Origin: Phoronis australis
Taxonomy: Eukaryota; Animalia; Phoronida
Length of the DNA: 64,000 bases
NCBI GenBank assembly: GCA_002633005.1
Contig: NMRA01000299.1
Coordinates: forward strand, 248,001-312,000
Direction of reading: 5' to 3'
The notes below the pieces were generated by a model. The model was not told the DNA's origin. It saw only the letters and a list, made by a program, of their open reading frames with translations, and made no database searches. Made by a program: the position numbers and the translations under genes. This document shows, one piece after another, positions 1 through 64,000 of this stretch. The first letter of the stretch is position 1; each line of letters opens with the position of its first letter.

Positions 1-1142
1 AGCGTCGGTACTAAAATATATTAAAATATCCCCACGTTTCGAGCGATGCGCTTTTTGTCAAGGGCGTGCTAGACTGCTGAGTACATGTAAATAGATCTAA
101 AATAAAATGGCACAGGAGATGCGGATTTCTGTAGAGAAATTAGACTGTTGTCCACTAGGTTCCCTGATAGAGGTTATGAACCACGCTTGGTATCTGACAC
201 TCTATCCAAGGTACAATCTATTTCTAGGGAGGAACTCCTGGTCCCTAAGGACCAGATGAATAAGCAAGATAAGAACATGTTCATTCCATTTGTCTCTACC
301 TTTCTTCCCAGTGTGAATAGAACTCTGAATAGGATTTTTGATGAACTCAGTCCGCTGTTAGACAATGAGTACTTAACTAGGGTTTTCCCCTTGAGGCCCC
401 GTCTGGTCTATAGACATCCTCGCAATCTTAGGAATATGCTAGTTAAAGCAGGTTTACTAAGTTAAACATAGATCACCAAGAGGCTGGCTGTATTAGATGT
501 GACAAACCCAGGTGCCTGACCTGCACTCACATATCAGGGGAGTCAGTTGTAAGTCGCCATGGTGTCTCATATGAGATCAGAGACAAATTCTCATGCTCGA
601 GTGCGGGAATTGTTTATCTTATTAGATGTGGTAAATGTCCCCATGCGTGGTTTTTTAGGGAGACAGGTAACTCGTTATGCACGAGAATGAACGGCCACGG
701 GCAGACGATCCTTCACAATAATAGGGCAATCCCCATTGGGGAACATTTCAACCTCCCAGGCCATAGTACCAGTGACGTCGACGTACTGCTAGTCAAAGGC
801 GGGCTGTCTGACATTTACGCACGAAGAAAATGCGAGGCCGAATTCATCGCAAAATTTAACAATCATGCCAGAGGCCTAAACAGAGACAGGGGTTCTGTCT
901 CACTACAAATCTGTAGTGATAGACTCCAGTAGCTACATGTCTCTGTTTGAGTCTCTCTCTCATCATACGTAGGCCTACCCCACTGGTAGTTGCTGTGTCC
1001 TGTAGTGTTCATATTATGTGGTCTCCTGTGCCTTTTTATTTTAGATCCACCTAAATGTACTCAACAGTCTGTAGCACACCCTTGACAAAGAGTGCATTGC
1101 TCAAAACATGGGGATATTTTAATACATTTTAGTACCGATGCT
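1..1142 (+). mobile_element. 5'-truncated Penelope-like retroelement (GIY-YIG endonuclease end) with inverted terminal copy of its 3' pseudo-LTR
   Basis: 148-465 resembles the PLE post-RT region (RGY..FVSTF..YRHPRNLRNMLV). 483-932 reads CIRCDKPRCLTC..IVYLIRCGKC..FLGETGNSLCTRMNGH..IGEHFN (GIY-YIG with Zn-finger linker). 1-120 is the reverse complement of 1022-1142. Confidence 0.9.
30..64 (-). ncRNA. Minimal hammerhead-like motif in PLE terminal repeat (non-canonical core)
   Basis: Minus strand reads CCC-TTGACAA-AAAGCG CAT CGCT C-GAAAC-GT-GGGG. A degenerate copy lies at about 1079-1113 (+). Confidence 0.55.
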
Positions 1143-1341
1143 CGTCGTTTTAGTTTTACTAGACAAAAGTTTTACTATTCTATATTTTAAGAATTCCTGC
1201 AAGTTCTGTAGCCCATATTAGCCGGCCTTGAAGATGCCCTTGTCAGACATCTGCAAGACTGCTACGGTAACATCTGTTAGTTGAATTTATAACCATCAGA
1301 GCATGGGTTGCAATATTGCCATTGACCAAGAGCAGTGTGAC

Positions 1342-1429
1342 TTAGAATTTTAATTCATTAAACAAATCGGTAACTCTTGAATAAGTTTCCCCAAAATTAA
1401 TCCCACGAAATTTGATTGAACTCGGAATC
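1342..1429 (-). CDS. Candidate terminal exon of Roco-like gene
   Basis: TTTTTCCAG acceptor at 1431-1430. Two open frames (IPSSIKF..ELKF* or GFRVQSN..LMN*); phase link to the previous exon unresolved. Confidence 0.35.
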
Positions 1430-1899
1430 CTGGAAAAATTTGTGTCCAATGCAAAAAAAATTATTAGTAAAAAAATAGTCTCAATAAATACTGCAATAAT
1501 TTCAGACAATTTTCACATGGAAATGGCACTTTTGTGTAGAACAGAATAGAATAGAATGTGCTTCATTCCAGACTTACATTTGTCCCTAATAGCTATACAA
1601 TAATGAACTATCCTAACAGCTAAGAGAATAAAACTCTAGAAACCAAACATCTGAGAAAAAATAAGCTTAAGATAGCATGAATAAAATGAATAAAGTATAA
1701 AATGATTGAAATCAATACAAATGAATGCAGGATTCTAAACAAATATCATAGTGTAATCATCTCTCATGTGACAATGAATATCAATCAAAAGAGAATAAAA
1801 CAAACATTAGATGCTTTCAACTTTCTATGGACACCAAGAGTGTGTTTGCAAACTATATGAATTTATTAAAACAGTTTATATTTGTCCACATATAATTAC

Positions 1900-2101
1900 C
1901 AAAGTCGCCCGTGTCCAGCTGCAGAAGTGCAGTTATGGCTCCATATTCCAAAATGGCAGCTTTGACGTAGGTCATCACCACAATGGAGCGGAGATACGTG
2001 CCAACTCGAGACAAAATGGTTGTGGGCACACTGTGAGCTAACTTGTATGTAAACTTCACCTCTGTTTCATTCAAAGCAGGATTTACTGGCCAAAATTTTG
2101 T
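1900..2101 (-). CDS. Exon, COR-B-like (TKFWPVNP..FTYKLAHSVPTTILSRVG..AAILEYG)
   Basis: TTCCAG acceptor, GTAATT donor, open frame, phase 0 start matches the upstream exon. W..Y..P..+SR pattern typical of COR. Confidence 0.75.
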
Positions 2102-2612
2102 CTGGAAATTAATCAATATCAAAAATCCTTGTACAATAGAAACATTAACTTGCTAATATGTATACTTGAAGGCCTGTTCTAAGTCCATTCTAAGGCTTCA
2201 AAAACAAATCATTAAAAAGTTAAATTCTGACTCGGACAGATTTACGCAGCAAACACACAACACTAAGGTAACTCTTTTGCCCAGTCCACATAACTCTGTT
2301 CTCATGTTTTGAAAATAAAAAAATAACCACTCTCTTCTGTCCACGTATCTACTGAATTCGAAAACCACTGAAAAAAAAAAAACTTTTTGAAAATGCAAAT
2401 ATACGAACACATTTTGTTTAAGGATACAACTTCTGTTCACAAGAAAGTATCTACTGAATTCGACAATGAAAAATCCAAACTTCTGAAAATGCTCTACAGA
2501 GTGGGATTTGTAATCTTTTCTTTTACACATATAGCTTCTACCCACGAACAAAAATGCACATTAGTGGAATCGCTGACACGTTGGTTCTACTAGTATATGT
2601 CTGTGAACTGAC

Positions 2613-3460
2613 AACAAGAGCAATGCAGAGCGTTGAAAATGTGCCCACGAATGCACCGCAAATGAAGTGCTTCAGAATCTAGAGTTGTTCATTTCTATCA
2701 TAAAAATGGCCACTAGATGGTGCAAAACGTCCGATCCATCTGACAACGGTACATGCCGTCGCTTCTTTAATAGAACGTTATTCACCAAATTTCATAAAAA
2801 TCTGTCAACGAACTTCTGAGAAACAAAGGAAAGCGGAAAAAATGAAATTCCCACTAGAGGACACTTCGTCTGCCTCAAAGTCGTCGTCTATTGTTAGCTT
2901 CATATAAAATACACTTACTAAATTAAATAAAGATCCTGCAGTGGGTTCAGGAGATATAGCTATGGCCTCAAAACAAAACAAAACCACCACTACAAGGTGC
3001 CACAGTAACTGAAGTTGTCAGCGTAACCATCCTCTTCACACCGAGTACACGCCAATTTTCCAAATCATCCTTAGAATGGTTTGGTTGATAGAGGGGTGGA
3101 CTCGAAAACAGTAAACATGACAAAAAGGTGGCACAAAATACCTCGAATTCATATGAAAATGGGAGGATAGCGTAACCGCAACAATACATGCCTATATTCC
3201 AAACTTTATGAAACTCCGTTGACGACCTTTGAATATACAGAGGTAAACAAAAAAAACTAAAATTGCAACTAGGGGGGACACCGGTAGTTAGAGAGGTCCG
3301 AAATTCCTCGTCATCTGTTGTCAGCTTCATAGGAACACAACTGCCAACTCTCATCAAGATCCTGTTAGGGGTTTAGGAGATACAGCTGCGGACGCTGGAC
3401 GCCCGGACAGACAGATGACGGCAATATGTGACCACATATAAATATATAGGCGCATAAAAA
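2613..3460 (+). mobile_element. Helentron/HINE-like non-autonomous element with internal ~150-bp tandem subunits
   Basis: Starts AACAAGAGCAATGCAGAGCG. Ends with GGAC microsatellite plus a degenerate terminal hairpin (..GGCGCATAAAAA). Same ends at 19001, 44820 and 58069. Confidence 0.7.
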
Positions 3461-3836
3461 CGCAACTTCTTCACAATTCTGACATTACCTTTGTACGACC
3501 ACATTTGTGAGGATGGAAAACTTTGAATCCATTTTACATTGTATTGGCATATTCGTGTGGGTGGAGAATTTAACAAAGGTCATACAAAAAAACAGAGAAC
3601 TTGTGTTCAAAACATGAAACAAAAGTTACATTTTCACATGAGTTATGTGGACAGAGCCTTAGAGACGGCACTAAAACATTTAAAAATAGCCAAAACCATT
3701 TTTCAGGATCTGGGTGTAACTTTCATGAAACACCATGAAAAATTGGAATGCTTACCATAGCGATAAAACTCAATGGTACCCAGTAAAGTCTTTTAGAGGT
3801 CAAATAGTTGAATTTCGTATCTAGTATGTAGCTAAC

Positions 3837-4355
3837 TTTTACATTCAAACTAATGAAAGTATGGAAAGCTAGGAAACTCTCGCTGAAAACAAAATTGAGA
3901 TTGTTCAACTCAAACGTGAAATCAGTACTGTTATATGGATCAGAGACCTGGACAAACACAAAAACAAACTTCAAGAGACTGAAAACTTTTGTCAATTCAT
4001 GCCCGAGAAAAAATTTGAGGATACAGTGACCAGAAAAGATAAGAAATGAAGAATTGTGGGAATGAACAGGACAGACACCAGTGGAAGAGGAGACCGGCCA
4101 AAGGAAATGGCGCTGGATTGGACATACACTAAGAAGACCAACAAGTAGCACTTCCAGACACGCATTAAAGTGGAACCCACAGGGTAAACGAAATAGAGGC
4201 AGACCACGAATGACCTGGAGAAGATGCATCATCGATGACATGGAGAGGTTAGGATACTCGTGGAGACAGCTAGAAAGATTCGCCCAGCACAGAGCAGAAT
4301 GGAAATCTCTGATTCGTGGCCTATACCCTGGTAGGGGTGACGGGCACTGATGATG
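3837..4355 (+). mobile_element. 5'-truncated RTE-clade non-LTR retrotransposon
   Basis: KVWKARKLSLKTKLRLFNSNVKSVLLYGSETW..RKWRWIGHTLRR..WNPQGKRNRGRPR. (TGA)n tail. 11-bp TSD ATGTAGCTAAC at 3826-3836 and 4356-4366. Confidence 0.92.
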
Positions 4356-4500
4356 ATGTAGCTAACCCATTACAAACAATACAAATGAAGTCATGGCAAC
4401 AGTATTTAAGGTCACGTCACATGTACGTAAAGACTGAAGCATTATACTTGTTTAAAATTAAAATTTAGAAAGTGACTGACTTCTGATTCAAGTAACTTAC

Positions 4501-4596
4501 CAATGGGTGGTTGGAAATAGGCATTTTGGAGCCAGAAAGTCCCAGAGAGGAGTTAAAGTTGATAAGTCCTAACTGGTACATTATATCTCTTATTGC
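4501..4596 (-). CDS. Exon, COR-like (AIRDIMYQLGLINF..MPISNHPL)
   Basis: CTTTTCCAG acceptor, GTAAGT donor, 96 nt, phase 0-0. Confidence 0.8.
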
Positions 4597-5628
4597 CTGG
4601 AAAAGACAGCATTTAGATTACAAACATATTATGTGGGTCTAGCGAATACAAAAGTGGTCTTGCCTTGTTCATCTACAATGCAGTAATTGTGATTCAAACA
4701 TCCCTCTGCAACACTGTTTGGTATTGTGAAACAAAAGCAAAGCACGGCCTTGACAAGTTTCCAAAAAGAGCATTGTTTTCAAATTGGAACATTTTGATGC
4801 ATTAGTCATAAACACCAGCGAACCTACAATGGGTATATAGGTAGCAGTGCCAGTCATCCAAAAATTAGCAAATGGCATCCCGGTAAATACGATCCCATAA
4901 AAAAACTCCAGGAGCAATGTGGAATATTGATAGGGAGGTGGACGACAAAGAACAGACACAAAAACAAGAAAATGGCCACTTAAGAGGTGCAATATAGGTC
5001 ATGTCTGTATGAAACACGTCAGATGCTGTCGTCTAGTACGTTAAAACAACTAATTTCCCATATTTCATTCACAGAACTTGACACAAATCAAGGCAAGTGC
5101 AAAGAAAAACAATATTGTCTCCAAGGTACTCCACAGTAGTCGAATTTGTCTCAAAATCCACATTGCTTGACTGTACTTTTCTCAATAAAAATGCATACAC
5201 ATTTCATGAAGATCCATGAAGGAACTTGGTAGAAATTGAGCCACAGGGAAATAGCAAATTTCCCACCAGAAGATGCTACAAGTCCAAAAGTCATTGTCAG
5301 ACATGCACTTCACAGACAGAACACAATGCATAACAATGATCCTTGTGAGATGGACAACAGCCACTGGGTGGTGCAGAATACACCAGATTAATCCAAAAAT
5401 GGAAAAGCAATGTCGTCTCCTTCATAGATACTTATATGTCAAATCTATCAAGGAAATCTGAAGATACAAAAAAAAAAACTAAAATTGCATCTAGGAGGAT
5501 GCAGCAGTTGTCGCATCCGTTCAAAATGTCTTCGTCATCCAGCTGAACGGACATCTGGGAAGAGATGACGACAATAAACGACAACATATTACACATATTT
5601 GAGCATCTAAAAAATGTACAGTTCATAC

Positions 5629-5754
5629 CGAAGTCTGGTCATCTATGCTTGCACTATCTGGGCTGGAGATCAATGTGTTAACAGACTTGACAAACTCTGC
5701 AACGCCATCAACAAAATACCAATTATCACGGGAGCGATAGTTAAGGCAGTCCCC
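5629..5754 (-). CDS. Exon, COR-A-like (GDCLNYRSRDNWYFVDGVAEFVKSV..)
   Basis: CCTTTTCTTTTCAG acceptor, GTATGA donor, 126 nt, phase 0-0. Confidence 0.8.
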
Positions 5755-5798
5755 CTGAAAAGAAAAGGAAACAATATAATTGCAATAAAGAGGTTTAA

Positions 5799-6680
5799 GG
5801 TAACTGTGAGTCAAGTTTGTTTACTAGGTTGTTCTAATGTGAAAATATATTGAATTCTGTTCACTCTAACCTCTACAAAATACATATTTTCTGAAAGGTG
5901 AATAAATTTCCCAAAAAAATTTATTGCTCTTAATATTTACTTTAATGTCTTTATTTTATCACAAAATATACTTTTTGGTAAAAAAAATTTGACTTAGAAC
6001 AGATAAAAATAAATTTAAAATAATGTTCCTCTAATCTCATTGGTCTTTTGTCAACACGCTGATAATGGGGAACCGTGTCTCAGATTTCAGAACAATATTT
6101 TCAAAATCTCTGTTCAAAGTTACTTTTTTTCCAAAATGCATATTCGTGAAAAAATTAAGACAAGTAAATTGTAATAAATTTTGTTAGGAAAAATTTATTC
6201 ACCTTTCAGAACATTTAGTTAAAAACACGAATAGACTGTTTGCTAGCAAGCTTGATAGTGGTACGTTCGTAGTTTTGTTGCATTCCCACTCTCTTCTTGT
6301 ATGCCCCTGTTCCCCGTCACGTGTATTTCACTGTTTAGTTCGCTACATTTATGTTCATTCCACTTATTGCTTCATGATGAGACATGCAGTCTCGCAATAT
6401 AGCTAGTGTTTTAATTTGTTTGTTTTGTTGTGTCTCTTAGTGTTTTACTATATAGCTGCACACCTGAAGAAAGGAGACTGCTCCGAAACTACAAGCGTAC
6501 CAGTATCAAGCTTTCAAACAAAAAGTCTAGTCGTGTTTTTAACAAAGGTTTGTGTAAACGAAGGGCTGCAACCAAACTATACTTCTTTCAGAAAATACAT
6601 ACTTTGTAGGGGAAAGAGGTAACAGCATTTTAGATATTTGCACGTTAAGTACAACTTGGTAAACAAGGTTCACAGTTAAC
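5799..6680. mobile_element. MITE with long imperfect TIRs, interrupted by a PLE-derived insert
   Basis: 5799-5925 is inversely repeated in two pieces (6170-6211 and 6585-6680). Left end follows TTAA. Confidence 0.6.
6212..6584 (+). mobile_element. Short Penelope-like remnant with inverted ends and hammerhead motif
   Basis: 6218-6275 is inverted relative to 6485-6543. CTGAAGA-AAGGAG ACTG CTCC-GAAAC at 6464-6489. CTTTCAGAA is duplicated at 6203-6211 and 6585-6593. Confidence 0.65.
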
Positions 6681-6970
6681 ATAAGTATCCTGAGTGGTGG
6701 TTAAAGACCTGTTGCGTTTGCTCTCTTGAAGTGTAAAATACTTAAATTATATGGACGCCAGGAGTGAATTAAAACAAAACAACAAACCATGGAGTCTGCT
6801 TCATTCTGTTTGGCCATGTAACATGAACTAAAATGCTAATTTTCTAAAGAGTAACACAATCTACAAAAAATGAGAGCACAATGACAACAAAAATTTTATG
6901 GGTATTCTTCTATTTAAAACATGACATCCGCCTGTCAAAGTTAACTTTCAATTTTGGCCACCAACCATAC

Positions 6971-7237
6971 AAGACTGGTCTTACTTTGTTCCTTCCAGAT
7001 AAGAAGTGATTTCTGAACTTGGGGAAAATTGGCACATAAAATGATTTCACGGGTCAAGGCAACTTGTTGACCAAAACGCCAAGAACAGCTTTTTGTCAGA
7101 AGGTAGGTTAGTGGCTGCTTAACACTCAACATGTTGGACCAGCTCAACTTTCTTTTGTCAAAATATTCACAATATATTAAGTACAATAAGTTGGGTGTCC
7201 ACATGCAGAGTGACATACTTAATGTGCACATATCATG
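6971..7237 (-). CDS. Exon, Roc-like post-G3 region (HDMCTLSMSLCMWTPNLLYLIYCEYFD..LSWSNMLSVKQP..)
   Basis: TTTTATAG acceptor; 267-nt open frame. GTATGG donor gives a phase-0 join to GDCLNY (alternative donor at 6984). Confidence 0.65.
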
Positions 7238-7250
7238 CTATAAAATTTAA

Positions 7251-8217
7251 AAGGAAACTGTATTTTATTCTGAGAAGATTTTGCATAGTTTTGTGTGATT
7301 TGTTGGTTACTTTCACTAAATTCAACAGCAAAAAGTAAACTGATATCTTTTAATGAAACTCAAAAAATTGGTTCAGAGTTCCACAATCACCTGCTTGAAG
7401 TGCTGCCTCTTGTGACGTATTTGTCGGGGGTAAAGTCAGTATGCTATTTCAGCGCGGCATTGTTCAAATTGTCAGAATAAGAAACTTTAGTGTGAAATGT
7501 CCGGTCACCACTCGCCATTTCCTAAAATTTTGCTATGTCTTTCGAGAGATAACAGCTCCACAGCTGCAAGGTTTGCTTTAAAATTCGGTTTGAAACTTAT
7601 AACACAACGAACAAGTTCCGATAATTTGTAGTGACATATATCCAGCCTCGTTCCAGCAGCGAAAAACACTGCTAATAAAAGAATCTGGGGGAAGAAACTG
7701 GTCATGGTCAGGTGACGTTATCGCTGAAAGCCGACTCAAAAGAACCCATCACAATTTTAATGATGCTATATTTTCCAACACCAGTAATTAAGTTAGTTTA
7801 GTCAAAGAAGAGAGTAGTTTTGTCCAATTCTTTACCCATACCGAGCCACCAACGATGGTTAGGGCAACCAATGATATGCAATGTTGAAGACACCTTTTTT
7901 GAAGAGTTCGAACAACCAGGAGCCATATAAAAAGGCATGGCAAAATTTCTACAGCACTTTGGCAAACAGAAACAAATAAGGACAGCTGATATTATGGTAA
8001 AACACGATGTAAACTCTTCACAAATTGTGATAACCAGTCGAGGCTCCACTCCACTAACCACGTCACTGACATATCAGCCAATCAGCGATCGCTGTCAGAT
8101 TTCAGCCTTTTGACAATAAATATTCAGCTTTTATTAAGCGCACAACTCAGGCAAATGTGAGTTTTCTTTGAATGTTAGGATGGATTAACAGCCGATTATT
8201 TTTACTACAGTTCCCTT
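7251..8217. mobile_element. Kolobok-like non-autonomous DNA transposon with THAP-like remnant
   Basis: TTAA|AAGGAAACTGTA ... TACAGTTCCCTT|TTAA. Minus-strand MPFYMAPGCSNSSKK resembles a THAP start. Confidence 0.65.
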
Positions 8218-8291
8218 TTAAAGGAGAAATCAAGCATATTTTATGAGACCTTTTATAAAAACCCACAAATCCCAAGTTATCCTGGAAATAC

Positions 8292-8380
8292 CTGACCTAC
8301 ATTTACAGCCAAACGAACAATAGAATGTGACACAAATGGCCCAACAAAGCCCCTCCACCCACCTCCTGGTTCTGTATTCA
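8292..8380 (-). CDS. Exon (NTEPGGGWRGFVGPFVSHSIVRLAVNVGQ)
   Basis: CAG|GTATTT donor, phase 1-0; acceptor at 8380 or 8371. Confidence 0.6.
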
Positions 8381-8719
8381 CTAATTAAGAACTAATAAAT
8401 GTGGTACTCCCTCTTGAACACAGCCTGCAGGTCATTTCCTGCTTGGTTAGTGACATTAAATGCCCCTATCAAGATACAGTCACCTTGTCAGTCATTCATG
8501 CCAATTCTATCTATGGTTCGATGGATAGTAGATACTTGCCAAGAGAACAATTCAATTAATACGAAAAACTCAACCAGATAACAAGGGATCTGTATTATTA
8601 TTATTATTAACAGAAACATAAAAAGTGATGCTTTCCCTTCAAGATTGAAAAATTTTGGCACTTAGTTGACTGACATGCTCATAACTTGAGAAAGGTTTAC
8701 AACACTTCAATATACAAAC

Positions 8720-8794
8720 CATCATGTGAAGAGCATCCATTCGGACAACCATGTTTTTGTGCATAAGCGATGGATTGTTTTTTGACTCGTAAAT
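8720..8794 (-). CDS. Exon (LRVKKQSIAYAQKHGCPNGCSSHD)
   Basis: CTCTTTTCAG acceptor, GTTTGT donor, phase 1-1. Confidence 0.65.
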
Positions 8795-9748
8795 CTGAAA
8801 AGAGTAAAGGGCAGTAAAGTACTAGTGACAACAAAAAAAACACACGGAAACACAAAAGAAGCAAAAACAATCGTGGAAAAAATCCACAGACTGAGACATT
8901 CTCCAAAACGTGGAACACTGAAATTCAAGTTAAAATTGAATTTTCTCGATTCCAAAGATTGGGATCTTGGCGATTTTGATATTCATTATATCGGACAGTG
9001 TGATATATATCAAAACAGTCAGGAAATACACATGGCAGTTCAAAAAATCATCAAAACTAGCTACCAATGCACCGTTAAATCATAGTTTGTAATAATACCT
9101 CAAGTGAATATTGTCATAATCGTAGTTCATGATATAGTAAAAGCAAATATTGCCTATTTCTAATAATTGGTACAAGCTCAAAATGTTTCTTTTGGCATCT
9201 CACTGCTTTTGTCAAGGATTACTACAACAATCGAAAATACATAGCCAGTAAAAAGTGTCAGCAATCAAAGGAACCACCATGGAAGCTTTAGCTTATTACA
9301 TTGCTTCATAAACTTTGGCAAGAAAGTGGGCTATGATGTGATGATGTGTTCTACACCTGAACACTTAGGTTGACACCAGGTCGTTAATTGCGACTTTGCA
9401 AAAATCGCCAGTCACTAAACAAAATCTGGGGAGGCAAAAACCGATGTCAAGATTGGCAATTAAAAAGATCATGTTGTCTCAAATGTTTACCCATAACTCT
9501 TCCATTTTCTCCCCATAATATGAATACACCATTCAATTCAGACAATCGCAAACACTGGAGGCTCGTGTTTTATGGGTCAGTCTAACCTGACTTTTTGTTG
9601 ACTTATTTCCACTTCTGTTTGTTTACTTTCGTTAGTAATTTAACCGCATGTTTGATGTGTGCTGACAGCTGAAGGTGGCAAATGCACTGATTTCATGACA
9701 TAGTGAACCAAATGTACTGAATCTAGGAAAACTGTTGGTAGTTTAAAC

Positions 9749-9879
9749 CTTCAGAGACACCACAAATTTTGAAAGAAATTTCAGGAGAATTACTGTCAGA
9801 CTTTGATACTCGTGGTAGCGCAGTGTGACGGCTGCAGTTTCTTCCCAGGTCGCCAAACACAAAGCTGCATTTTAGTGAC
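9749..9879 (-). CDS. Candidate exon (SLKCSFVFGDLGRNCSRH..ICGVSE)
   Basis: Open frame. G|GTTTAA donor in phase 1 fits the next exon. Acceptor uncertain (9879 or 9909). Confidence 0.45.
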
Positions 9880-10141
9880 CTGCAGGTCACCAAATAAAGC
9901 ATTGGTGAACCTGAGTTCCAAAGCATACAGTAAAATCTCACTAATTTTGGATACAAATAAATGTCAAAATGACTCATTCTTGACTATACAAGACAGTGCT
10001 TCTAACATTGTTATGAATGGTCACAGTTTTTGAAAACATCGTTTGAGGGTAGCCATGGCATAAAACTTGAACATGGAAAAGATAAAATAACATTTCACTT
10101 GTCAGCCCTATTGTGTCCTAGCTAAATGGGTAAGTATGCAC

Positions 10142-10220
10142 ATTTATTTATTTATTTATTATTGTGATATTTAAAATGAGGGTGGCCTCTTCAGTGATAG
10201 CACTGCTTTCCAAGAGGGCA
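10142..10220 (-). mobile_element. LINE (L2/CR1-like) 3' tail fragment
   Basis: Near-identical reverse complement of 33690-33766, ending in (TAAA)n. Confidence 0.55.
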
Positions 10221-11244
10221 CCTGTGCTGGCACCTGTGGGGAGAGAAGGCATCAAACTACAAAATGGACAGATACCCCTGCAGCAACGGCAATCAGCTCA
10301 TACATTAGTGAGGTTTTAAAAGCATCGTTCCAGGTCTGTGTTTTAATGTGCCTAGGGATTACTTAAACCTGTCAGAAAAGTGTGCCATTATGAAAAAAGA
10401 AAATGGGCAGCTTTGTGCTAATTGAATATAGCACTGAGGCACGCCACATTATCCTGGTTGCTAATGTAACACATAACTAACACCTGATAACTGCCTAAAA
10501 CCCGCAAAAATTCAAGATTATTTTCCATAGACACAAAGAGTACTCCTGCTGAATCCATACTGTTGTTTTATCATAAAAATTACAGACTTATTGATTGGAA
10601 GTAATTTTTAATTTTTTAACTTTGTCTAGTTAGCTGATTTTCTGCAAACAAGGAGCATGTTCGGAAAAAGCATTTTTGGAGCAAAACATCAAATTCAAAT
10701 GTATGCCAGAGCTATACAAAATATACACCAGATCATGTGTTGAACAGTGTCAAATATACGCAAGAGAGCGTCAATACAGCACTCACCCTCTAAATGTGCA
10801 AATTGCAGGACTGCACCTCCAATAATATACTACCATTTTCAGGAGCCTTTTTGTGAACAAGATTTCTTCCAAATGAAAATTTTATAATGTAGAGGAATCC
10901 ACTGCGATTATTTTTTAGTAAGTTAATCAAAATGTAAACCTTTGATCGGGACATGTGCTAAGCGTATTGTCAGAAATTCTTCCTGTAGACTAGCTCATCC
11001 ACAAACATGCTTCATAATTGACACGTGTTCATAAATTCACAATAGAAGTAAACTACATTAAAAGTGACCCAATATTTAATTCTGTACTGCCAGCTTTGTT
11101 CCATCCTCCATTATAAAAGCAGCTGAACAAACCGCAGTAGTTTCAGAAGCTTTTTCTAATTTGTAAATAAGATGATGAATGAAAGAACAATTACGTTTAC
11201 ATTATTTACACATACCAAACTTGTTGACATCATTAACTTCATAC

Positions 11245-11421
11245 CTTCTCATACTTAAGACCCAATTCTTTGTAAACATGCTTGATAGATTTACTGTCTG
11301 AGAACTCTAGCGTCTTTTTGTAGTCCTTCATTCGATTGGCCAAGGCCTCAAAGGACACAGACTTTTCCAGGAACTCCTTGCTGCATTTGTTCAATGCTTC
11401 CATCAAACCCTGTTGGGAGGA
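11245..11421 (-). CDS. Exon, Roc C-terminal helix/COR-A start (SSQQGLMEALNKCSKEFLEK..LGLKYEK)
   Basis: TTTTTATTATAG acceptor, AAG|GTATGA donor, 177 nt open in phase 0. Confidence 0.75.
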
Positions 11422-11849
11422 CTATAATAAAAACACATGAAAGTAAGTTTTGTACAACAGAAATTCTAACTTAATTTTGTTTCCAAGTACAGAATAAACT
11501 GATTTGAATTGACTTCTTGCCAGTCAGTAAGTACAAACAAAGTACTAACTATAAAGCAAATGCAAGGGACCCTCAGTCTCAGGATGCATGATTTGTAACC
11601 AAACAAACATAATTTCACACTGTAATGTGTGATATTAAGCTTGATTAACCAACTTTCAGGAACTTACGTAAAGTATAAAGAAAGCCTAAACTGTCACCAG
11701 GATACACGACATGACCCAAAACCAATGTCACCTGTACTTTTGAGGATCTATAGTACAGACACAGACAATTGTCACTAGGAGTGCCACAGACGTGTGACCC
11801 ATAACAAAATAAACAATCAGATTTTCTCATTTTAATAAGAACAAAAACA

Positions 11850-13030
11850 TCTGCTTAATTTCATAATGACCCTTAAAGCGGCTTGGCGGATAGAAAGACT
11901 ATGCCAAAAACAGACATTGCTAAATAATTATGGTAATTAGGGGGTGCAGAATGTATTGAATCTGATCAAAGATGGATGGCGTTGTCTCTTTAATAGAAAA
12001 CTATTCACCAAATTCAATGAATATTATCCAGGAATTTGGAAGATACAGAGGCATAGCCCACCAAAAAAGGAAAATCTAATTTGCCACGAGGGAACACTAC
12101 AGTTTGAGTGTCAGACGTGATCCAAAATCAATGCCAGCCGTACTCTCAAATGAAATCCATATACCAATCACATAAAGTTCCATCAGGGGCCTGGCAGATA
12201 TTGAGGAACAGGCAAAAAACAAACTATGGGGCAACCCAGCAATTAGACTCATCCAAAAATCAATGTCAGCCAAGCTCATGAAAATGACCACTAGGGATGA
12301 AAACAGTTTGAACCCACCTGAAAATGAGAATGCGTTGTTACGCATGACTGAACCATAAATGGTATGCTTTTGTTTACCAGTGTCAAACCTGCCTGAAAAT
12401 GGGAAAGTGTCGCTGTCTCCCTAATAAAAATCTATCCACAAAATTTTATGAAAACTTGTTAAGGAACTCGAAAAAATAGAAGCAAAAATAGAAAATGAAA
12501 TTTCCCAAGGAGTACCAGCTGTAGTTGGATCCATTTGAGAAAGTGATCTTGCAGTTATCATGGAATACAGTCTAGCAAATAAATGAAATTTCACAATGAT
12601 CTTGCAAGAGCATAGGATATAATAGCTATGAATGCAAAAAAAGAAAAACTGCCACCATCAATCAATGTCAGCCATGCTCTTGTTAGTAGGAACACATCTG
12701 CAACTTTCGAAAATGATCCTTAAAGCAGCTTGGCAGATACAGGATGCAGATACCAAAAAACAGACTCAAAAATAATAAAAATGGTCACAGAATGTGTAGA
12801 ACGTGTGCCAAATGGGAATGCATATGTCTTCTTGATAACAGAAGCCTATCAAGTAAATTCCCTGAAAATCTGTCGTGAAACTCCAAAGATACAGAGGCGT
12901 AAAAAAAATAAAATTGCCACCTAGGGCACAGCAGGAGTCAGATGAGTCCAAAAGTCGTAGTCATGTCACCAGCTTGCCATAGAGATGACTGTAATGTGAG
13001 ACGATAAAATAAATATACATGGGCCTTTTA
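11850..13030 (+). mobile_element. Degenerate copy of HINE-like repeat family
   Basis: Diverged subunits with (TG)CCACNAGG and GAAGATACAGAGG motifs. Confidence 0.5.
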
Positions 13031-14470
13031 AAAAATTATATATAAAAGTAACGTAACGTAAGGAGACAAAGTAATATGGAATAGGAAAACCCATGGAAAC
13101 TACAAATTATCAGGACTGTTGCAGCTTAAAATAATTAATAATATCGTTTAAAATTCTGAAAACTGGGAGCAAGAATCGCACTTGCAATTGAAGTGACTTT
13201 ATTATCAATCCAAATGTCTGGATATAGGGTAGTCAATGCAAAAGTCTCTTGGAATTGATATGCATAACAATCACCGCAAGCTGACTTCCAAACTGCACAA
13301 TCAACATTATATGTCAACCTATTTGTTACCAATGTCGCACTACCCCACATCATGTTGCGGCCCCATTTTCATCCTGCCCCCACCCCTAATCACCACAACA
13401 CAGACCGAGGTATTAACATGCGATTATGGAACAAGAATAGCATAACACTGGCGCTACCTGGAAGCACTATTATAGTGCAAAAAGCATGGTAAATCTGAGA
13501 AAAACGTGAAACTTGACATTGATTAGGCAATAATAAAATATTTTGCAGTCCAAAATTCTGATAAGGCAAAGCATTTAATCAAACATCAAATGAAGTGGTA
13601 CTCGTTTTCAGATACCAGGTATGTGGGTGAATGTTTACATGGCTTGAATTAGTTCCCCTCACTGGTTGGGCACCAGAGGAAGGTGGCTCAAATGGCTACA
13701 AAACAGAAGTGCTCCAGCAAAATGGCTTGAAATGACATGCTACGCACTTCACTAAGGCCATATTTAATCTGGCAACTGTAAAGCATATTTTTTGCACTAA
13801 GTGGAAAATAGCCTAAGAAACATACCAGGACCGTTAAAGTAAGCCTTGTTACAGACTAACATGCATTACCTACTTCCTTTACAAAACTCATATATTGCAG
13901 GCTTTGCCTACCATAATTATCAGGTAAGTGTAAGGCCTGTTGCACAAGCAGAAATACTTGTGTTGTTCTGCAATAATCCCCAATATAATACAACATATTA
14001 TGTGAACAATGTATACAGACTATTAAAAACAATTTTGTAATCAAATAGTATAGCCAAGCTCAATCCACTTAATGTCAGTAACAGATAGAATTGGTATTGT
14101 ACGCTCACAAAGGGTGTGTATTTGTTGTCACTTGAATGTTGTTGAAAAAGAAATTCAATTTTTATGATTGTGTCCTGTACGTAACGATCCTCATCAAAAA
14201 TTCAAACGTCCTATCAGAAAATAATATCATTGACAGTGTAATTTGTAAACATAATGAAAACAACCAATATAAAAGAGTTCAGGAACCAGAGTGTAAATTT
14301 TTATTAAAATCTCAAGACAAACAGGAATCAATTGTTCAATGTAAAATATGTGTAAATCATTATTTATATATTATACTTTATTATATAGGCCAGTGGCCTT
14401 ATTACTTGAAATAAACTGATAAATCTTAACTGTTCTCTCATTTTGCTCCCTATTATCTTACAGTACTTAC

Positions 14471-14576
14471 CTCCCCTGAAGGCGTGATCACAATGTTGTG
14501 AATGATTGGTTGAAAATGTTGAAAGTTCTTGAACAATTTTCCAAAGACTTTCTGCTTTTCGATTGGCATGGATGTT
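14471..14576 (-). CDS. Exon (TSMPIEKQKVFGKLFKNFQHFQPIIHNIVITPSGE)
   Basis: TTTTCAG acceptor, GAG|GTAAGT donor. Phase 2-0 fits both neighbours. Confidence 0.8.
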
Positions 14577-15200
14577 CTGAAAATTTGCAATTTAAGCACA
14601 ATAACTCAGAAATAAGTGACAAGAGCAACAAAAAGCATTGACAAGCGGCCAGTGTGAGTATTGCAAATGGCAAATATATAAAGGATGCCCATTTTTTACA
14701 CTTAGACTAAACCAGACTTTTAACTTGATCAATATAGATAATGCCACAAAGAAAACTAAAAAATGACCACCACAGGGCACAGTAGCAGTTGGATTCTTAC
14801 AATAATCACTTTCAACTTAATACAAATTCATCAGCCTAGATGATTCATCAAGTGATTTGACAAACAGGGAAGAGGGTCCTTCTCACACACACCATACATA
14901 GTAAACAATAGTTCATACAAGTCATGAGAATCCAAACAATTCAAAATGATGTTTGGAGCAGGAAACCTTACTCAAGGGTTCAGCAGTGTGGTCTAGTGGA
15001 ATTTGAACACACAATCTTTAAATTGGAACGCCGTAACTCTAGTGCTGTTTTTAATCAAAAATGCTGAATTCCAAAATACTTCAAGCTTTCAGGAACAATT
15101 CGTGAAGACGTGAGATAAATGTGATTAAAACCCACTGGCAGTCAAAATTCAAGGAATTGTGGTAACATTCAAATCCCATTGGACAATGAAGCCCATACTA

Positions 15201-17786
15201 CCATAAACATTCGGGTTAACGCACTGGGCGGTTAAATTGGCGAACCCAAAAAAATCAGGAGTGGGCGGTTAACCAGACATGGGCGCTTAAACGTGAAATT
15301 TCAAGAAATCACGGGTGGGCTGTTAACCGAACATGGGCGCTTATTACGACAGACAACCGGGGTTGGCGGTTAATCTTACCTCATGACCACAGTCCCCACG
15401 TATGGTTGGAACGCGTAACACTTTTCCGAGCTATATCGCCATATAGCCAAACGACAGTAAAAATGTCATAACAGCAGATGACCCCAACAAAGGTTCTGTT
15501 GCCTTCAGATTAATCATTTCAGTTAAATTTTCAAAATCGCTGAGTAATAGCCCGTGCCGTCTTGCGGTCTTGCTAGAGCTGTACCTGTAGAGCACAGACA
15601 ACCAGTGACTATGCAGCGCTCCATTTGGATTGCAACTATCCTCACTGACATGGTGACAGCGCAAAGTGCGTGCGTGCAAGCTTCACGTGCTGCATAGGTC
15701 ACAGCACAGTCACGTGATAGTTGTCAAGTTCTGAGTTAGAGAGCAGTTTTAAATTATTTGTAATTAAAGTTTGAAAAACTAATTCAGGTGTTTTTGTGTT
15801 TGGGATGTTTATGTTCGAGACTCGGTGATTCAATGACATTTTCAACGTAAGGTTCTGCGGCTGTTTTATTTTGACCGTCCAGCGGGGGTAGGCATAAATA
15901 GGCCAGTCGTCAATCAAAAGTTACCGCAAAGGCATTACTCAAAAAAAGTACTTTTAAAAGATTTCAATGTTAAAAACATACTAACACGGTGAATGGGATG
16001 AGTCTAATGAACCCGTGTAGTAGAGTCTGAGAAAGAAGTAGTTCATACACAAGTACCTACGTCGGTAAAAATAATTAGAAGACGAAGCCCCCCCATTATT
16101 CGCGTAACCGGCACCAGTGGTTTGTTCCAATGTTGCAAACAGGACTCAGCGCAAGGCATAACGAGCTGCAGGTCGCATTGGCGACCTGAATTTTGAAAAT
16201 GTGAGCTGGGATCTTGGTCATCTTGAATGTAGACGTAACATGCAACCTGAAATTTCCAATGTACGGACCACGGTATACATATGTGATAGAACATCACAAA
16301 ACAGCGATGTTTCTATTTTCTAAACGATCAACTTACCAAATTTTGTGGTGGATAAACACATTTTTATTTTACATGCAAGATTTCCAGGTTATCCTATTAT
16401 AATATCACCTACAATATTGTACTGCGACACTGTTCGGTCCCACTGTTGCGCGCAATGTCCCTGGAAACGATCGCGACTTGGAAATGTCGGCGAGTAATCG
16501 GCCTGTTTCAATATGCATCTCATTTTTATGGCAAAAGACAGCGGCAAACAAATTCTCAAGACCTTCTTTCCGGAGTTGAGCACGCGCATATGAGTCACGG
16601 GTCAATCACATATGCAGTCAAGGTAACTTGCACTCCAGAGCGTGGGAACTCACACGCGCAACACACAAAATTCGCACATCAAAAAACAACAGCGACAGTA
16701 CCAAGTATAAGAGTATAGCGGCTTGACTGTAGGTTTAAGCTGACTGGGTGTTTATTTGACACAGAACTTGGGCCTCCTGCTGTTTTAAAAAAAACAACGT
16801 ACCCCAAAACTGCGACGCGAAGTCTCAGTTCTGATAATTCGCAGCTCGATGTTCCCCAGGCCCTAGGGGTTCAGCCCCTCCCCACTGCTTCCAATTGACA
16901 TATCGCAAGCTCAGCCCCTTTGCGTAATGTCGACTAACAAACAATAAGTTTTACCTGGCAACGTGTTGTTTGTTGGGTTTAATGGCAGCTTGGAAATGAA
17001 GATGCGTCAAAAATGCTGTGTTCTAAATGGTGACTTAAGCCATCACTCAAAATCCTGACGATAGGTCAATTTTTAGTCAGTCTACGTCGTAGATATTTCA
17101 CACTCGAATGGGAAGGATTTTGTTCCGGCTGAAACTAGCCAATGAAGAAACGAAACTATTCGGAAGGGCTAAAAAGGTAGGTGGAAACAATATTCACAAA
17201 GTTAAGGGAATTCTTCAAAATCTGAGAGCTTCCCACCTAAAGCAAATTAGGAGTGTTGGCAAGACAACTGTCATGTTTTTCTGGCTTTATTTTTTTTGAA
17301 TATATGTTTTATCCAGAGCATTGCAGACGGAAACTTAACGCGGCAGACGGCATCACTGAAATCATAGGTAATTTGAAGCCGGCAGGATTCTTAGTTTTGC
17401 CAACATGGGAAGAAAACAAAGTGACAATTGAAAGAATTCAAGAAATTACATTTTGAAGCAAATCCAAGACCCGGGACAATAATTTCTTACTTGTAATATA
17501 ATTCACATTCCCAAACCACCGTCTCCGACGCAGTCATTGTATTCTTAATTATCAGCGATTTTTATCTAAAAATGGGTAATCGCGCGTTTCCTTAGCACTG
17601 GGCACGTAATCAGCAGTCTTCAAAAGTCGGGCATGGGCGCTTACCCGAGAGGTGGGCACTTAATTGGGAATCTTCAAAAATCGCAGAGGGGCGGTTAACC
17701 AAGCAGTGGGAGGCTAAATCGAAAATCCACCTAAAGTAAGGGATGGGTGGTTAAGTGAACATGGGCGTTAACCCGAACGTTTACGG
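15201..17786. mobile_element. Non-autonomous Tc1/mariner(pogo)-like DNA transposon
   Basis: TA|CCATAAACATTCGGGTTAACGC ... GCGTTAACCCGAACGTTTACGG|TA. Subterminal TGGGCG(G/C)TTA repeats at both ends; no transposase ORF. Confidence 0.75.
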
Positions 17787-18339
17787 TATAATACACCCTG
17801 CACAAGGAAAGTGCACTGAATTAGTAGATAGGCAAAAAAATTCTTGCATCCATGGAACACAGCCCAGCTACAGTATTTTATGGTAGATAATAGAAGCACT
17901 CTGTGTTTCAAGCACCACATTCCAACACAGAACGTGTCATGCACCACATTACAACGCAGAGTGTAATTGAGATAGAACATTTAATCTGTACCAAAGTCCC
18001 GTACTTTTAAGGACAGATGGTTTAAAATCAATCTTAATATGCCTTCACCTATCTTGATGTAATGCTAGTTGAGGAAGGAGGTTAAGGGCAAAAATTGCGC
18101 TACTATCGAACACTTAATTCAAGAAAATATTCTCAGACAATCTTATGATGCTGCAAATCCAATGCTATTTCGTGAATCCGACTGGTTCATTTCGTCTATT
18201 TTATGCCATTTCGGTAAATCCAATATCAACTCAACAACTGCATTTTATCTATTTTATCCTTTATTGCAAACACACTGCTACTTCGTAAATTCAATCGTGT
18301 TCTGATGGTGAGACTTCAAAATCCAAAGGACATTCAGTT

Positions 18340-20600
18340 GATTATTCGGTGCAAACTTATTTTTGGTCAATATAGCATATCCTTTAACCATGTTCACTAT
18401 TTCAACATTCACACGCAATGTCAACTGAATACACAGTGTGCAATTAATAATTATCACAAAAACTAGGTCATGCAGGCGGATTCAACATAATAAATGGGTC
18501 AAGCTGGTGCACTGTAGTCCACTTCTAAGTAGTTCAACAGACTGTCAATGTCCTTGGGCTCCATGGAATACAAGATAGTTTAGATTGCACAATGCACCCA
18601 CCATTATATCATCACCAGAAACCATTAAGAATCTTATTGTAAACGAATCTGTGGAAAATTATGTGGTCTAAAAAAATTAACATGATCCCCAAACCAGCCT
18701 CATGGTTTGGTGGATTCTATGAAAGATTAATCGGTGTAATGAAATCAGCAATGAAGAAAGTGCTTGTCAAATCATGTGCAACACTGGATGAACTAGCCAC
18801 TGTGCTATCAGAAATAGAATCTGTGATCAACAACAGACCCCTAACATTATGTATCAACCTCACTCACTCCATCACATCTGATCCATGGACGGTTGACTTC
18901 AAAGTTACCCCGACAGTTTGCAGAACTTGAAGAAATTACAGATTTATATTCAAATTTTAATGTACTACATGACTCCATGGCTTGAGTAGTGAAATATTTG
19001 AACAAGAGCAACGCGGAGTGTTGAAATAAGCCCACGAATGCACTGCAAACGGTGGGCTTCTAAGGTGTTTATTTGTATCATAAAAATGGCCACTAGATAG
19101 TGCAAAATACTTTGAATCCATCAAAAACTGGAAAATGTCACTGTTTTTTAACAGAAAGCTATTTCCCACATTTCATGAAACTTTAGCATAACGGAAAAAA
19201 TGAAATTGCCATTGGGAGACAAAGATTCATCGGATCCGTCTGAAAGTTGTCGTCTTCCGTTGTCAACGTATTATAAATACACTTGCTAAATTTAATAAAC
19301 ATTCTGCCGAGGGCTTAGGAGATACAGCTAGGGGCGCAAAAAAAAATGCTACTAAGAGGCGCCACAGTAATTGAAGCCGGAAAATCATTGTCAACTGTCC
19401 TCTTCATAGCAAGAACATACATGCCAATTTTCACAATCATCTTTAGAGTGGTTCGGTTGATAAAGAGACGGACGCCAAAAACAAGACTTGAAAACAGTAA
19501 AAATAGCCACTAGGAAGCGCAAAATACCACGAATCCATCCAAAAACGGGAGGATGGCATCAACTCATTAATAGATGCCTATGAGCCAAATTTTATAGAAA
19601 TCCATCGACAACCTTTGAAGATACAGAGGTAAACGTAAAAATAATAAAATCACCACTAGGGGGCACACCTGTCATCCGATCTGCCCGAAACTTGTCGTCG
19701 TCCGTTGTCAACTTTATATTAACACATTAGCTACATTTAGTAAAGATCCTGTAGAGCGTTTAAGAGATACAGCCATGGTCACAAAAACAAACAAAACTGC
19801 CACTAGGAGGCGCCACAGTAGTCGAAGTCATCGGAAAATCATCGGCAACCGTCCTCTTCCCAGTAAGGACATACATACCAATTTTCGCAATCATCCTTAG
19901 AGTGGTTTGCTTGACAGAGGGGCGGATGCCAAAAAACGGCCACTAGATGGCGCAAAATGCCTCAAATCTATCCGAAAACAAGAGGATAGCGTCACCTCAT
20001 TAATAGATGCCTATGTGCCAAATTTCATGAAAATCAGTTGAGGATCTTTGAAGATACAGAGGCAAACGTAAAAAACTAAAATTGCCACTAGGGGGCACAG
20101 CGGTATTCGAGTCGGTCCGAACCTCTTTGCCCTCTGTCGTCAGCCCTATAGATACACACCTGCCAAATTTCAGTAAGATCCCGCAAGGGGTTTAGGAGAT
20201 ACAGCCGCGGACGCCGGACACCCAGATGCCCAGATGCCCAGACAGAGATGACGGCAATATGCAAACACATATAAACATGTGGGCGCATAATAAAAAGTGT
20301 ACACAGAATTTTGGACATAATGGAAAACTGAATAGTTTGGCATCACTAGGAGAGAGAGACATACTCAGTCTACAACATGTGGCACAACTCAGAAAAACCT
20401 TATTACCAAGAAAGATGCCGTGCTTATTCATTCGGACACTGGAAAATGTACCATCTGGCCTATGGGTATTGTGAAAGATTTGAATATTGGTGCTGATGGA
20501 TTTATATGTTCAGCAACCATCAATACAAAGTATAAATTGACAAATCAACCAATAACCAAACTGTACCAGCTGGAAGTAAACACTAACTTTATGAACAACA
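18340..20600 (+). mobile_element. BEL/Pao LTR-retrotransposon integrase remnant, split by a HINE-like insertion
   Basis: PASWFGGFYERLIGVMKSAMKK..LSEIESVINNRPLT (18661-18850) and WPMGIVKDLNIGADG..PITKLYQLEV (20455-20580). Confidence 0.85.
19001..20295 (+). mobile_element. Helentron/HINE-like element
   Basis: AACAAGAGCAACGCGGAG start, tandem subunits, GGACGCC repeats, GTGGGCGCATAATAAAAA end. Confidence 0.75.
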
Positions 20601-21190
20601 GTAACGTTGATTTTGCAATTTATCAAGAGCCTGTTAGAGGCTTAAACAGCAAGCAGCTCAATTCGCTATGGATAAAATCACACGATTATCCACTTAAGGC
20701 CAAGATGAACATTAAGGTTAATTGTATATCAAGCAGTGGCTTTGTGTAATTCATGCATAATCATAAGAGTTCTTTGTATACTTGTGGTATATTTTAATTT
20801 GATGTTTGATATTTTGAGTGCAACATCACTGTGACCGTGAATTGACTTTATGAAACATGACTGAATTTACGAAGTAGCATGATTGTATTTGCCATAAAGG
20901 ATATAACAGATAAAATTAATGTGAAGTTGTTGTAATGAGTTAACATTAGATTCATGAAATGGCATAAAATAGATGAAATGAAGCAGTTGAGTAGACATCG
21001 GATTCATGACATAGCATGATTGGATTTGTAGCATCATATTTTCTTCAATTGAGTGTCTGATAGCAGCAACGTTTGCCCTTTGGGTCACCCATACAATGCC
21101 TCTTCAAACATACATTTTCTTAGGCACTCAGATCACACTCATTAAATGAATGTATGATACAACACGGATGTGGTAACAGAAAGGACTCAC

Positions 21191-21339
21191 TTGTTAACCA
21201 ACTCGTTATGAATTTTCTGTCTGCTTGGATTGTCCAGATACTGTGACATCTGTTCATGAATGCGCTTACACATGACATCTGAGTCAGATTTCTGGGATTG
21301 GGTGGTCACTCCGACTAGCAGAAAAGCAAGACTGTCATG
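21191..21339 (-). CDS. Exon, Roc G4-strand region (HDSLAFLLVGVTTQSQKSDSDVMCKRIHEQ..)
   Basis: GTTTTTTTTAG acceptor, GTGAGT donor, phase 0-2. Confidence 0.85.
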
Positions 21340-21950
21340 CTAAAAAAAACAACAGCTCAAAAGTCACATAGTATGTTCCTATTCTTGTTTATCAATTTCA
21401 GGGCTACGAGTTTATGAACACACCAGTGAAATAAGTAAAAAATCTTAGAAACGTGTCTGATCAGACTAAAACAAACTTACCTAGACCATCAAAACGCAGT
21501 TAAAAGCAAAAAGGTTCACTTGGAAGTTCAGTTCTAAAAAAGTCCCCTTATCTAATTACAAAGTTAACTTCGGTTGCTGAAAACATGTACTTAATTTCAA
21601 CAACATGGCATCTCTTTGTCGGTTTTTAACATAATTTCATTTCAATATTATACCAGTACTGTATTTTAAAAACAGTTAGTACTCAGTTTTTCTTGTTGTT
21701 AGCAAAAATGACTTTTCATACACTACTTGCAACTTAAAATCCGTTGCAAACTACAGATATTGGGTACAGTCACACATAAAATACCTGCAAAAGCACTTTA
21801 AATCATGGGTTCAAAGAGGGTTTAATTTTTTTCATGTCAGCTATCAAAAAGAATGGATTTTGATTTTCCAACACAGCTACTGAAAGAATTAGAGGTATGC
21901 CATACAACTAAAGCAACTGATCAAAACATGTAGCAATACAAAGTACTTAC

Positions 21951-22070
21951 TTTACTAGCCAAGTTGATAACTCTGGTAGAGAGCTGGGACACATTTGTTT
22001 CAAAGTCCAGGTCAGCATCATACGGCAGGACACAGAGACAGCAGTTGGACATAAACAGTGGTGACAATGC
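21951..22070 (-). CDS. Exon, Roc-like (ALSPLFMSNCCLCVLPYDADLDFETNVSQLSTRVINLASK)
   Basis: TTTATTTCAG acceptor, GTAAGT donor, 120 nt, phase 0-0. Confidence 0.85.
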
Positions 22071-22956
22071 CTGAAATAAAACTCTGAAGTGTAAGCACTC
22101 AGTGGTTTTAAGTTTGGGGTGCATTCCGAGAGCTTACAGATTCGCAAGAGACTTGTGGCAAGAAATCTTCATTCACTGAATGGAAAATGTGAATTTTGTC
22201 CCATAATTCAAAACACTCCAGCCTTGTCAAGCAATCATTTCAGTGGCAGCCATTTGTAAGTTCAATCTCGAGGTTATTCAAAAACACTGCTTTTCTTTGA
22301 GAGGTTTGGTTGATAGAGAGCTACCCGATGAAAACAAATGGTAAGAGATAAAAACTATATCCTAAATCTTAGAGATCAAAGAATACGTCAAAGGTATCCA
22401 AGCATAGGCTCATGTGTTCTCCATATGTATGTACCGAATTCCACAAAGATGTTATGAAGAACTAGTAGATATTGACTAAGACACAAAAAATTGCCACTAG
22501 GAAGCACATTAATTTCCAATCTCAATTAAAATCGACAGCAGCATTTGTTGTCTCCTCAGGGCTCGGAAGATCATGGCAGAAATATGCACTGGACTACTAC
22601 ATAAGCCCTCTAGTTGGATACCATGTGGTCTGTAACCGATCAACTGCATGACTGCCTTCTAGAATTTCACAAGGAATTTGGTTGATCAGTTCTGTAACGC
22701 GCCAGCAGTTCATCAACATACTTATTGGATCCTGCTACGTTCAGTATGCAAGTGCAACACTAACTTTGTGCCTAAGAAAGCTCAGATAAGAAAGGATGTC
22801 AACCCTCACCAAGGGATTCACACAAACTCCTGATGTTGGAGTGTGCACCATGACAATTTTAAAGTTGCAGTGTGTACCCAAACATACTGCTTACAATCAA
22901 ACAATATGATGCTTAATAAGCCTTCAGTTGTTAATTCAAAAAAAAAACCAGTCAGA

Positions 22957-23116
22957 CATATCTGAAGAGGATATTGTAGCATAATGTACATATCTGAAGA
23001 GGATATTGTAGCATAATGTACATATCTGAAGAGGATATTGTAGCATAATGTACATATCTGAAGAGGATATTGTAGCATAATGTACATATCTGAAGAGGAT
23101 ATTGTAGCATAATGTA
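22957..23116. repeat. Minisatellite, 5 perfect copies of a 32-bp unit
   Basis: Unit CATATCTGAAGAGGATATTGTAGCATAATGTA. Confidence 0.95.
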
Positions 23117-23387
23117 CAGTAAAAAGACACTCTTTCCAGACGAAAGGAATACAAAGCGCCGAAGTGGGTCAGTTTTGAATAATTGTCTTTCTTGCATGTC
23201 TGACGGAACTCAAATTTCAATTTTGCTGAGCACAGTTGGTCGGTGGCACCACTGGATATACTATATTGTTATTCCAAGGGCCATTTTCATGTAACTTTTC
23301 CAAACAAGTCTTAAATTCTATACATACACCTATGTGCAATGTTCCATGGAGTGTAGTTTCATAGACTAAACAAATCATTTGACTCAC

Positions 23388-23551
23388 ACTTGGACACTTG
23401 AAGACATTTAGCAACAGCTTGTCTTCCAACTTCATGTTAAGCAAAGCATCAACAGGATCAGAGGATGACTTTCCAAGTAACTTGAACAAAGAGTCATCTT
23501 TTTCTCCAATTACAACAGCCTTGAGAGAGATGGGATTAGCACTTGCTTTAG
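23388..23551 (-). CDS. Exon, Roc N-terminus with eroded G1/G3 (KASANPISLKAVVIGEKDDSLFKLLG..LLLNVFKCPS)
   Basis: GTTTTTCAG acceptor, GTGAGT donor, phase 1-0. Confidence 0.85.
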
Positions 23552-23739
23552 CTGAAAAACAGTAAACCAGGGCATCAAATCACGTACGAGGGTTGTGTAA
23601 CGCAATTAAGGTGAAGGTCACAGAATATAAGTGATGGAAGAGGCAGTCAGTCAGTCAAAAATATTAACTCCATGACAAAAATTATATGAAATAAGACAAC
23701 CCAAAATAAGCTAGAAAACAGATCATAATGTCTAGGTTT

Positions 23740-24060
23740 CGGCGAGGGGAGGATGGCAACGGAAGATAGGAAGGAAGATATAAAGCATGACGCACCCTCC
23801 CAGGGGAGGGGTTAGGGGGAGGGGATTGGGGAGGGGAGCGGGAGNNNNNNNNNNNNNNNNNNNNNNNNNNNNNNNNNNNNNNNNNNNNNNNNNNNNNNNN
23901 NNNNNNNNNNNNNNNNNNNNNNNNNNGGGAGGGAGAGGTTGAGGGAGAACGGGAAGGGGAAAGAGAGAGATAGAGAGAGAGAGAAAAAGAAGGGGTGGAT
24001 GGAGGGAAGGTAAGGAAGGCAGAGATGGTGACAGGGAGAGCAGGAAATGGGATGATGAGG
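23740..24060. repeat. GA-rich low-complexity tract containing an N gap (23845-23926)
   Basis: Purine runs, (GA)n and Ns. Confidence 0.9.
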
Positions 24061-24179
24061 CAGCTAGCCAGTCAGCCAGAGATAGGAGTTAAGTGTGGAG
24101 AGTAAATGAGTGTAGCAAGAATTAAGCCCGCAATAAAATGCTCTCTCATTCTATAGGAGCCCATCTGCCAAATTTTGCA

Positions 24180-27100
24180 AAGACCCTTCAAAGGATTCAA
24201 AAAAGCAAAATTGCCCACAGAGGGTGCCAAAATAGTCAAAAACATCCAAAAATCAATATCGACCGGAGTCTTTGCATCAGGAACTAAACCGCCAATTTTC
24301 ATAATGATCTTTTAAGATGTTTGACATACACAGAGCCAAAGTTAACGTCAAAAGCATTATTTTTTAAATGGCCACCAGGTAGTGCAGAAACCATCAAATA
24401 TGTCCGAAAATTGGAAGGCGTTGTTGTCTCCTTACTAGAAACCTCTTTCCTGAATTTCATGAATTTAAATGAATACCAAAGATACACTCAGGTAAACGTA
24501 AAAAAATTGCCACTACAGGCACAGTGAATAGTGGTATTTGGATCAGTTTGACATTCGTTATCCTTTGTCGTTGGCTCCATAGGAACACTTCTCTCAAATT
24601 TCACAATGCTCTTTCAAAGGGCTAAGGAGATTTAGCTGCATATGCAAAAAAATTGNNNNNNNNNAGGGGGGGGGGGGGCAACACAGACATCTTATACCAT
24701 AGACCGGGCGCACGCGCTACTGCAGCTGACAACTTGACGCCATATATTGGAGAGTGTTACTAGTCACGAGACACGGATAATCGCTGCGTAAACAAACAGC
24801 GCAAATTGCCCTTTTCAAAGCGCGATATCTAACAAATAAAGAGGCCGAAGAGTGTGATTTTTTCTAGAAACATAAAAAACATGTGACGTAGCACTTGCAT
24901 GTGTTTTTAAGAGTCAATCAGTAGATAGGGAAATTTTCAAACTAATGGAAGATCGCAACCAGTGAGTGAGATTCTTGAGTGGCCTGAGCAGCTGCACGCT
25001 TGTCAATCCACTGCAAGCGTTTTCTTTTTTTGTTTTTTCAAGAGAAACTAGTAAGATCGCGCAAATTAAACATTTAATTTGTATCGTTCGATGCAAATAC
25101 ATTATATCCAGGAGACGTGTTGCTCACTTGGGACGTACTTTCGTGGTGCTTTTTCAGTCTGAAAAATGACCCAGGCGGGTAACTTTCGAAAATTAAAATA
25201 TGACCCGGGTCGCTTTTAATTGGGGTTTAAACTTAACGTGAACTACTGCGAAAACTGACCTTATTGGGGTCATATAAATAAATAACACTGAAGTATTTAA
25301 AGTTCATTAGGGCGTTCTCCCGTTCAGTGACTTCACCAGACGTACAACGGTTGCGGGCATGTGATAACATCTAGCTCCTTTTTTGTTAACTGCCGAGCAC
25401 AGTCTTTTGTCTGGTATAACAACATGCAGTTCAATTATCTACAAGACTTATTACCGATCACCTGTGAACACAGTCGAACCCAGTGCGTTGGTACGTTCGG
25501 ACAGAATAGATTGTCTATTATCTTCAATTGTAGATGGGCGATTTTGGTGATTCAAAAACTATAGGCATGATCTGAGTGTTTGGTGGGGAATTCAGAAATG
25601 TCATTGGTTTATGTTCAAACATTTTATAACTTAACTTATTTTAACAGCACAGCCCAATGAGGCTATAAGATACATGTATGATCTTATCGGAGATTAGACC
25701 AATTATTGAACAAAAGAGAGCTGACCCTCCCTCCCCTAATTGCCAGAATGGACTTCTGAATCACCAGTGTACTAAGATACTGGCTACAGCACATGGGCAC
25801 GGATCTGAAGTCTCCCCACCCCCAAACAAGCGCCAAGCACTTGTTGACGTTTTGTAGTATCCCTATACCGTGTAATTATGTGCTCAGCCCCTCTCCCACA
25901 CATTATTTCGAACCGTTCCTATCCATCCTCGCCTTTAATCAGACATACGTACTGCGCTTCCCTCAGCCAAGAAATTTAAAATAAATTCCTCTCACGCAGG
26001 CTTGGCCTTTTCACGATAGCAAATTTGACTTTGATAGTAAGAAAACTTGGCTGCGATCGGAAGGTGGCCAAGTATTTTGGATTGGACTTCATGCAGCTCA
26101 GTAGTCAGATATTATATCGTGGCACGAGCGGCGCAAAAATGGCCAGAGTTGCTATTTGGGCAAACTGAATGAAGGACTGTTAGAAAAATAGTGATTGTTT
26201 TCGCTTCAGCCCAACACCCCCACACCATATTCCTGGTCGACGCCGTTCAGTACTTTCACTCCCTAATTGCGGCATATATTGAAAACGCAAGATTTCCCTT
26301 GCTACACGCCAACTCAGGTGACCCCCAGACCTAAACATCCGCGTATCAAACATTGTTGAAAGATTGCCAATTGCGGGTAATGTGTCTGCTTATCCTAACC
26401 CCCCGTTGCGGGGGAACCGTTGAATAATGACGAGACACTGGTTTTCACGGAAGTGAGGTAATTTTTTCACGGGCTGAAAATTCTTCACATTAAATTTTGA
26501 CCTTGTGAAAAAACTAACTGGGGTCATTTTTCACAAGGTCATTATTTAATGGTACACCGGCTCAGTTGGGAATATCTCCACTCGGTTTCGAGTGGGAAAT
26601 TCTGAATTTCGGGTATACTATAGCTCAGTTGCGCAATTCAGTCGTACAGGTTTGATATTTTGGTTACTATGCACTTTTCTTTTTGCGCCAGTTTTGGGTC
26701 GCAAAACAAAGAGCTCGTAAGCGAGCAGAGCAAATCTACAAAATTTCCAATATCAACTTCGACATAAGTAGAGATTTTGCAAGAATTTGTTTGTTTTGAT
26801 ACAAAATAAAACATCTGATTTTGGAATACTATTACTAAGAAATGAGTTTTTAAAGCAGTAGGCCTATGTATTTCAATAGAGAATACATACTGATTTGGAT
26901 GGCTGGCGAGAAAGTTCAGGGATGTTATTTTTCAGTACAAGTAAAAATGCATATGATTGTCATTAATAAGAAATGTTTACTTAATTACAATTAACAAACA
27001 GCATAATCATTGGACAACACCATCTGCTGGTCAATAACTATCTTTTTAATTGATCTTCCATAGCCTCAATCACTCAGACTGTGGAAACAACGCATAGTCG

Positions 27101-28190
27101 CTCCGCTTAAACTGTGGTTTCTGAACATAAAAACTTAGTGGCAGCACCACTAAGCTCCATGGCCGAACCAAAAAACCCATGACTCAAGGGCAGGACCAAA
27201 AAAACTTAACTCTTTGGCTGCAGGCATAACACTACGAGCCTGCCGATTTTCTGATTGATGCCGTAAGGCTCCCAATGTTTTCCGTCATTTTTGTCCTGTG
27301 TAAAACTCTCCAATATGGCGTCATATTGACAACGCGAGCTTCATGTATCTGAGTGGCGTGCCTGGTCTATGTGATGTCTATTCGTCAAACGCATCTGAAA
27401 GCCAACATCAGTCGCGGTCTTTACATGAGAAACAGAATCTGTAAACTTTCACACTGATCCTTCAATAGATATGGCAGATAAGGAGACAAACGCCAAAAAA
27501 TTAGTGCAAAAATAACACAAATGGCCACCAGGTGGAGCAGAAAACGTCACATCTGTCCAAAAATGGGAAGGCGTTGTCGTCTCCTTACTAGAAACTTATT
27601 TGCTGAATTTCATGAAAATACAATATATTGAACACCGAAGATACAGAACCAGGCGTAAAGAAAACATACTAGGAGACAGCGGGTGGTATTTGTATCAGAC
27701 CAACACTTGTTATCATTTGGCGTTGGCTCCATAGGAATGCATCTTTTCAATTTCAAAAAGCTCCTTCAAAGAGTTAAGGAGATTCACTTGCAGATGCAAA
27801 AAATAACAAAATCACCACTAGGGGGCGACACAGTAGTCAAACTAGGCTGAAAGTTAATGTCAGTCGTGGCCTTCTTATCAGAAAAATATCCTGTAAATTT
27901 TTATAATGATCCTTTGAGTAATACAGCAGAACATGGGCACAAAAATAACAAAAATGGTCATCAGCTGGTGAAAAATCCATCAAATAAGACTGAATATGGA
28001 ATGGCATCATCACATCTTTATTAAAAGTCTATTCGTTGAATTTCATGAAAATCCTTCAAGGAACTCCGAAGATAGAGGCAAACATAAAAACTAAAACTGC
28101 CACTAGGAGGCACAGCGGTACTCGAATCAGTCTGAAATTTATTGTCATTTGTTGTCAGCAATATAGAAGCACACCCGCACAAAATTCCTA
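24180..28190 (+). mobile_element. Degenerate HINE-like element interrupted by a TIR element
   Basis: HINE subunits at about 24180-24684 and 27380-28190. Confidence 0.6.
24698..27371. mobile_element. Non-autonomous TIR DNA transposon (CATAGACC termini, superfamily unresolved)
   Basis: CATAGACCGGGCGC..TGACGCCATATATTGGAGAG vs CTCTCCAATATGGCGTCA..GCCTGGTCTATG. No clear TSD. Confidence 0.55.
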
Positions 28191-28198
28191 TTACTTAC

Positions 28199-28388
28199 CT
28201 GAAGCAACAGAGGGCAGGGCCATAGACTCACTTATGTCGATGGCTGAAGGGCTGCTGAGGATCTTCTTATCTATTTGAACTGACTCGATTATCTCCGTGT
28301 TGTATTCTACAGCCAGTAAATTCTTCATTCCATTGAACAAATGAGCCAAACCCATTTCGGTGACATTTCGGAATCCCGTAAGGTTCAC
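28199..28388 (-). CDS. Exon, LRR_CC + linker (VNLTGFRNVTEMGLAHLFNGMKNLLAVEY..)
   Basis: TAG acceptor, CAG|GTAAGT donor, phase 0-1. Confidence 0.85.
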
Positions 28389-28624
28389 CTACAGTGTATG
28401 GAGTGGATGAATAATCAAAGTACAACTAAATGTACAACTAATCAAACACCAATGAACTTTTCTTCAAGTCACCATTAGGGACGTAAATTGTAAGTGACGA
28501 GGGCCTGAATTACACAGATCTCTAGTAACTTAATATTTAAAACAACAGTGACAACCAACATTTTTGATGAGTTAGGTACGACATTACAGGCCAGTGTGGA
28601 TATAACAATTATCACAGAGCCTAC

Positions 28625-28846
28625 CAGTTTAGTTGACGGAAGAAACTTGGTCAAGTAAAATAGTCCACTGTCTGTAATCTGGTGACAACCCCGAAGATCG
28701 ACCACCTCTATTGAGGTACGCTCCGGCTTGTCTTTAAGTATGGCTGCTGCCCAAGCAATGGCACAGTCGGTCATAGCCTCATTTCCAGAAACATCTAATA
28801 TCACCTGAGATCCCCTACCTCCAGACTTTCCAGTTGCCAAGTGATT
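28625..28846 (-). CDS. Exon, cysteine-containing LRRs (VILDVSGNEAMTDCAI..VVDLRGCHQITDSGLFYL)
   Basis: LxLxxCxxITDxGLxxL consensus; GTAGGC donor; acceptor at 28846 or 28804, both phase 0. Confidence 0.85.
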
Positions 28847-29945
28847 CTGTTGATCAGAATTATTTTTAGAATTAACTTGACAGAGCAAAGTTCAAATTAA
28901 TGAAAATTCACAAGTGGTCATATTGACAAAAATCAATTCCACACTGTCACCCAAGTTCAAATCTTAAGTGTAACCAGCTGCTTGTTTGGTACAAACATCA
29001 ATAGAACCTGAGTTTAAGACTGTGTGATATGATTCCTATTCTGAGACTCTCATGAAGGTGTTGTACTGTTGAGCATTATACAAAAATATGGTCTTTCATG
29101 GTCTTTGTCATCTTTCATTAGAGCACCCTTTTCCTGAAGTCAGACCGAGACAACAGTTTTATACTGAATGACGCCCAACACAAAGGTCCAACTTGAACAT
29201 TCCATAATTTGAATTGTAACAAAGGTTTCATATCCCACCTTTAACCTTCCATTAACATTCAAACAGTTCCATTGAAAAGTAATCGAATGAAACCTGGACA
29301 AATCAGTATATTGGTGTGATGTGTAGAGATGAGGAAGACTCAATCTATTAGCTGTCAAGGATGGTCAACGTTAGTAACACTAGATGTCATTATTACAACA
29401 CAGTTCCAGATGTTTGGCATCGTTACGAAGAACAAAAATTGAGCCATTCATGACAGCAACCATGGTAATTATTCTTGTCAAGTATGTAAATTTTGGATTG
29501 AATGCTACTTATACTAAGTGCAAGCTTTTTACGAGACAACTGATGAGAGATCATGGAGTGAGGTCAAGCAAGCTCCAGAAAGCAACTTTGAAGAAAAATC
29601 AGAAATTGTATGCCTCCTACATGACACGCAAACTTAAAATCAAAAGACTTCATTGTAATGTTTCTCCAGGCTCGTTTGATTTGAAATTAATGACGGAGAC
29701 TCCAAACCATGAAAACTGCATCAACTTAGACATTTACAATTTTGACTAGTAACAGAGTTTGAACCACCGGCACTTGCATACACTTTCTGAGCAGCTGTTT
29801 TGACTAAACCACGTATGTAAGAGTCTTACATCATAACCATTGAACAAAATGAATGAGATTCCAGAATTTTAATTCATAATTTATATATTAAGTGCAATAA
29901 CTGGATATAATATATGCTTCCTCATAAATCAATGAATTCACTCAC

Positions 29946-30031
29946 CGCTCTAAGCAGGTAATCACCCAGACTGTTGACGTCAAATTTCTCTGGACGAATT
30001 AGAGCAGGACTGGCTTTCATTCCATCATAAG
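29946..30031 (-). CDS. Exon (YDGMKASPALIRPEKFDVNSLGDYLLRA)
   Basis: CTTTCTGCAG acceptor, GTGAGT donor, phase 1-0. Confidence 0.8.
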
Positions 30032-31464
30032 CTGCAGAAAGGTGTTACACGAACATCATATATCATAAGGTACCAAGGGTTATAAAGAAAGCATTTTCAG
30101 ATTGCAGTCTACAACTCTGATTGTTTGCATTGAACAAACAGACATTTCCTCATTACTGATGAAAAGCTAGACTATCAAATGTGTCTAGTAGATGATTCAA
30201 AGTTATGGATAAATCTGAAAGGAAATCAGCAAAAACAAGGAATGCCATGAAAACCTAATCCTCTGATTGAAATCTTCGATGGAAAAGTAGAGGACAATAA
30301 CCTTTCACTTGCCAAATTCAAAATCTACACGAGACATCTCTATGTTATGATAAACTCTCTCGTCAAGTCTGAGGACCATAGTCAGCAAAAAGAGTTCTAT
30401 AGTAAATAATGGATGGTACAAAATATTTCAAGTGCAGGTCACCGCAGTGACCTAACCTCAAAATTAATGGCGATCATTTGCAAATCAAGTTCAACCCGCC
30501 ATTCAATGTCTGAGACCCACAGCCATGACCTCCAGATTATCATCAGCACCCAAGGCATAAGGCTTTGTGAGTGAACCAAAAAAGAATCCAATTTGAGGAA
30601 ATTAGTGCTAGGCTTCTAGACAAAACTTAAGTTATTTTTAACCTAAGATCAATAGCCCATTGATCTGTATAGGCAAAAGACATAGGTGTAGGTCAGCAAC
30701 TCCTAATGACACTCTAATTTTATCATAAGCCACAATAACTTGTGAACAGGGAGCATATATTCCAAAATCGAATATGTCTAATCATTTAGACCCTAGCAAA
30801 CATCAAGGATTGGAGACAAAATAATTTCTTTCTGGATCAAAAATTAGAAATTTTTAAAAATAAAATTGTGGTGACCAGAGTTAAGTTTCTGCTGATGAAT
30901 TCAATGAAACCTTCTGAACTGATTCTGAAGACAGTCCACAGATGAAAGAGGAAATTTCCTCAGCACTAAACAGTATTCAATCATTTTAATACCATAAGAC
31001 AATATCTGACAACATTACACACTCCTCTATACAAATTTCACTGCATTCCTTTGGGGCATTAACACAGTTCATTAGTGCTGATGTGTGTTGGCCTACACAA
31101 GTCAACTTCCAACATTGTGTTGCTCAGCCAGGTTACAAAAACTATGTTGGGAAATTTCCACAAAAAAGCAACAGCTCCACTGACAGGTCTTTTTTCTCTT
31201 TTCTTTGTTGTTAACTGGTTTCGTTTTTATATTTCAAAATATATAAAATGGTCGAGGAAAGAATGTTGTCAAAAACTGGCACAGGTTATCGCTGACAGCC
31301 ACCTCTGTCCCATAATTCCCAAACAGAAGCAGCAGTTGTAAGTGGTTATTGTAGTCCCAGCAGGTAAGAAGCATTCCTAGTTGGGAAATGAGTTGTAGCA
31401 CCTGATGAAAAAGCTCTCAAGTCACATTCTGAGCTAATTTTAAAGAACTTAAAAGCTGACAAAC

Positions 31465-31505
31465 CTGGCTTGAACTCTTGATAATTCTTTGGAGGTGTAT
31501 ACACC
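31465..31505 (-). CDS. Exon (VYTPPKNYQEFKP), phase 2-1 adaptor between microexon array and LRR region
   Basis: TTTTCAACATTGCAG acceptor, CAG|GTTTGT donor, 41 nt. Confidence 0.65.
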
Positions 31506-32379
31506 CTGCAATGTTGAAAACGTTCTATGCATAGTTATACATATTATATGTCAAATGATCAGCAATAACAAACATGGCTCTGCATGTGGAGGGTTCTCAC
31601 TTACACTGGTCAGGGCTCTGATTCCCTTATAAAGCCCCAGACAACTTATATGAACCCTATTCAACACGACCTTTGTATTGAAGTAGATCTGAGCTAATGA
31701 AGTGGAAAGGTAATAGCTAGCACTACTGTCTTAATAATGGTGGTCTTTATTACATCCAAATTGTTTTTCTCTGGCATTTGCAGAGTTAAAGCCTGCAATG
31801 TGGAGAGCAGTTTTAACTTGGTACATTTTAAATACTACAAAAAAAACTAAAATGTTAATTTGCGTTGATATTGACAAACTGCCACTGGCACCTAGTGCCT
31901 AATGTGCAAGGTTTACACTAAAAAAACAAAACCAGACTAAAAAATTTCATGGCCCTAAAAGTAGACTATAAATCAACATATACAGGTTTCATTGAAAAGT
32001 AAGCTGTTCTTGGCCTTAGATAGTTTCTGTGTTCAACAAACTTTCGTATTGTCTACATAAATGTCTTCCTTCAGATGGCAGTTAAATTAGTAGATCACCG
32101 AGTGTGTGTGTGAGTGGCATCACAAACACAAACGCATGAGTATATATAAAATAAAACACTGCACAAAACATTTCATAGTAAAACAGTTGCTGTACTTCGA
32201 CTAAACTTCAGTCATTCAAGGCAAATAAATTTAAAATCATAAATGCTATCGTGTATGATACATGAAACAAGAACAATGACATTAAACACAAACATAAGGT
32301 AGCATATATAAGAGCGCAATTACATAAGGAATTGCCATGGAAATTAATGTACTATAAAACACTGTAGAATTTTAAAACT

Positions 32380-33150
32380 CGTTCATCTTATATAACGTGA
32401 ATGGAATTGGTTTTGGTAGAATAGTTTTTTGGAAAAACTACCAATTTGTTTTAAATGCACAGGCTTCATATTCTCGTCAACAAACTTATTACTGTTACAG
32501 GTTTCCCAATCTGAGCAAGCAGAATGTTATATGCTCTTTTCAAAAAGCTCGTCAAAACAGAGAGCTATCTCAGAGGACATTGGGTGGTTTCATGTAAACA
32601 AACCCCATCATATGTTGGTTCCCTGTATACTGAGGTTTTAATGCCAGATTCATCATAATCAACAAGTATGTCTAAGAACGGAACCGAAGCTTGTTGCTTA
32701 CTTGTAATTCATGTGTGAATTTTAATACAGAATTTTGCTCAAAAGCAAGTTTGATCTCCATCAGCTTATAATGGTTGACAATCATAAAAATATCATCAAC
32801 ATACCTGCAGAACATGTTCGGCTTTTCTTGAAGACTATCAATAACCTTAGTTTCAAGGTTACACAGTCATGTAAAAGTCATCAAAAGTTGGTCCGAGAGG
32901 TGATCCCATGGATACACCATTGGTTTGTAAATACAGTTTGCCATCGATGTTTCTAAATGGTACTTTTGTCGTACAAAGTAATAAGCAAATCTCGTACTAC
33001 CTCTTTAGGAATACTCGGAGGAGCCCTTGATACGTAGCTATACATAGAAGAAATGATAATTTCTACACTTTCAACAACAGGGACGTTTAATAGACTTTCA
33101 ATGTCAAGAGATGCAGGATAGGAATTTGGTGTTGCGTCAATAGATCTCAA
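32380..33150 (-). mobile_element. Penelope-like reverse transcriptase remnant
   Basis: ASLDIESLLNVPVVESVEII, NGVSMGSPLGP, FCRYVDDIF; contains frameshifts and stops. Confidence 0.85.
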
Positions 33151-33257
33151 TAAATATAAAAATCATCATGAGATTTCACATTGTACTTACAAGGTAAGTA
33201 CTGTTTGATGAGTTTATCTAATTAAACCTAGTGTATGAAAGAAGGTCTGCTACTCAA

Positions 33258-33330
33258 ATATACATTTATATACATTATATACATATATATATATATATAC
33301 ACATATATATATACACATATATATATATAC
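33258..33330. repeat. (TA)n/ATAC microsatellite
   Basis: Direct reading. Confidence 0.9.
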
Positions 33331-33780
33331 TGTGGTTGCACAAACAATTAATGACATAAGTTATATGGAATTCTTTTAGCCCAGAAATTAAATGGTCCAA
33401 TTCAATTACTACCTTTAAAGTAAATATTAAAAAGTGGCTGTAATTTACTTGACCTTTTATACCCTGCCTATCTTAATCATGTCATTTTTTTCATTGTCGT
33501 AAATACTCTCACTGTCTAGAATCATCTCTTAATTTATTTCATCTGTCTTAGTTAATTTTTTACCATTATTTGTCATTTAGTTGTTGTCTTAATTATCAAC
33601 CCGTTTTAATTCATGATTGTATCTTTGTTACGTATATTTCATTGTTGTTTTATTACTTCATTGTATTATATTACTGTTTTTCTTGTTGAGGGCCCTCTTG
33701 GAAAGCAGTGCTATCACTGAAGAGGCCACCCTCATTTTAAATATCACAATAATAAATAAATAAATACATATATCACTCAC

Positions 33781-33795
33781 CTCGGCTGGCTTAAC
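33781..33795 (-). CDS. 15-nt phase-2 microexon (LSQPR)
   Basis: TTTTTTCAG|GTTAAGCCAGCCGAG|GTGAGT. Confidence 0.7.
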
Positions 33796-34623
33796 CTGAA
33801 AAAATCGTTGCAAAGGTAATAAACAGTTAGTAATGGAAAAATTCATGTAGTTAGTAACACATAATTATTCAACATCAAAGTTAAGGATGCATTCATAGAG
33901 ATAAGCAGCAATATATTTTAGCTTAAAGCTACATTTCACCCAGTAACTTGAATGGCTAAAAAACGGAAATTGAATTATGTTTTTTACTCTCATAAATCAG
34001 TCTCATAATATTCCTTCCTGTGACAGGATTCTGTTTCCATTACCAACAAGGACATCCAAAGCATCATGAGAGAACCAAGAAAACACTTCCAACTTTATTG
34101 TGGCTGTCCAAAACTCGAATTGTCAATTCGAAATAAGATCATAGAAACCATTAACAACTTATTATAAGAAAATGTTTCAAATTGCACTGGGTTTGGCCAA
34201 CATTAAAATAGTGAATTCAAAAATTCACAAATTGCTTGTGACTTTATTTTGTAATGGAAATGGAATCACCTATCATGAACATGAGACCAAACTGAAGAGG
34301 GTAGTAGGACCAATTCAATTTTCAATTTTAGCAAGCTAAACAGGTTGAAATGCAGCTTCAAGAAAATGACTTTTCTCTGACAAAGGAAGGCCAGAGGGTA
34401 TTTGCTATTTTTGCCACTAATTAATCACACAATTAACAATGTAATCCATAAATACCAATGACAATATATATTCAACTAGTAATTTTGTTAAAACTATTTT
34501 TTGAAGTTTAGAAACTTTTCTAAATTTGCCCCAATAGTTATTGCTTGCAAATGATAAACTACCATGTGTTTCACAGATAGCTTCAGAGGACCTGTCTGCC
34601 ATGACAATTTCCGAAAAGTTTGC

Positions 34624-37420
34624 ACAGCACACATCACAAGTTTTTGTCCCACCGGTCGGCTAGGAGTCAACCGGCAGCCGGCTGCAGTGCCGTCTCATAA
34701 GGTGACCCACCCAGCCGACTCCACAGCTGACCTTAATTGCTGACCGGCCATCAGCCGACCCGCTGGTCAGCTGCTATTTTTAGGCTAGAGTAGCAGTTGC
34801 GTAATAGGATGTCAGGCCGATACCGCTTTGCGTGCCGATGCACATTCGTCTTGCAGTAAAGACGCAAAATACACAGTTCTGTATTCCCTAAACCCATGGA
34901 CTTGAAAGGCTCTAACTTCAAAATATGGTTTCGATTTCCACGAACTTAGACAGTGACATCAAACACGGAATTACCACTATTGAGGCTACAACCAATTCCA
35001 GCTTTGCGTATTCCGTTTCCATGCATCAGTGACATTAAAATCTGCACTAGTTACAGGTATCAGCTGGTCATTTACATTGATTCAAATTAAAATAAATATT
35101 TTCTGACAACAACATATTATTCACAAATAAAAAATTTTGAACGGGAAGATGTGAATACGTGGTGACGCTGAGATATTTGTCTCTACGCGTGTGAATCTTT
35201 GGTAAAATGACTGCCATGTCGAAAAAAATGAATACACCAAGGTGCACTTTTTGAGAAGCAAAGCGTCTAAGGATGTTTATAGCGCATGATTTGGACACCC
35301 TAGGTAGTAAGTGACGCTGAATGACACCTGGCTACTGTGGCGGCAAAACAAAAATATCATGCTTGTATCACCTCCTCCCCCTTCTCCGGCCTCGAGTTCT
35401 GCACCTTCCAATGAGTCACCAAGCTTCATGTCTCCTCATACAGTATTAGGCATGCATATTACATCATACAACATCTCAGTAAAACTTGTTATCAATCAAG
35501 GTAGAAAACATTATTTGTATCATTGCCACAAGAACATAACATTGATTCATGCCAAAGGTTTGAAATAATGCCCCCTTAAGAGTTTTGACTTGCCCTGGTG
35601 ACCAATGGAATCGATGCAATAAACTTATACAAGTTGTTTTTTAACCTGTGTCACAGAACTGAAGATTGTATGCGTTTTCGTTACTTTCCGAGTTTGTTCT
35701 TTTTGAATCACAGGTTTATCATTTTTACGCTCTACATGAACATGTAGACTACCTGGGAACTTTTCTTTAGGATTACATGTACCGAGTTACTCCGATGATT
35801 TATTTTCAGAGTTTTACCCCGTGTTCTTATTCCAAAGGGCTCGGAAGGCTCTAGCCTTGGTGCGAAGCTGTTTAGTACTAAATTAAATATACAACTTTGC
35901 GCTGATGTGGGTAAAACTGAACAAATAAAATCTTTCTTGAGTAATGTAAATTATTTACCGGTGTTGCAAAAAAAGATTTTCTACTGTTATTCTGCTGCTA
36001 AAATTGTGATGTGATCTTCTGCATCGGTTTTCGGCGGAATGAAATATTGCGTCACCTATTACCCAGTTTCTTTTTCCCAGAATCTTCAATCAAACGTTCT
36101 CCATCAAGGTTGCGTAAAGATAAAAAAATGATCAGAATTCGTTTAACTTAATTATGAGTTTTTAGAATTTTGATAGCACTAAACCGAATTTTAGAACAAA
36201 TTTTCCGCGATGTTGTCATCTCATGGAAGATGTCGAAAATAATCTGGAAGTGGCGCGTGTCACAAATGTAATCCTTTCAAAACGACAACTTACCTTTCTT
36301 TGATACAAAAGGCGGAGAATCACACAAGAAAATGACGTTGAATGTTTTTGCTTAACGGCTGCACACCCACCAGTCTTGAGCTGATGTTGATACAAGTTTC
36401 ACGACGAGGTGACTTGCGCAAAAAATCCGGGCTGTGTGCAATTTTGGGGTATGTCGGAGCTACATACACAGAGCCACCTTGCTGTATTTTGGCGACGGTC
36501 TTCATACAGCTAGCTCGGGCTAGATAGGATCGCTCTAACTTTGAAACAATTTTTTACTCCGAAAATGACAACAAATTCAGAATGATGGTGGATCATGGCT
36601 GATACTATAACTGATCACATTCTTCCGTTTTCATGCGCCCATGATCTTAATATCTGCGCTATGTTCAAACCATTGTTTTTGTTGCTCCTAAAATAAACTT
36701 TTGTTCTTTTGCTTTACCAACATGTTAAGAAACGGTACAAAATTAAACGCTGTCTAGTTATTTGTGGGAAAGCGCAATATACAGCGTGATGAAGGGATGA
36801 TCAAGTGCAAGAACGGATGACCGCAAACGCGTGCTACTTGTTGAGCATTACCCGAAATGAAAACACTTGAAGTCGTTAAACATCCAGCGTTGTATTCTGA
36901 TTTTTATGCAAATTTACTGTAACATTTCAAATTTCTTGGTTGTTGACACTTTTACTACGCATATCTAGAGCTCAAAATTATGTTTCCGCGATATCATTTT
37001 ACATTTGAATTTACCACGCCGTCTGCAATTCAACATAAAGTTTACGTTGTTTTAATTTCACGCAATTAATATTTGTAGGTTGATTCGATTTTACCACCTT
37101 TCAATAGTTGAACAAAAGTTGATAAACTGACGTCAAGACCTGCGGAGTGGCCACTTGTGAATGAACAGCGAACTGTTAAATGTTTGTTTGGCCAAAGTTC
37201 ACCCGCTAAGTCATAAAATGGTAATTGCCGACCAAGGACACGCATAATCCAAATTGGTTGTCTATGCTAGGCGACCACTTTGCCGACCCAAGTGCCGACC
37301 ACAGAGGCGACTCAGCAGACGGCTCCTAGCCAACCATTGTTGGTCGGCTGCTGGTCGGGTAGACGGCTGGTCGTCGACCAATTTCCGACCAGTAGGACAA
37401 AAATTCGTGATGTGTGCTGT
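34624..37420. mobile_element. Non-autonomous TIR transposon, probably CACTA/EnSpm-like
   Basis: About 36-bp TIR ACAGCACACATCAC..TTTTTGTCC..GGTCGG at both ends; clustered subterminal CCGACC/GGTCGG repeats. Confidence 0.7.
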
Positions 37421-37826
37421 ATAGTGTGAGAGAGTGCTATGGAATTGTTTGAGTTTGTAAAAGAACTTGAATTGACAGAGAAACTTAGTTTTGTGGTGTG
37501 GTTGATTATATCATATCTATGTATACTTATCCTATGCAACTTCGCACGATTGTCCCAACTAGTCAGCATACCTACTCAGAACACTAAAAACTACAGTGAG
37601 CAAACCGCCAAGTCCTTGTTCGTTGAGTGACGCGATTACACACTCAAAGACCCTATGTTGGTAGCATTATGATAAAAGTTCCCTAACAAATCAACACAAT
37701 TGGTTTCATTTTTTTAACTTTTTAACCTTTTGGTGGCTAACATTGAAATAGTCTGTCCAGTTTATACTCCCTCAAGTCCATAAATTTCCATCACGAACAT
37801 TTTGAATTATGCAACCTTACACTTAC

Positions 37827-37856
37827 CTTAAAGTTGACAATCTAGAAACCTCCGCA
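37827..37856 (-). CDS. 30-nt phase-2 microexon (AEVSRLSTLR)
   Basis: TTTTTCTTGCAG acceptor, AAG|GTAAGT donor. Confidence 0.7.
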
Positions 37857-37949
37857 CTGCAAGAAAAATAATGTCACTCTATCAGTAACGGCAAATAAAT
37901 AATTTAAAAAAAAGAATGCAAAACTGCTTATAAATACACGTTTTCCTAA

Positions 37950-38840
37950 TGAAAAAGTAGAACAGGTATACAAGTTAAATTGTCTCAAAATGGAAGTTAC
38001 TAGTACCTCGTCATCATCAACAGTTTCAAACTTAAAGATAGAGTCAAGATAATTTTCAAAACCTTAATAGCATATCAATATTTCTGAAGGCAAATTCTTT
38101 CCAATGTACTTAAAATAGTTGTTGAGCTGTTCAGCTATTTTCTTTTGATCAGTAATGTGTCCAGAGGCAGTAAAGGTGATAAACTGAGGAAGAACAGTTC
38201 TGGAGGATGAATTAGAAATTATCTTTTTGGCGACTTGGCGTATAACATTTTTGTACTACCCGTGCTGTTCTTCATGGTACTTACGTTTTTATTACGGATT
38301 TAAATATTATGCCATTATAATTTCACAGTTTTAATGAGAAAAGGCTAGAAAAAAAAAGAATCAGATGTGGTTTTAATGGACTTTGCCTCCCACTTTCATA
38401 GATTTTAATTAACATGCTCAATGTAATCCAGTCTTTGAGTTTATGTTTATGCTTGTGCTTGTTGAACAGTTTGGTTTTGGAGAGAAAATCTTTCTTTACC
38501 AAATCCAAAAGAATTGTTTAAAAATAATTGTAGCTAGGATTTTGAGATGAATCGTTATCTAAGACTGACTCGAAGTCAATTCAAGTCAATGAAAGTTTTA
38601 AAAGTGGCATGAGATTTTTTGACTGACTTTATATAACTAAGCTTAGGTTTATGAAGTTCACTTTAATTTTTTATTAGCACCGAGAGACAAAAATATGGGG
38701 AAGTGGTCTGAATTTTGCATAACAATGTACCAGCCTCTTACATGATTGTGGTTGGAGAGAATCTTCTATTGATATGATCAATAAGATTACATCTTCCGTG
38801 GGTGGCAGATGAGCAGACAGGTGTGACGGCATGACATGCA
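37950..38840 (-). mobile_element. CR1/L2-type LINE ORF2 remnant (endonuclease-RT linker)
   Basis: WITLSMLIKI and GHITDQKKIAEQLNNYFKYIGKNL; many stops. Confidence 0.7.
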
Positions 38841-38875
38841 TGAATTTATCATATTTGATTTAGGCCAGAACAGAA

Positions 38876-40325
38876 GCACGAACTTTAAAATTAGCACGTA
38901 AGTAAATAACAACATATCTATCCAACGATTCGGTTTATTACTCTAAACCATTTTCAAGGAAACAGTTCACAGATTCAAAACAGGCGACACAGGTAGAGAA
39001 GAGGCTGTACAGGTACATGTGAGGGGGAGAGACTAGAAATCAAAACATTTGGAGCTCAAATGAACTACGTAATGTTTGTATTGAGGTAACGCTCAGCACG
39101 ATTCAACCGTATATGCATAGCCTCCTTTATGAGGAGCCTGAGGGTGGCATTATCATTGTCTAGCATCTGAACACCAGAGCAATCCATAGTGTGACCAGTT
39201 GTCGAGGAATGATTTGAGAAACAGCACTGTGTGTGTCTTTACAGTGTTTTACGATTCTGATGCTAAGAATCCTGTTTGTCATTCCAATGTGAAACTGTTC
39301 ACGCTCACTACATTTGAGTTGGTACACAACCCGACTTCTTTGAGAATTACTCAACAGTGTTTTTAGCCTCGACAATGACAAAAGTCTGTTTTCAGGTTTG
39401 AAGATTGTTACGAGATGCAAACATGGAGTAATAGCTCCAAGAATTCTCTTAACCGCAGTGCCTCTCGACTACACAACTACTGTTACCTAAATAGGGGAGA
39501 TTGAGAAATACTTTCTTCAATTCAGGCCCATGACAAACATCCGCATGTGTCCTTAGAATTGGTTACGTAAAAACCAGTCAGTGCAAGATTTTATAAATGT
39601 TTTAGGGTATCCATTTTGAATCAAGACGTTATTTAAAAATTCAAGTGCCCAGTCAAACAAGTCAGAATGCTACATGCACTGAAGACCCAATTAATCAGAC
39701 CAATGACCAGACCAGTTTTCTGCATTTTAGGAACAAAACTATCCCACTTGAGGTACAGACCTGAAAAAGTAGGTTTTCTATACACTGATTTAGACAATAA
39801 GTCATTCTGACAGTGAACTAATACATCAAGAAAACTAATGCAGTTGTTTGCTTTTGACTCTGTGGTAAATTTAATACTATTAGTACATAATGTGTTCATC
39901 CAGTCAAGAAATGGCTTAGCTTGACTGTGATGGCTAAAAGTCACGAAAATGTCAACATAATGTTTGTAATACAATGGTAGATCAGTAGGACAGTTATTAA
40001 AGGCCATGATCTCTTCTAAATTGATAATCCAGATACTAGCTAATACAGGACCTAGTGGACTCCCCATAGCAACACCGTCACATTGATCAAAGTATTCCTC
40101 ATTGAATATAAAGTGATTTTCTTTAACAGCAATGTTGAGCAATGTCTGTAGTTGCGGTCTAGTTAAACACACAGTTAATGACATGTTCCTGTACAGCCTC
40201 TTCTCTACCTGTGTCGCCTGTTTTGAGTCTGTGAACTGTTTCCTTGAGAATGGTTTAGAGTAATAAACCGAAACATTGGATAGATATGTCGTTATATACT
40301 TACACGCTAATTTTAAAATTCGTGC
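38876..40325 (-). mobile_element. Truncated Penelope-like element (RT + GIY-YIG) with inverted terminal repeats
   Basis: QCDGVAMGSPLGP..YVDIF..FLDV..VYRKPT (39633-40184); VVYQLKC..HIGMTNR (39160-39420). 38876-39020 is inverted relative to 40181-40325. Confidence 0.9.
40241..40280 (+). ncRNA. Minimal hammerhead-like motif in PLE terminal repeat
   Basis: TCC-TTGAGAA-TGGTTTA GAGTAA TAAACC-GAAAC-ATT-GGA. Confidence 0.55.
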
Positions 40326-40828
40326 ATGAATTTACTTTGCGTGTATGTGAATTGTTGGGTGTCTGCGTTTATGCATACCTGTGTTCGTGCGCATACATGT
40401 GTGTGTGTGTGGACCTTAATAAATGCTTTATTTAAATTGTTGAGTCACAGTACACAAGTACGGCCCAAAACAGAGGTTGATATTTTACGGATCGAGAGAG
40501 TGCAATGATCTCCCAAAGTTAAAATGATCTGATATGCCCGAGGAATTGGTATATACTTGTTTCATTATGTGATTCTGATGATTCTTTCATCTGATTTTTT
40601 CATCTTTTATATGAATACCACATTCTAAATTGCACTGACATTCTACTGGCTTTTTTATCAGAGATTTATGGTTTCAGCCATCTGATTGATATGATCACAA
40701 ACAGTTGCATCAGAGGTCAGGGTGGCATAACTAGAGTTATCATATCATATTTTATGCAGTCAGATGACAAAAATATCAGTGGTCGTGCAATGATAGAATA
40801 TGCAGACAGACAACTTTCATATGCTTAC

Positions 40829-40891
40829 CCCCTTTGGATAAGCCTTGGCTTAGCTTCTGACAATGCCTCGACATTTTCCACGGCGAAACTA
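40829..40891 (-). CDS. 63-nt phase-2 exon (SFAVENVEALSEAKPRLIQRG)
   Basis: CTTTTTTCAAACAG acceptor, GG|GTAAGC donor; similar to the NVxIESAQ exons. Confidence 0.65.
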
Positions 40892-41088
40892 CTGTTTGAA
40901 AAAAGCAAAAACAATAATTATACCAGCCCAGAGATGGGAAATGTTATTTTCCAACTAATCAATAAAAGAGGGGCAAGTTCTTGGCATCTAGTGCCCATTG
41001 TGCAAGGTTTACAATAAAACAAAACCAGAATAAAAATTTATGGCCCTAAAAGTAGACTATAAATCAACCAAAGAACATATAATATTAA

Positions 41089-42521
41089 AGAAGAATGCCA
41101 CCCTATTTAATTAGTCTTTTTTAATTGGTATATATCCATATCGCCTCGCATACAGTCGACATTACCTTGCTCAGAGAGGTGTCGCGTTAACTCGTGAGGA
41201 AGGTGAGAAATGACACAGTGACGTCAGTGGTTCATTTGCAGAGTGAATGCCGCTATGTTGCAGTGCATCATTACCGCTTGTCCGAACTATGCAGCTGCAA
41301 GGAAAGCGGGCATATCATATTTTCGACTTCCTCGAGAGTCCAAAATGCTTGAAGTGGCTCGCGGTAGTAAAGAATGAAAAGTACAATGTAAATAGCCACT
41401 ATGAGGCCGTGAAACATCTCCGTGTCTGTGGCCTGCAGTTGTCGACAGTGAGTCTGACGGAATGACAGCTTACCAAATAACTATCCATACGTTCCGTTGC
41501 CTGAGCTTGTTCATGGCGCCTCTCTAGTATTTCTTCATCACTGTATTCCGGTTCGAACTGATAGCCTGTGAAAGTTAACAATCCACCTGCGAAGTCTTCG
41601 TCAGATGAGCTCCTGTCTAAGACAGGATTGCGAGTTGCCATGTTGATATTTATTACTGAGCGTTTCGTTTGAAAATGAATTATTCTTACCCTAACCAATA
41701 CTTGTATAAAACTGAAACCAAGTCTGTCTCATTAGATGTCTTTGGAGTGTTCGTGAGTGCAAATGATTTGAGGAGCCAGCAATGAATAAATCACTGCGTT
41801 ACCGGCTTTAGGTCCAATAAAACTAATTGATCGGACACCGAGGCCGTGTGAGCGCATGCTAATTCAGTGACTGGAAGTTTAGTTCCAAACTTTGGCTGGC
41901 TTATGTTCGTGATGTCTTCAGTCCAGCCGCGATGGGCCTGATCGGGTTCCGAGCTACTCTTTGGGCAGGATAACGAGTCAGTCCTGCTGCGACGGACCTG
42001 ATCGGGTGCCGAGCCACTGGCCAGGATAACAAGCGTTTTGTGTGTTTAGAACTCAAAAAATCACAAGTCTAAACAACACAGATCCAGGTTCTCCTGTCTG
42101 TATTTCACGGAAGAATACTTTGAATTTATCTCCAAACAGACCCCAAACTCCTGCTACAGACCTTGGTAAATTGGCCTGCCAAACTTTGTAGGCTACGGTG
42201 TGTCCAAATACCAATAAATCCATAACAGCAAAATAAAACAACATGTTTTTATAAGAGCTCGGTGTATTTTTAAGGGTTTTACATCGAAGTTTGATGATTT
42301 ATTGGTGTTAAATGATGAATTCAAGTGATAAGCTGACACCAGTAACCTGTGTTGTGAACTCCAGAACACACTGCGTATGAAACCAATGACGTCATTGCAT
42401 AATTTCAACACCTCCATCTGCCGTCAGGTGTCAGGTAACGCAACCAAATGTGCCATTATCAAGTAGAACTACTCGATCTAAATTGATACAAAATAGGTTG
42501 TTTTTTGGGTGGCATGCTCCT
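41089..42521 (-). mobile_element. Kolobok DNA transposon derivative (THAP and KolX remnants)
   Basis: TTAA|AGAAGAATGCCACCC ... GGGTGGCATGCTCCT|TTAA. THAP-like MPLCC..W..LRVC on +; KolX-like GYQFEPEYSDEE on -. Confidence 0.8.
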
Positions 42522-42914
42522 TTAAATAAACAAAAAAATAAGTATGGTGGAACCTACGGCTGCAAGACAAGGCTGTTTTGCAACTTATCAAAATGACTGA
42601 AGAAATAAAACCAAAAATAAACATGAAAAAGTACAACAAGGTCATGAATTAGCAAAAGTCATCCAAAGCTATATGCGATTGCGTGCTGTCTCCATTTTTC
42701 TTCCAAACTTCGTGGGCATCAATTCAGAGACATAGTGGATGCAGATACAAAATATTACCATCAGGGGTACAGCAGTTGTGAGAATCAACTAAAATAAAAA
42801 GTCATCTATCCTATTCAAATCTAATGACAATCCTTCTAGTTCAGGATCAGCTTTAGCCAGAGACAAATAATATTTTTGCACAAACAATAAGTGTATACAA
42901 GTTACATCACTCAC

Positions 42915-42935
42915 CCCAGCCCTTGGTAGTTTGAC
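42915..42935 (-). CDS. 21-nt phase-2 microexon (SNYQGLG)
   Basis: TTTTTTCAG acceptor, GTGAGT donor; flank paralogous to the 33781 exon. Confidence 0.7.
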
Positions 42936-43758
42936 CTGAAAAAATCGTTGCAAAAATAGTAAACAGTAATGAAACTGACTGCACCACATTCACACAATTT
43001 CATACATGTAATTATTCAACATCATAGGTAAGGGTACATTAAAGAAGCAGCAACGTGTTTTGGCTTAAAGTTGCAAGGACAACTTCTAATCAGTTGCTTG
43101 ACAACCATATGGCTCAATCAATTCAATGCTGGTATAAAAATACTAAAAACATGTAACAAAATGAAACCAGTTCCAGTTAATTTTGTGACAAGTACACAAC
43201 CTTGTAGAAGTGAAGAACAGTTGATTGAAGACTTAGGGAAAAAATAAACTGGTTAAAGTCAGGCGACGCAGTATTTCATGGCGCCGATAGCCGATGCAAA
43301 AGATCGCATCATAATTTTAGCAGCAGAATAACGGTAGAATGCCAAATTTTTCCAACACCAGTAACTAAGTTAGTTTACACAATGAAAAGTGTACTTTTCA
43401 ATGACATTAATTTTGTGTCAGATGATATTTGTCTAGTTTTTTACTCTTATCGTCACAAACCGGTATATTTAGTATAGAGCGTAGCACCAAGGCTACAGAT
43501 AAACATGCTTTGTGTGTTTGCAAAAAACTCCTGATTAGAACATTTTCATTTTACTCCAACAAGAACAAATTAAACAATTTCCACAAAAAGCATGGTCAAA
43601 GGAATAAAATGACAAAACTGTTAATAGATTACTGCCTGTATCTTTGCTGCCTCTACTCCCACAGACTTACACAAACTGATAACAAACACAATTTCAGTAA
43701 ATACTTGTACCATCATTTTGACTCACAACGAAACATGCAGACTGCCAATTACACTTAC

Positions 43759-43806
43759 CTCTTGCTTGCCTGCAACAATGGCTGGGCACTTTCAATGGCG
43801 ACATTC
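43759..43806 (-). CDS. 48-nt phase-2 microexon (NVAIESAQPLLQASKR)
   Basis: TTTTTTCAAG acceptor, GAG|GTAAGT donor; duplicate of 52506-52553. Confidence 0.75.
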
Positions 43807-44119
43807 CTTGAAAAAATTAAGGATTATATTATTACACCAACAAGAAAATAGTAATGGTATTTCAATCAAGTACTTACTTGTAAGTTGAAGTTTGACTGTA
43901 ATTCTAATGATCTGCTAACGAATGGAAAGATTACGTGAGATGTACACACAGATCAATGAGTCACAATTGAAACTGAGTGAATGCTTGCAAGACATTACAG
44001 GCCAACAGAATATTACCCAGTAAACAGACATAAACCACAGGGTGGGTGATAGTGGAAGGCACGTATCTAATCTCTCCAATCATTAACAGTTTGTTAGAAT
44101 TACAATCAAACTCCAACTT

Positions 44120-44765
44120 GCAGGTAAGTCTTGTTTAATTTATCAATTCTAACTCACTGCTAACTTCACTTCAAGATTACATGAGAATTCAAAGTTGTAA
44201 AAAGAGGGCAAAGCGTAAAATAATGCAAGTAGTTTATTAACACCGTCTGTGATATATAAAAACTATATACAGACAACTATGCACAGACAGATGATACGTA
44301 ATGTATTTGTAAGCAGTTAACCCTAGTAATAGGCTTGTTACTTTCTGAAAACACAATCAATACCCCCAAGTACCAGTTTGTAGAATCGTACATCTAAACT
44401 ACCAGCTTTACTGGCCGCTGCTGCATGTGTTCTGTGCAGTGTAAAAATGGACACATCATTGCTAGCCGTAATAAGAACTGTCTTATTCCACCTAGCGATA
44501 ATGTCTTTAGAGACAGGCTGATGAGTCTTGGTATATGAAATAAACAACTGATTACAGTTCTTTTGTAACCCAGCAGTATACTTAATGTGCTCTTTGTAAT
44601 AATGTGCATATGCACAAACATTAATTTCCTTTTGCTGGAAATCGACTCTAGAATGTTTAAGATCATCAAAATGAAGTTTTAAACAACAAGATTTTACATT
44701 AACATTCCTAACATCTAACAGAAGCAATGATTGACCACACTAACCAGTTAGGAGCCCCAGAATTA
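44120..44765 (-). mobile_element. DIRS-like tyrosine-recombinase end fragment (part of a local duplication)
   Basis: QLFISYTKTHQPVSKDIIARW..IFTLHRTHAAAASKA resembles the DIRS YR C-terminus; paralogous to 52830-53445. Confidence 0.75.
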
Positions 44766-44819
44766 TTGTTAAATGGGATATATCACTTGAAGTTACTAGC
44801 TTTACCAGAACCATAAGCC

Positions 44820-46460
44820 AACAAGAGCAAGGCAGAGCGTTGAAATGCCCCCACGAATGTATTGTAAATGGTGTGCTTTTAGGGTTATTTATTTGTATCA
44901 TAAAAATGGCCACTAGATGGCGCAAAAACATACAATCCATCCAAAAACAGGAACATGCCATATTTCATAAAAATCTGTCAAGGAACTTCAGAGAAACAAA
45001 GGACAACAGAATAAAATGAAATTGGCACTAGTGGACACAGTGTCCGCTGGATCCGCCTGAAAGTCGTCATCTGTTGTGATCTTCTTATAAATACACTTAC
45101 TAAATTTAATAAAGATCCTGCAGTGGGTTTAGGAATTACTATGGGCGCAAAACAAAACTATCACTAGGAGGCGCCACAGTAGTCAGTCACCACTGAGAAC
45201 ATATATGCCAATTTTCAAATGATTTGGTTGATACAGGGGTCGACGGCAAAACAAGATTTGAAAACAGCAAAAATGGCCACTAGGTGGTGCAAAATACCTC
45301 GATTCCATCCAAAAACAGGAAGATAGCATCATTACACCAATAGATACCTATATTTAAAATTTTATGAAAATCTGTTGAGGACCTTTGAAGATACAGCGTT
45401 AAACGTAAAAAATAAAATTGCCACTAGGGGGCACAGCAGAAGTCAGATCTGTTCGAAAGCCGTCGTCGTCCGTACTCAACATCATATAAATACACTTGCA
45501 AAATTAAGTAAAGATCCTGCAAAAAGTTTAGGAGACACAGCCATGAGCGCAAAAAAAAACTGCCACAAGGAGGTGCCCCAGTAGTCGAAGTCGTCAGAAA
45601 ATCATCGTCAGTCGTCCATTTCATAGTAAAAACATAGATGCCAATTTTCACAATTACCCTAAAAATGGTTTGGTTGATAGATTAGTGGACGCCAAAAATC
45701 TCGAAAACAATAAAAATTGCCACTAGGTGGCGCAAACTAGGTCGAATTCATCTGAAAACGGAGAGATAGCGACACCTCATTAATAGATGCCTATATGCCA
45801 AATTTTATGAAAATACGATGAGGACCTTTGAAGATAGAGGTAAACGTAAAAAAAATAAAATTGCCACTAGTTGGCCCACCAGTAGTCACACCTGTCCGAA
45901 AGTCGTCGTCGTCTGTTGTTAACATCATATAAATATACTTACTAAATTTCGTAAAGATATTGCAAACGGTTTAGGAGATCCAGCCATAGGCGCAAAAAAA
46001 CAAAACTGCCTCTAGGAGGCGCCACAGTACTCGAAATTGTCGGAAAATCTTCGTCAACCGTCCTCTTCATAGTAAGAACATACATATCAATTTTCACAAT
46101 CATCCTTTGAGCGAAAACAGTAAAAACAGCCACTAGGTGGCACAAACTACCTCAAATCCATCCGAAAACGGGAGGATAGTGTCATCTCACTAATAGGTGC
46201 CTACATACCAAATTTCATGACAATCCGTCAGGAACTTTTGAAGATACAAAGGTAAGGGTAAAAACTAAAATTGCCACTAGGGGGCACACCGGTAGTCAAA
46301 TCCGTCTGAAAGTTCGCTCATGCCGTCCCATTCATGAATGGAACATATGTGCCAAATTTCAAAGGGTTTTGGATATAGAGCAGCGGACGCTGGACGCCGG
46401 GCATATGGACACCGGCATAATGCGTCTAAATATAAATATATATGTGGGCGCATAATAAAA
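44820..46460 (+). mobile_element. Helentron/HINE-like element
   Basis: AACAAGAGCAAGGCAGAGCG start, about 10 tandem subunits, GTGGGCGCATAATAAAA end. Confidence 0.75.
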
Positions 46461-46723
46461 TGCATTGTGCTTTGTCATGTTAATACCCGTCACCAATTCT
46501 CACCACCGTGTACCAGACATTTGCTGACATTAACGCGTGCCCAATATCTTCACCATTTAATATGCTTAAAACATTATTTAACGCCTGGGATTAAGCTCAG
46601 CAGCAAAAGCATCTGACTGCTGTTGCAGAACTAGTAGGCTCAAGTCGGTGCTACTGCTAATTTTTACAAAATTCTATTTTCACTGAGACTGTCTATTTTT
46701 TAACTTGCTACATGATTACTCAC

Positions 46724-46756
46724 TTTGCTGTATTCTCTTGAAGCTGTAGTTCATTG
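46724..46756 (-). CDS. 33-nt phase-2 microexon (NELQLQENTAK)
   Basis: GTTTGTTTTCAG acceptor, GTGAGT donor. Confidence 0.7.
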
Positions 46757-49185
46757 CTGAAAACAAACATTAAAGCAAGAAATGAGTAACGTTTTCCATG
46801 AATTTGTATAGTCAGTAAGTTCTGTTTTTAAGTACAATTAACTTGTATACAACCAGGCATTCTCTTCATCATGACACTTGGTATGAACATACTGGACCAA
46901 AAAAAGTCGGTATTCTACAACAATGCATTCTGCGATAACAAATAATATAGACATAAATCAATGAAATTGTCCCTCATTCATAAATTGGAAAAATATAAAA
47001 ATGGTACACATTTTGGCTTCACTCGATTGACTTCACTGGTTCTGCCAGGTCAACTGCTACGTCATCTGATTGGTTCTGGGTAACACGCAGTTAGAAAATG
47101 TTTTGCCTACATTGGTCACCTTTAGCCACAGACAACTTTTATAATGCCTATTCAGCACTCCCTTTTGTATTCAAGCTGATGAAGCAGAAAGGTAATCCCT
47201 AGCACTACTTTCTCAACAGTTGCGGTTGTTATGACAACAAAATTGCAGTCATAGCGTGAAATGTCGAAAGTATTGGGTTTGATGACCTGGGTTCAACTTG
47301 ACAAAGGGCCATTTCCTAAACGATTGTTGCTTTTAAATATGTTTCAAATTCGTCATTTTATTTTCAATACTCCAGTCTACTTGTTTTGTTCACTGCCAGG
47401 TTGCTATCTTTCAGTGAATTTATTTTTAAGATTGAAGTGCCAAATCAGTGGCAGATTTTGATCATCAGTGAAACTTAGAATAGAAGTCAGCTCTGGTTCA
47501 ACCACCCACCTCATCTTGGACTTTCTTAATGACGTTCAAGCTAGTCATAGTTAATCTTCACAACACATGTTTCAACACCAGTAGTTTGACATGACTGGGA
47601 GATGGGCGCTGTCAAAAAGCTATTGACATCTAATTCTGTCAGTCACCTTGTGTTGTTTTCATGTGGTAAAATGTACTTTTTGTTGCGTACTAAAAGTATA
47701 AACCATGTGGTATTGTTAACCATGTTCAACTTTTGTAAATCCTTCGAGTATATCAATAAGCACGGTTGTTTACTTCTCCACTCCATAACCAATGTTTGTA
47801 ATTTTTAGCTCATTAGTTCATCAATTTTGAAAAATAGAAAACTATACTCTGTTGTTTTCAGTTGAATACTGCAGTAACATTTTTTAACGAAAGTTATTGA
47901 TACATACATTTTGAAAATTCGCCAGTATGTACAGGCAGAGATATTTACTGCAGTTTATGACCAGATAATTACAATTGTTGTTCGCACTGGACAATGCAGT
48001 CATCACAACTGCATCCGACTCCTGCGCAGCGCTCGCTTTGATCCTAGTGCAAGCCACTCCGAACAAGGCAGAAGAAGCATATCAGCTCTAGAAATGCGTC
48101 TTTTTTTGTAAGCGTATTATTCACGAAATGAACTTTTCACCTTTAAACCAATCAGATGTCTTAGTTAGCTGTTTGATCCCGCAGAACCAGCAAAGTCAAC
48201 CAAGAGCAGCCTTTGAACAAAATATAGTTTGCAGTTGCTTAATAATATGAAATGATCAAATGAATGACCGCAACTAAGCGACAAGACTATCTGTGAAGTT
48301 GAATAACTAGTAAAGATTCATTTCATACTAAATATTTGTGAAAATACAATTAAAAACAATGAACTATTCAATAATATTAGAGGTTTGTCGAAAACTTAGA
48401 AAAAATTTGCCCGAAAAATTGAAACATAAACTAAAAAGTTGTGTAGCAATGTGTCGTTTAGCTTCGATGAATTTCTTAATTTTCTCGATCTATTTTCTTT
48501 TCTTAGCTTCTGAAATGGAAACAGTTAATGTAATAAACATATTTCCCCCGTGTTGATCCCAGAACCAGAAAATAATGGTGGAAACTGTGTGCAGATTTTA
48601 GGCTAACAGCAACAGAAATGAGGAACGCTGTGAGCAGACAATTGTGTCAGTAAAAAAACACATAGTCGATATTAGGTCGCAGTTTCCTGTAAATATCTTA
48701 GTTCTCAGTGTAGATATACTGAATGCATTCTTAACAAAACATTTTCATTTGATTTGGATAAGATTTTTGCCTGATTTTGTTGGGACCGTTTTTAAGACAG
48801 CTGAACTATTTATGATGACCCAGATTAAAACTATCAAGGCCTAAAAATAGATACTTGATCACCATGTGCAGGAATTTTCTATAGGTAAATCTTTGGTGAA
48901 AGTTTATAGTTTTAAGGGCTGCAGTAAAACTGCTTCTTGAGGAATGACACTTTGTATCAATGTTTTAGGTAGCCCAAAGGGATGAGCCTATTTAGTAACT
49001 AAATTTTCTGTCGTACACATGAATTTACTCCACCAGGAGACTATACACAAGCATGAAATATGGCCTCTACTGTTGTATACGGATTGGCTATACTTTCATG
49101 TATACAATGTATATTATTATAGCATATTCCATGGCATATTCAATGGCCATATTCACACATATATCAGATAATGCACGTTACTCAC

Positions 49186-49212
49186 TCGGAGAACTCGTCT
49201 TCAAATTCAAGA
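49186..49212 (-). CDS. 27-nt phase-2 microexon (LEFEDEFSD)
   Basis: CTTTGTTTTCAG acceptor, GTGAGT donor; paralog of 56789-56815. Confidence 0.75.
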
Positions 49213-49389
49213 CTGAAAACAAAGAAAAAAACAAGAAATTCGAAACATGCATGTTATGGCTTGAGAAATTAACAAAAATGAGATGTACAACAACTGCAAC
49301 ACTGCAACATTTTGCTAAATAATTACTTGTAGTCAATATAAACCAGAGTTTCAACAAAAAATAAGTACTTTATTTTAGGAACATAATGC

Positions 49390-50890
49390 ATATCAAAGCA
49401 AACGCTAAGGAAAAATTTGTCACTAGGTAGACTAGTCGGATTTGTCCCAAAATCAGTGGTACTCTTCTTAGGAGAAACACAAGCAACAGATTTCATGAAG
49501 ATCTATAAAATTAAGGAAACTGATCCACAGATAAAAACAAAATTGCCACTAGACAGTACCACAACAGTTGCCGGACATATCCGAAACTCAGACATGCACT
49601 TACAATAAGAACATTTTCATGATGAGTGGTTTGACTGATAAAGAGGAAGACGATAAACACCACTCAAAAATAATGAATGAAAGCAATGATGTATCATTAA
49701 CATGTGCCCTCATTGCATTGCAACCAGTATGTTTCTATGGGCCACTAGGAGGTCCTGCAGTCGTCGCATCAGCCGGGATATTAAAAGGAGTCAGCGTGTG
49801 GTGACCATATATCTCAAAATTAAGTTTCATTGAAATTCATCAATAAATTCTCTAGATATCATCCAGAGAAGTTCTTCCCCAAAACAACAATTGAAAAGCC
49901 TCTTGCTGAGAACAAAATGGTGCCGGTGCATTGTCATCACACACCTCTGCGTAAAGTTTTATTGAATTTCACCAACTGGTTCCCTAGATCTCTTCCAGAC
50001 ACAATCTTCCCCCAAACAACGCTCAACGCTGCAGTGGACGAATCTGTCCCAAACATGAAGAGTATGGCGCATTGAAATCACATCAGGCTGTCTGTTACAC
50101 ATTGTACCAGACATGCGCAGGCCTCTCAGGTGGGCTCATTGAGCAGGTCACCCGGAGCCATTTTTATGCTTTACTAAATTTAGTTAAAGCCGAGTTGAGG
50201 AGTTTGAAACCTGACTCAATGGTGTAACAGTGTGCCTCAGCGGGACACGAACCCAACAACCAAGAGCAAAGGAAGCAAGGCCACACCACGTCTACTTGGC
50301 ATCATATATGTCTGTGTCAAGTTTTGTTGTGTTACAGTGGTCAAATCCATCCAAAAATTTAATAGTGCCCGCGCATTACCAACACATAACTCTGCATCAG
50401 CTGTTATTGAAATCCTTTAATTGGCTCCCTACATTCATCCTGAAAAGCCTTCATACAAAATTGCCATTAGGGGGTGCTGCAGTGGTCCAATCTGCCCAAA
50501 AACTAAATGGTGCCGCCACATTTACATGATATACCTTTGTGTCAATCTGTCAATCCGTTTTCCAAATAACATCCCGAAACCCTCTTCCCCCCAAACTGTG
50601 CTTGAAAACCACCCTGTCCAGACTAAAATGGCCTCTAGGAAGTGCTACGCATACCTCTCTGTCTAAAACACTAAAAAATAATAAAAATAGCCACTAGGAA
50701 GTCACAACCAGCCCAAAGCCATCGCTATCCTTTGTCAAGTTCATATAAAGACACTTGTTAAATTTAACACAGATTTTGCAAGGGGTTCAAGAGAAGTAGA
50801 AGTGAATGCAAAACTGCCACTATGGGACGCCACAGTAGTCGGAGCTATCCAAAAATTCAAGACGGTGTTTGCCTCAATCAGAAAGATACA
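49390..50890 (+). mobile_element. Degenerate HINE-like repeats
   Basis: Diverged GCCACTAG-containing subunits. Confidence 0.5.
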
Positions 50891-51142
50891 CCATCGATCC
50901 TGAGTACTTGGCACATATACTTGAGACACTCAAAATTCCTGAGCAAAAACCAAGCTTTGTTTGTATTATACCCATAAGCATTAAGCTTGTACTGCTGAGC
51001 TAAGACTTGCCTATCAAATCAAGAAATATGATTTCACTATTTTCCTCTTTTGATGGACTAGTCTATTCACGCCGGTGGCACTAAACTGTCCATTTTATAG
51101 TCTCTGAAGTATCTAGGTTGCATGATATTAATGTGTACTTAC

Positions 51143-51166
51143 CGAACAGCTTTAGAAGGTGCCCTC
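51143..51166 (-). CDS. 24-nt phase-2 microexon (RAPSKAVR)
   Basis: TTTTTTTTTCCAG acceptor, CG|GTAAGT donor. Confidence 0.75.
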
Positions 51167-51647
51167 CTGGAAAAAAAAATTAAGTTCGTCAGTAGTGGCG
51201 AATGAATAATTTGAAAAACTAAATAAATGAACATTTGCTTGTGGTGTCTAATTCGAGCAAAATATTAATAAGAAATTAGGTTATTGCGGCACCGCCTTGA
51301 AAACAGTCGCCATGCGTGCTACAGTAGGCAGAACCATCCAAAAATCATTCAGATTGTGTTACTTGCAATAAAAACATGTAATCAATGTTCATATTAATGA
51401 TCCTTAGAATGGTTTGTCAACTAGCCAGGCAGATGTCAAAAACACTCAAAAAACAATAAAAGTGGCCACTAGGTGGCATACAACAATCATTAGCTATGCT
51501 CCTCTCAGTAGGAACATTAAAGCCAAATCAAGAAGTTTATGTTCACTGTTTTGCTTTTGACGGAGTAAGTCAGTGGCACTAGCTTGTCTAGTTTACAGTC
51601 TGTGAAGTACCAAGGCTAGCATAATATTATTTATTATAGTTACTTAC

Positions 51648-51671
51648 TTAGGTTCTTTGAAAGGTGCCTTT
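51648..51671 (-). CDS. 24-nt phase-2 microexon (KAPFKEPK)
   Basis: TTATTCTTCCAG acceptor, GTAAGT donor; tandem duplicate of the 51143 exon. Confidence 0.75.
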   Translation of the reverse strand, partial: KGTFQRT

Positions 51672-52505
51672 CTGGAAGAATAACAATTTTATTTCATCAT
51701 TAGTGGCAAATCAACAACTTCAAACACAAATGAATGAGACTGATTGTAGTGTTTCCTTGGACACAAATCTTAAATATTAAAAAAAGTAGAGAAGGTCCAA
51801 CAGATCACTTTTTGATGGTGAACATCGTAAAATTCAGTACAGCAGAAAATTTTTAGAAAATGTTAAGAACTTTATAATCAATGAAACTGTGGTGCTTAAG
51901 ACTGGACCTAGAACACCTGTTCACTTATAGTGCATTATGCTCTTGAAGTCAAGTTGTACTGGCATCTACTTAGTTTGCAGTACCCATCTTAGAAGACAAC
52001 CCGGCTACGACAGTGCAAAAGGAAAGGACATATAATTATAAATGCCCAAAAAAATTACACACAGCCTGGGTAGTTCTACTCGTCACCTCGTGAAATTTAT
52101 ATCAACATGTAGAATTAACGACCGGTGGGGGTGCATGCAAAATCTGGAGTCAACCGACACTCACCTTGTTCATTGCAGTAGAAAATAATCTAATTAATGT
52201 CATTATCTAGCATAATTTTCGACCTCACAAAGAAAAATCAGTCGAAAATGGTACGCTCGTGACACGTGCACATGTCATTTCCTAAAATTTTGTGACATCT
52301 TCTGGGGGATGATGACTGCTTCGCAGCAGCAAATTTTTGCACTAAAATTCGGTACACTGGCATAAAAATACTAAAAATATGTAGCGAAATGAAACCATAT
52401 ATCTTTGTAGCCTCGGCTCCCACAGATTTAGGCAAACTGACAGCAAACACAATTTCTGTAAATACCAACTAACAACAAAACATGCAGACTGCCAATTATG
52501 CTTAC

Positions 52506-52553
52506 TTAAGGGTTGGCTGGAACAATGACTGGGCACTTTCAATGTCGACGTTC
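52506..52553 (-). CDS. 48-nt phase-2 microexon (NVDIESAQSLFQPTLK)
   Basis: TTTTTTCAAG acceptor, GTAAGC donor. Confidence 0.75.
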
Positions 52554-52829
52554 CTTGAAAAAATTAAAGATTATATTACTACACCAACAGGGAAACAGTA
52601 ATGGTATTTCAATCAAGTATTTACATGTAAGTTGAAGTTTGATTGTAATTCTAACGATCTGCTAACGAATGGAAAGATTACGTGAGATGTACACACAGAT
52701 CGATGAGTCACAATTGAAACTGAGTGAATGCTTGCAAGACATTACAGGCCAACAGAATATTACCCAGTAAACAGACATAAACTACAGGGTGGGTGATAGT
52801 GGAAGGCACGTAATCTCTACATTCATTAA

Positions 52830-55800
52830 GTCAGGTAAGTCTTGTTTAATTTATCAATTCTAACTCACTGCTAACTTCACTTCAAGATTACATGAGAGTT
52901 CAAAGTTCTAAACAGAAGACTAAAATAATGTAAGTAGTTTATTAACACTGTCTGGGATGTATAACAACTACATGCAGACAACTACGCACAGATAGAGGCT
53001 ATTGGATTTGTAAGCATTTAAGCCAAGAGATAGGCTTGTTACTTTCTGAAAACACAATCAATACCCCCCAAGCACCAGTTTGTAGGATCTACTTAAAGAT
53101 CCAAACTACTAGCTTAACTGACTGCTGCAGCATGTGCACTGTGCAGAGTAAAAAAGGACATGTCATTGCTAGCCATTTTCTTATTCCACCTAGCGATAAT
53201 GTCTTTAGGCTTGGTATATGAAACAAACACCTGATTACAATTCTTTCGTAACCCAGTAGTACGCTAATGTACTCTTTGTAATAATTAACAATACACAACT
53301 TCTAGTTACGTGCATATGCTGGAAACCAACTGTAGTATTTTTAAGCAAATTATCAAAATGAAGTTATAAACAACAGGATTTTACACTAAAATTCCTAACA
53401 TCTAACAGAAACAATGATTGACCACACTGACCAGTTAGGAACCCCAGCAATGTAATCAATTTTTAAAAAAGTCTACAATTTTAAAGAAATGACTTTGGGA
53501 GGAGAAATAGATCTTAAAAAATTAAGTACTATACAAACATCCCAAGAAACAACTGTTTTAGGGATAGCTGGTCACAAGATGACACCTTTCAAAAATCTAA
53601 CGACTACAGGCAAACAAATCAATATCTGGGGTATCCCACTAAGCAGCTAAATGTTGAAAAATGTCAACATCAAACTTCCATACCACATCATCATATTTGC
53701 AGCTTTCATGATCAGCCACAACATTCAAACTCCCAGGAGGATAAGAAGCAGTAACCCAAATATCATGGTCTTTGCATCACAACAGTGCCTCGTGAGTGAT
53801 AGCCTTAAGTTCGAGCACCACACCTCATATGATTCAAGTATTGCATTCACCACTCTCTCTAGTACTGGGAGCAACAATGCCCTCACGGAACATAAGTCAG
53901 ATTAATTTGAAAAATAATTCACCTGAGGGCGGATCGCTGGGGCCAATTTATAAGGCAAAAATGGCTCCGCCTCGAATTCTAAACCAACCTCACGAATACA
54001 GTCACGGGGGGGGGTGCGAATGTACAATGCATGAGCCTTGAAAAAAAAACAAAAAAACGTTTTTCTTTTAGTAATAAGGTCCACAAACCCAAAAAAATCA
54101 AGACCCCGTACATCCCTACATTATAGCCTAAGCGCGTACATGAGGCGAAATTCTGGTTAATCCTGTGCCCTGGCCCCCCTAACTTAAAATCCTGGATCCA
54201 GAGATGACCAAAAGGTAAAATGATCAGCTCACTGACTGACACAAAACTCGATAGGAATACCATCGGATAGGGTAAGTAAACTACAACCTAATGTCAGTGT
54301 TAGATTTAAGTGTAGTATGGCTGATATTACGTATCTGTTTAAAGGTTTGTCGCTGGGTCGATGAGTGGGAACCAGCGCCTGGTTTCCTCATGTCATAAGG
54401 AAAGTAGTGGCAAGAGCTTGCACTGGTGCTGGTAGCAATGGCATGATCACATCCATTATCGCCCATTCCACAATATACGCGCCCAAACTGCGTGTAACGT
54501 GGCCCACTGGGGTACGTCGAGTAGGGAGCACAATTGCCGAGCGACGCTGCATCACTAACATTTCTTAACTTAGGTGGCAAGATCTTCACCAAACAATTGA
54601 CCTATCACCAGGACTTTGAGTGATCAACTTCACTGACCAATCAGAATGCACTCTTGACACACATTTGTTTCTAAATCGCCATTTTACCCGACAAACAACA
54701 TGTTGCCGGGTATAACTTATTGTTTGTTAATCAACTTTTCGCAAGGGGGCGGAACCTGCAGTAGGTCAATTGTGAGCTTTCCTTTTCCACAGTGTTACAC
54801 AGCAAATGGATTCCCGCCGTCCCTGGTTCAGTTCAATGTTGGCATCGCCCAGGAACATGAGTGCCTCCAACGCCAACCATTTCAAACTTGCACATTCCGT
54901 TACCGGCCCTCGTAGTTGTTCGGCGAGGGCAATGATGGGGGCTGCCACAGAGAGTAAGGGCGGCAACAAATGCTGCAACCTGACATCCATTGCCTTGGTA
55001 GTTAGCCGTAGGCAATATCACAACTCACTATTTACTTTCGCTGCCGAGATGGGTACAATATTTGGCCGTTTGTGTTTGTTACATAAATCTTTCACTTTGT
55101 TGTCACCCAGTTTCATGGTGAACAGGGAAGTAGTCACAATGGCCAACTTCTCCGCGACTGGCGGGTCCACGCCAGCGACTTCGTCGATATAGGCTGCGAT
55201 TTTGTCAAGAAAAACGTCCGAGCCATCTGCACTCGTCAGCTGGAGATCAGCACAAAGGCTGTGACCTCCTCTCCCTGCACCAACTCGCCAGGTTACAAAA
55301 CCTCGAAGGAGCAATTATCAAGTGGGCCTTCAGGTACGGGCATATGCGACACCAAAACCGACTTGATTAGGTCTGTCAACTGAGCTTTGAAGGCCTCACT
55401 CATGCCCTTTCAAAGGGTGGCCTTAAAGAGAAATGTCAGTAAGCTTAACTTTAACAGCCTTGTCAGGTTCAGATTTGTTTAGAGACTTTACTACTTTGGA
55501 CTTTTTGCTGTCTTTTGACACAGGTTCCACAGTTCATGAGACACAACGAGAGTGTAGGTCTGAATGCAGAATCACAAGTAACAAAAGTTCAAGCAGCCGA
55601 TACAAAGGTACAGCACCACTGGCAAGCTCATTCATGATTGGCAGTGCCAAACCAAAGTTCCGTCACAAGCGCAAGCAGTAAGCACTATTGTTTGACCTAA
55701 TTAAGGACATGACAAGGAAACGCGAAGGGAATTCCCGCTAAACGGTGAACAGACGCCAAAGGCTTAGCAAAACAAAGCCACCATTACGTGACAAGATTGG

Positions 55801-56270
55801 AGAATTCCAGTACTCGATGACTCCTGCTTCCAGCAGAACAAGACCATGGTCAAGCACTGAGTACAGCATGGAACAAAGACCACGGTTAAGCACATAGTAC
55901 AGTGCAGACCAAAGCATTCAGGAAACTCAACTAGGAAAAGAGGCATACGTGGTCAAAAACACCTGCAATAGTATCGCCCATGCTGCAAAATATCACAGGC
56001 ACGTACCAAAAGTTAACTTTGTCACACAGACTGCAAATCGGTAAACCGTCAAATACGGAATAAAAATATATTAATAAAGAACAGAAAGTCAACAATTGCT
56101 AATAGTTAACTATGACACGCAGAGACAAAGCAATGCTAGTGGAAATAAAAGCGAAAACACAAGAGTTACGAAAACTTGTCTTAACATCAACAGAATCCAC
56201 ACACTAATCATCTGCCAGCGCATCTCATGTAATCTCGAAGTGAAGTTAGCAATGAGTTAGAATCGAAGTT
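52830..56270 (-). mobile_element. Degenerate DIRS-like retrotransposon with inverted terminal repeats
   Basis: 52857-52897 is inverted relative to 56223-56263. YR remnant at about 53000-53450; gag-like LCNKHKRPN..KVNSEL and LMFLGDANIELNQGRRESI at 54800-55200. Confidence 0.75.
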
Positions 56271-56788
56271 TTATTTAAATCTGCCCATAAGGGAATGCAG
56301 AAAAACTGAAAGAGTATCTTGGTTGGACAGCACTACTATAATAATCAAGTTAGTGGGTGTTATCATTTCATTAAAAAATGCAGATTCTACTACATTCCAT
56401 TAATATCTGTGGAGATCAAGAGGCAACAGCAAAAGTACCACAAGGGGGCATAGCACTAGTGATGATTGTGCAAACATTAACCAAGATTTGGAAAACTGAG
56501 AGGAGGATACCAAAAACAAACATTAAAAACTGTCGTTAAGGGATGCACAATTGGTTAAATTCACTTACGGATGGACGACTGTTGTTCCCATTTTTCTGTA
56601 GCCGTAGTTTATGAAAATCTATCAAGGAATTTAAGAAAGGCAGGCGCAAAAAATAATGTCTTGAGGGGAGCAGCAACAACCAGATGCTTCCAAAAATCAA
56701 ATGAGAGGATAATTTTATTCAGCTTAGCCCAAACTCCTAAGAGCAATTGATTTCTCATCAATCTGGCGACATATTGTAGGTTACTCAC

Positions 56789-56815
56789 TCTTCGAACTCA
56801 TCTTCTGATACAAGT
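56789..56815 (-). CDS. 27-nt phase-2 microexon (LVSEDEFEE)
   Basis: GTTTGCTTTCAG acceptor, GTGAGT donor. Confidence 0.75.
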
Positions 56816-57222
56816 CTGAAAGCAAACATAGAACAAGAAGTAGTAATTTGCATGTTACTTGACTGTTTTGACAATGTGAGGATCCCAACTGTTCCTATAA
56901 AAATACAGTACTTAAACTTACACTTCCAAACTTTCAAGTAATAGTTTACCACTCTCTTCATGATAATTTATATACAATGGCATCATCACAACATGGACTT
57001 CAAATCACAGGGTTTCTGATAAACTTGGTGTTTAGGCATGCTAAGAATGTCTCTCAGTCAAACAGAACAAATAATGTCCATGATGACATAAGGTTAAAGA
57101 CAGTTCTTGACTCCAGCCAGGAAATCCTAACATCATAAACTATTATGAGAGAAACAACCCATTTCCTAGGATATTTGAGATTCATGCACAATATTAAAGA
57201 TGATTTATTTAATTGTACCTAC

Positions 57223-57246
57223 CCCAGTGAATTATACGCCAACTCC
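57223..57246 (-). CDS. 24-nt phase-2 microexon (ELAYNSLG)
   Basis: CTTCTGTTTTCAG acceptor, GG|GTAGGT donor. Confidence 0.7.
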
Positions 57247-58068
57247 CTGAAAACAGAAGAATAACATCAAGATTACGTTTGGTTTAACCAGACTTAACCA
57301 TGTAAAAACAAGCTCTCCATCTCCCTCTGCCTTTCCCAGTCACTCTACACAAACAGCTAAATCTAAAAAATTAATAGACCATAAGGACACAAAATGCTTT
57401 GCCCAAAATGATCTGCTGAAGCACACCAACTTATAGAACCTGATCAAGAGCAATGATTGACCGTCTGTTCTTTCCAGCACCAGATACCATATTTGATTTT
57501 GATAAGGAGCAAGCTGAGGCCAATCTTACAAGAGTAAAAGTGGTCTCAATCAAAAGCCAGTTATTGCAATGGTCAATTAAAAGGCATTTTGAACCTGACT
57601 TCTGTAAAAAAATAACTTTTGGTTTACTCTACTTAGTTTATAATAACTAGACTCAACTTAGGGAGAACCTGTAAATTTGTTATTGCTTGCCACCATGCTC
57701 GGATAAGTCAACTTATTGAGTTTGTCAAGCCCAGAAATAACGTCCAAGTTGGGATCCATTTGAAACTAGTTTTTTAGTAAGCACCCGAATGGAAAGTGTT
57801 GAAATGCACCCACAACTGCACAAGAAATGCTATGCTAAAGCCTTGTAGACGTGTTTATTGGTTGCATAAAAATGGAAGTAGGTGGCACAGAATACATCGA
57901 CCCCGTTAAAAAATTGGAAGGCAAAGTCATCTCCATATACAAAAGATATTGCCAACTTAGATGAAAATCCACCCAGAAATTTAAAAAAATAAAATTATAT
58001 CTTCCAATTTTCACTATGATCCTTCAAGTGGTTTGACAAATAGAGAAGCAGATGCCAAAAAATATAAC

Positions 58069-59872
58069 ACAAGAGCAACGCAGAGCATTGAAATGCGCCC
58101 ACAATTGCACCGTATACGGTATCCTTCTAGGGTTGTTTATTGGTACCATAAAGTGGCCAGTAGAGGGCATATATGTAGTATGTTGTACTTTGCAAAATGG
58201 AAAGGCATGGTCATTGTCTCCTTAATAGGCTAGGGGCAAAATGTGAGTGATCTTCATAATACAAGCACATCCTATACATCAGTTGCTTAAAGCACCACAG
58301 AAACATAGAATTAAAAACAAATTTACCAACATACGAGATTAGCACAGCATTAGAATGCCAGAAACAAATTTCTACTTGGAACTTTTCCTTCATAGTCACG
58401 AAGCAACACAAAGTATACACCTGAAGACCTATGAAAATNATACACTTATTAAATTTCGTAAAGATCCTGCGAACGGTTTAGGAGATACAGCCATGGGCGC
58501 AAAAAAAAACTGCCACTAGGAGGCGCCACAGTAATCAAAGTCATGGGAAATTCAGCATCAACCGTCCTCTTCAAAAACAGTAAAAATGGCCACTGGGTGT
58601 CGCAAACTAGGTCGAATCCATCCGAAAACGGGAGGATAGCGTCATCGCACTAATAGGTGCCTACATACCAAATTTCATGAAAATCCGTTAAAGACTTGTG
58701 AAGATAGAGGTAAACATAAAAAAATAAAATTGCCACTAGGGGGCACACTGGTAGGCGGATCCGTCCAAAAGTCGTCGTCTGTTGTTAACATCATATAAAT
58801 ACACTTATTAAATTTCGTAAAGATCCTGCGAACGGTTTAGGAGATATAGCCATAGGCGCAAAAAAAAACTGCCACTAGGAGGCGCCACAGTAGTCCAAAT
58901 CGTCTGAAAATCATTGTCAGCTGTCCTCATTATAGTTAGCACATACATGCCAATTTTCACAATCATCCTTTGAGCGGTTTGGTTGATAGAGGAGTTGACG
59001 CAAAAATACAGACTCGAAAACAGTAAAAATGGCCACTAGGTGCGCAAACTACGTTGAATCCATCCGAAAACGGGTGGATAGCGTCATCTCACTAATAGAT
59101 GCCTACATATTAAATTTCATGAATATTCCGTTAAGGACTTTTAAAGATACAAAGGTAAACATAAAAAAATAAAATTGCCACTAGGGGGCACACTGGTAGT
59201 CGGATCCGTAAAAATGTCGTCATCTTCCGTTGTTAACATCATATAAATATACTTACACAATTTCGTAAAGATCCTGTGAACGGTTTAGGAGATACAGCCA
59301 TAGGCGCAAAAAGAAAACAAAACTGCCACTAGGAGGCGCCTCAGTAGTTGAAATCGTCGGAAAATCATCTTCAACCGTCCTCTACATAGTAAGCATATAC
59401 ATGCCAACTTTCACAATCATCCTTTGAGCGGTTTGGTTGATAGAGGGGTGGACGCACAAAAAGACTCGAAAACACTAAAAATGGCCACTACGTGGCGCAA
59501 ACTATGTCGAATCCATCTGAAAACGGGAGGATAGCGTCATCTCACTAATAGGTGCCTACATACCAAATTTCATGAAAATCCGTTCAGGACTTTTGAAGAT
59601 ACAAAGGTAAGCATAAAAAACTAAAATTGCTACTAGGGGGCACACCGGTACTCTGATCCGTCGGAAAGTTTGCACATGCCGTCCCATTCATGAATGGAAC
59701 ATGTGCCAAATTTCATGAACGTATGTCAAAGGGTTTTGGACACAAAGCAGCGGGCCCCGGACGCCGGACGGACGCCGGACGGACGCCGGACGGACGCCGC
59801 CCGGACAGACGGACGGACGGACGGAGATGACGGCATAATGCGTCCACATATAAATATGTGGGCGCATAAAAA
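58069..59872 (+). mobile_element. Helentron/HINE-like element (best-preserved copy)
   Basis: ACAAGAGCAACGCAGAGC start with internal ATGCGCCCAC. About 445-bp higher-order repeat of three ~150-bp subunits. (GGAC)n microsatellite and terminal hairpin ATGCGTCCACATA-TAAA-TATGTGGGCGCAT. Confidence 0.8.
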
Positions 59873-60196
59873 GTGGGGGATGGGCAATTACACAGTGGGC
59901 ACTAACACTGAAATCTGGAAAAAGCCGGAGGTGAGCGATTACCTGGACATTGGCGTTAAGAATAAGTATGGATGCCATTTGCTCTGGGGCAACATAACTT
60001 GACACAGGTGTATCAACTTACACCTACCTTATCGAGGTAGAGTAACTCATTCTAAGTAACTCGTATATGGCCTAGTTTATAGAAGATGCATTTGTCGCAG
60101 CTTCAATACTCATACAGAATTTTCACAGAAGCTCTCATCCAAAACTTCTGAAAAATTTTGTTATAAACTTGCTAATCAGAAACATCATTATCATAC

Positions 60197-60250
60197 CTGT
60201 TTTTAACAGTTTCACTTGCTTCCAATAAGGAAACTTTTTCCACATTTTGC
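60197..60250 (-). CDS. 54-nt phase-2 exon (QNVEKVSLLEASETVKNR)
   Basis: GTTTCAG acceptor, CAG|GTATGA donor, open frame. Confidence 0.6.
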
Positions 60251-61279
60251 CTGAAACGTATTCAAATAATCAACATGAGTGACGCAAACCGATAAACTCC
60301 ATAATAATATTACAATAAATGCAAATTAACTTCAACCAATGCTCATGCCGTCCTCTCAGTAGCAGGTGAGCTTGTTTACATGAGATACTAGGAACCAGGA
60401 GGAGTTGCCAATCGTTTCTTCAAATAGATACAGTAAGCTTGTTTTATTCCTGTTTGAGAGGGAGGACAAAGTTAAGATTTCGAATATGGCCCAACATGGA
60501 ATTTAATAAAATTGTCCTGAATTTCTTGTCATATCTAGTTCTTACTTGTGACACGTGCACAAACCAGGCTAAAATTTTGCAATATCTCTCAGGAGTTACA
60601 ACTAAAAATGTGTAACAAAATGAATCAGTTCTGATTGTAATGACATGTATGTAATCTTGAAAAAAGACGAATAGGTGATTGAACAATCGGGAAATTGGCC
60701 AATAGGTAATGCAATGGCGCCGAAAGCCGACTCAAAAGAGGCCACCACAATTTTAGGAGCAAAAGAATGGTAGAACGCCAATTGTTCGAACATCGGTAAC
60801 TAGTTAAGTTAACTCCAAGAAAAATTTTAGTTTTTAATGACATCATTAATTTTGGCAGCAACAGGCCCGCAGAATTATAAACGCAATGGAGGAGGGAGTG
60901 AAAATATGCCAACTGACTGACGCCACCCAGGTTGTTGAGCTGACAGACTGACATCACCAAGGCCAGTATGAAATGGGCCAGTCTCCACCCATGTCTGCAA
61001 AAAATGGCCAACGAGAAAAAATAGAACACCTGCAATCTGAATAGAGGGCCGGTGAACTACCTGGGAGTCCAAAGCTGTGCCAAAACGGGTGCAGCGAAGG
61101 TCTGTTGGCGCATAAAAAGGAGGTCCTAGAACACTGTTTCAAAACTAATTTAACAATGAAGATTTTTGGATATGTCAAAGACTAATTCTCAGAACACAAA
61201 TAACAGAAATGTATGTGAAACTTACTTTGACTGAAAATGACAGAAACTAAAACACAAAACCAATCTTAAGCTCATTTAA

Positions 61280-63229
61280 AGGAGAATGCCACCAAAAAGC
61301 AACCTAGTTTGTATCAATTTAGATCGAGTAGTTCCACTCGGTAGCAGCAAGTACAGCTCTTTTACCTGACACCTGACAGCAGACGGAGGTGTTGAAATTA
61401 ACCAGTGACGTCAGAGGTTCGAATGCAGTCTGTTCAGCAGTTCACAACACACTTACTGGTGTCAGCTAATCGCTTGAATTCATCGTTTTACACCAATAAA
61501 TTATCAAAATTCGATGTAAATCGCTTACAAACACATCGAGTTATTGAACAAACATGCTTTTTATTTCGCTATTATGGAATTTTAGGTATTTGAACGTACC
61601 GTAGCCTACAAAGTTCGGTAGGCCTAGTTACCAAGGTCAGTCACGGGAGTTTGGGGTCTGTTCAGTGATAAATTCAAATTATTCGTTCATCAAATACAGA
61701 CAGGAGAACATAGCTGTGTGTTGTAATTTTAGACTTGCAATTTTTTTCAGTTCTAAACACACAAAACGCTTGTTATCCCAGCCAGTGACTCGGAACCCAA
61801 TCAGGCCCATCGCGGCCGGACTGAAGACATCACGAACATAAACCATCAAAAGTTGGAAACTAAACTTCTAGTCACGAAAAGACTATACTAGTGAGCGAAA
61901 GAAAATGTGATTATTTTGGTGAATTAGTCGCGAAACTGCAAATCAACTTACTACCTCCTCGGGGGCCGCAACATCAGGTTATCCTTCCACAGAACCGTCA
62001 TGGCAAAAGTAGCACAGTAACTAAGATTCGAATAATGTATATTAATTTTTAATATGAATATCTAAATAAAGATTCCCCTAATGTCTGGACATAGGATATA
62101 AAATCATGTTATTGTTTCACAACAACCTTCTGTCAGCAAACACTGAATTAGCATGCACTCACATGGCCTCAATGCTTGGTCAATTAGTTTATGGCATCTA
62201 AAGCCGGTAACGCAGTGATTTATTCAATGCTGGCTTCTCAAAACATTTGCACTCACGAATGCTGCAAAGGCATTACAAATTGTATCTAATGAGACAGACT
62301 TTGTTTCAGGTTTATATAAGCATAGGTTAGGGTGAAAATAATTCATTTTGAAACAGAATGCACAATATATAAACGTCAACTTGACTACTCGCACTCCCTA
62401 CTTAGACGAGTGCCCAACGAAGACTTCACAGCTCGATTGCTAGGTTTCACAGGCTATCAGTTCGAACCCGAATACACTGATCAAGAAATAATAGAGAGGC
62501 TCCGTGAACGTGCACAGACAACGGAACACATGGATAGTTCCGAAAACTGTTTGAATGACTTGTCATGGTGTCAGTGAGCTAACTGCATGATAATGGAAAT
62601 GACTGACGTTTCCGTTTGATGCCACAAAATTCCGCAGGTGAAACGCCTTCTTCAGTAGAGAAGCGCAGATGTCTCACAGACCATCCTGATTTTGCACCGC
62701 ATCTAAACAGAGGTGTGCTTACAACAATTTTTAGAGAGTGAGAAAAAGAACTGGCGAAATCATCCTACACTCAGAGGACCAAACAGAAGCCTCACAAACG
62801 AGTCAGTCATCAAACAGGTTAACACGGCACCTCTCAGCGAGGTAAGATCGACCCTATACAAGGTGATGTGTATACAGACCGATTAAGACCATAAAAAACA
62901 CTATAGTCTTTTCGTGACTAGAAGTTTAGTTTCCAACTTTTGATGGTTTATGTTCGTGATGTCTTCAGTCCGGCCGCGATGGGCCTGATTGGGTTCCGAG
63001 TCACTGGCTGGGATAACAAGCGTTTTGTGTGTTTAGAACTGAAAAAAATTGCAAGTCTAAAATTACAACACACAGCTATGTTCTCCTGTCTGTATTTGAT
63101 GAACGAATAATTTGAATTTATCACTGAACAGACCCCNTAGTAAGTTGATTTGCAGTTTCGCGACTAATTCACCAAAATAATCACATTTTCTTTCGCTCAC
63201 TAGTTAATTAAATCGGGTGGCATTCTCCT
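61280..63229 (+). mobile_element. Kolobok derivative, second copy, inverted relative to 41089-42521, with KolX remnant
   Basis: TTAA|AGGAGAATGCCACC ... GGTGGCATTCTCCT|TTAA. GYQFEPEYTDQE..WCQ*ANC..CHKIPQV..CLTDHPDF at 62450-62700. Confidence 0.8.
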
Positions 63230-63522
63230 TTAAGCATACTGTTGTCAGGTCAGATCAAGAATCAAATTTGTGGAAATTTACACAAACTTTCTAGCTTAAA
63301 ATGGCAAATCTAATTGTGAAAAGAAAATACAAGGTCCAATTTAAATGAAAATACTTCACTGAAATCTCAGTGATGAGTAACAAATGACTTGAATTTATAA
63401 GAATAGAATTATGGTGCATTATATAAGAGAACACTGAGAGTGAGATCACCTATGTGGCCGTGAGGGAGTCAGCAGACTACTATGAATATAAGTGCTACAA
63501 TTCCTTTTATTACCACACTTAC

Positions 63523-63543
63523 TTTGAAGGAGCCTTCTTTTTC
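63523..63543 (-). CDS. 21-nt phase-2 microexon (KKKAPSK)
   Basis: TTTTTTTTGCAG acceptor, GTAAGT donor; similar to the RAPSK/KAPFK exons. Confidence 0.7.
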
Positions 63544-64000
63544 CTGCAAAAAAATTCGAAAAGATATTATATACAACCATAGCTGTTTGTCAGTCAATAT
63601 TTCTATTACTTCTGTCTAAGACCCAAAACAAAACAAACTTGACTCTGGTCTTAATGCCTCAACTCATTTTGAGACCTGTGCTCACTGTTTCAAACTGCTG
63701 ATCCGCATCTATTTCCGCTGAAGTCTTGTGTTTTAGCATTTTTTGAAAAGCTGTACCATAGTAAGTATCAAGGAATAGATGTAATGATCTGGCACAGGGT
63801 GAGTGAAGAAAACTGCATAATTCTTGCTCATCTCAGGTGGGCTTTCTTTTTTTGAAAAAGTGATCACCTAAAATACAGCAAACCAACAACTTAACTTTGC
63901 AAAAAAAAAACACAAACCACAACCAACAATGCCTGTTAGGTCATCCATACCACTGGAGTGTTTAAATAAATCCGTTTTTCAAATAATAACACTTGACATC

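What the first reader, a model, noticed from the sequence alone, without database searches (positions are those of the whole stretch)
33781..63543. Array of at least 14 symmetric phase-2 microexons feeding into an LRR-Roc-COR-like protein: a possible combinatorially variable N-terminus
Seen: 14 short minus-strand segments of 21, 54, 24, 27, 48, 24, 24, 27, 33, 48, 21, 63, 30 and 15 nt. Each has an AG acceptor (nearly all with a good pyrimidine tract) and a GT donor, is a multiple of 3, and is open in phase 2. None ends in TA or TG, so any skipping combination stays in frame without a junction stop. They join a phase 2-1 exon (31465-31505) that leads in frame to the LRR exons. Peptide classes recur (xAP[S/F]K, LxxEDEF, NVxIESAQ). 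Known parallels: schistosome micro-exon genes generate variants by skipping symmetric exons, and brown-algal ROCO genes show shuffling of LRR exons. Inference: an isoform-diversifying, exon-cassette N-terminus on an animal Roco-like protein, invisible to the ORF track.
Basis: partly seen in the sequence, partly recalled or inferred. Interest (0 to 1): 0.85.

Follow-up and report, generated by a model that had tools for sequence, protein, structure and literature searches.

The report
Duplicated tiny exons build protein arm
Fourteen very short frame-keeping segments, most of them old copies of one another and two of them seen spliced together in RNA, likely build a flexible front arm on an animal-type leucine-rich-repeat protein; the little RNA available showed no mixing and matching, so this is probably a tidy case of a known way of growing repeat proteins.

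Summary
The 14 segments (15-63 nt, 459 nt over 29.8 kb) are there as described: AG/GT ends, multiples of three, open in phase 2, no junction stops. They read in frame into 13 further predicted exons (599 aa, no stop). RNA confirms one junction, 40829 to 37856 (7 stranded reads in 2 of 4 runs). New here: 11 of the 14 fall into four families by homology of their flanking introns, so the array grew by exon-plus-intron duplication. Length changes within families are all multiples of three, while the peptides drift (pN/pS about 1, tiny sample). No skipping junction was listed, but coverage was about six reads, so combinatorial splicing is neither shown nor excluded. The link to the LRR exons rests on frame alone. 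The LRR is FBXL-like. The Roc-COR label failed profile tests against bacterial Rocos and the P-loop GKT is absent, so 'Roco' is only a by-eye lead. Best reading: a low-complexity, likely flexible N-terminal arm made by tandem duplication of symmetric exons, a known mechanism. The scan has noted similar arrays on other DNA.

The parts
63523..63543 (-). E1, 21-nt phase-2 exon candidate (AP-type peptide; family C by peptide only)
60197..60250 (-). E2, 54-nt phase-2 exon candidate, weak splice sites (family B by peptide only)
57223..57246 (-). E3, 24-nt phase-2 exon candidate; upstream flank loosely like E8
   Evidence: z 4.6 up, 1.7 down; no depth
56789..56815 (-). E4, 27-nt exon candidate, family A (acidic EDEF type)
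   Evidence: no depth
52506..52553 (-). E5, 48-nt exon candidate, family B; AAG acceptor; lies in a 1.1-kb segment duplicated around E10
51648..51671 (-). E6, 24-nt exon candidate, family C
51143..51166 (-). E7, 24-nt exon candidate, family C, tandem copy of E6 with its flanks
   Evidence: (z 10.0 and 9.1)
49186..49212 (-). E8, 27-nt exon candidate, family A
46724..46756 (-). E9, 33-nt exon candidate, family A by upstream flank
   Evidence: z 5.3 with E4, 4.1 with E8
43759..43806 (-). E10, 48-nt exon candidate, family B; AAG acceptor
   Evidence: z 20.2 and 13.9 with E5; about 210 letters of X1 depth in its bin, not assignable to the exon
42915..42935 (-). E11, 21-nt exon candidate, family D
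40829..40891 (-). E12, 63-nt exon, family B; donor confirmed by RNA
   Evidence: (joint 37856-40829)
37827..37856 (-). E13, 30-nt exon, family C; acceptor confirmed by RNA
33781..33795 (-). E14, 15-nt exon candidate, family D (E11 type, 6 nt shorter)
   Evidence: next to a repeat that the read tool skipped
31465..31505 (-). 41-nt phase 2-to-1 exon candidate that links the array to the body of the gene
   Evidence: donor GTTTGT; inferred from frame
29946..30031 (-). 86-nt predicted exon
   Evidence: about 2 X1 reads' worth of depth on the sense strand
28625..28846 (-). 222-nt predicted exon with a cysteine-containing, FBXL-like LRR
   Evidence: Pfam LRR_6 E 2.2e-4, below its cut-off; FBXL2 chain E 3.4e-7; about 140 letters of X1 depth
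28199..28388 (-). 190-nt predicted exon: one more LRR-like turn and a Ser-rich linker
1900..23551 (-). nine further predicted exons (23551-23388, 22070-21951, 21339-21191, 14576-14471, 11421-11245, 8794-8675, 5754-5629, 4596-4501, 2101-1900), about 420 aa, only faintly Roc-COR-like and without a P-loop GKT
52600..56270 (-). degraded mobile-element remnant in the E4-E5 intron, with internal inverted repeats; DIRS-like by recalled resemblance; its 3' part recurs upstream of E10 (about 43860-44760)
   Evidence: no library match

Best explanation
The 14 segments are likely all real coding exons (one junction is shown in RNA) that arose mostly by repeated duplication of a few phase-2 exons with their flanking intron, and that would be spliced largely in order to give a roughly 153-residue, low-complexity, probably flexible N-terminal arm on a protein with two or three FBXL-like leucine-rich repeats. 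Shown: sequence, splice sites, four flank-homology families, frame-keeping length differences, one spliced junction. Inferred: only duplicates that kept a multiple of three survived, which explains the symmetry without any selection for diversity; selection acts on frame and splice sites more than on the peptide sequence, so the arm works as a spacer or tether whose length and composition matter; a few exons may be skipped in some tissues. Also inferred from frame alone: the array, the LRR exons and the roughly 420-aa downstream region form one transcript. That region may be a catalytically dead Roc-COR relative, but this is unproven.
For: Canonical minus-strand joint 37856-40829, first mate on +, 6 reads from 4 starts in X1 and 1 in X2, none in X3 or X4. 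It passes over a strong-site 60-nt decoy at 38344-38285 that has an in-frame stop. X1 depth of 187-194 letters in the E13 bin and 391-397 in the E12 bin equals about six full passes of each exon, so nearly all X1 reads on either exon use this junction. Flanking introns group 11 of 14 exons: A = E4, E8, E9; B = E5, E10, E12; C = E6, E7, E13; D = E11, E14 (strongest flank z per pair 4.1-20.2; alignments). The four length changes within these families (6, 15, 6, 6 nt) are all multiples of three (chance 1 in 81, my arithmetic). For the three equal-length pairs pN 0.256 and pS 0.254. The peptide has 63% disorder-promoting residues and no W, C or M. The 13 downstream exons join into 599 aa without a stop. 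The mechanism is in print for human genes (PMC3632108, passages).
Against: Only 1 of 14 junctions was seen. No joint links the array to the LRR exons (16 joints hidden, 2). X1 has no sense-strand depth in the bins of E3-E8, including the 48-nt E5, although it has about six reads on E12-E13. X2 has 240-246 letters in the E12 bin but one read into E13 and none in the E10 bin, which could be skipping. pN/pS near 1 rests on about 23 differences and also fits dead exons or mixed selection. The charge-hydropathy index is 0.011, borderline and not clearly disordered. No start codon in the right phase was found; the 5' end probably lies beyond the window. No orthologue was found to test conservation.
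Confidence: 0.6

Rival explanations
1. Combinatorial cassette: the exons are skipped in many combinations, as in schistosome micro-exon genes, giving a variable N-terminus on a receptor-like LRR protein.
For: Every skip keeps the frame with no junction stop. Two AAG acceptors and a weak E2. Samples differ in where depth falls: X1 on the E10, E12 and E13 bins and none on E3-E8; X2 traces of 10-49 letters in the E5-E8 bins, none on E10, and about four exon-lengths on E12 with one read into E13. E5 and E10 differ at 10 of 48 positions against 74 of 725 in the farther duplicated intron (p 0.03) and 21 of 194 in the near flanks (p 0.09).
Against: No skip joint was listed in either lay, and 7 of 7 listed reads entering E13 come from E12. 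The X2 traces are 1-2 reads, in bins that may also catch repeat-derived reads. Duplication alone explains the symmetry. pN does not exceed pS. The exons encode an unstructured-looking arm and not the LRR binding face; no signal peptide is visible in the window.
Confidence: 0.2
2. Only the 3' part of the array (about E10-E14) is in use; the upstream copies are unused or dying duplicates, or belong to a separate or alternative-promoter transcript that is not joined to the LRR exons.
For: No X1 sense depth over E3-E8. Neutral-looking peptide divergence. No read-level link to the LRR exons.
Against: The upstream copies keep the strongest splice sites and open frames although their flanks differ from their sister copies by about 10-28%. 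Exons of 24-27 nt may not be placeable by the read tool, and coverage is only a handful of molecules.
Confidence: 0.15
3. The array is a chance pick of AG...GT pairs from 30 kb of AT-rich intron.
For: Strong-looking decoys exist in the region (38344-38285, 61246-61226, 42596-42558), and 9 of 14 fall below my middle cut-off.
Against: 7 strict candidates against 0 in three controls; flank-homology families; an RNA junction exactly at predicted sites.
Confidence: 0.03

Closest known systems
Runs of symmetric exons made by internal tandem duplication that encode disordered regions (PMC3632108; passages read)
   Same: Consecutive exons of one symmetric phase, similar to each other, encoding low-complexity sequence; the paper also finds such exons enriched among alternatively spliced ones.
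   Different: Here four exon classes are interleaved, in phase 2 (the rarest intron phase in that paper, 21%), with introns of 0.4-4.2 kb, and homology shows better in the intron flanks than in the peptides.
Schistosome micro-exon genes, MEGs (PMC5825161, PMC4671649; passages read)
   Same: Many short symmetric exons in a row; often disordered products; skipping would keep the frame.
   Different: MEGs are about 80% micro-exon coded (6-36 bp), small (about 10 kDa), secreted or membrane-anchored, and produce variants. Here the array is about 20% of a predicted protein of 750 aa or more, 4 of 14 exons exceed 36 nt, and no variant was seen.
Brown-algal ROCO genes with shuffled LRR exons (PMC11378527, passages read; PMC3341825, search listing only)
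   Same: Phase-2 symmetric exons multiplied near the N-terminus of an LRR protein.
   Different: There each exon is 72 bp and encodes one LRR, with splice variants on record and a recognisable ROC-COR. Here the duplicated exons encode no LRR, vary from 15 to 63 nt, and Roc-COR was not confirmed.
Fast skeletal troponin T N-terminal variable region (PMC2447309: search listing with start of abstract and one reference line; the rest recalled)
   Same: [quoted passage not shown]
   Different: Combinatorial use is established for troponin T and not here; the proteins are unrelated.
FBXL-type cysteine-containing LRRs (FBXL2 chain 6o60_C, KDM2A chain 9wsq_B)
   Same: The repeat in 28846-28625 matches (E 3.4e-7 and 0.0066); Pfam LRR_6.
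   Different: Only two or three repeats are visible, no F-box was detected in the exons scanned, and the hits are generic repeat matches, not orthologues.

Membership tests
Roco (Roc-COR) proteins | Roc GTPase domain detectable by profile | tested here: not met
   No Pfam Roc hit on single exons. Bacterial Roc-COR profiles gave -2.6, -2.9 and -2.4 bits; hhalign probability 0.12 with 26 of 60 shuffles as high; glocal Roc part z 0.17. Limits: the profiles are bacterial only and the exons are short.
Roco (Roc-COR) proteins | P-loop G-x-G-x-x-G-K-T and W-D-F-G-G-Q motifs (invariant in the 7 Rocos) | tested here: not met
   The model has VIGEKDDSLF and LNVFKCPS at the places that look equivalent by eye; no GKT or GKS there and no DxxGQ.
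Roco (Roc-COR) proteins | COR domain directly after Roc | tested here: inconclusive
   The best, non-significant hits fall in the expected register. Glocal over the whole module z 2.1 (2 of 150 shuffles as high), but the reversed sequence scored as well (18.2 against 17.3); COR-A z 1.3, COR-B z -0.6.
Roco (Roc-COR) proteins | Roc-COR fold in a structure model | not testable with these tools
Schistosome-type micro-exon genes | about 80% of coding region in symmetric exons of 6-36 bp | tested here: not met
   459 nt in the array against about 1800 nt in the downstream exons; 10 of 14 are 36 nt or shorter.
Schistosome-type micro-exon genes | signal peptide or membrane anchor, small product | tested here: inconclusive
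   The 5' end is not in the window; the predicted product is 750 aa or more, so not small.
Schistosome-type micro-exon genes | variants made by exon skipping | tested here: inconclusive
   No skip joint listed; 7 reads at one junction only; hidden rows.
Brown-algal shuffling LRR exons | 72-bp phase-2 exons, one LRR each | tested here: not met
   Exons are 15-63 nt and encode no LRR consensus; phase 2 is shared.
Tandemly duplicated symmetric exons encoding disordered regions | three or more consecutive exons of one symmetric phase | tested here: met
   14 consecutive phase 2-2 segments; RNA proof for one junction.
Tandemly duplicated symmetric exons encoding disordered regions | homology between the exons | tested here: met
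   11 of 14 in four flank-homology families.
Tandemly duplicated symmetric exons encoding disordered regions | predicted disorder | tested here: inconclusive
   63% disorder-promoting residues, but charge-hydropathy index 0.011; no dedicated predictor was on hand.

The most novel reading that the evidence does not exclude
An orphan animal LRR protein with a catalytically dead Roc-COR-like module carries an N-terminal arm assembled combinatorially from four classes of duplicated phase-2 micro-exons, with different exon sets in different tissues or individuals: a micro-exon diversity generator on an intracellular receptor-like protein, outside flatworms.
Probability: 0.15. Interest if true: 0.72.

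Novelty: new member of a known kind. Interest (0 to 1): 0.38.

Why it matters
If the best reading holds, this is a clear natural record of how a flexible arm grows: four exon types copied with their introns, frame and splice sites kept, peptide sequence free to drift. It also flags a gene that ORF-based annotation would miss and that has no detected orthologue. If the exons turn out to be skipped combinatorially, it would extend micro-exon diversification from secreted schistosome proteins to an intracellular LRR protein, and a single RT-PCR would show it.

Tried and rejected
No whole genome is held for this window, so paralogues and the 5' end could not be sought. No RNA holder was listed by the index; runs came by species label. 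Orthologue searches were blank: word-based search with the LRR exon, 0 of 24 candidates; HMMER on 1.84 billion representatives gave 810 hits, and of the 150 listed none matched the model convincingly outside the LRR part. Metagenome scans: 0 exact matches to part of E12; 5 loci for the LRR exon, four generic LRR proteins and one bacterial peptidase-like chance match, L005. The ESM Atlas gave no answer. PDB sequence searches with three downstream exons gave nothing useful: one hit of 27 bits with no stretch passing on its own, and two blanks. Pfam on 13 exon pieces gave only LRR_6 at a credible level. Roc-COR profile tests were not significant. I rejected the idea that the 48-nt exons are parts of the mobile element: they lie about 50 nt beyond its inverted-repeat end, and E12 shares their flanks without the element. 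I considered phase 1 (E1-E12 are also open in that frame) and phase 0 for E11/E14; both were rejected because those frames stop in E13 or in other exons and do not reach the LRR frame. The candidate 63788-63686 ends in phase 0 and cannot precede E1. Literature: (microexon, symmetric, ROCO) listed one unrelated paper; searches listed no comparable array on an LRR or Roco gene. Only the open-licence library was searched and no supplements were read.
Full report
Observation. They hold 459 nt over 29,763 nt, with introns of 407-4235 nt. All are open in phase 2, and no pair among them and 31505-31465 forms a junction stop. With splice matrices hand-set from recalled consensus, the strict cut-off gave 7 short candidates (6 symmetric, 4 also open) on this strand and region, and 0 on the plus strand or on either strand of 1-31 kb; 40 Markov simulations averaged 1.1 (maximum 5). 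At the middle cut-off the counts were 9 against 1, 1 and 2, and only 5 of the 14 were among the 9. So the region is enriched beyond chance, but several members have modest sites, E2 above all. Only 9 of 14 are 30 nt or shorter.

The body of the gene. Downstream, 13 predicted exons from 31505 to 1900 join with matching phases into 599 aa without a stop. The gene probably runs past both ends of what I modelled; no start codon in the right phase was found before E1. Exon 28846-28625 holds a cysteine-containing LRR: Pfam LRR_6 E 2.2e-4, just under the curated cut-off, FBXL2 chain E 3.4e-7. No orthologue turned up.

Is it a Roco? By eye the part after the LRRs has the order of strands and helices of a small-GTPase fold followed by COR-like motifs, and the best profile hits fall in the expected register. 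But profiles from 13 and 131 bacterial Roc-COR regions scored it at -2.4 to -2.9 bits, below the best shuffles. hhalign gave probability 0.12, with 26 of 60 shuffles as high. A glocal alignment gave z 2.1 overall, but the reversed sequence scored as well. The GKT and WDFGGQ motifs that are invariant in the Roco alignment are absent. No animal Roco profile could be built, so a very diverged, catalytically dead relative is not excluded; membership is not shown.

RNA. Four runs were offered by species label; about 18-19% of each raw run was read. Laying 24700-44400 (4 runs) and 37700-57400 (3 runs) listed one joint at predicted sites: 37856 to 40829, CT..AC, first mate on + (RNA on the minus strand in a usual stranded library), 6 reads from 4 starts in X1, 1 in X2, none in X3 or X4. 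It passes over a 60-nt decoy with top-scoring sites and an in-frame stop (38344-38285). Bin depths converted to letters give X1 187-194 in the E13 bin and 391-397 in the E12 bin, about six full passes of each, so almost every X1 read on these exons uses this junction. X1 also has about two reads' worth on 30031-29946 and about 140 letters on the LRR exon, sense strand only. No skip joint and no joint to the LRR exons was listed, but 16 and 2 joints were hidden, a joint needs three reads, and most laid reads came from repeats. Results that do not fit a single full-length isoform: X1 has no sense depth in the bins of E3-E8; X2 has about four exon-lengths in the E12 bin with one read into E13, none in the E10 bin, and traces of 10-49 letters in the E5-E8 bins. 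These are one to four reads, some in bins with repeat fragments, so they are a lead only.

Origin. Aligning 80 nt of intron on each side against shuffles groups 11 of 14 exons into four families: A (E4, E8, E9), B (E5, E10, E12), C (E6, E7, E13), D (E11, E14). E3 resembles E8 upstream only; E1 and E2 join C and B by peptide only. Self-BLAST shows the same pairs as duplicated segments, the longest 1135 nt at 81% around E5 and E10. That segment includes the 3' part of a mobile-element remnant with inverted repeats (DIRS-like by recall, no library match), so the element was probably in place before the duplication. The order A-B and B-C recurs, which suggests copying of multi-exon blocks as well as of single exons (inference). 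Within families the lengths differ by 6, 15, 6 and 6 nt between aligned AG and GT ends: all multiples of three, 1 in 81 by chance (my arithmetic). This is the best sign that the upstream copies, too, have been under selection as translated exons.

What is selected. For the three equal-length pairs pN is 0.256 and pS 0.254 (about 23 differences). E5 and E10 differ at 10 of 48 positions, against 21 of 194 in the near flanks (p 0.09) and 74 of 725 farther out (p 0.03). So frame and splice sites are kept while the peptide drifts, with at most a hint of faster change. The joined peptide is rich in E, L, S, A and K, lacks W, C and M, and is 63% disorder-promoting, but its charge-hydropathy index is borderline at 0.011.

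Mechanism. Most likely (0.6) a few phase-2 exons were copied repeatedly with their flanks; only frame-keeping copies and length changes survived; the result is a flexible spacer or tether in front of the LRRs, spliced mostly in order, perhaps with a few regulated skips. Skip tolerance is then a by-product. Rivals: combinatorial cassette (0.2), upstream copies unused or unlinked (0.15), chance (0.03).

Comparison. Growth of disordered regions by internal duplication of symmetric exons is described for human genes (PMC3632108, passages). Schistosome MEGs are mostly micro-exon coded, small and secreted (PMC5825161, PMC4671649, passages); this gene fails the first two points. Brown-algal ROCO genes shuffle 72-bp phase-2 exons that each encode an LRR (PMC11378527, passages); here the duplicated exons encode no LRR. 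Troponin T is the closest analogy for an alternatively spliced N-terminal cluster on an intracellular protein (PMC2447309, listing only; the rest recalled). Searches listed no such array on an LRR or Roco gene; only the open-licence library was covered.

Verdict. A real, expressed, duplication-built array of symmetric exons; a new member of a known kind. The exciting part, combinatorial use on a dead-Roco scaffold, stays possible (0.15) and is cheap to test. Interest 0.38.

Noticed in passing
window 52600-56270 and 43860-44760: Degraded mobile element with a gag-like frame (55314-55018), a tyrosine-recombinase-like frame (44739-44338) and inverted repeats (52854-52897 with 56223-56266; 43872-43933 with 44068-44129). 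It looks like a DIRS retrotransposon by recalled resemblance; Pfam, PHROGs and PDB gave no match.
   Followed up: partly
window 38344-38285 (-): 60-nt segment with top-scoring splice sites but an in-frame stop in phase 2; skipped by all 7 listed junction reads. A decoy or possible poison exon.
   Followed up: partly
   Followed up: partly
window 40891-40889 (-): E12 begins with TAG right after its CAG acceptor (a NAGNAG site), allowing a 3-nt shorter in-frame form.
   Followed up: no
window E1-E12: The first 12 exons joined are also free of stops in the next reading frame (about 137 codons), up to a stop in E13; probably a by-product of codon composition.
   Followed up: no
window 61653-61887 / 62902-63136 and 61887-61953 / 63138-63204: Perfect inverted copies (235 and 67 nt, 100%) next to an N at 63137: a very young foldback or an assembly artefact.
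   Followed up: no
window 58440-59770, 44820-46460, 19000-20290, 2610-3460: A family of roughly 450-nt tandem or interspersed repeats (70-88% alike) that attracts many RNA reads with mainly one orientation around 44900-46400.
   Followed up: no
window 39633-40331 (-), 32500-33000 (-), 100-930 (+), 3720-4360 (+): Fragments that look like reverse-transcriptase or endonuclease remnants of Penelope- or LINE-like elements (recalled resemblance; Pfam gave no credible hit on two of them).
   Followed up: partly
window 22956-23118: Perfect 32-nt tandem repeat, 5.1 copies, each ending in an acceptor-like TCTTCAG on the minus strand, inside an intron of the gene.
   Followed up: no
window 63788-63686 (-): 103-nt exon-like segment upstream of E1 that ends in phase 0 and so cannot feed E1 in frame; could be untranslated or a decoy.
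   Followed up: partly
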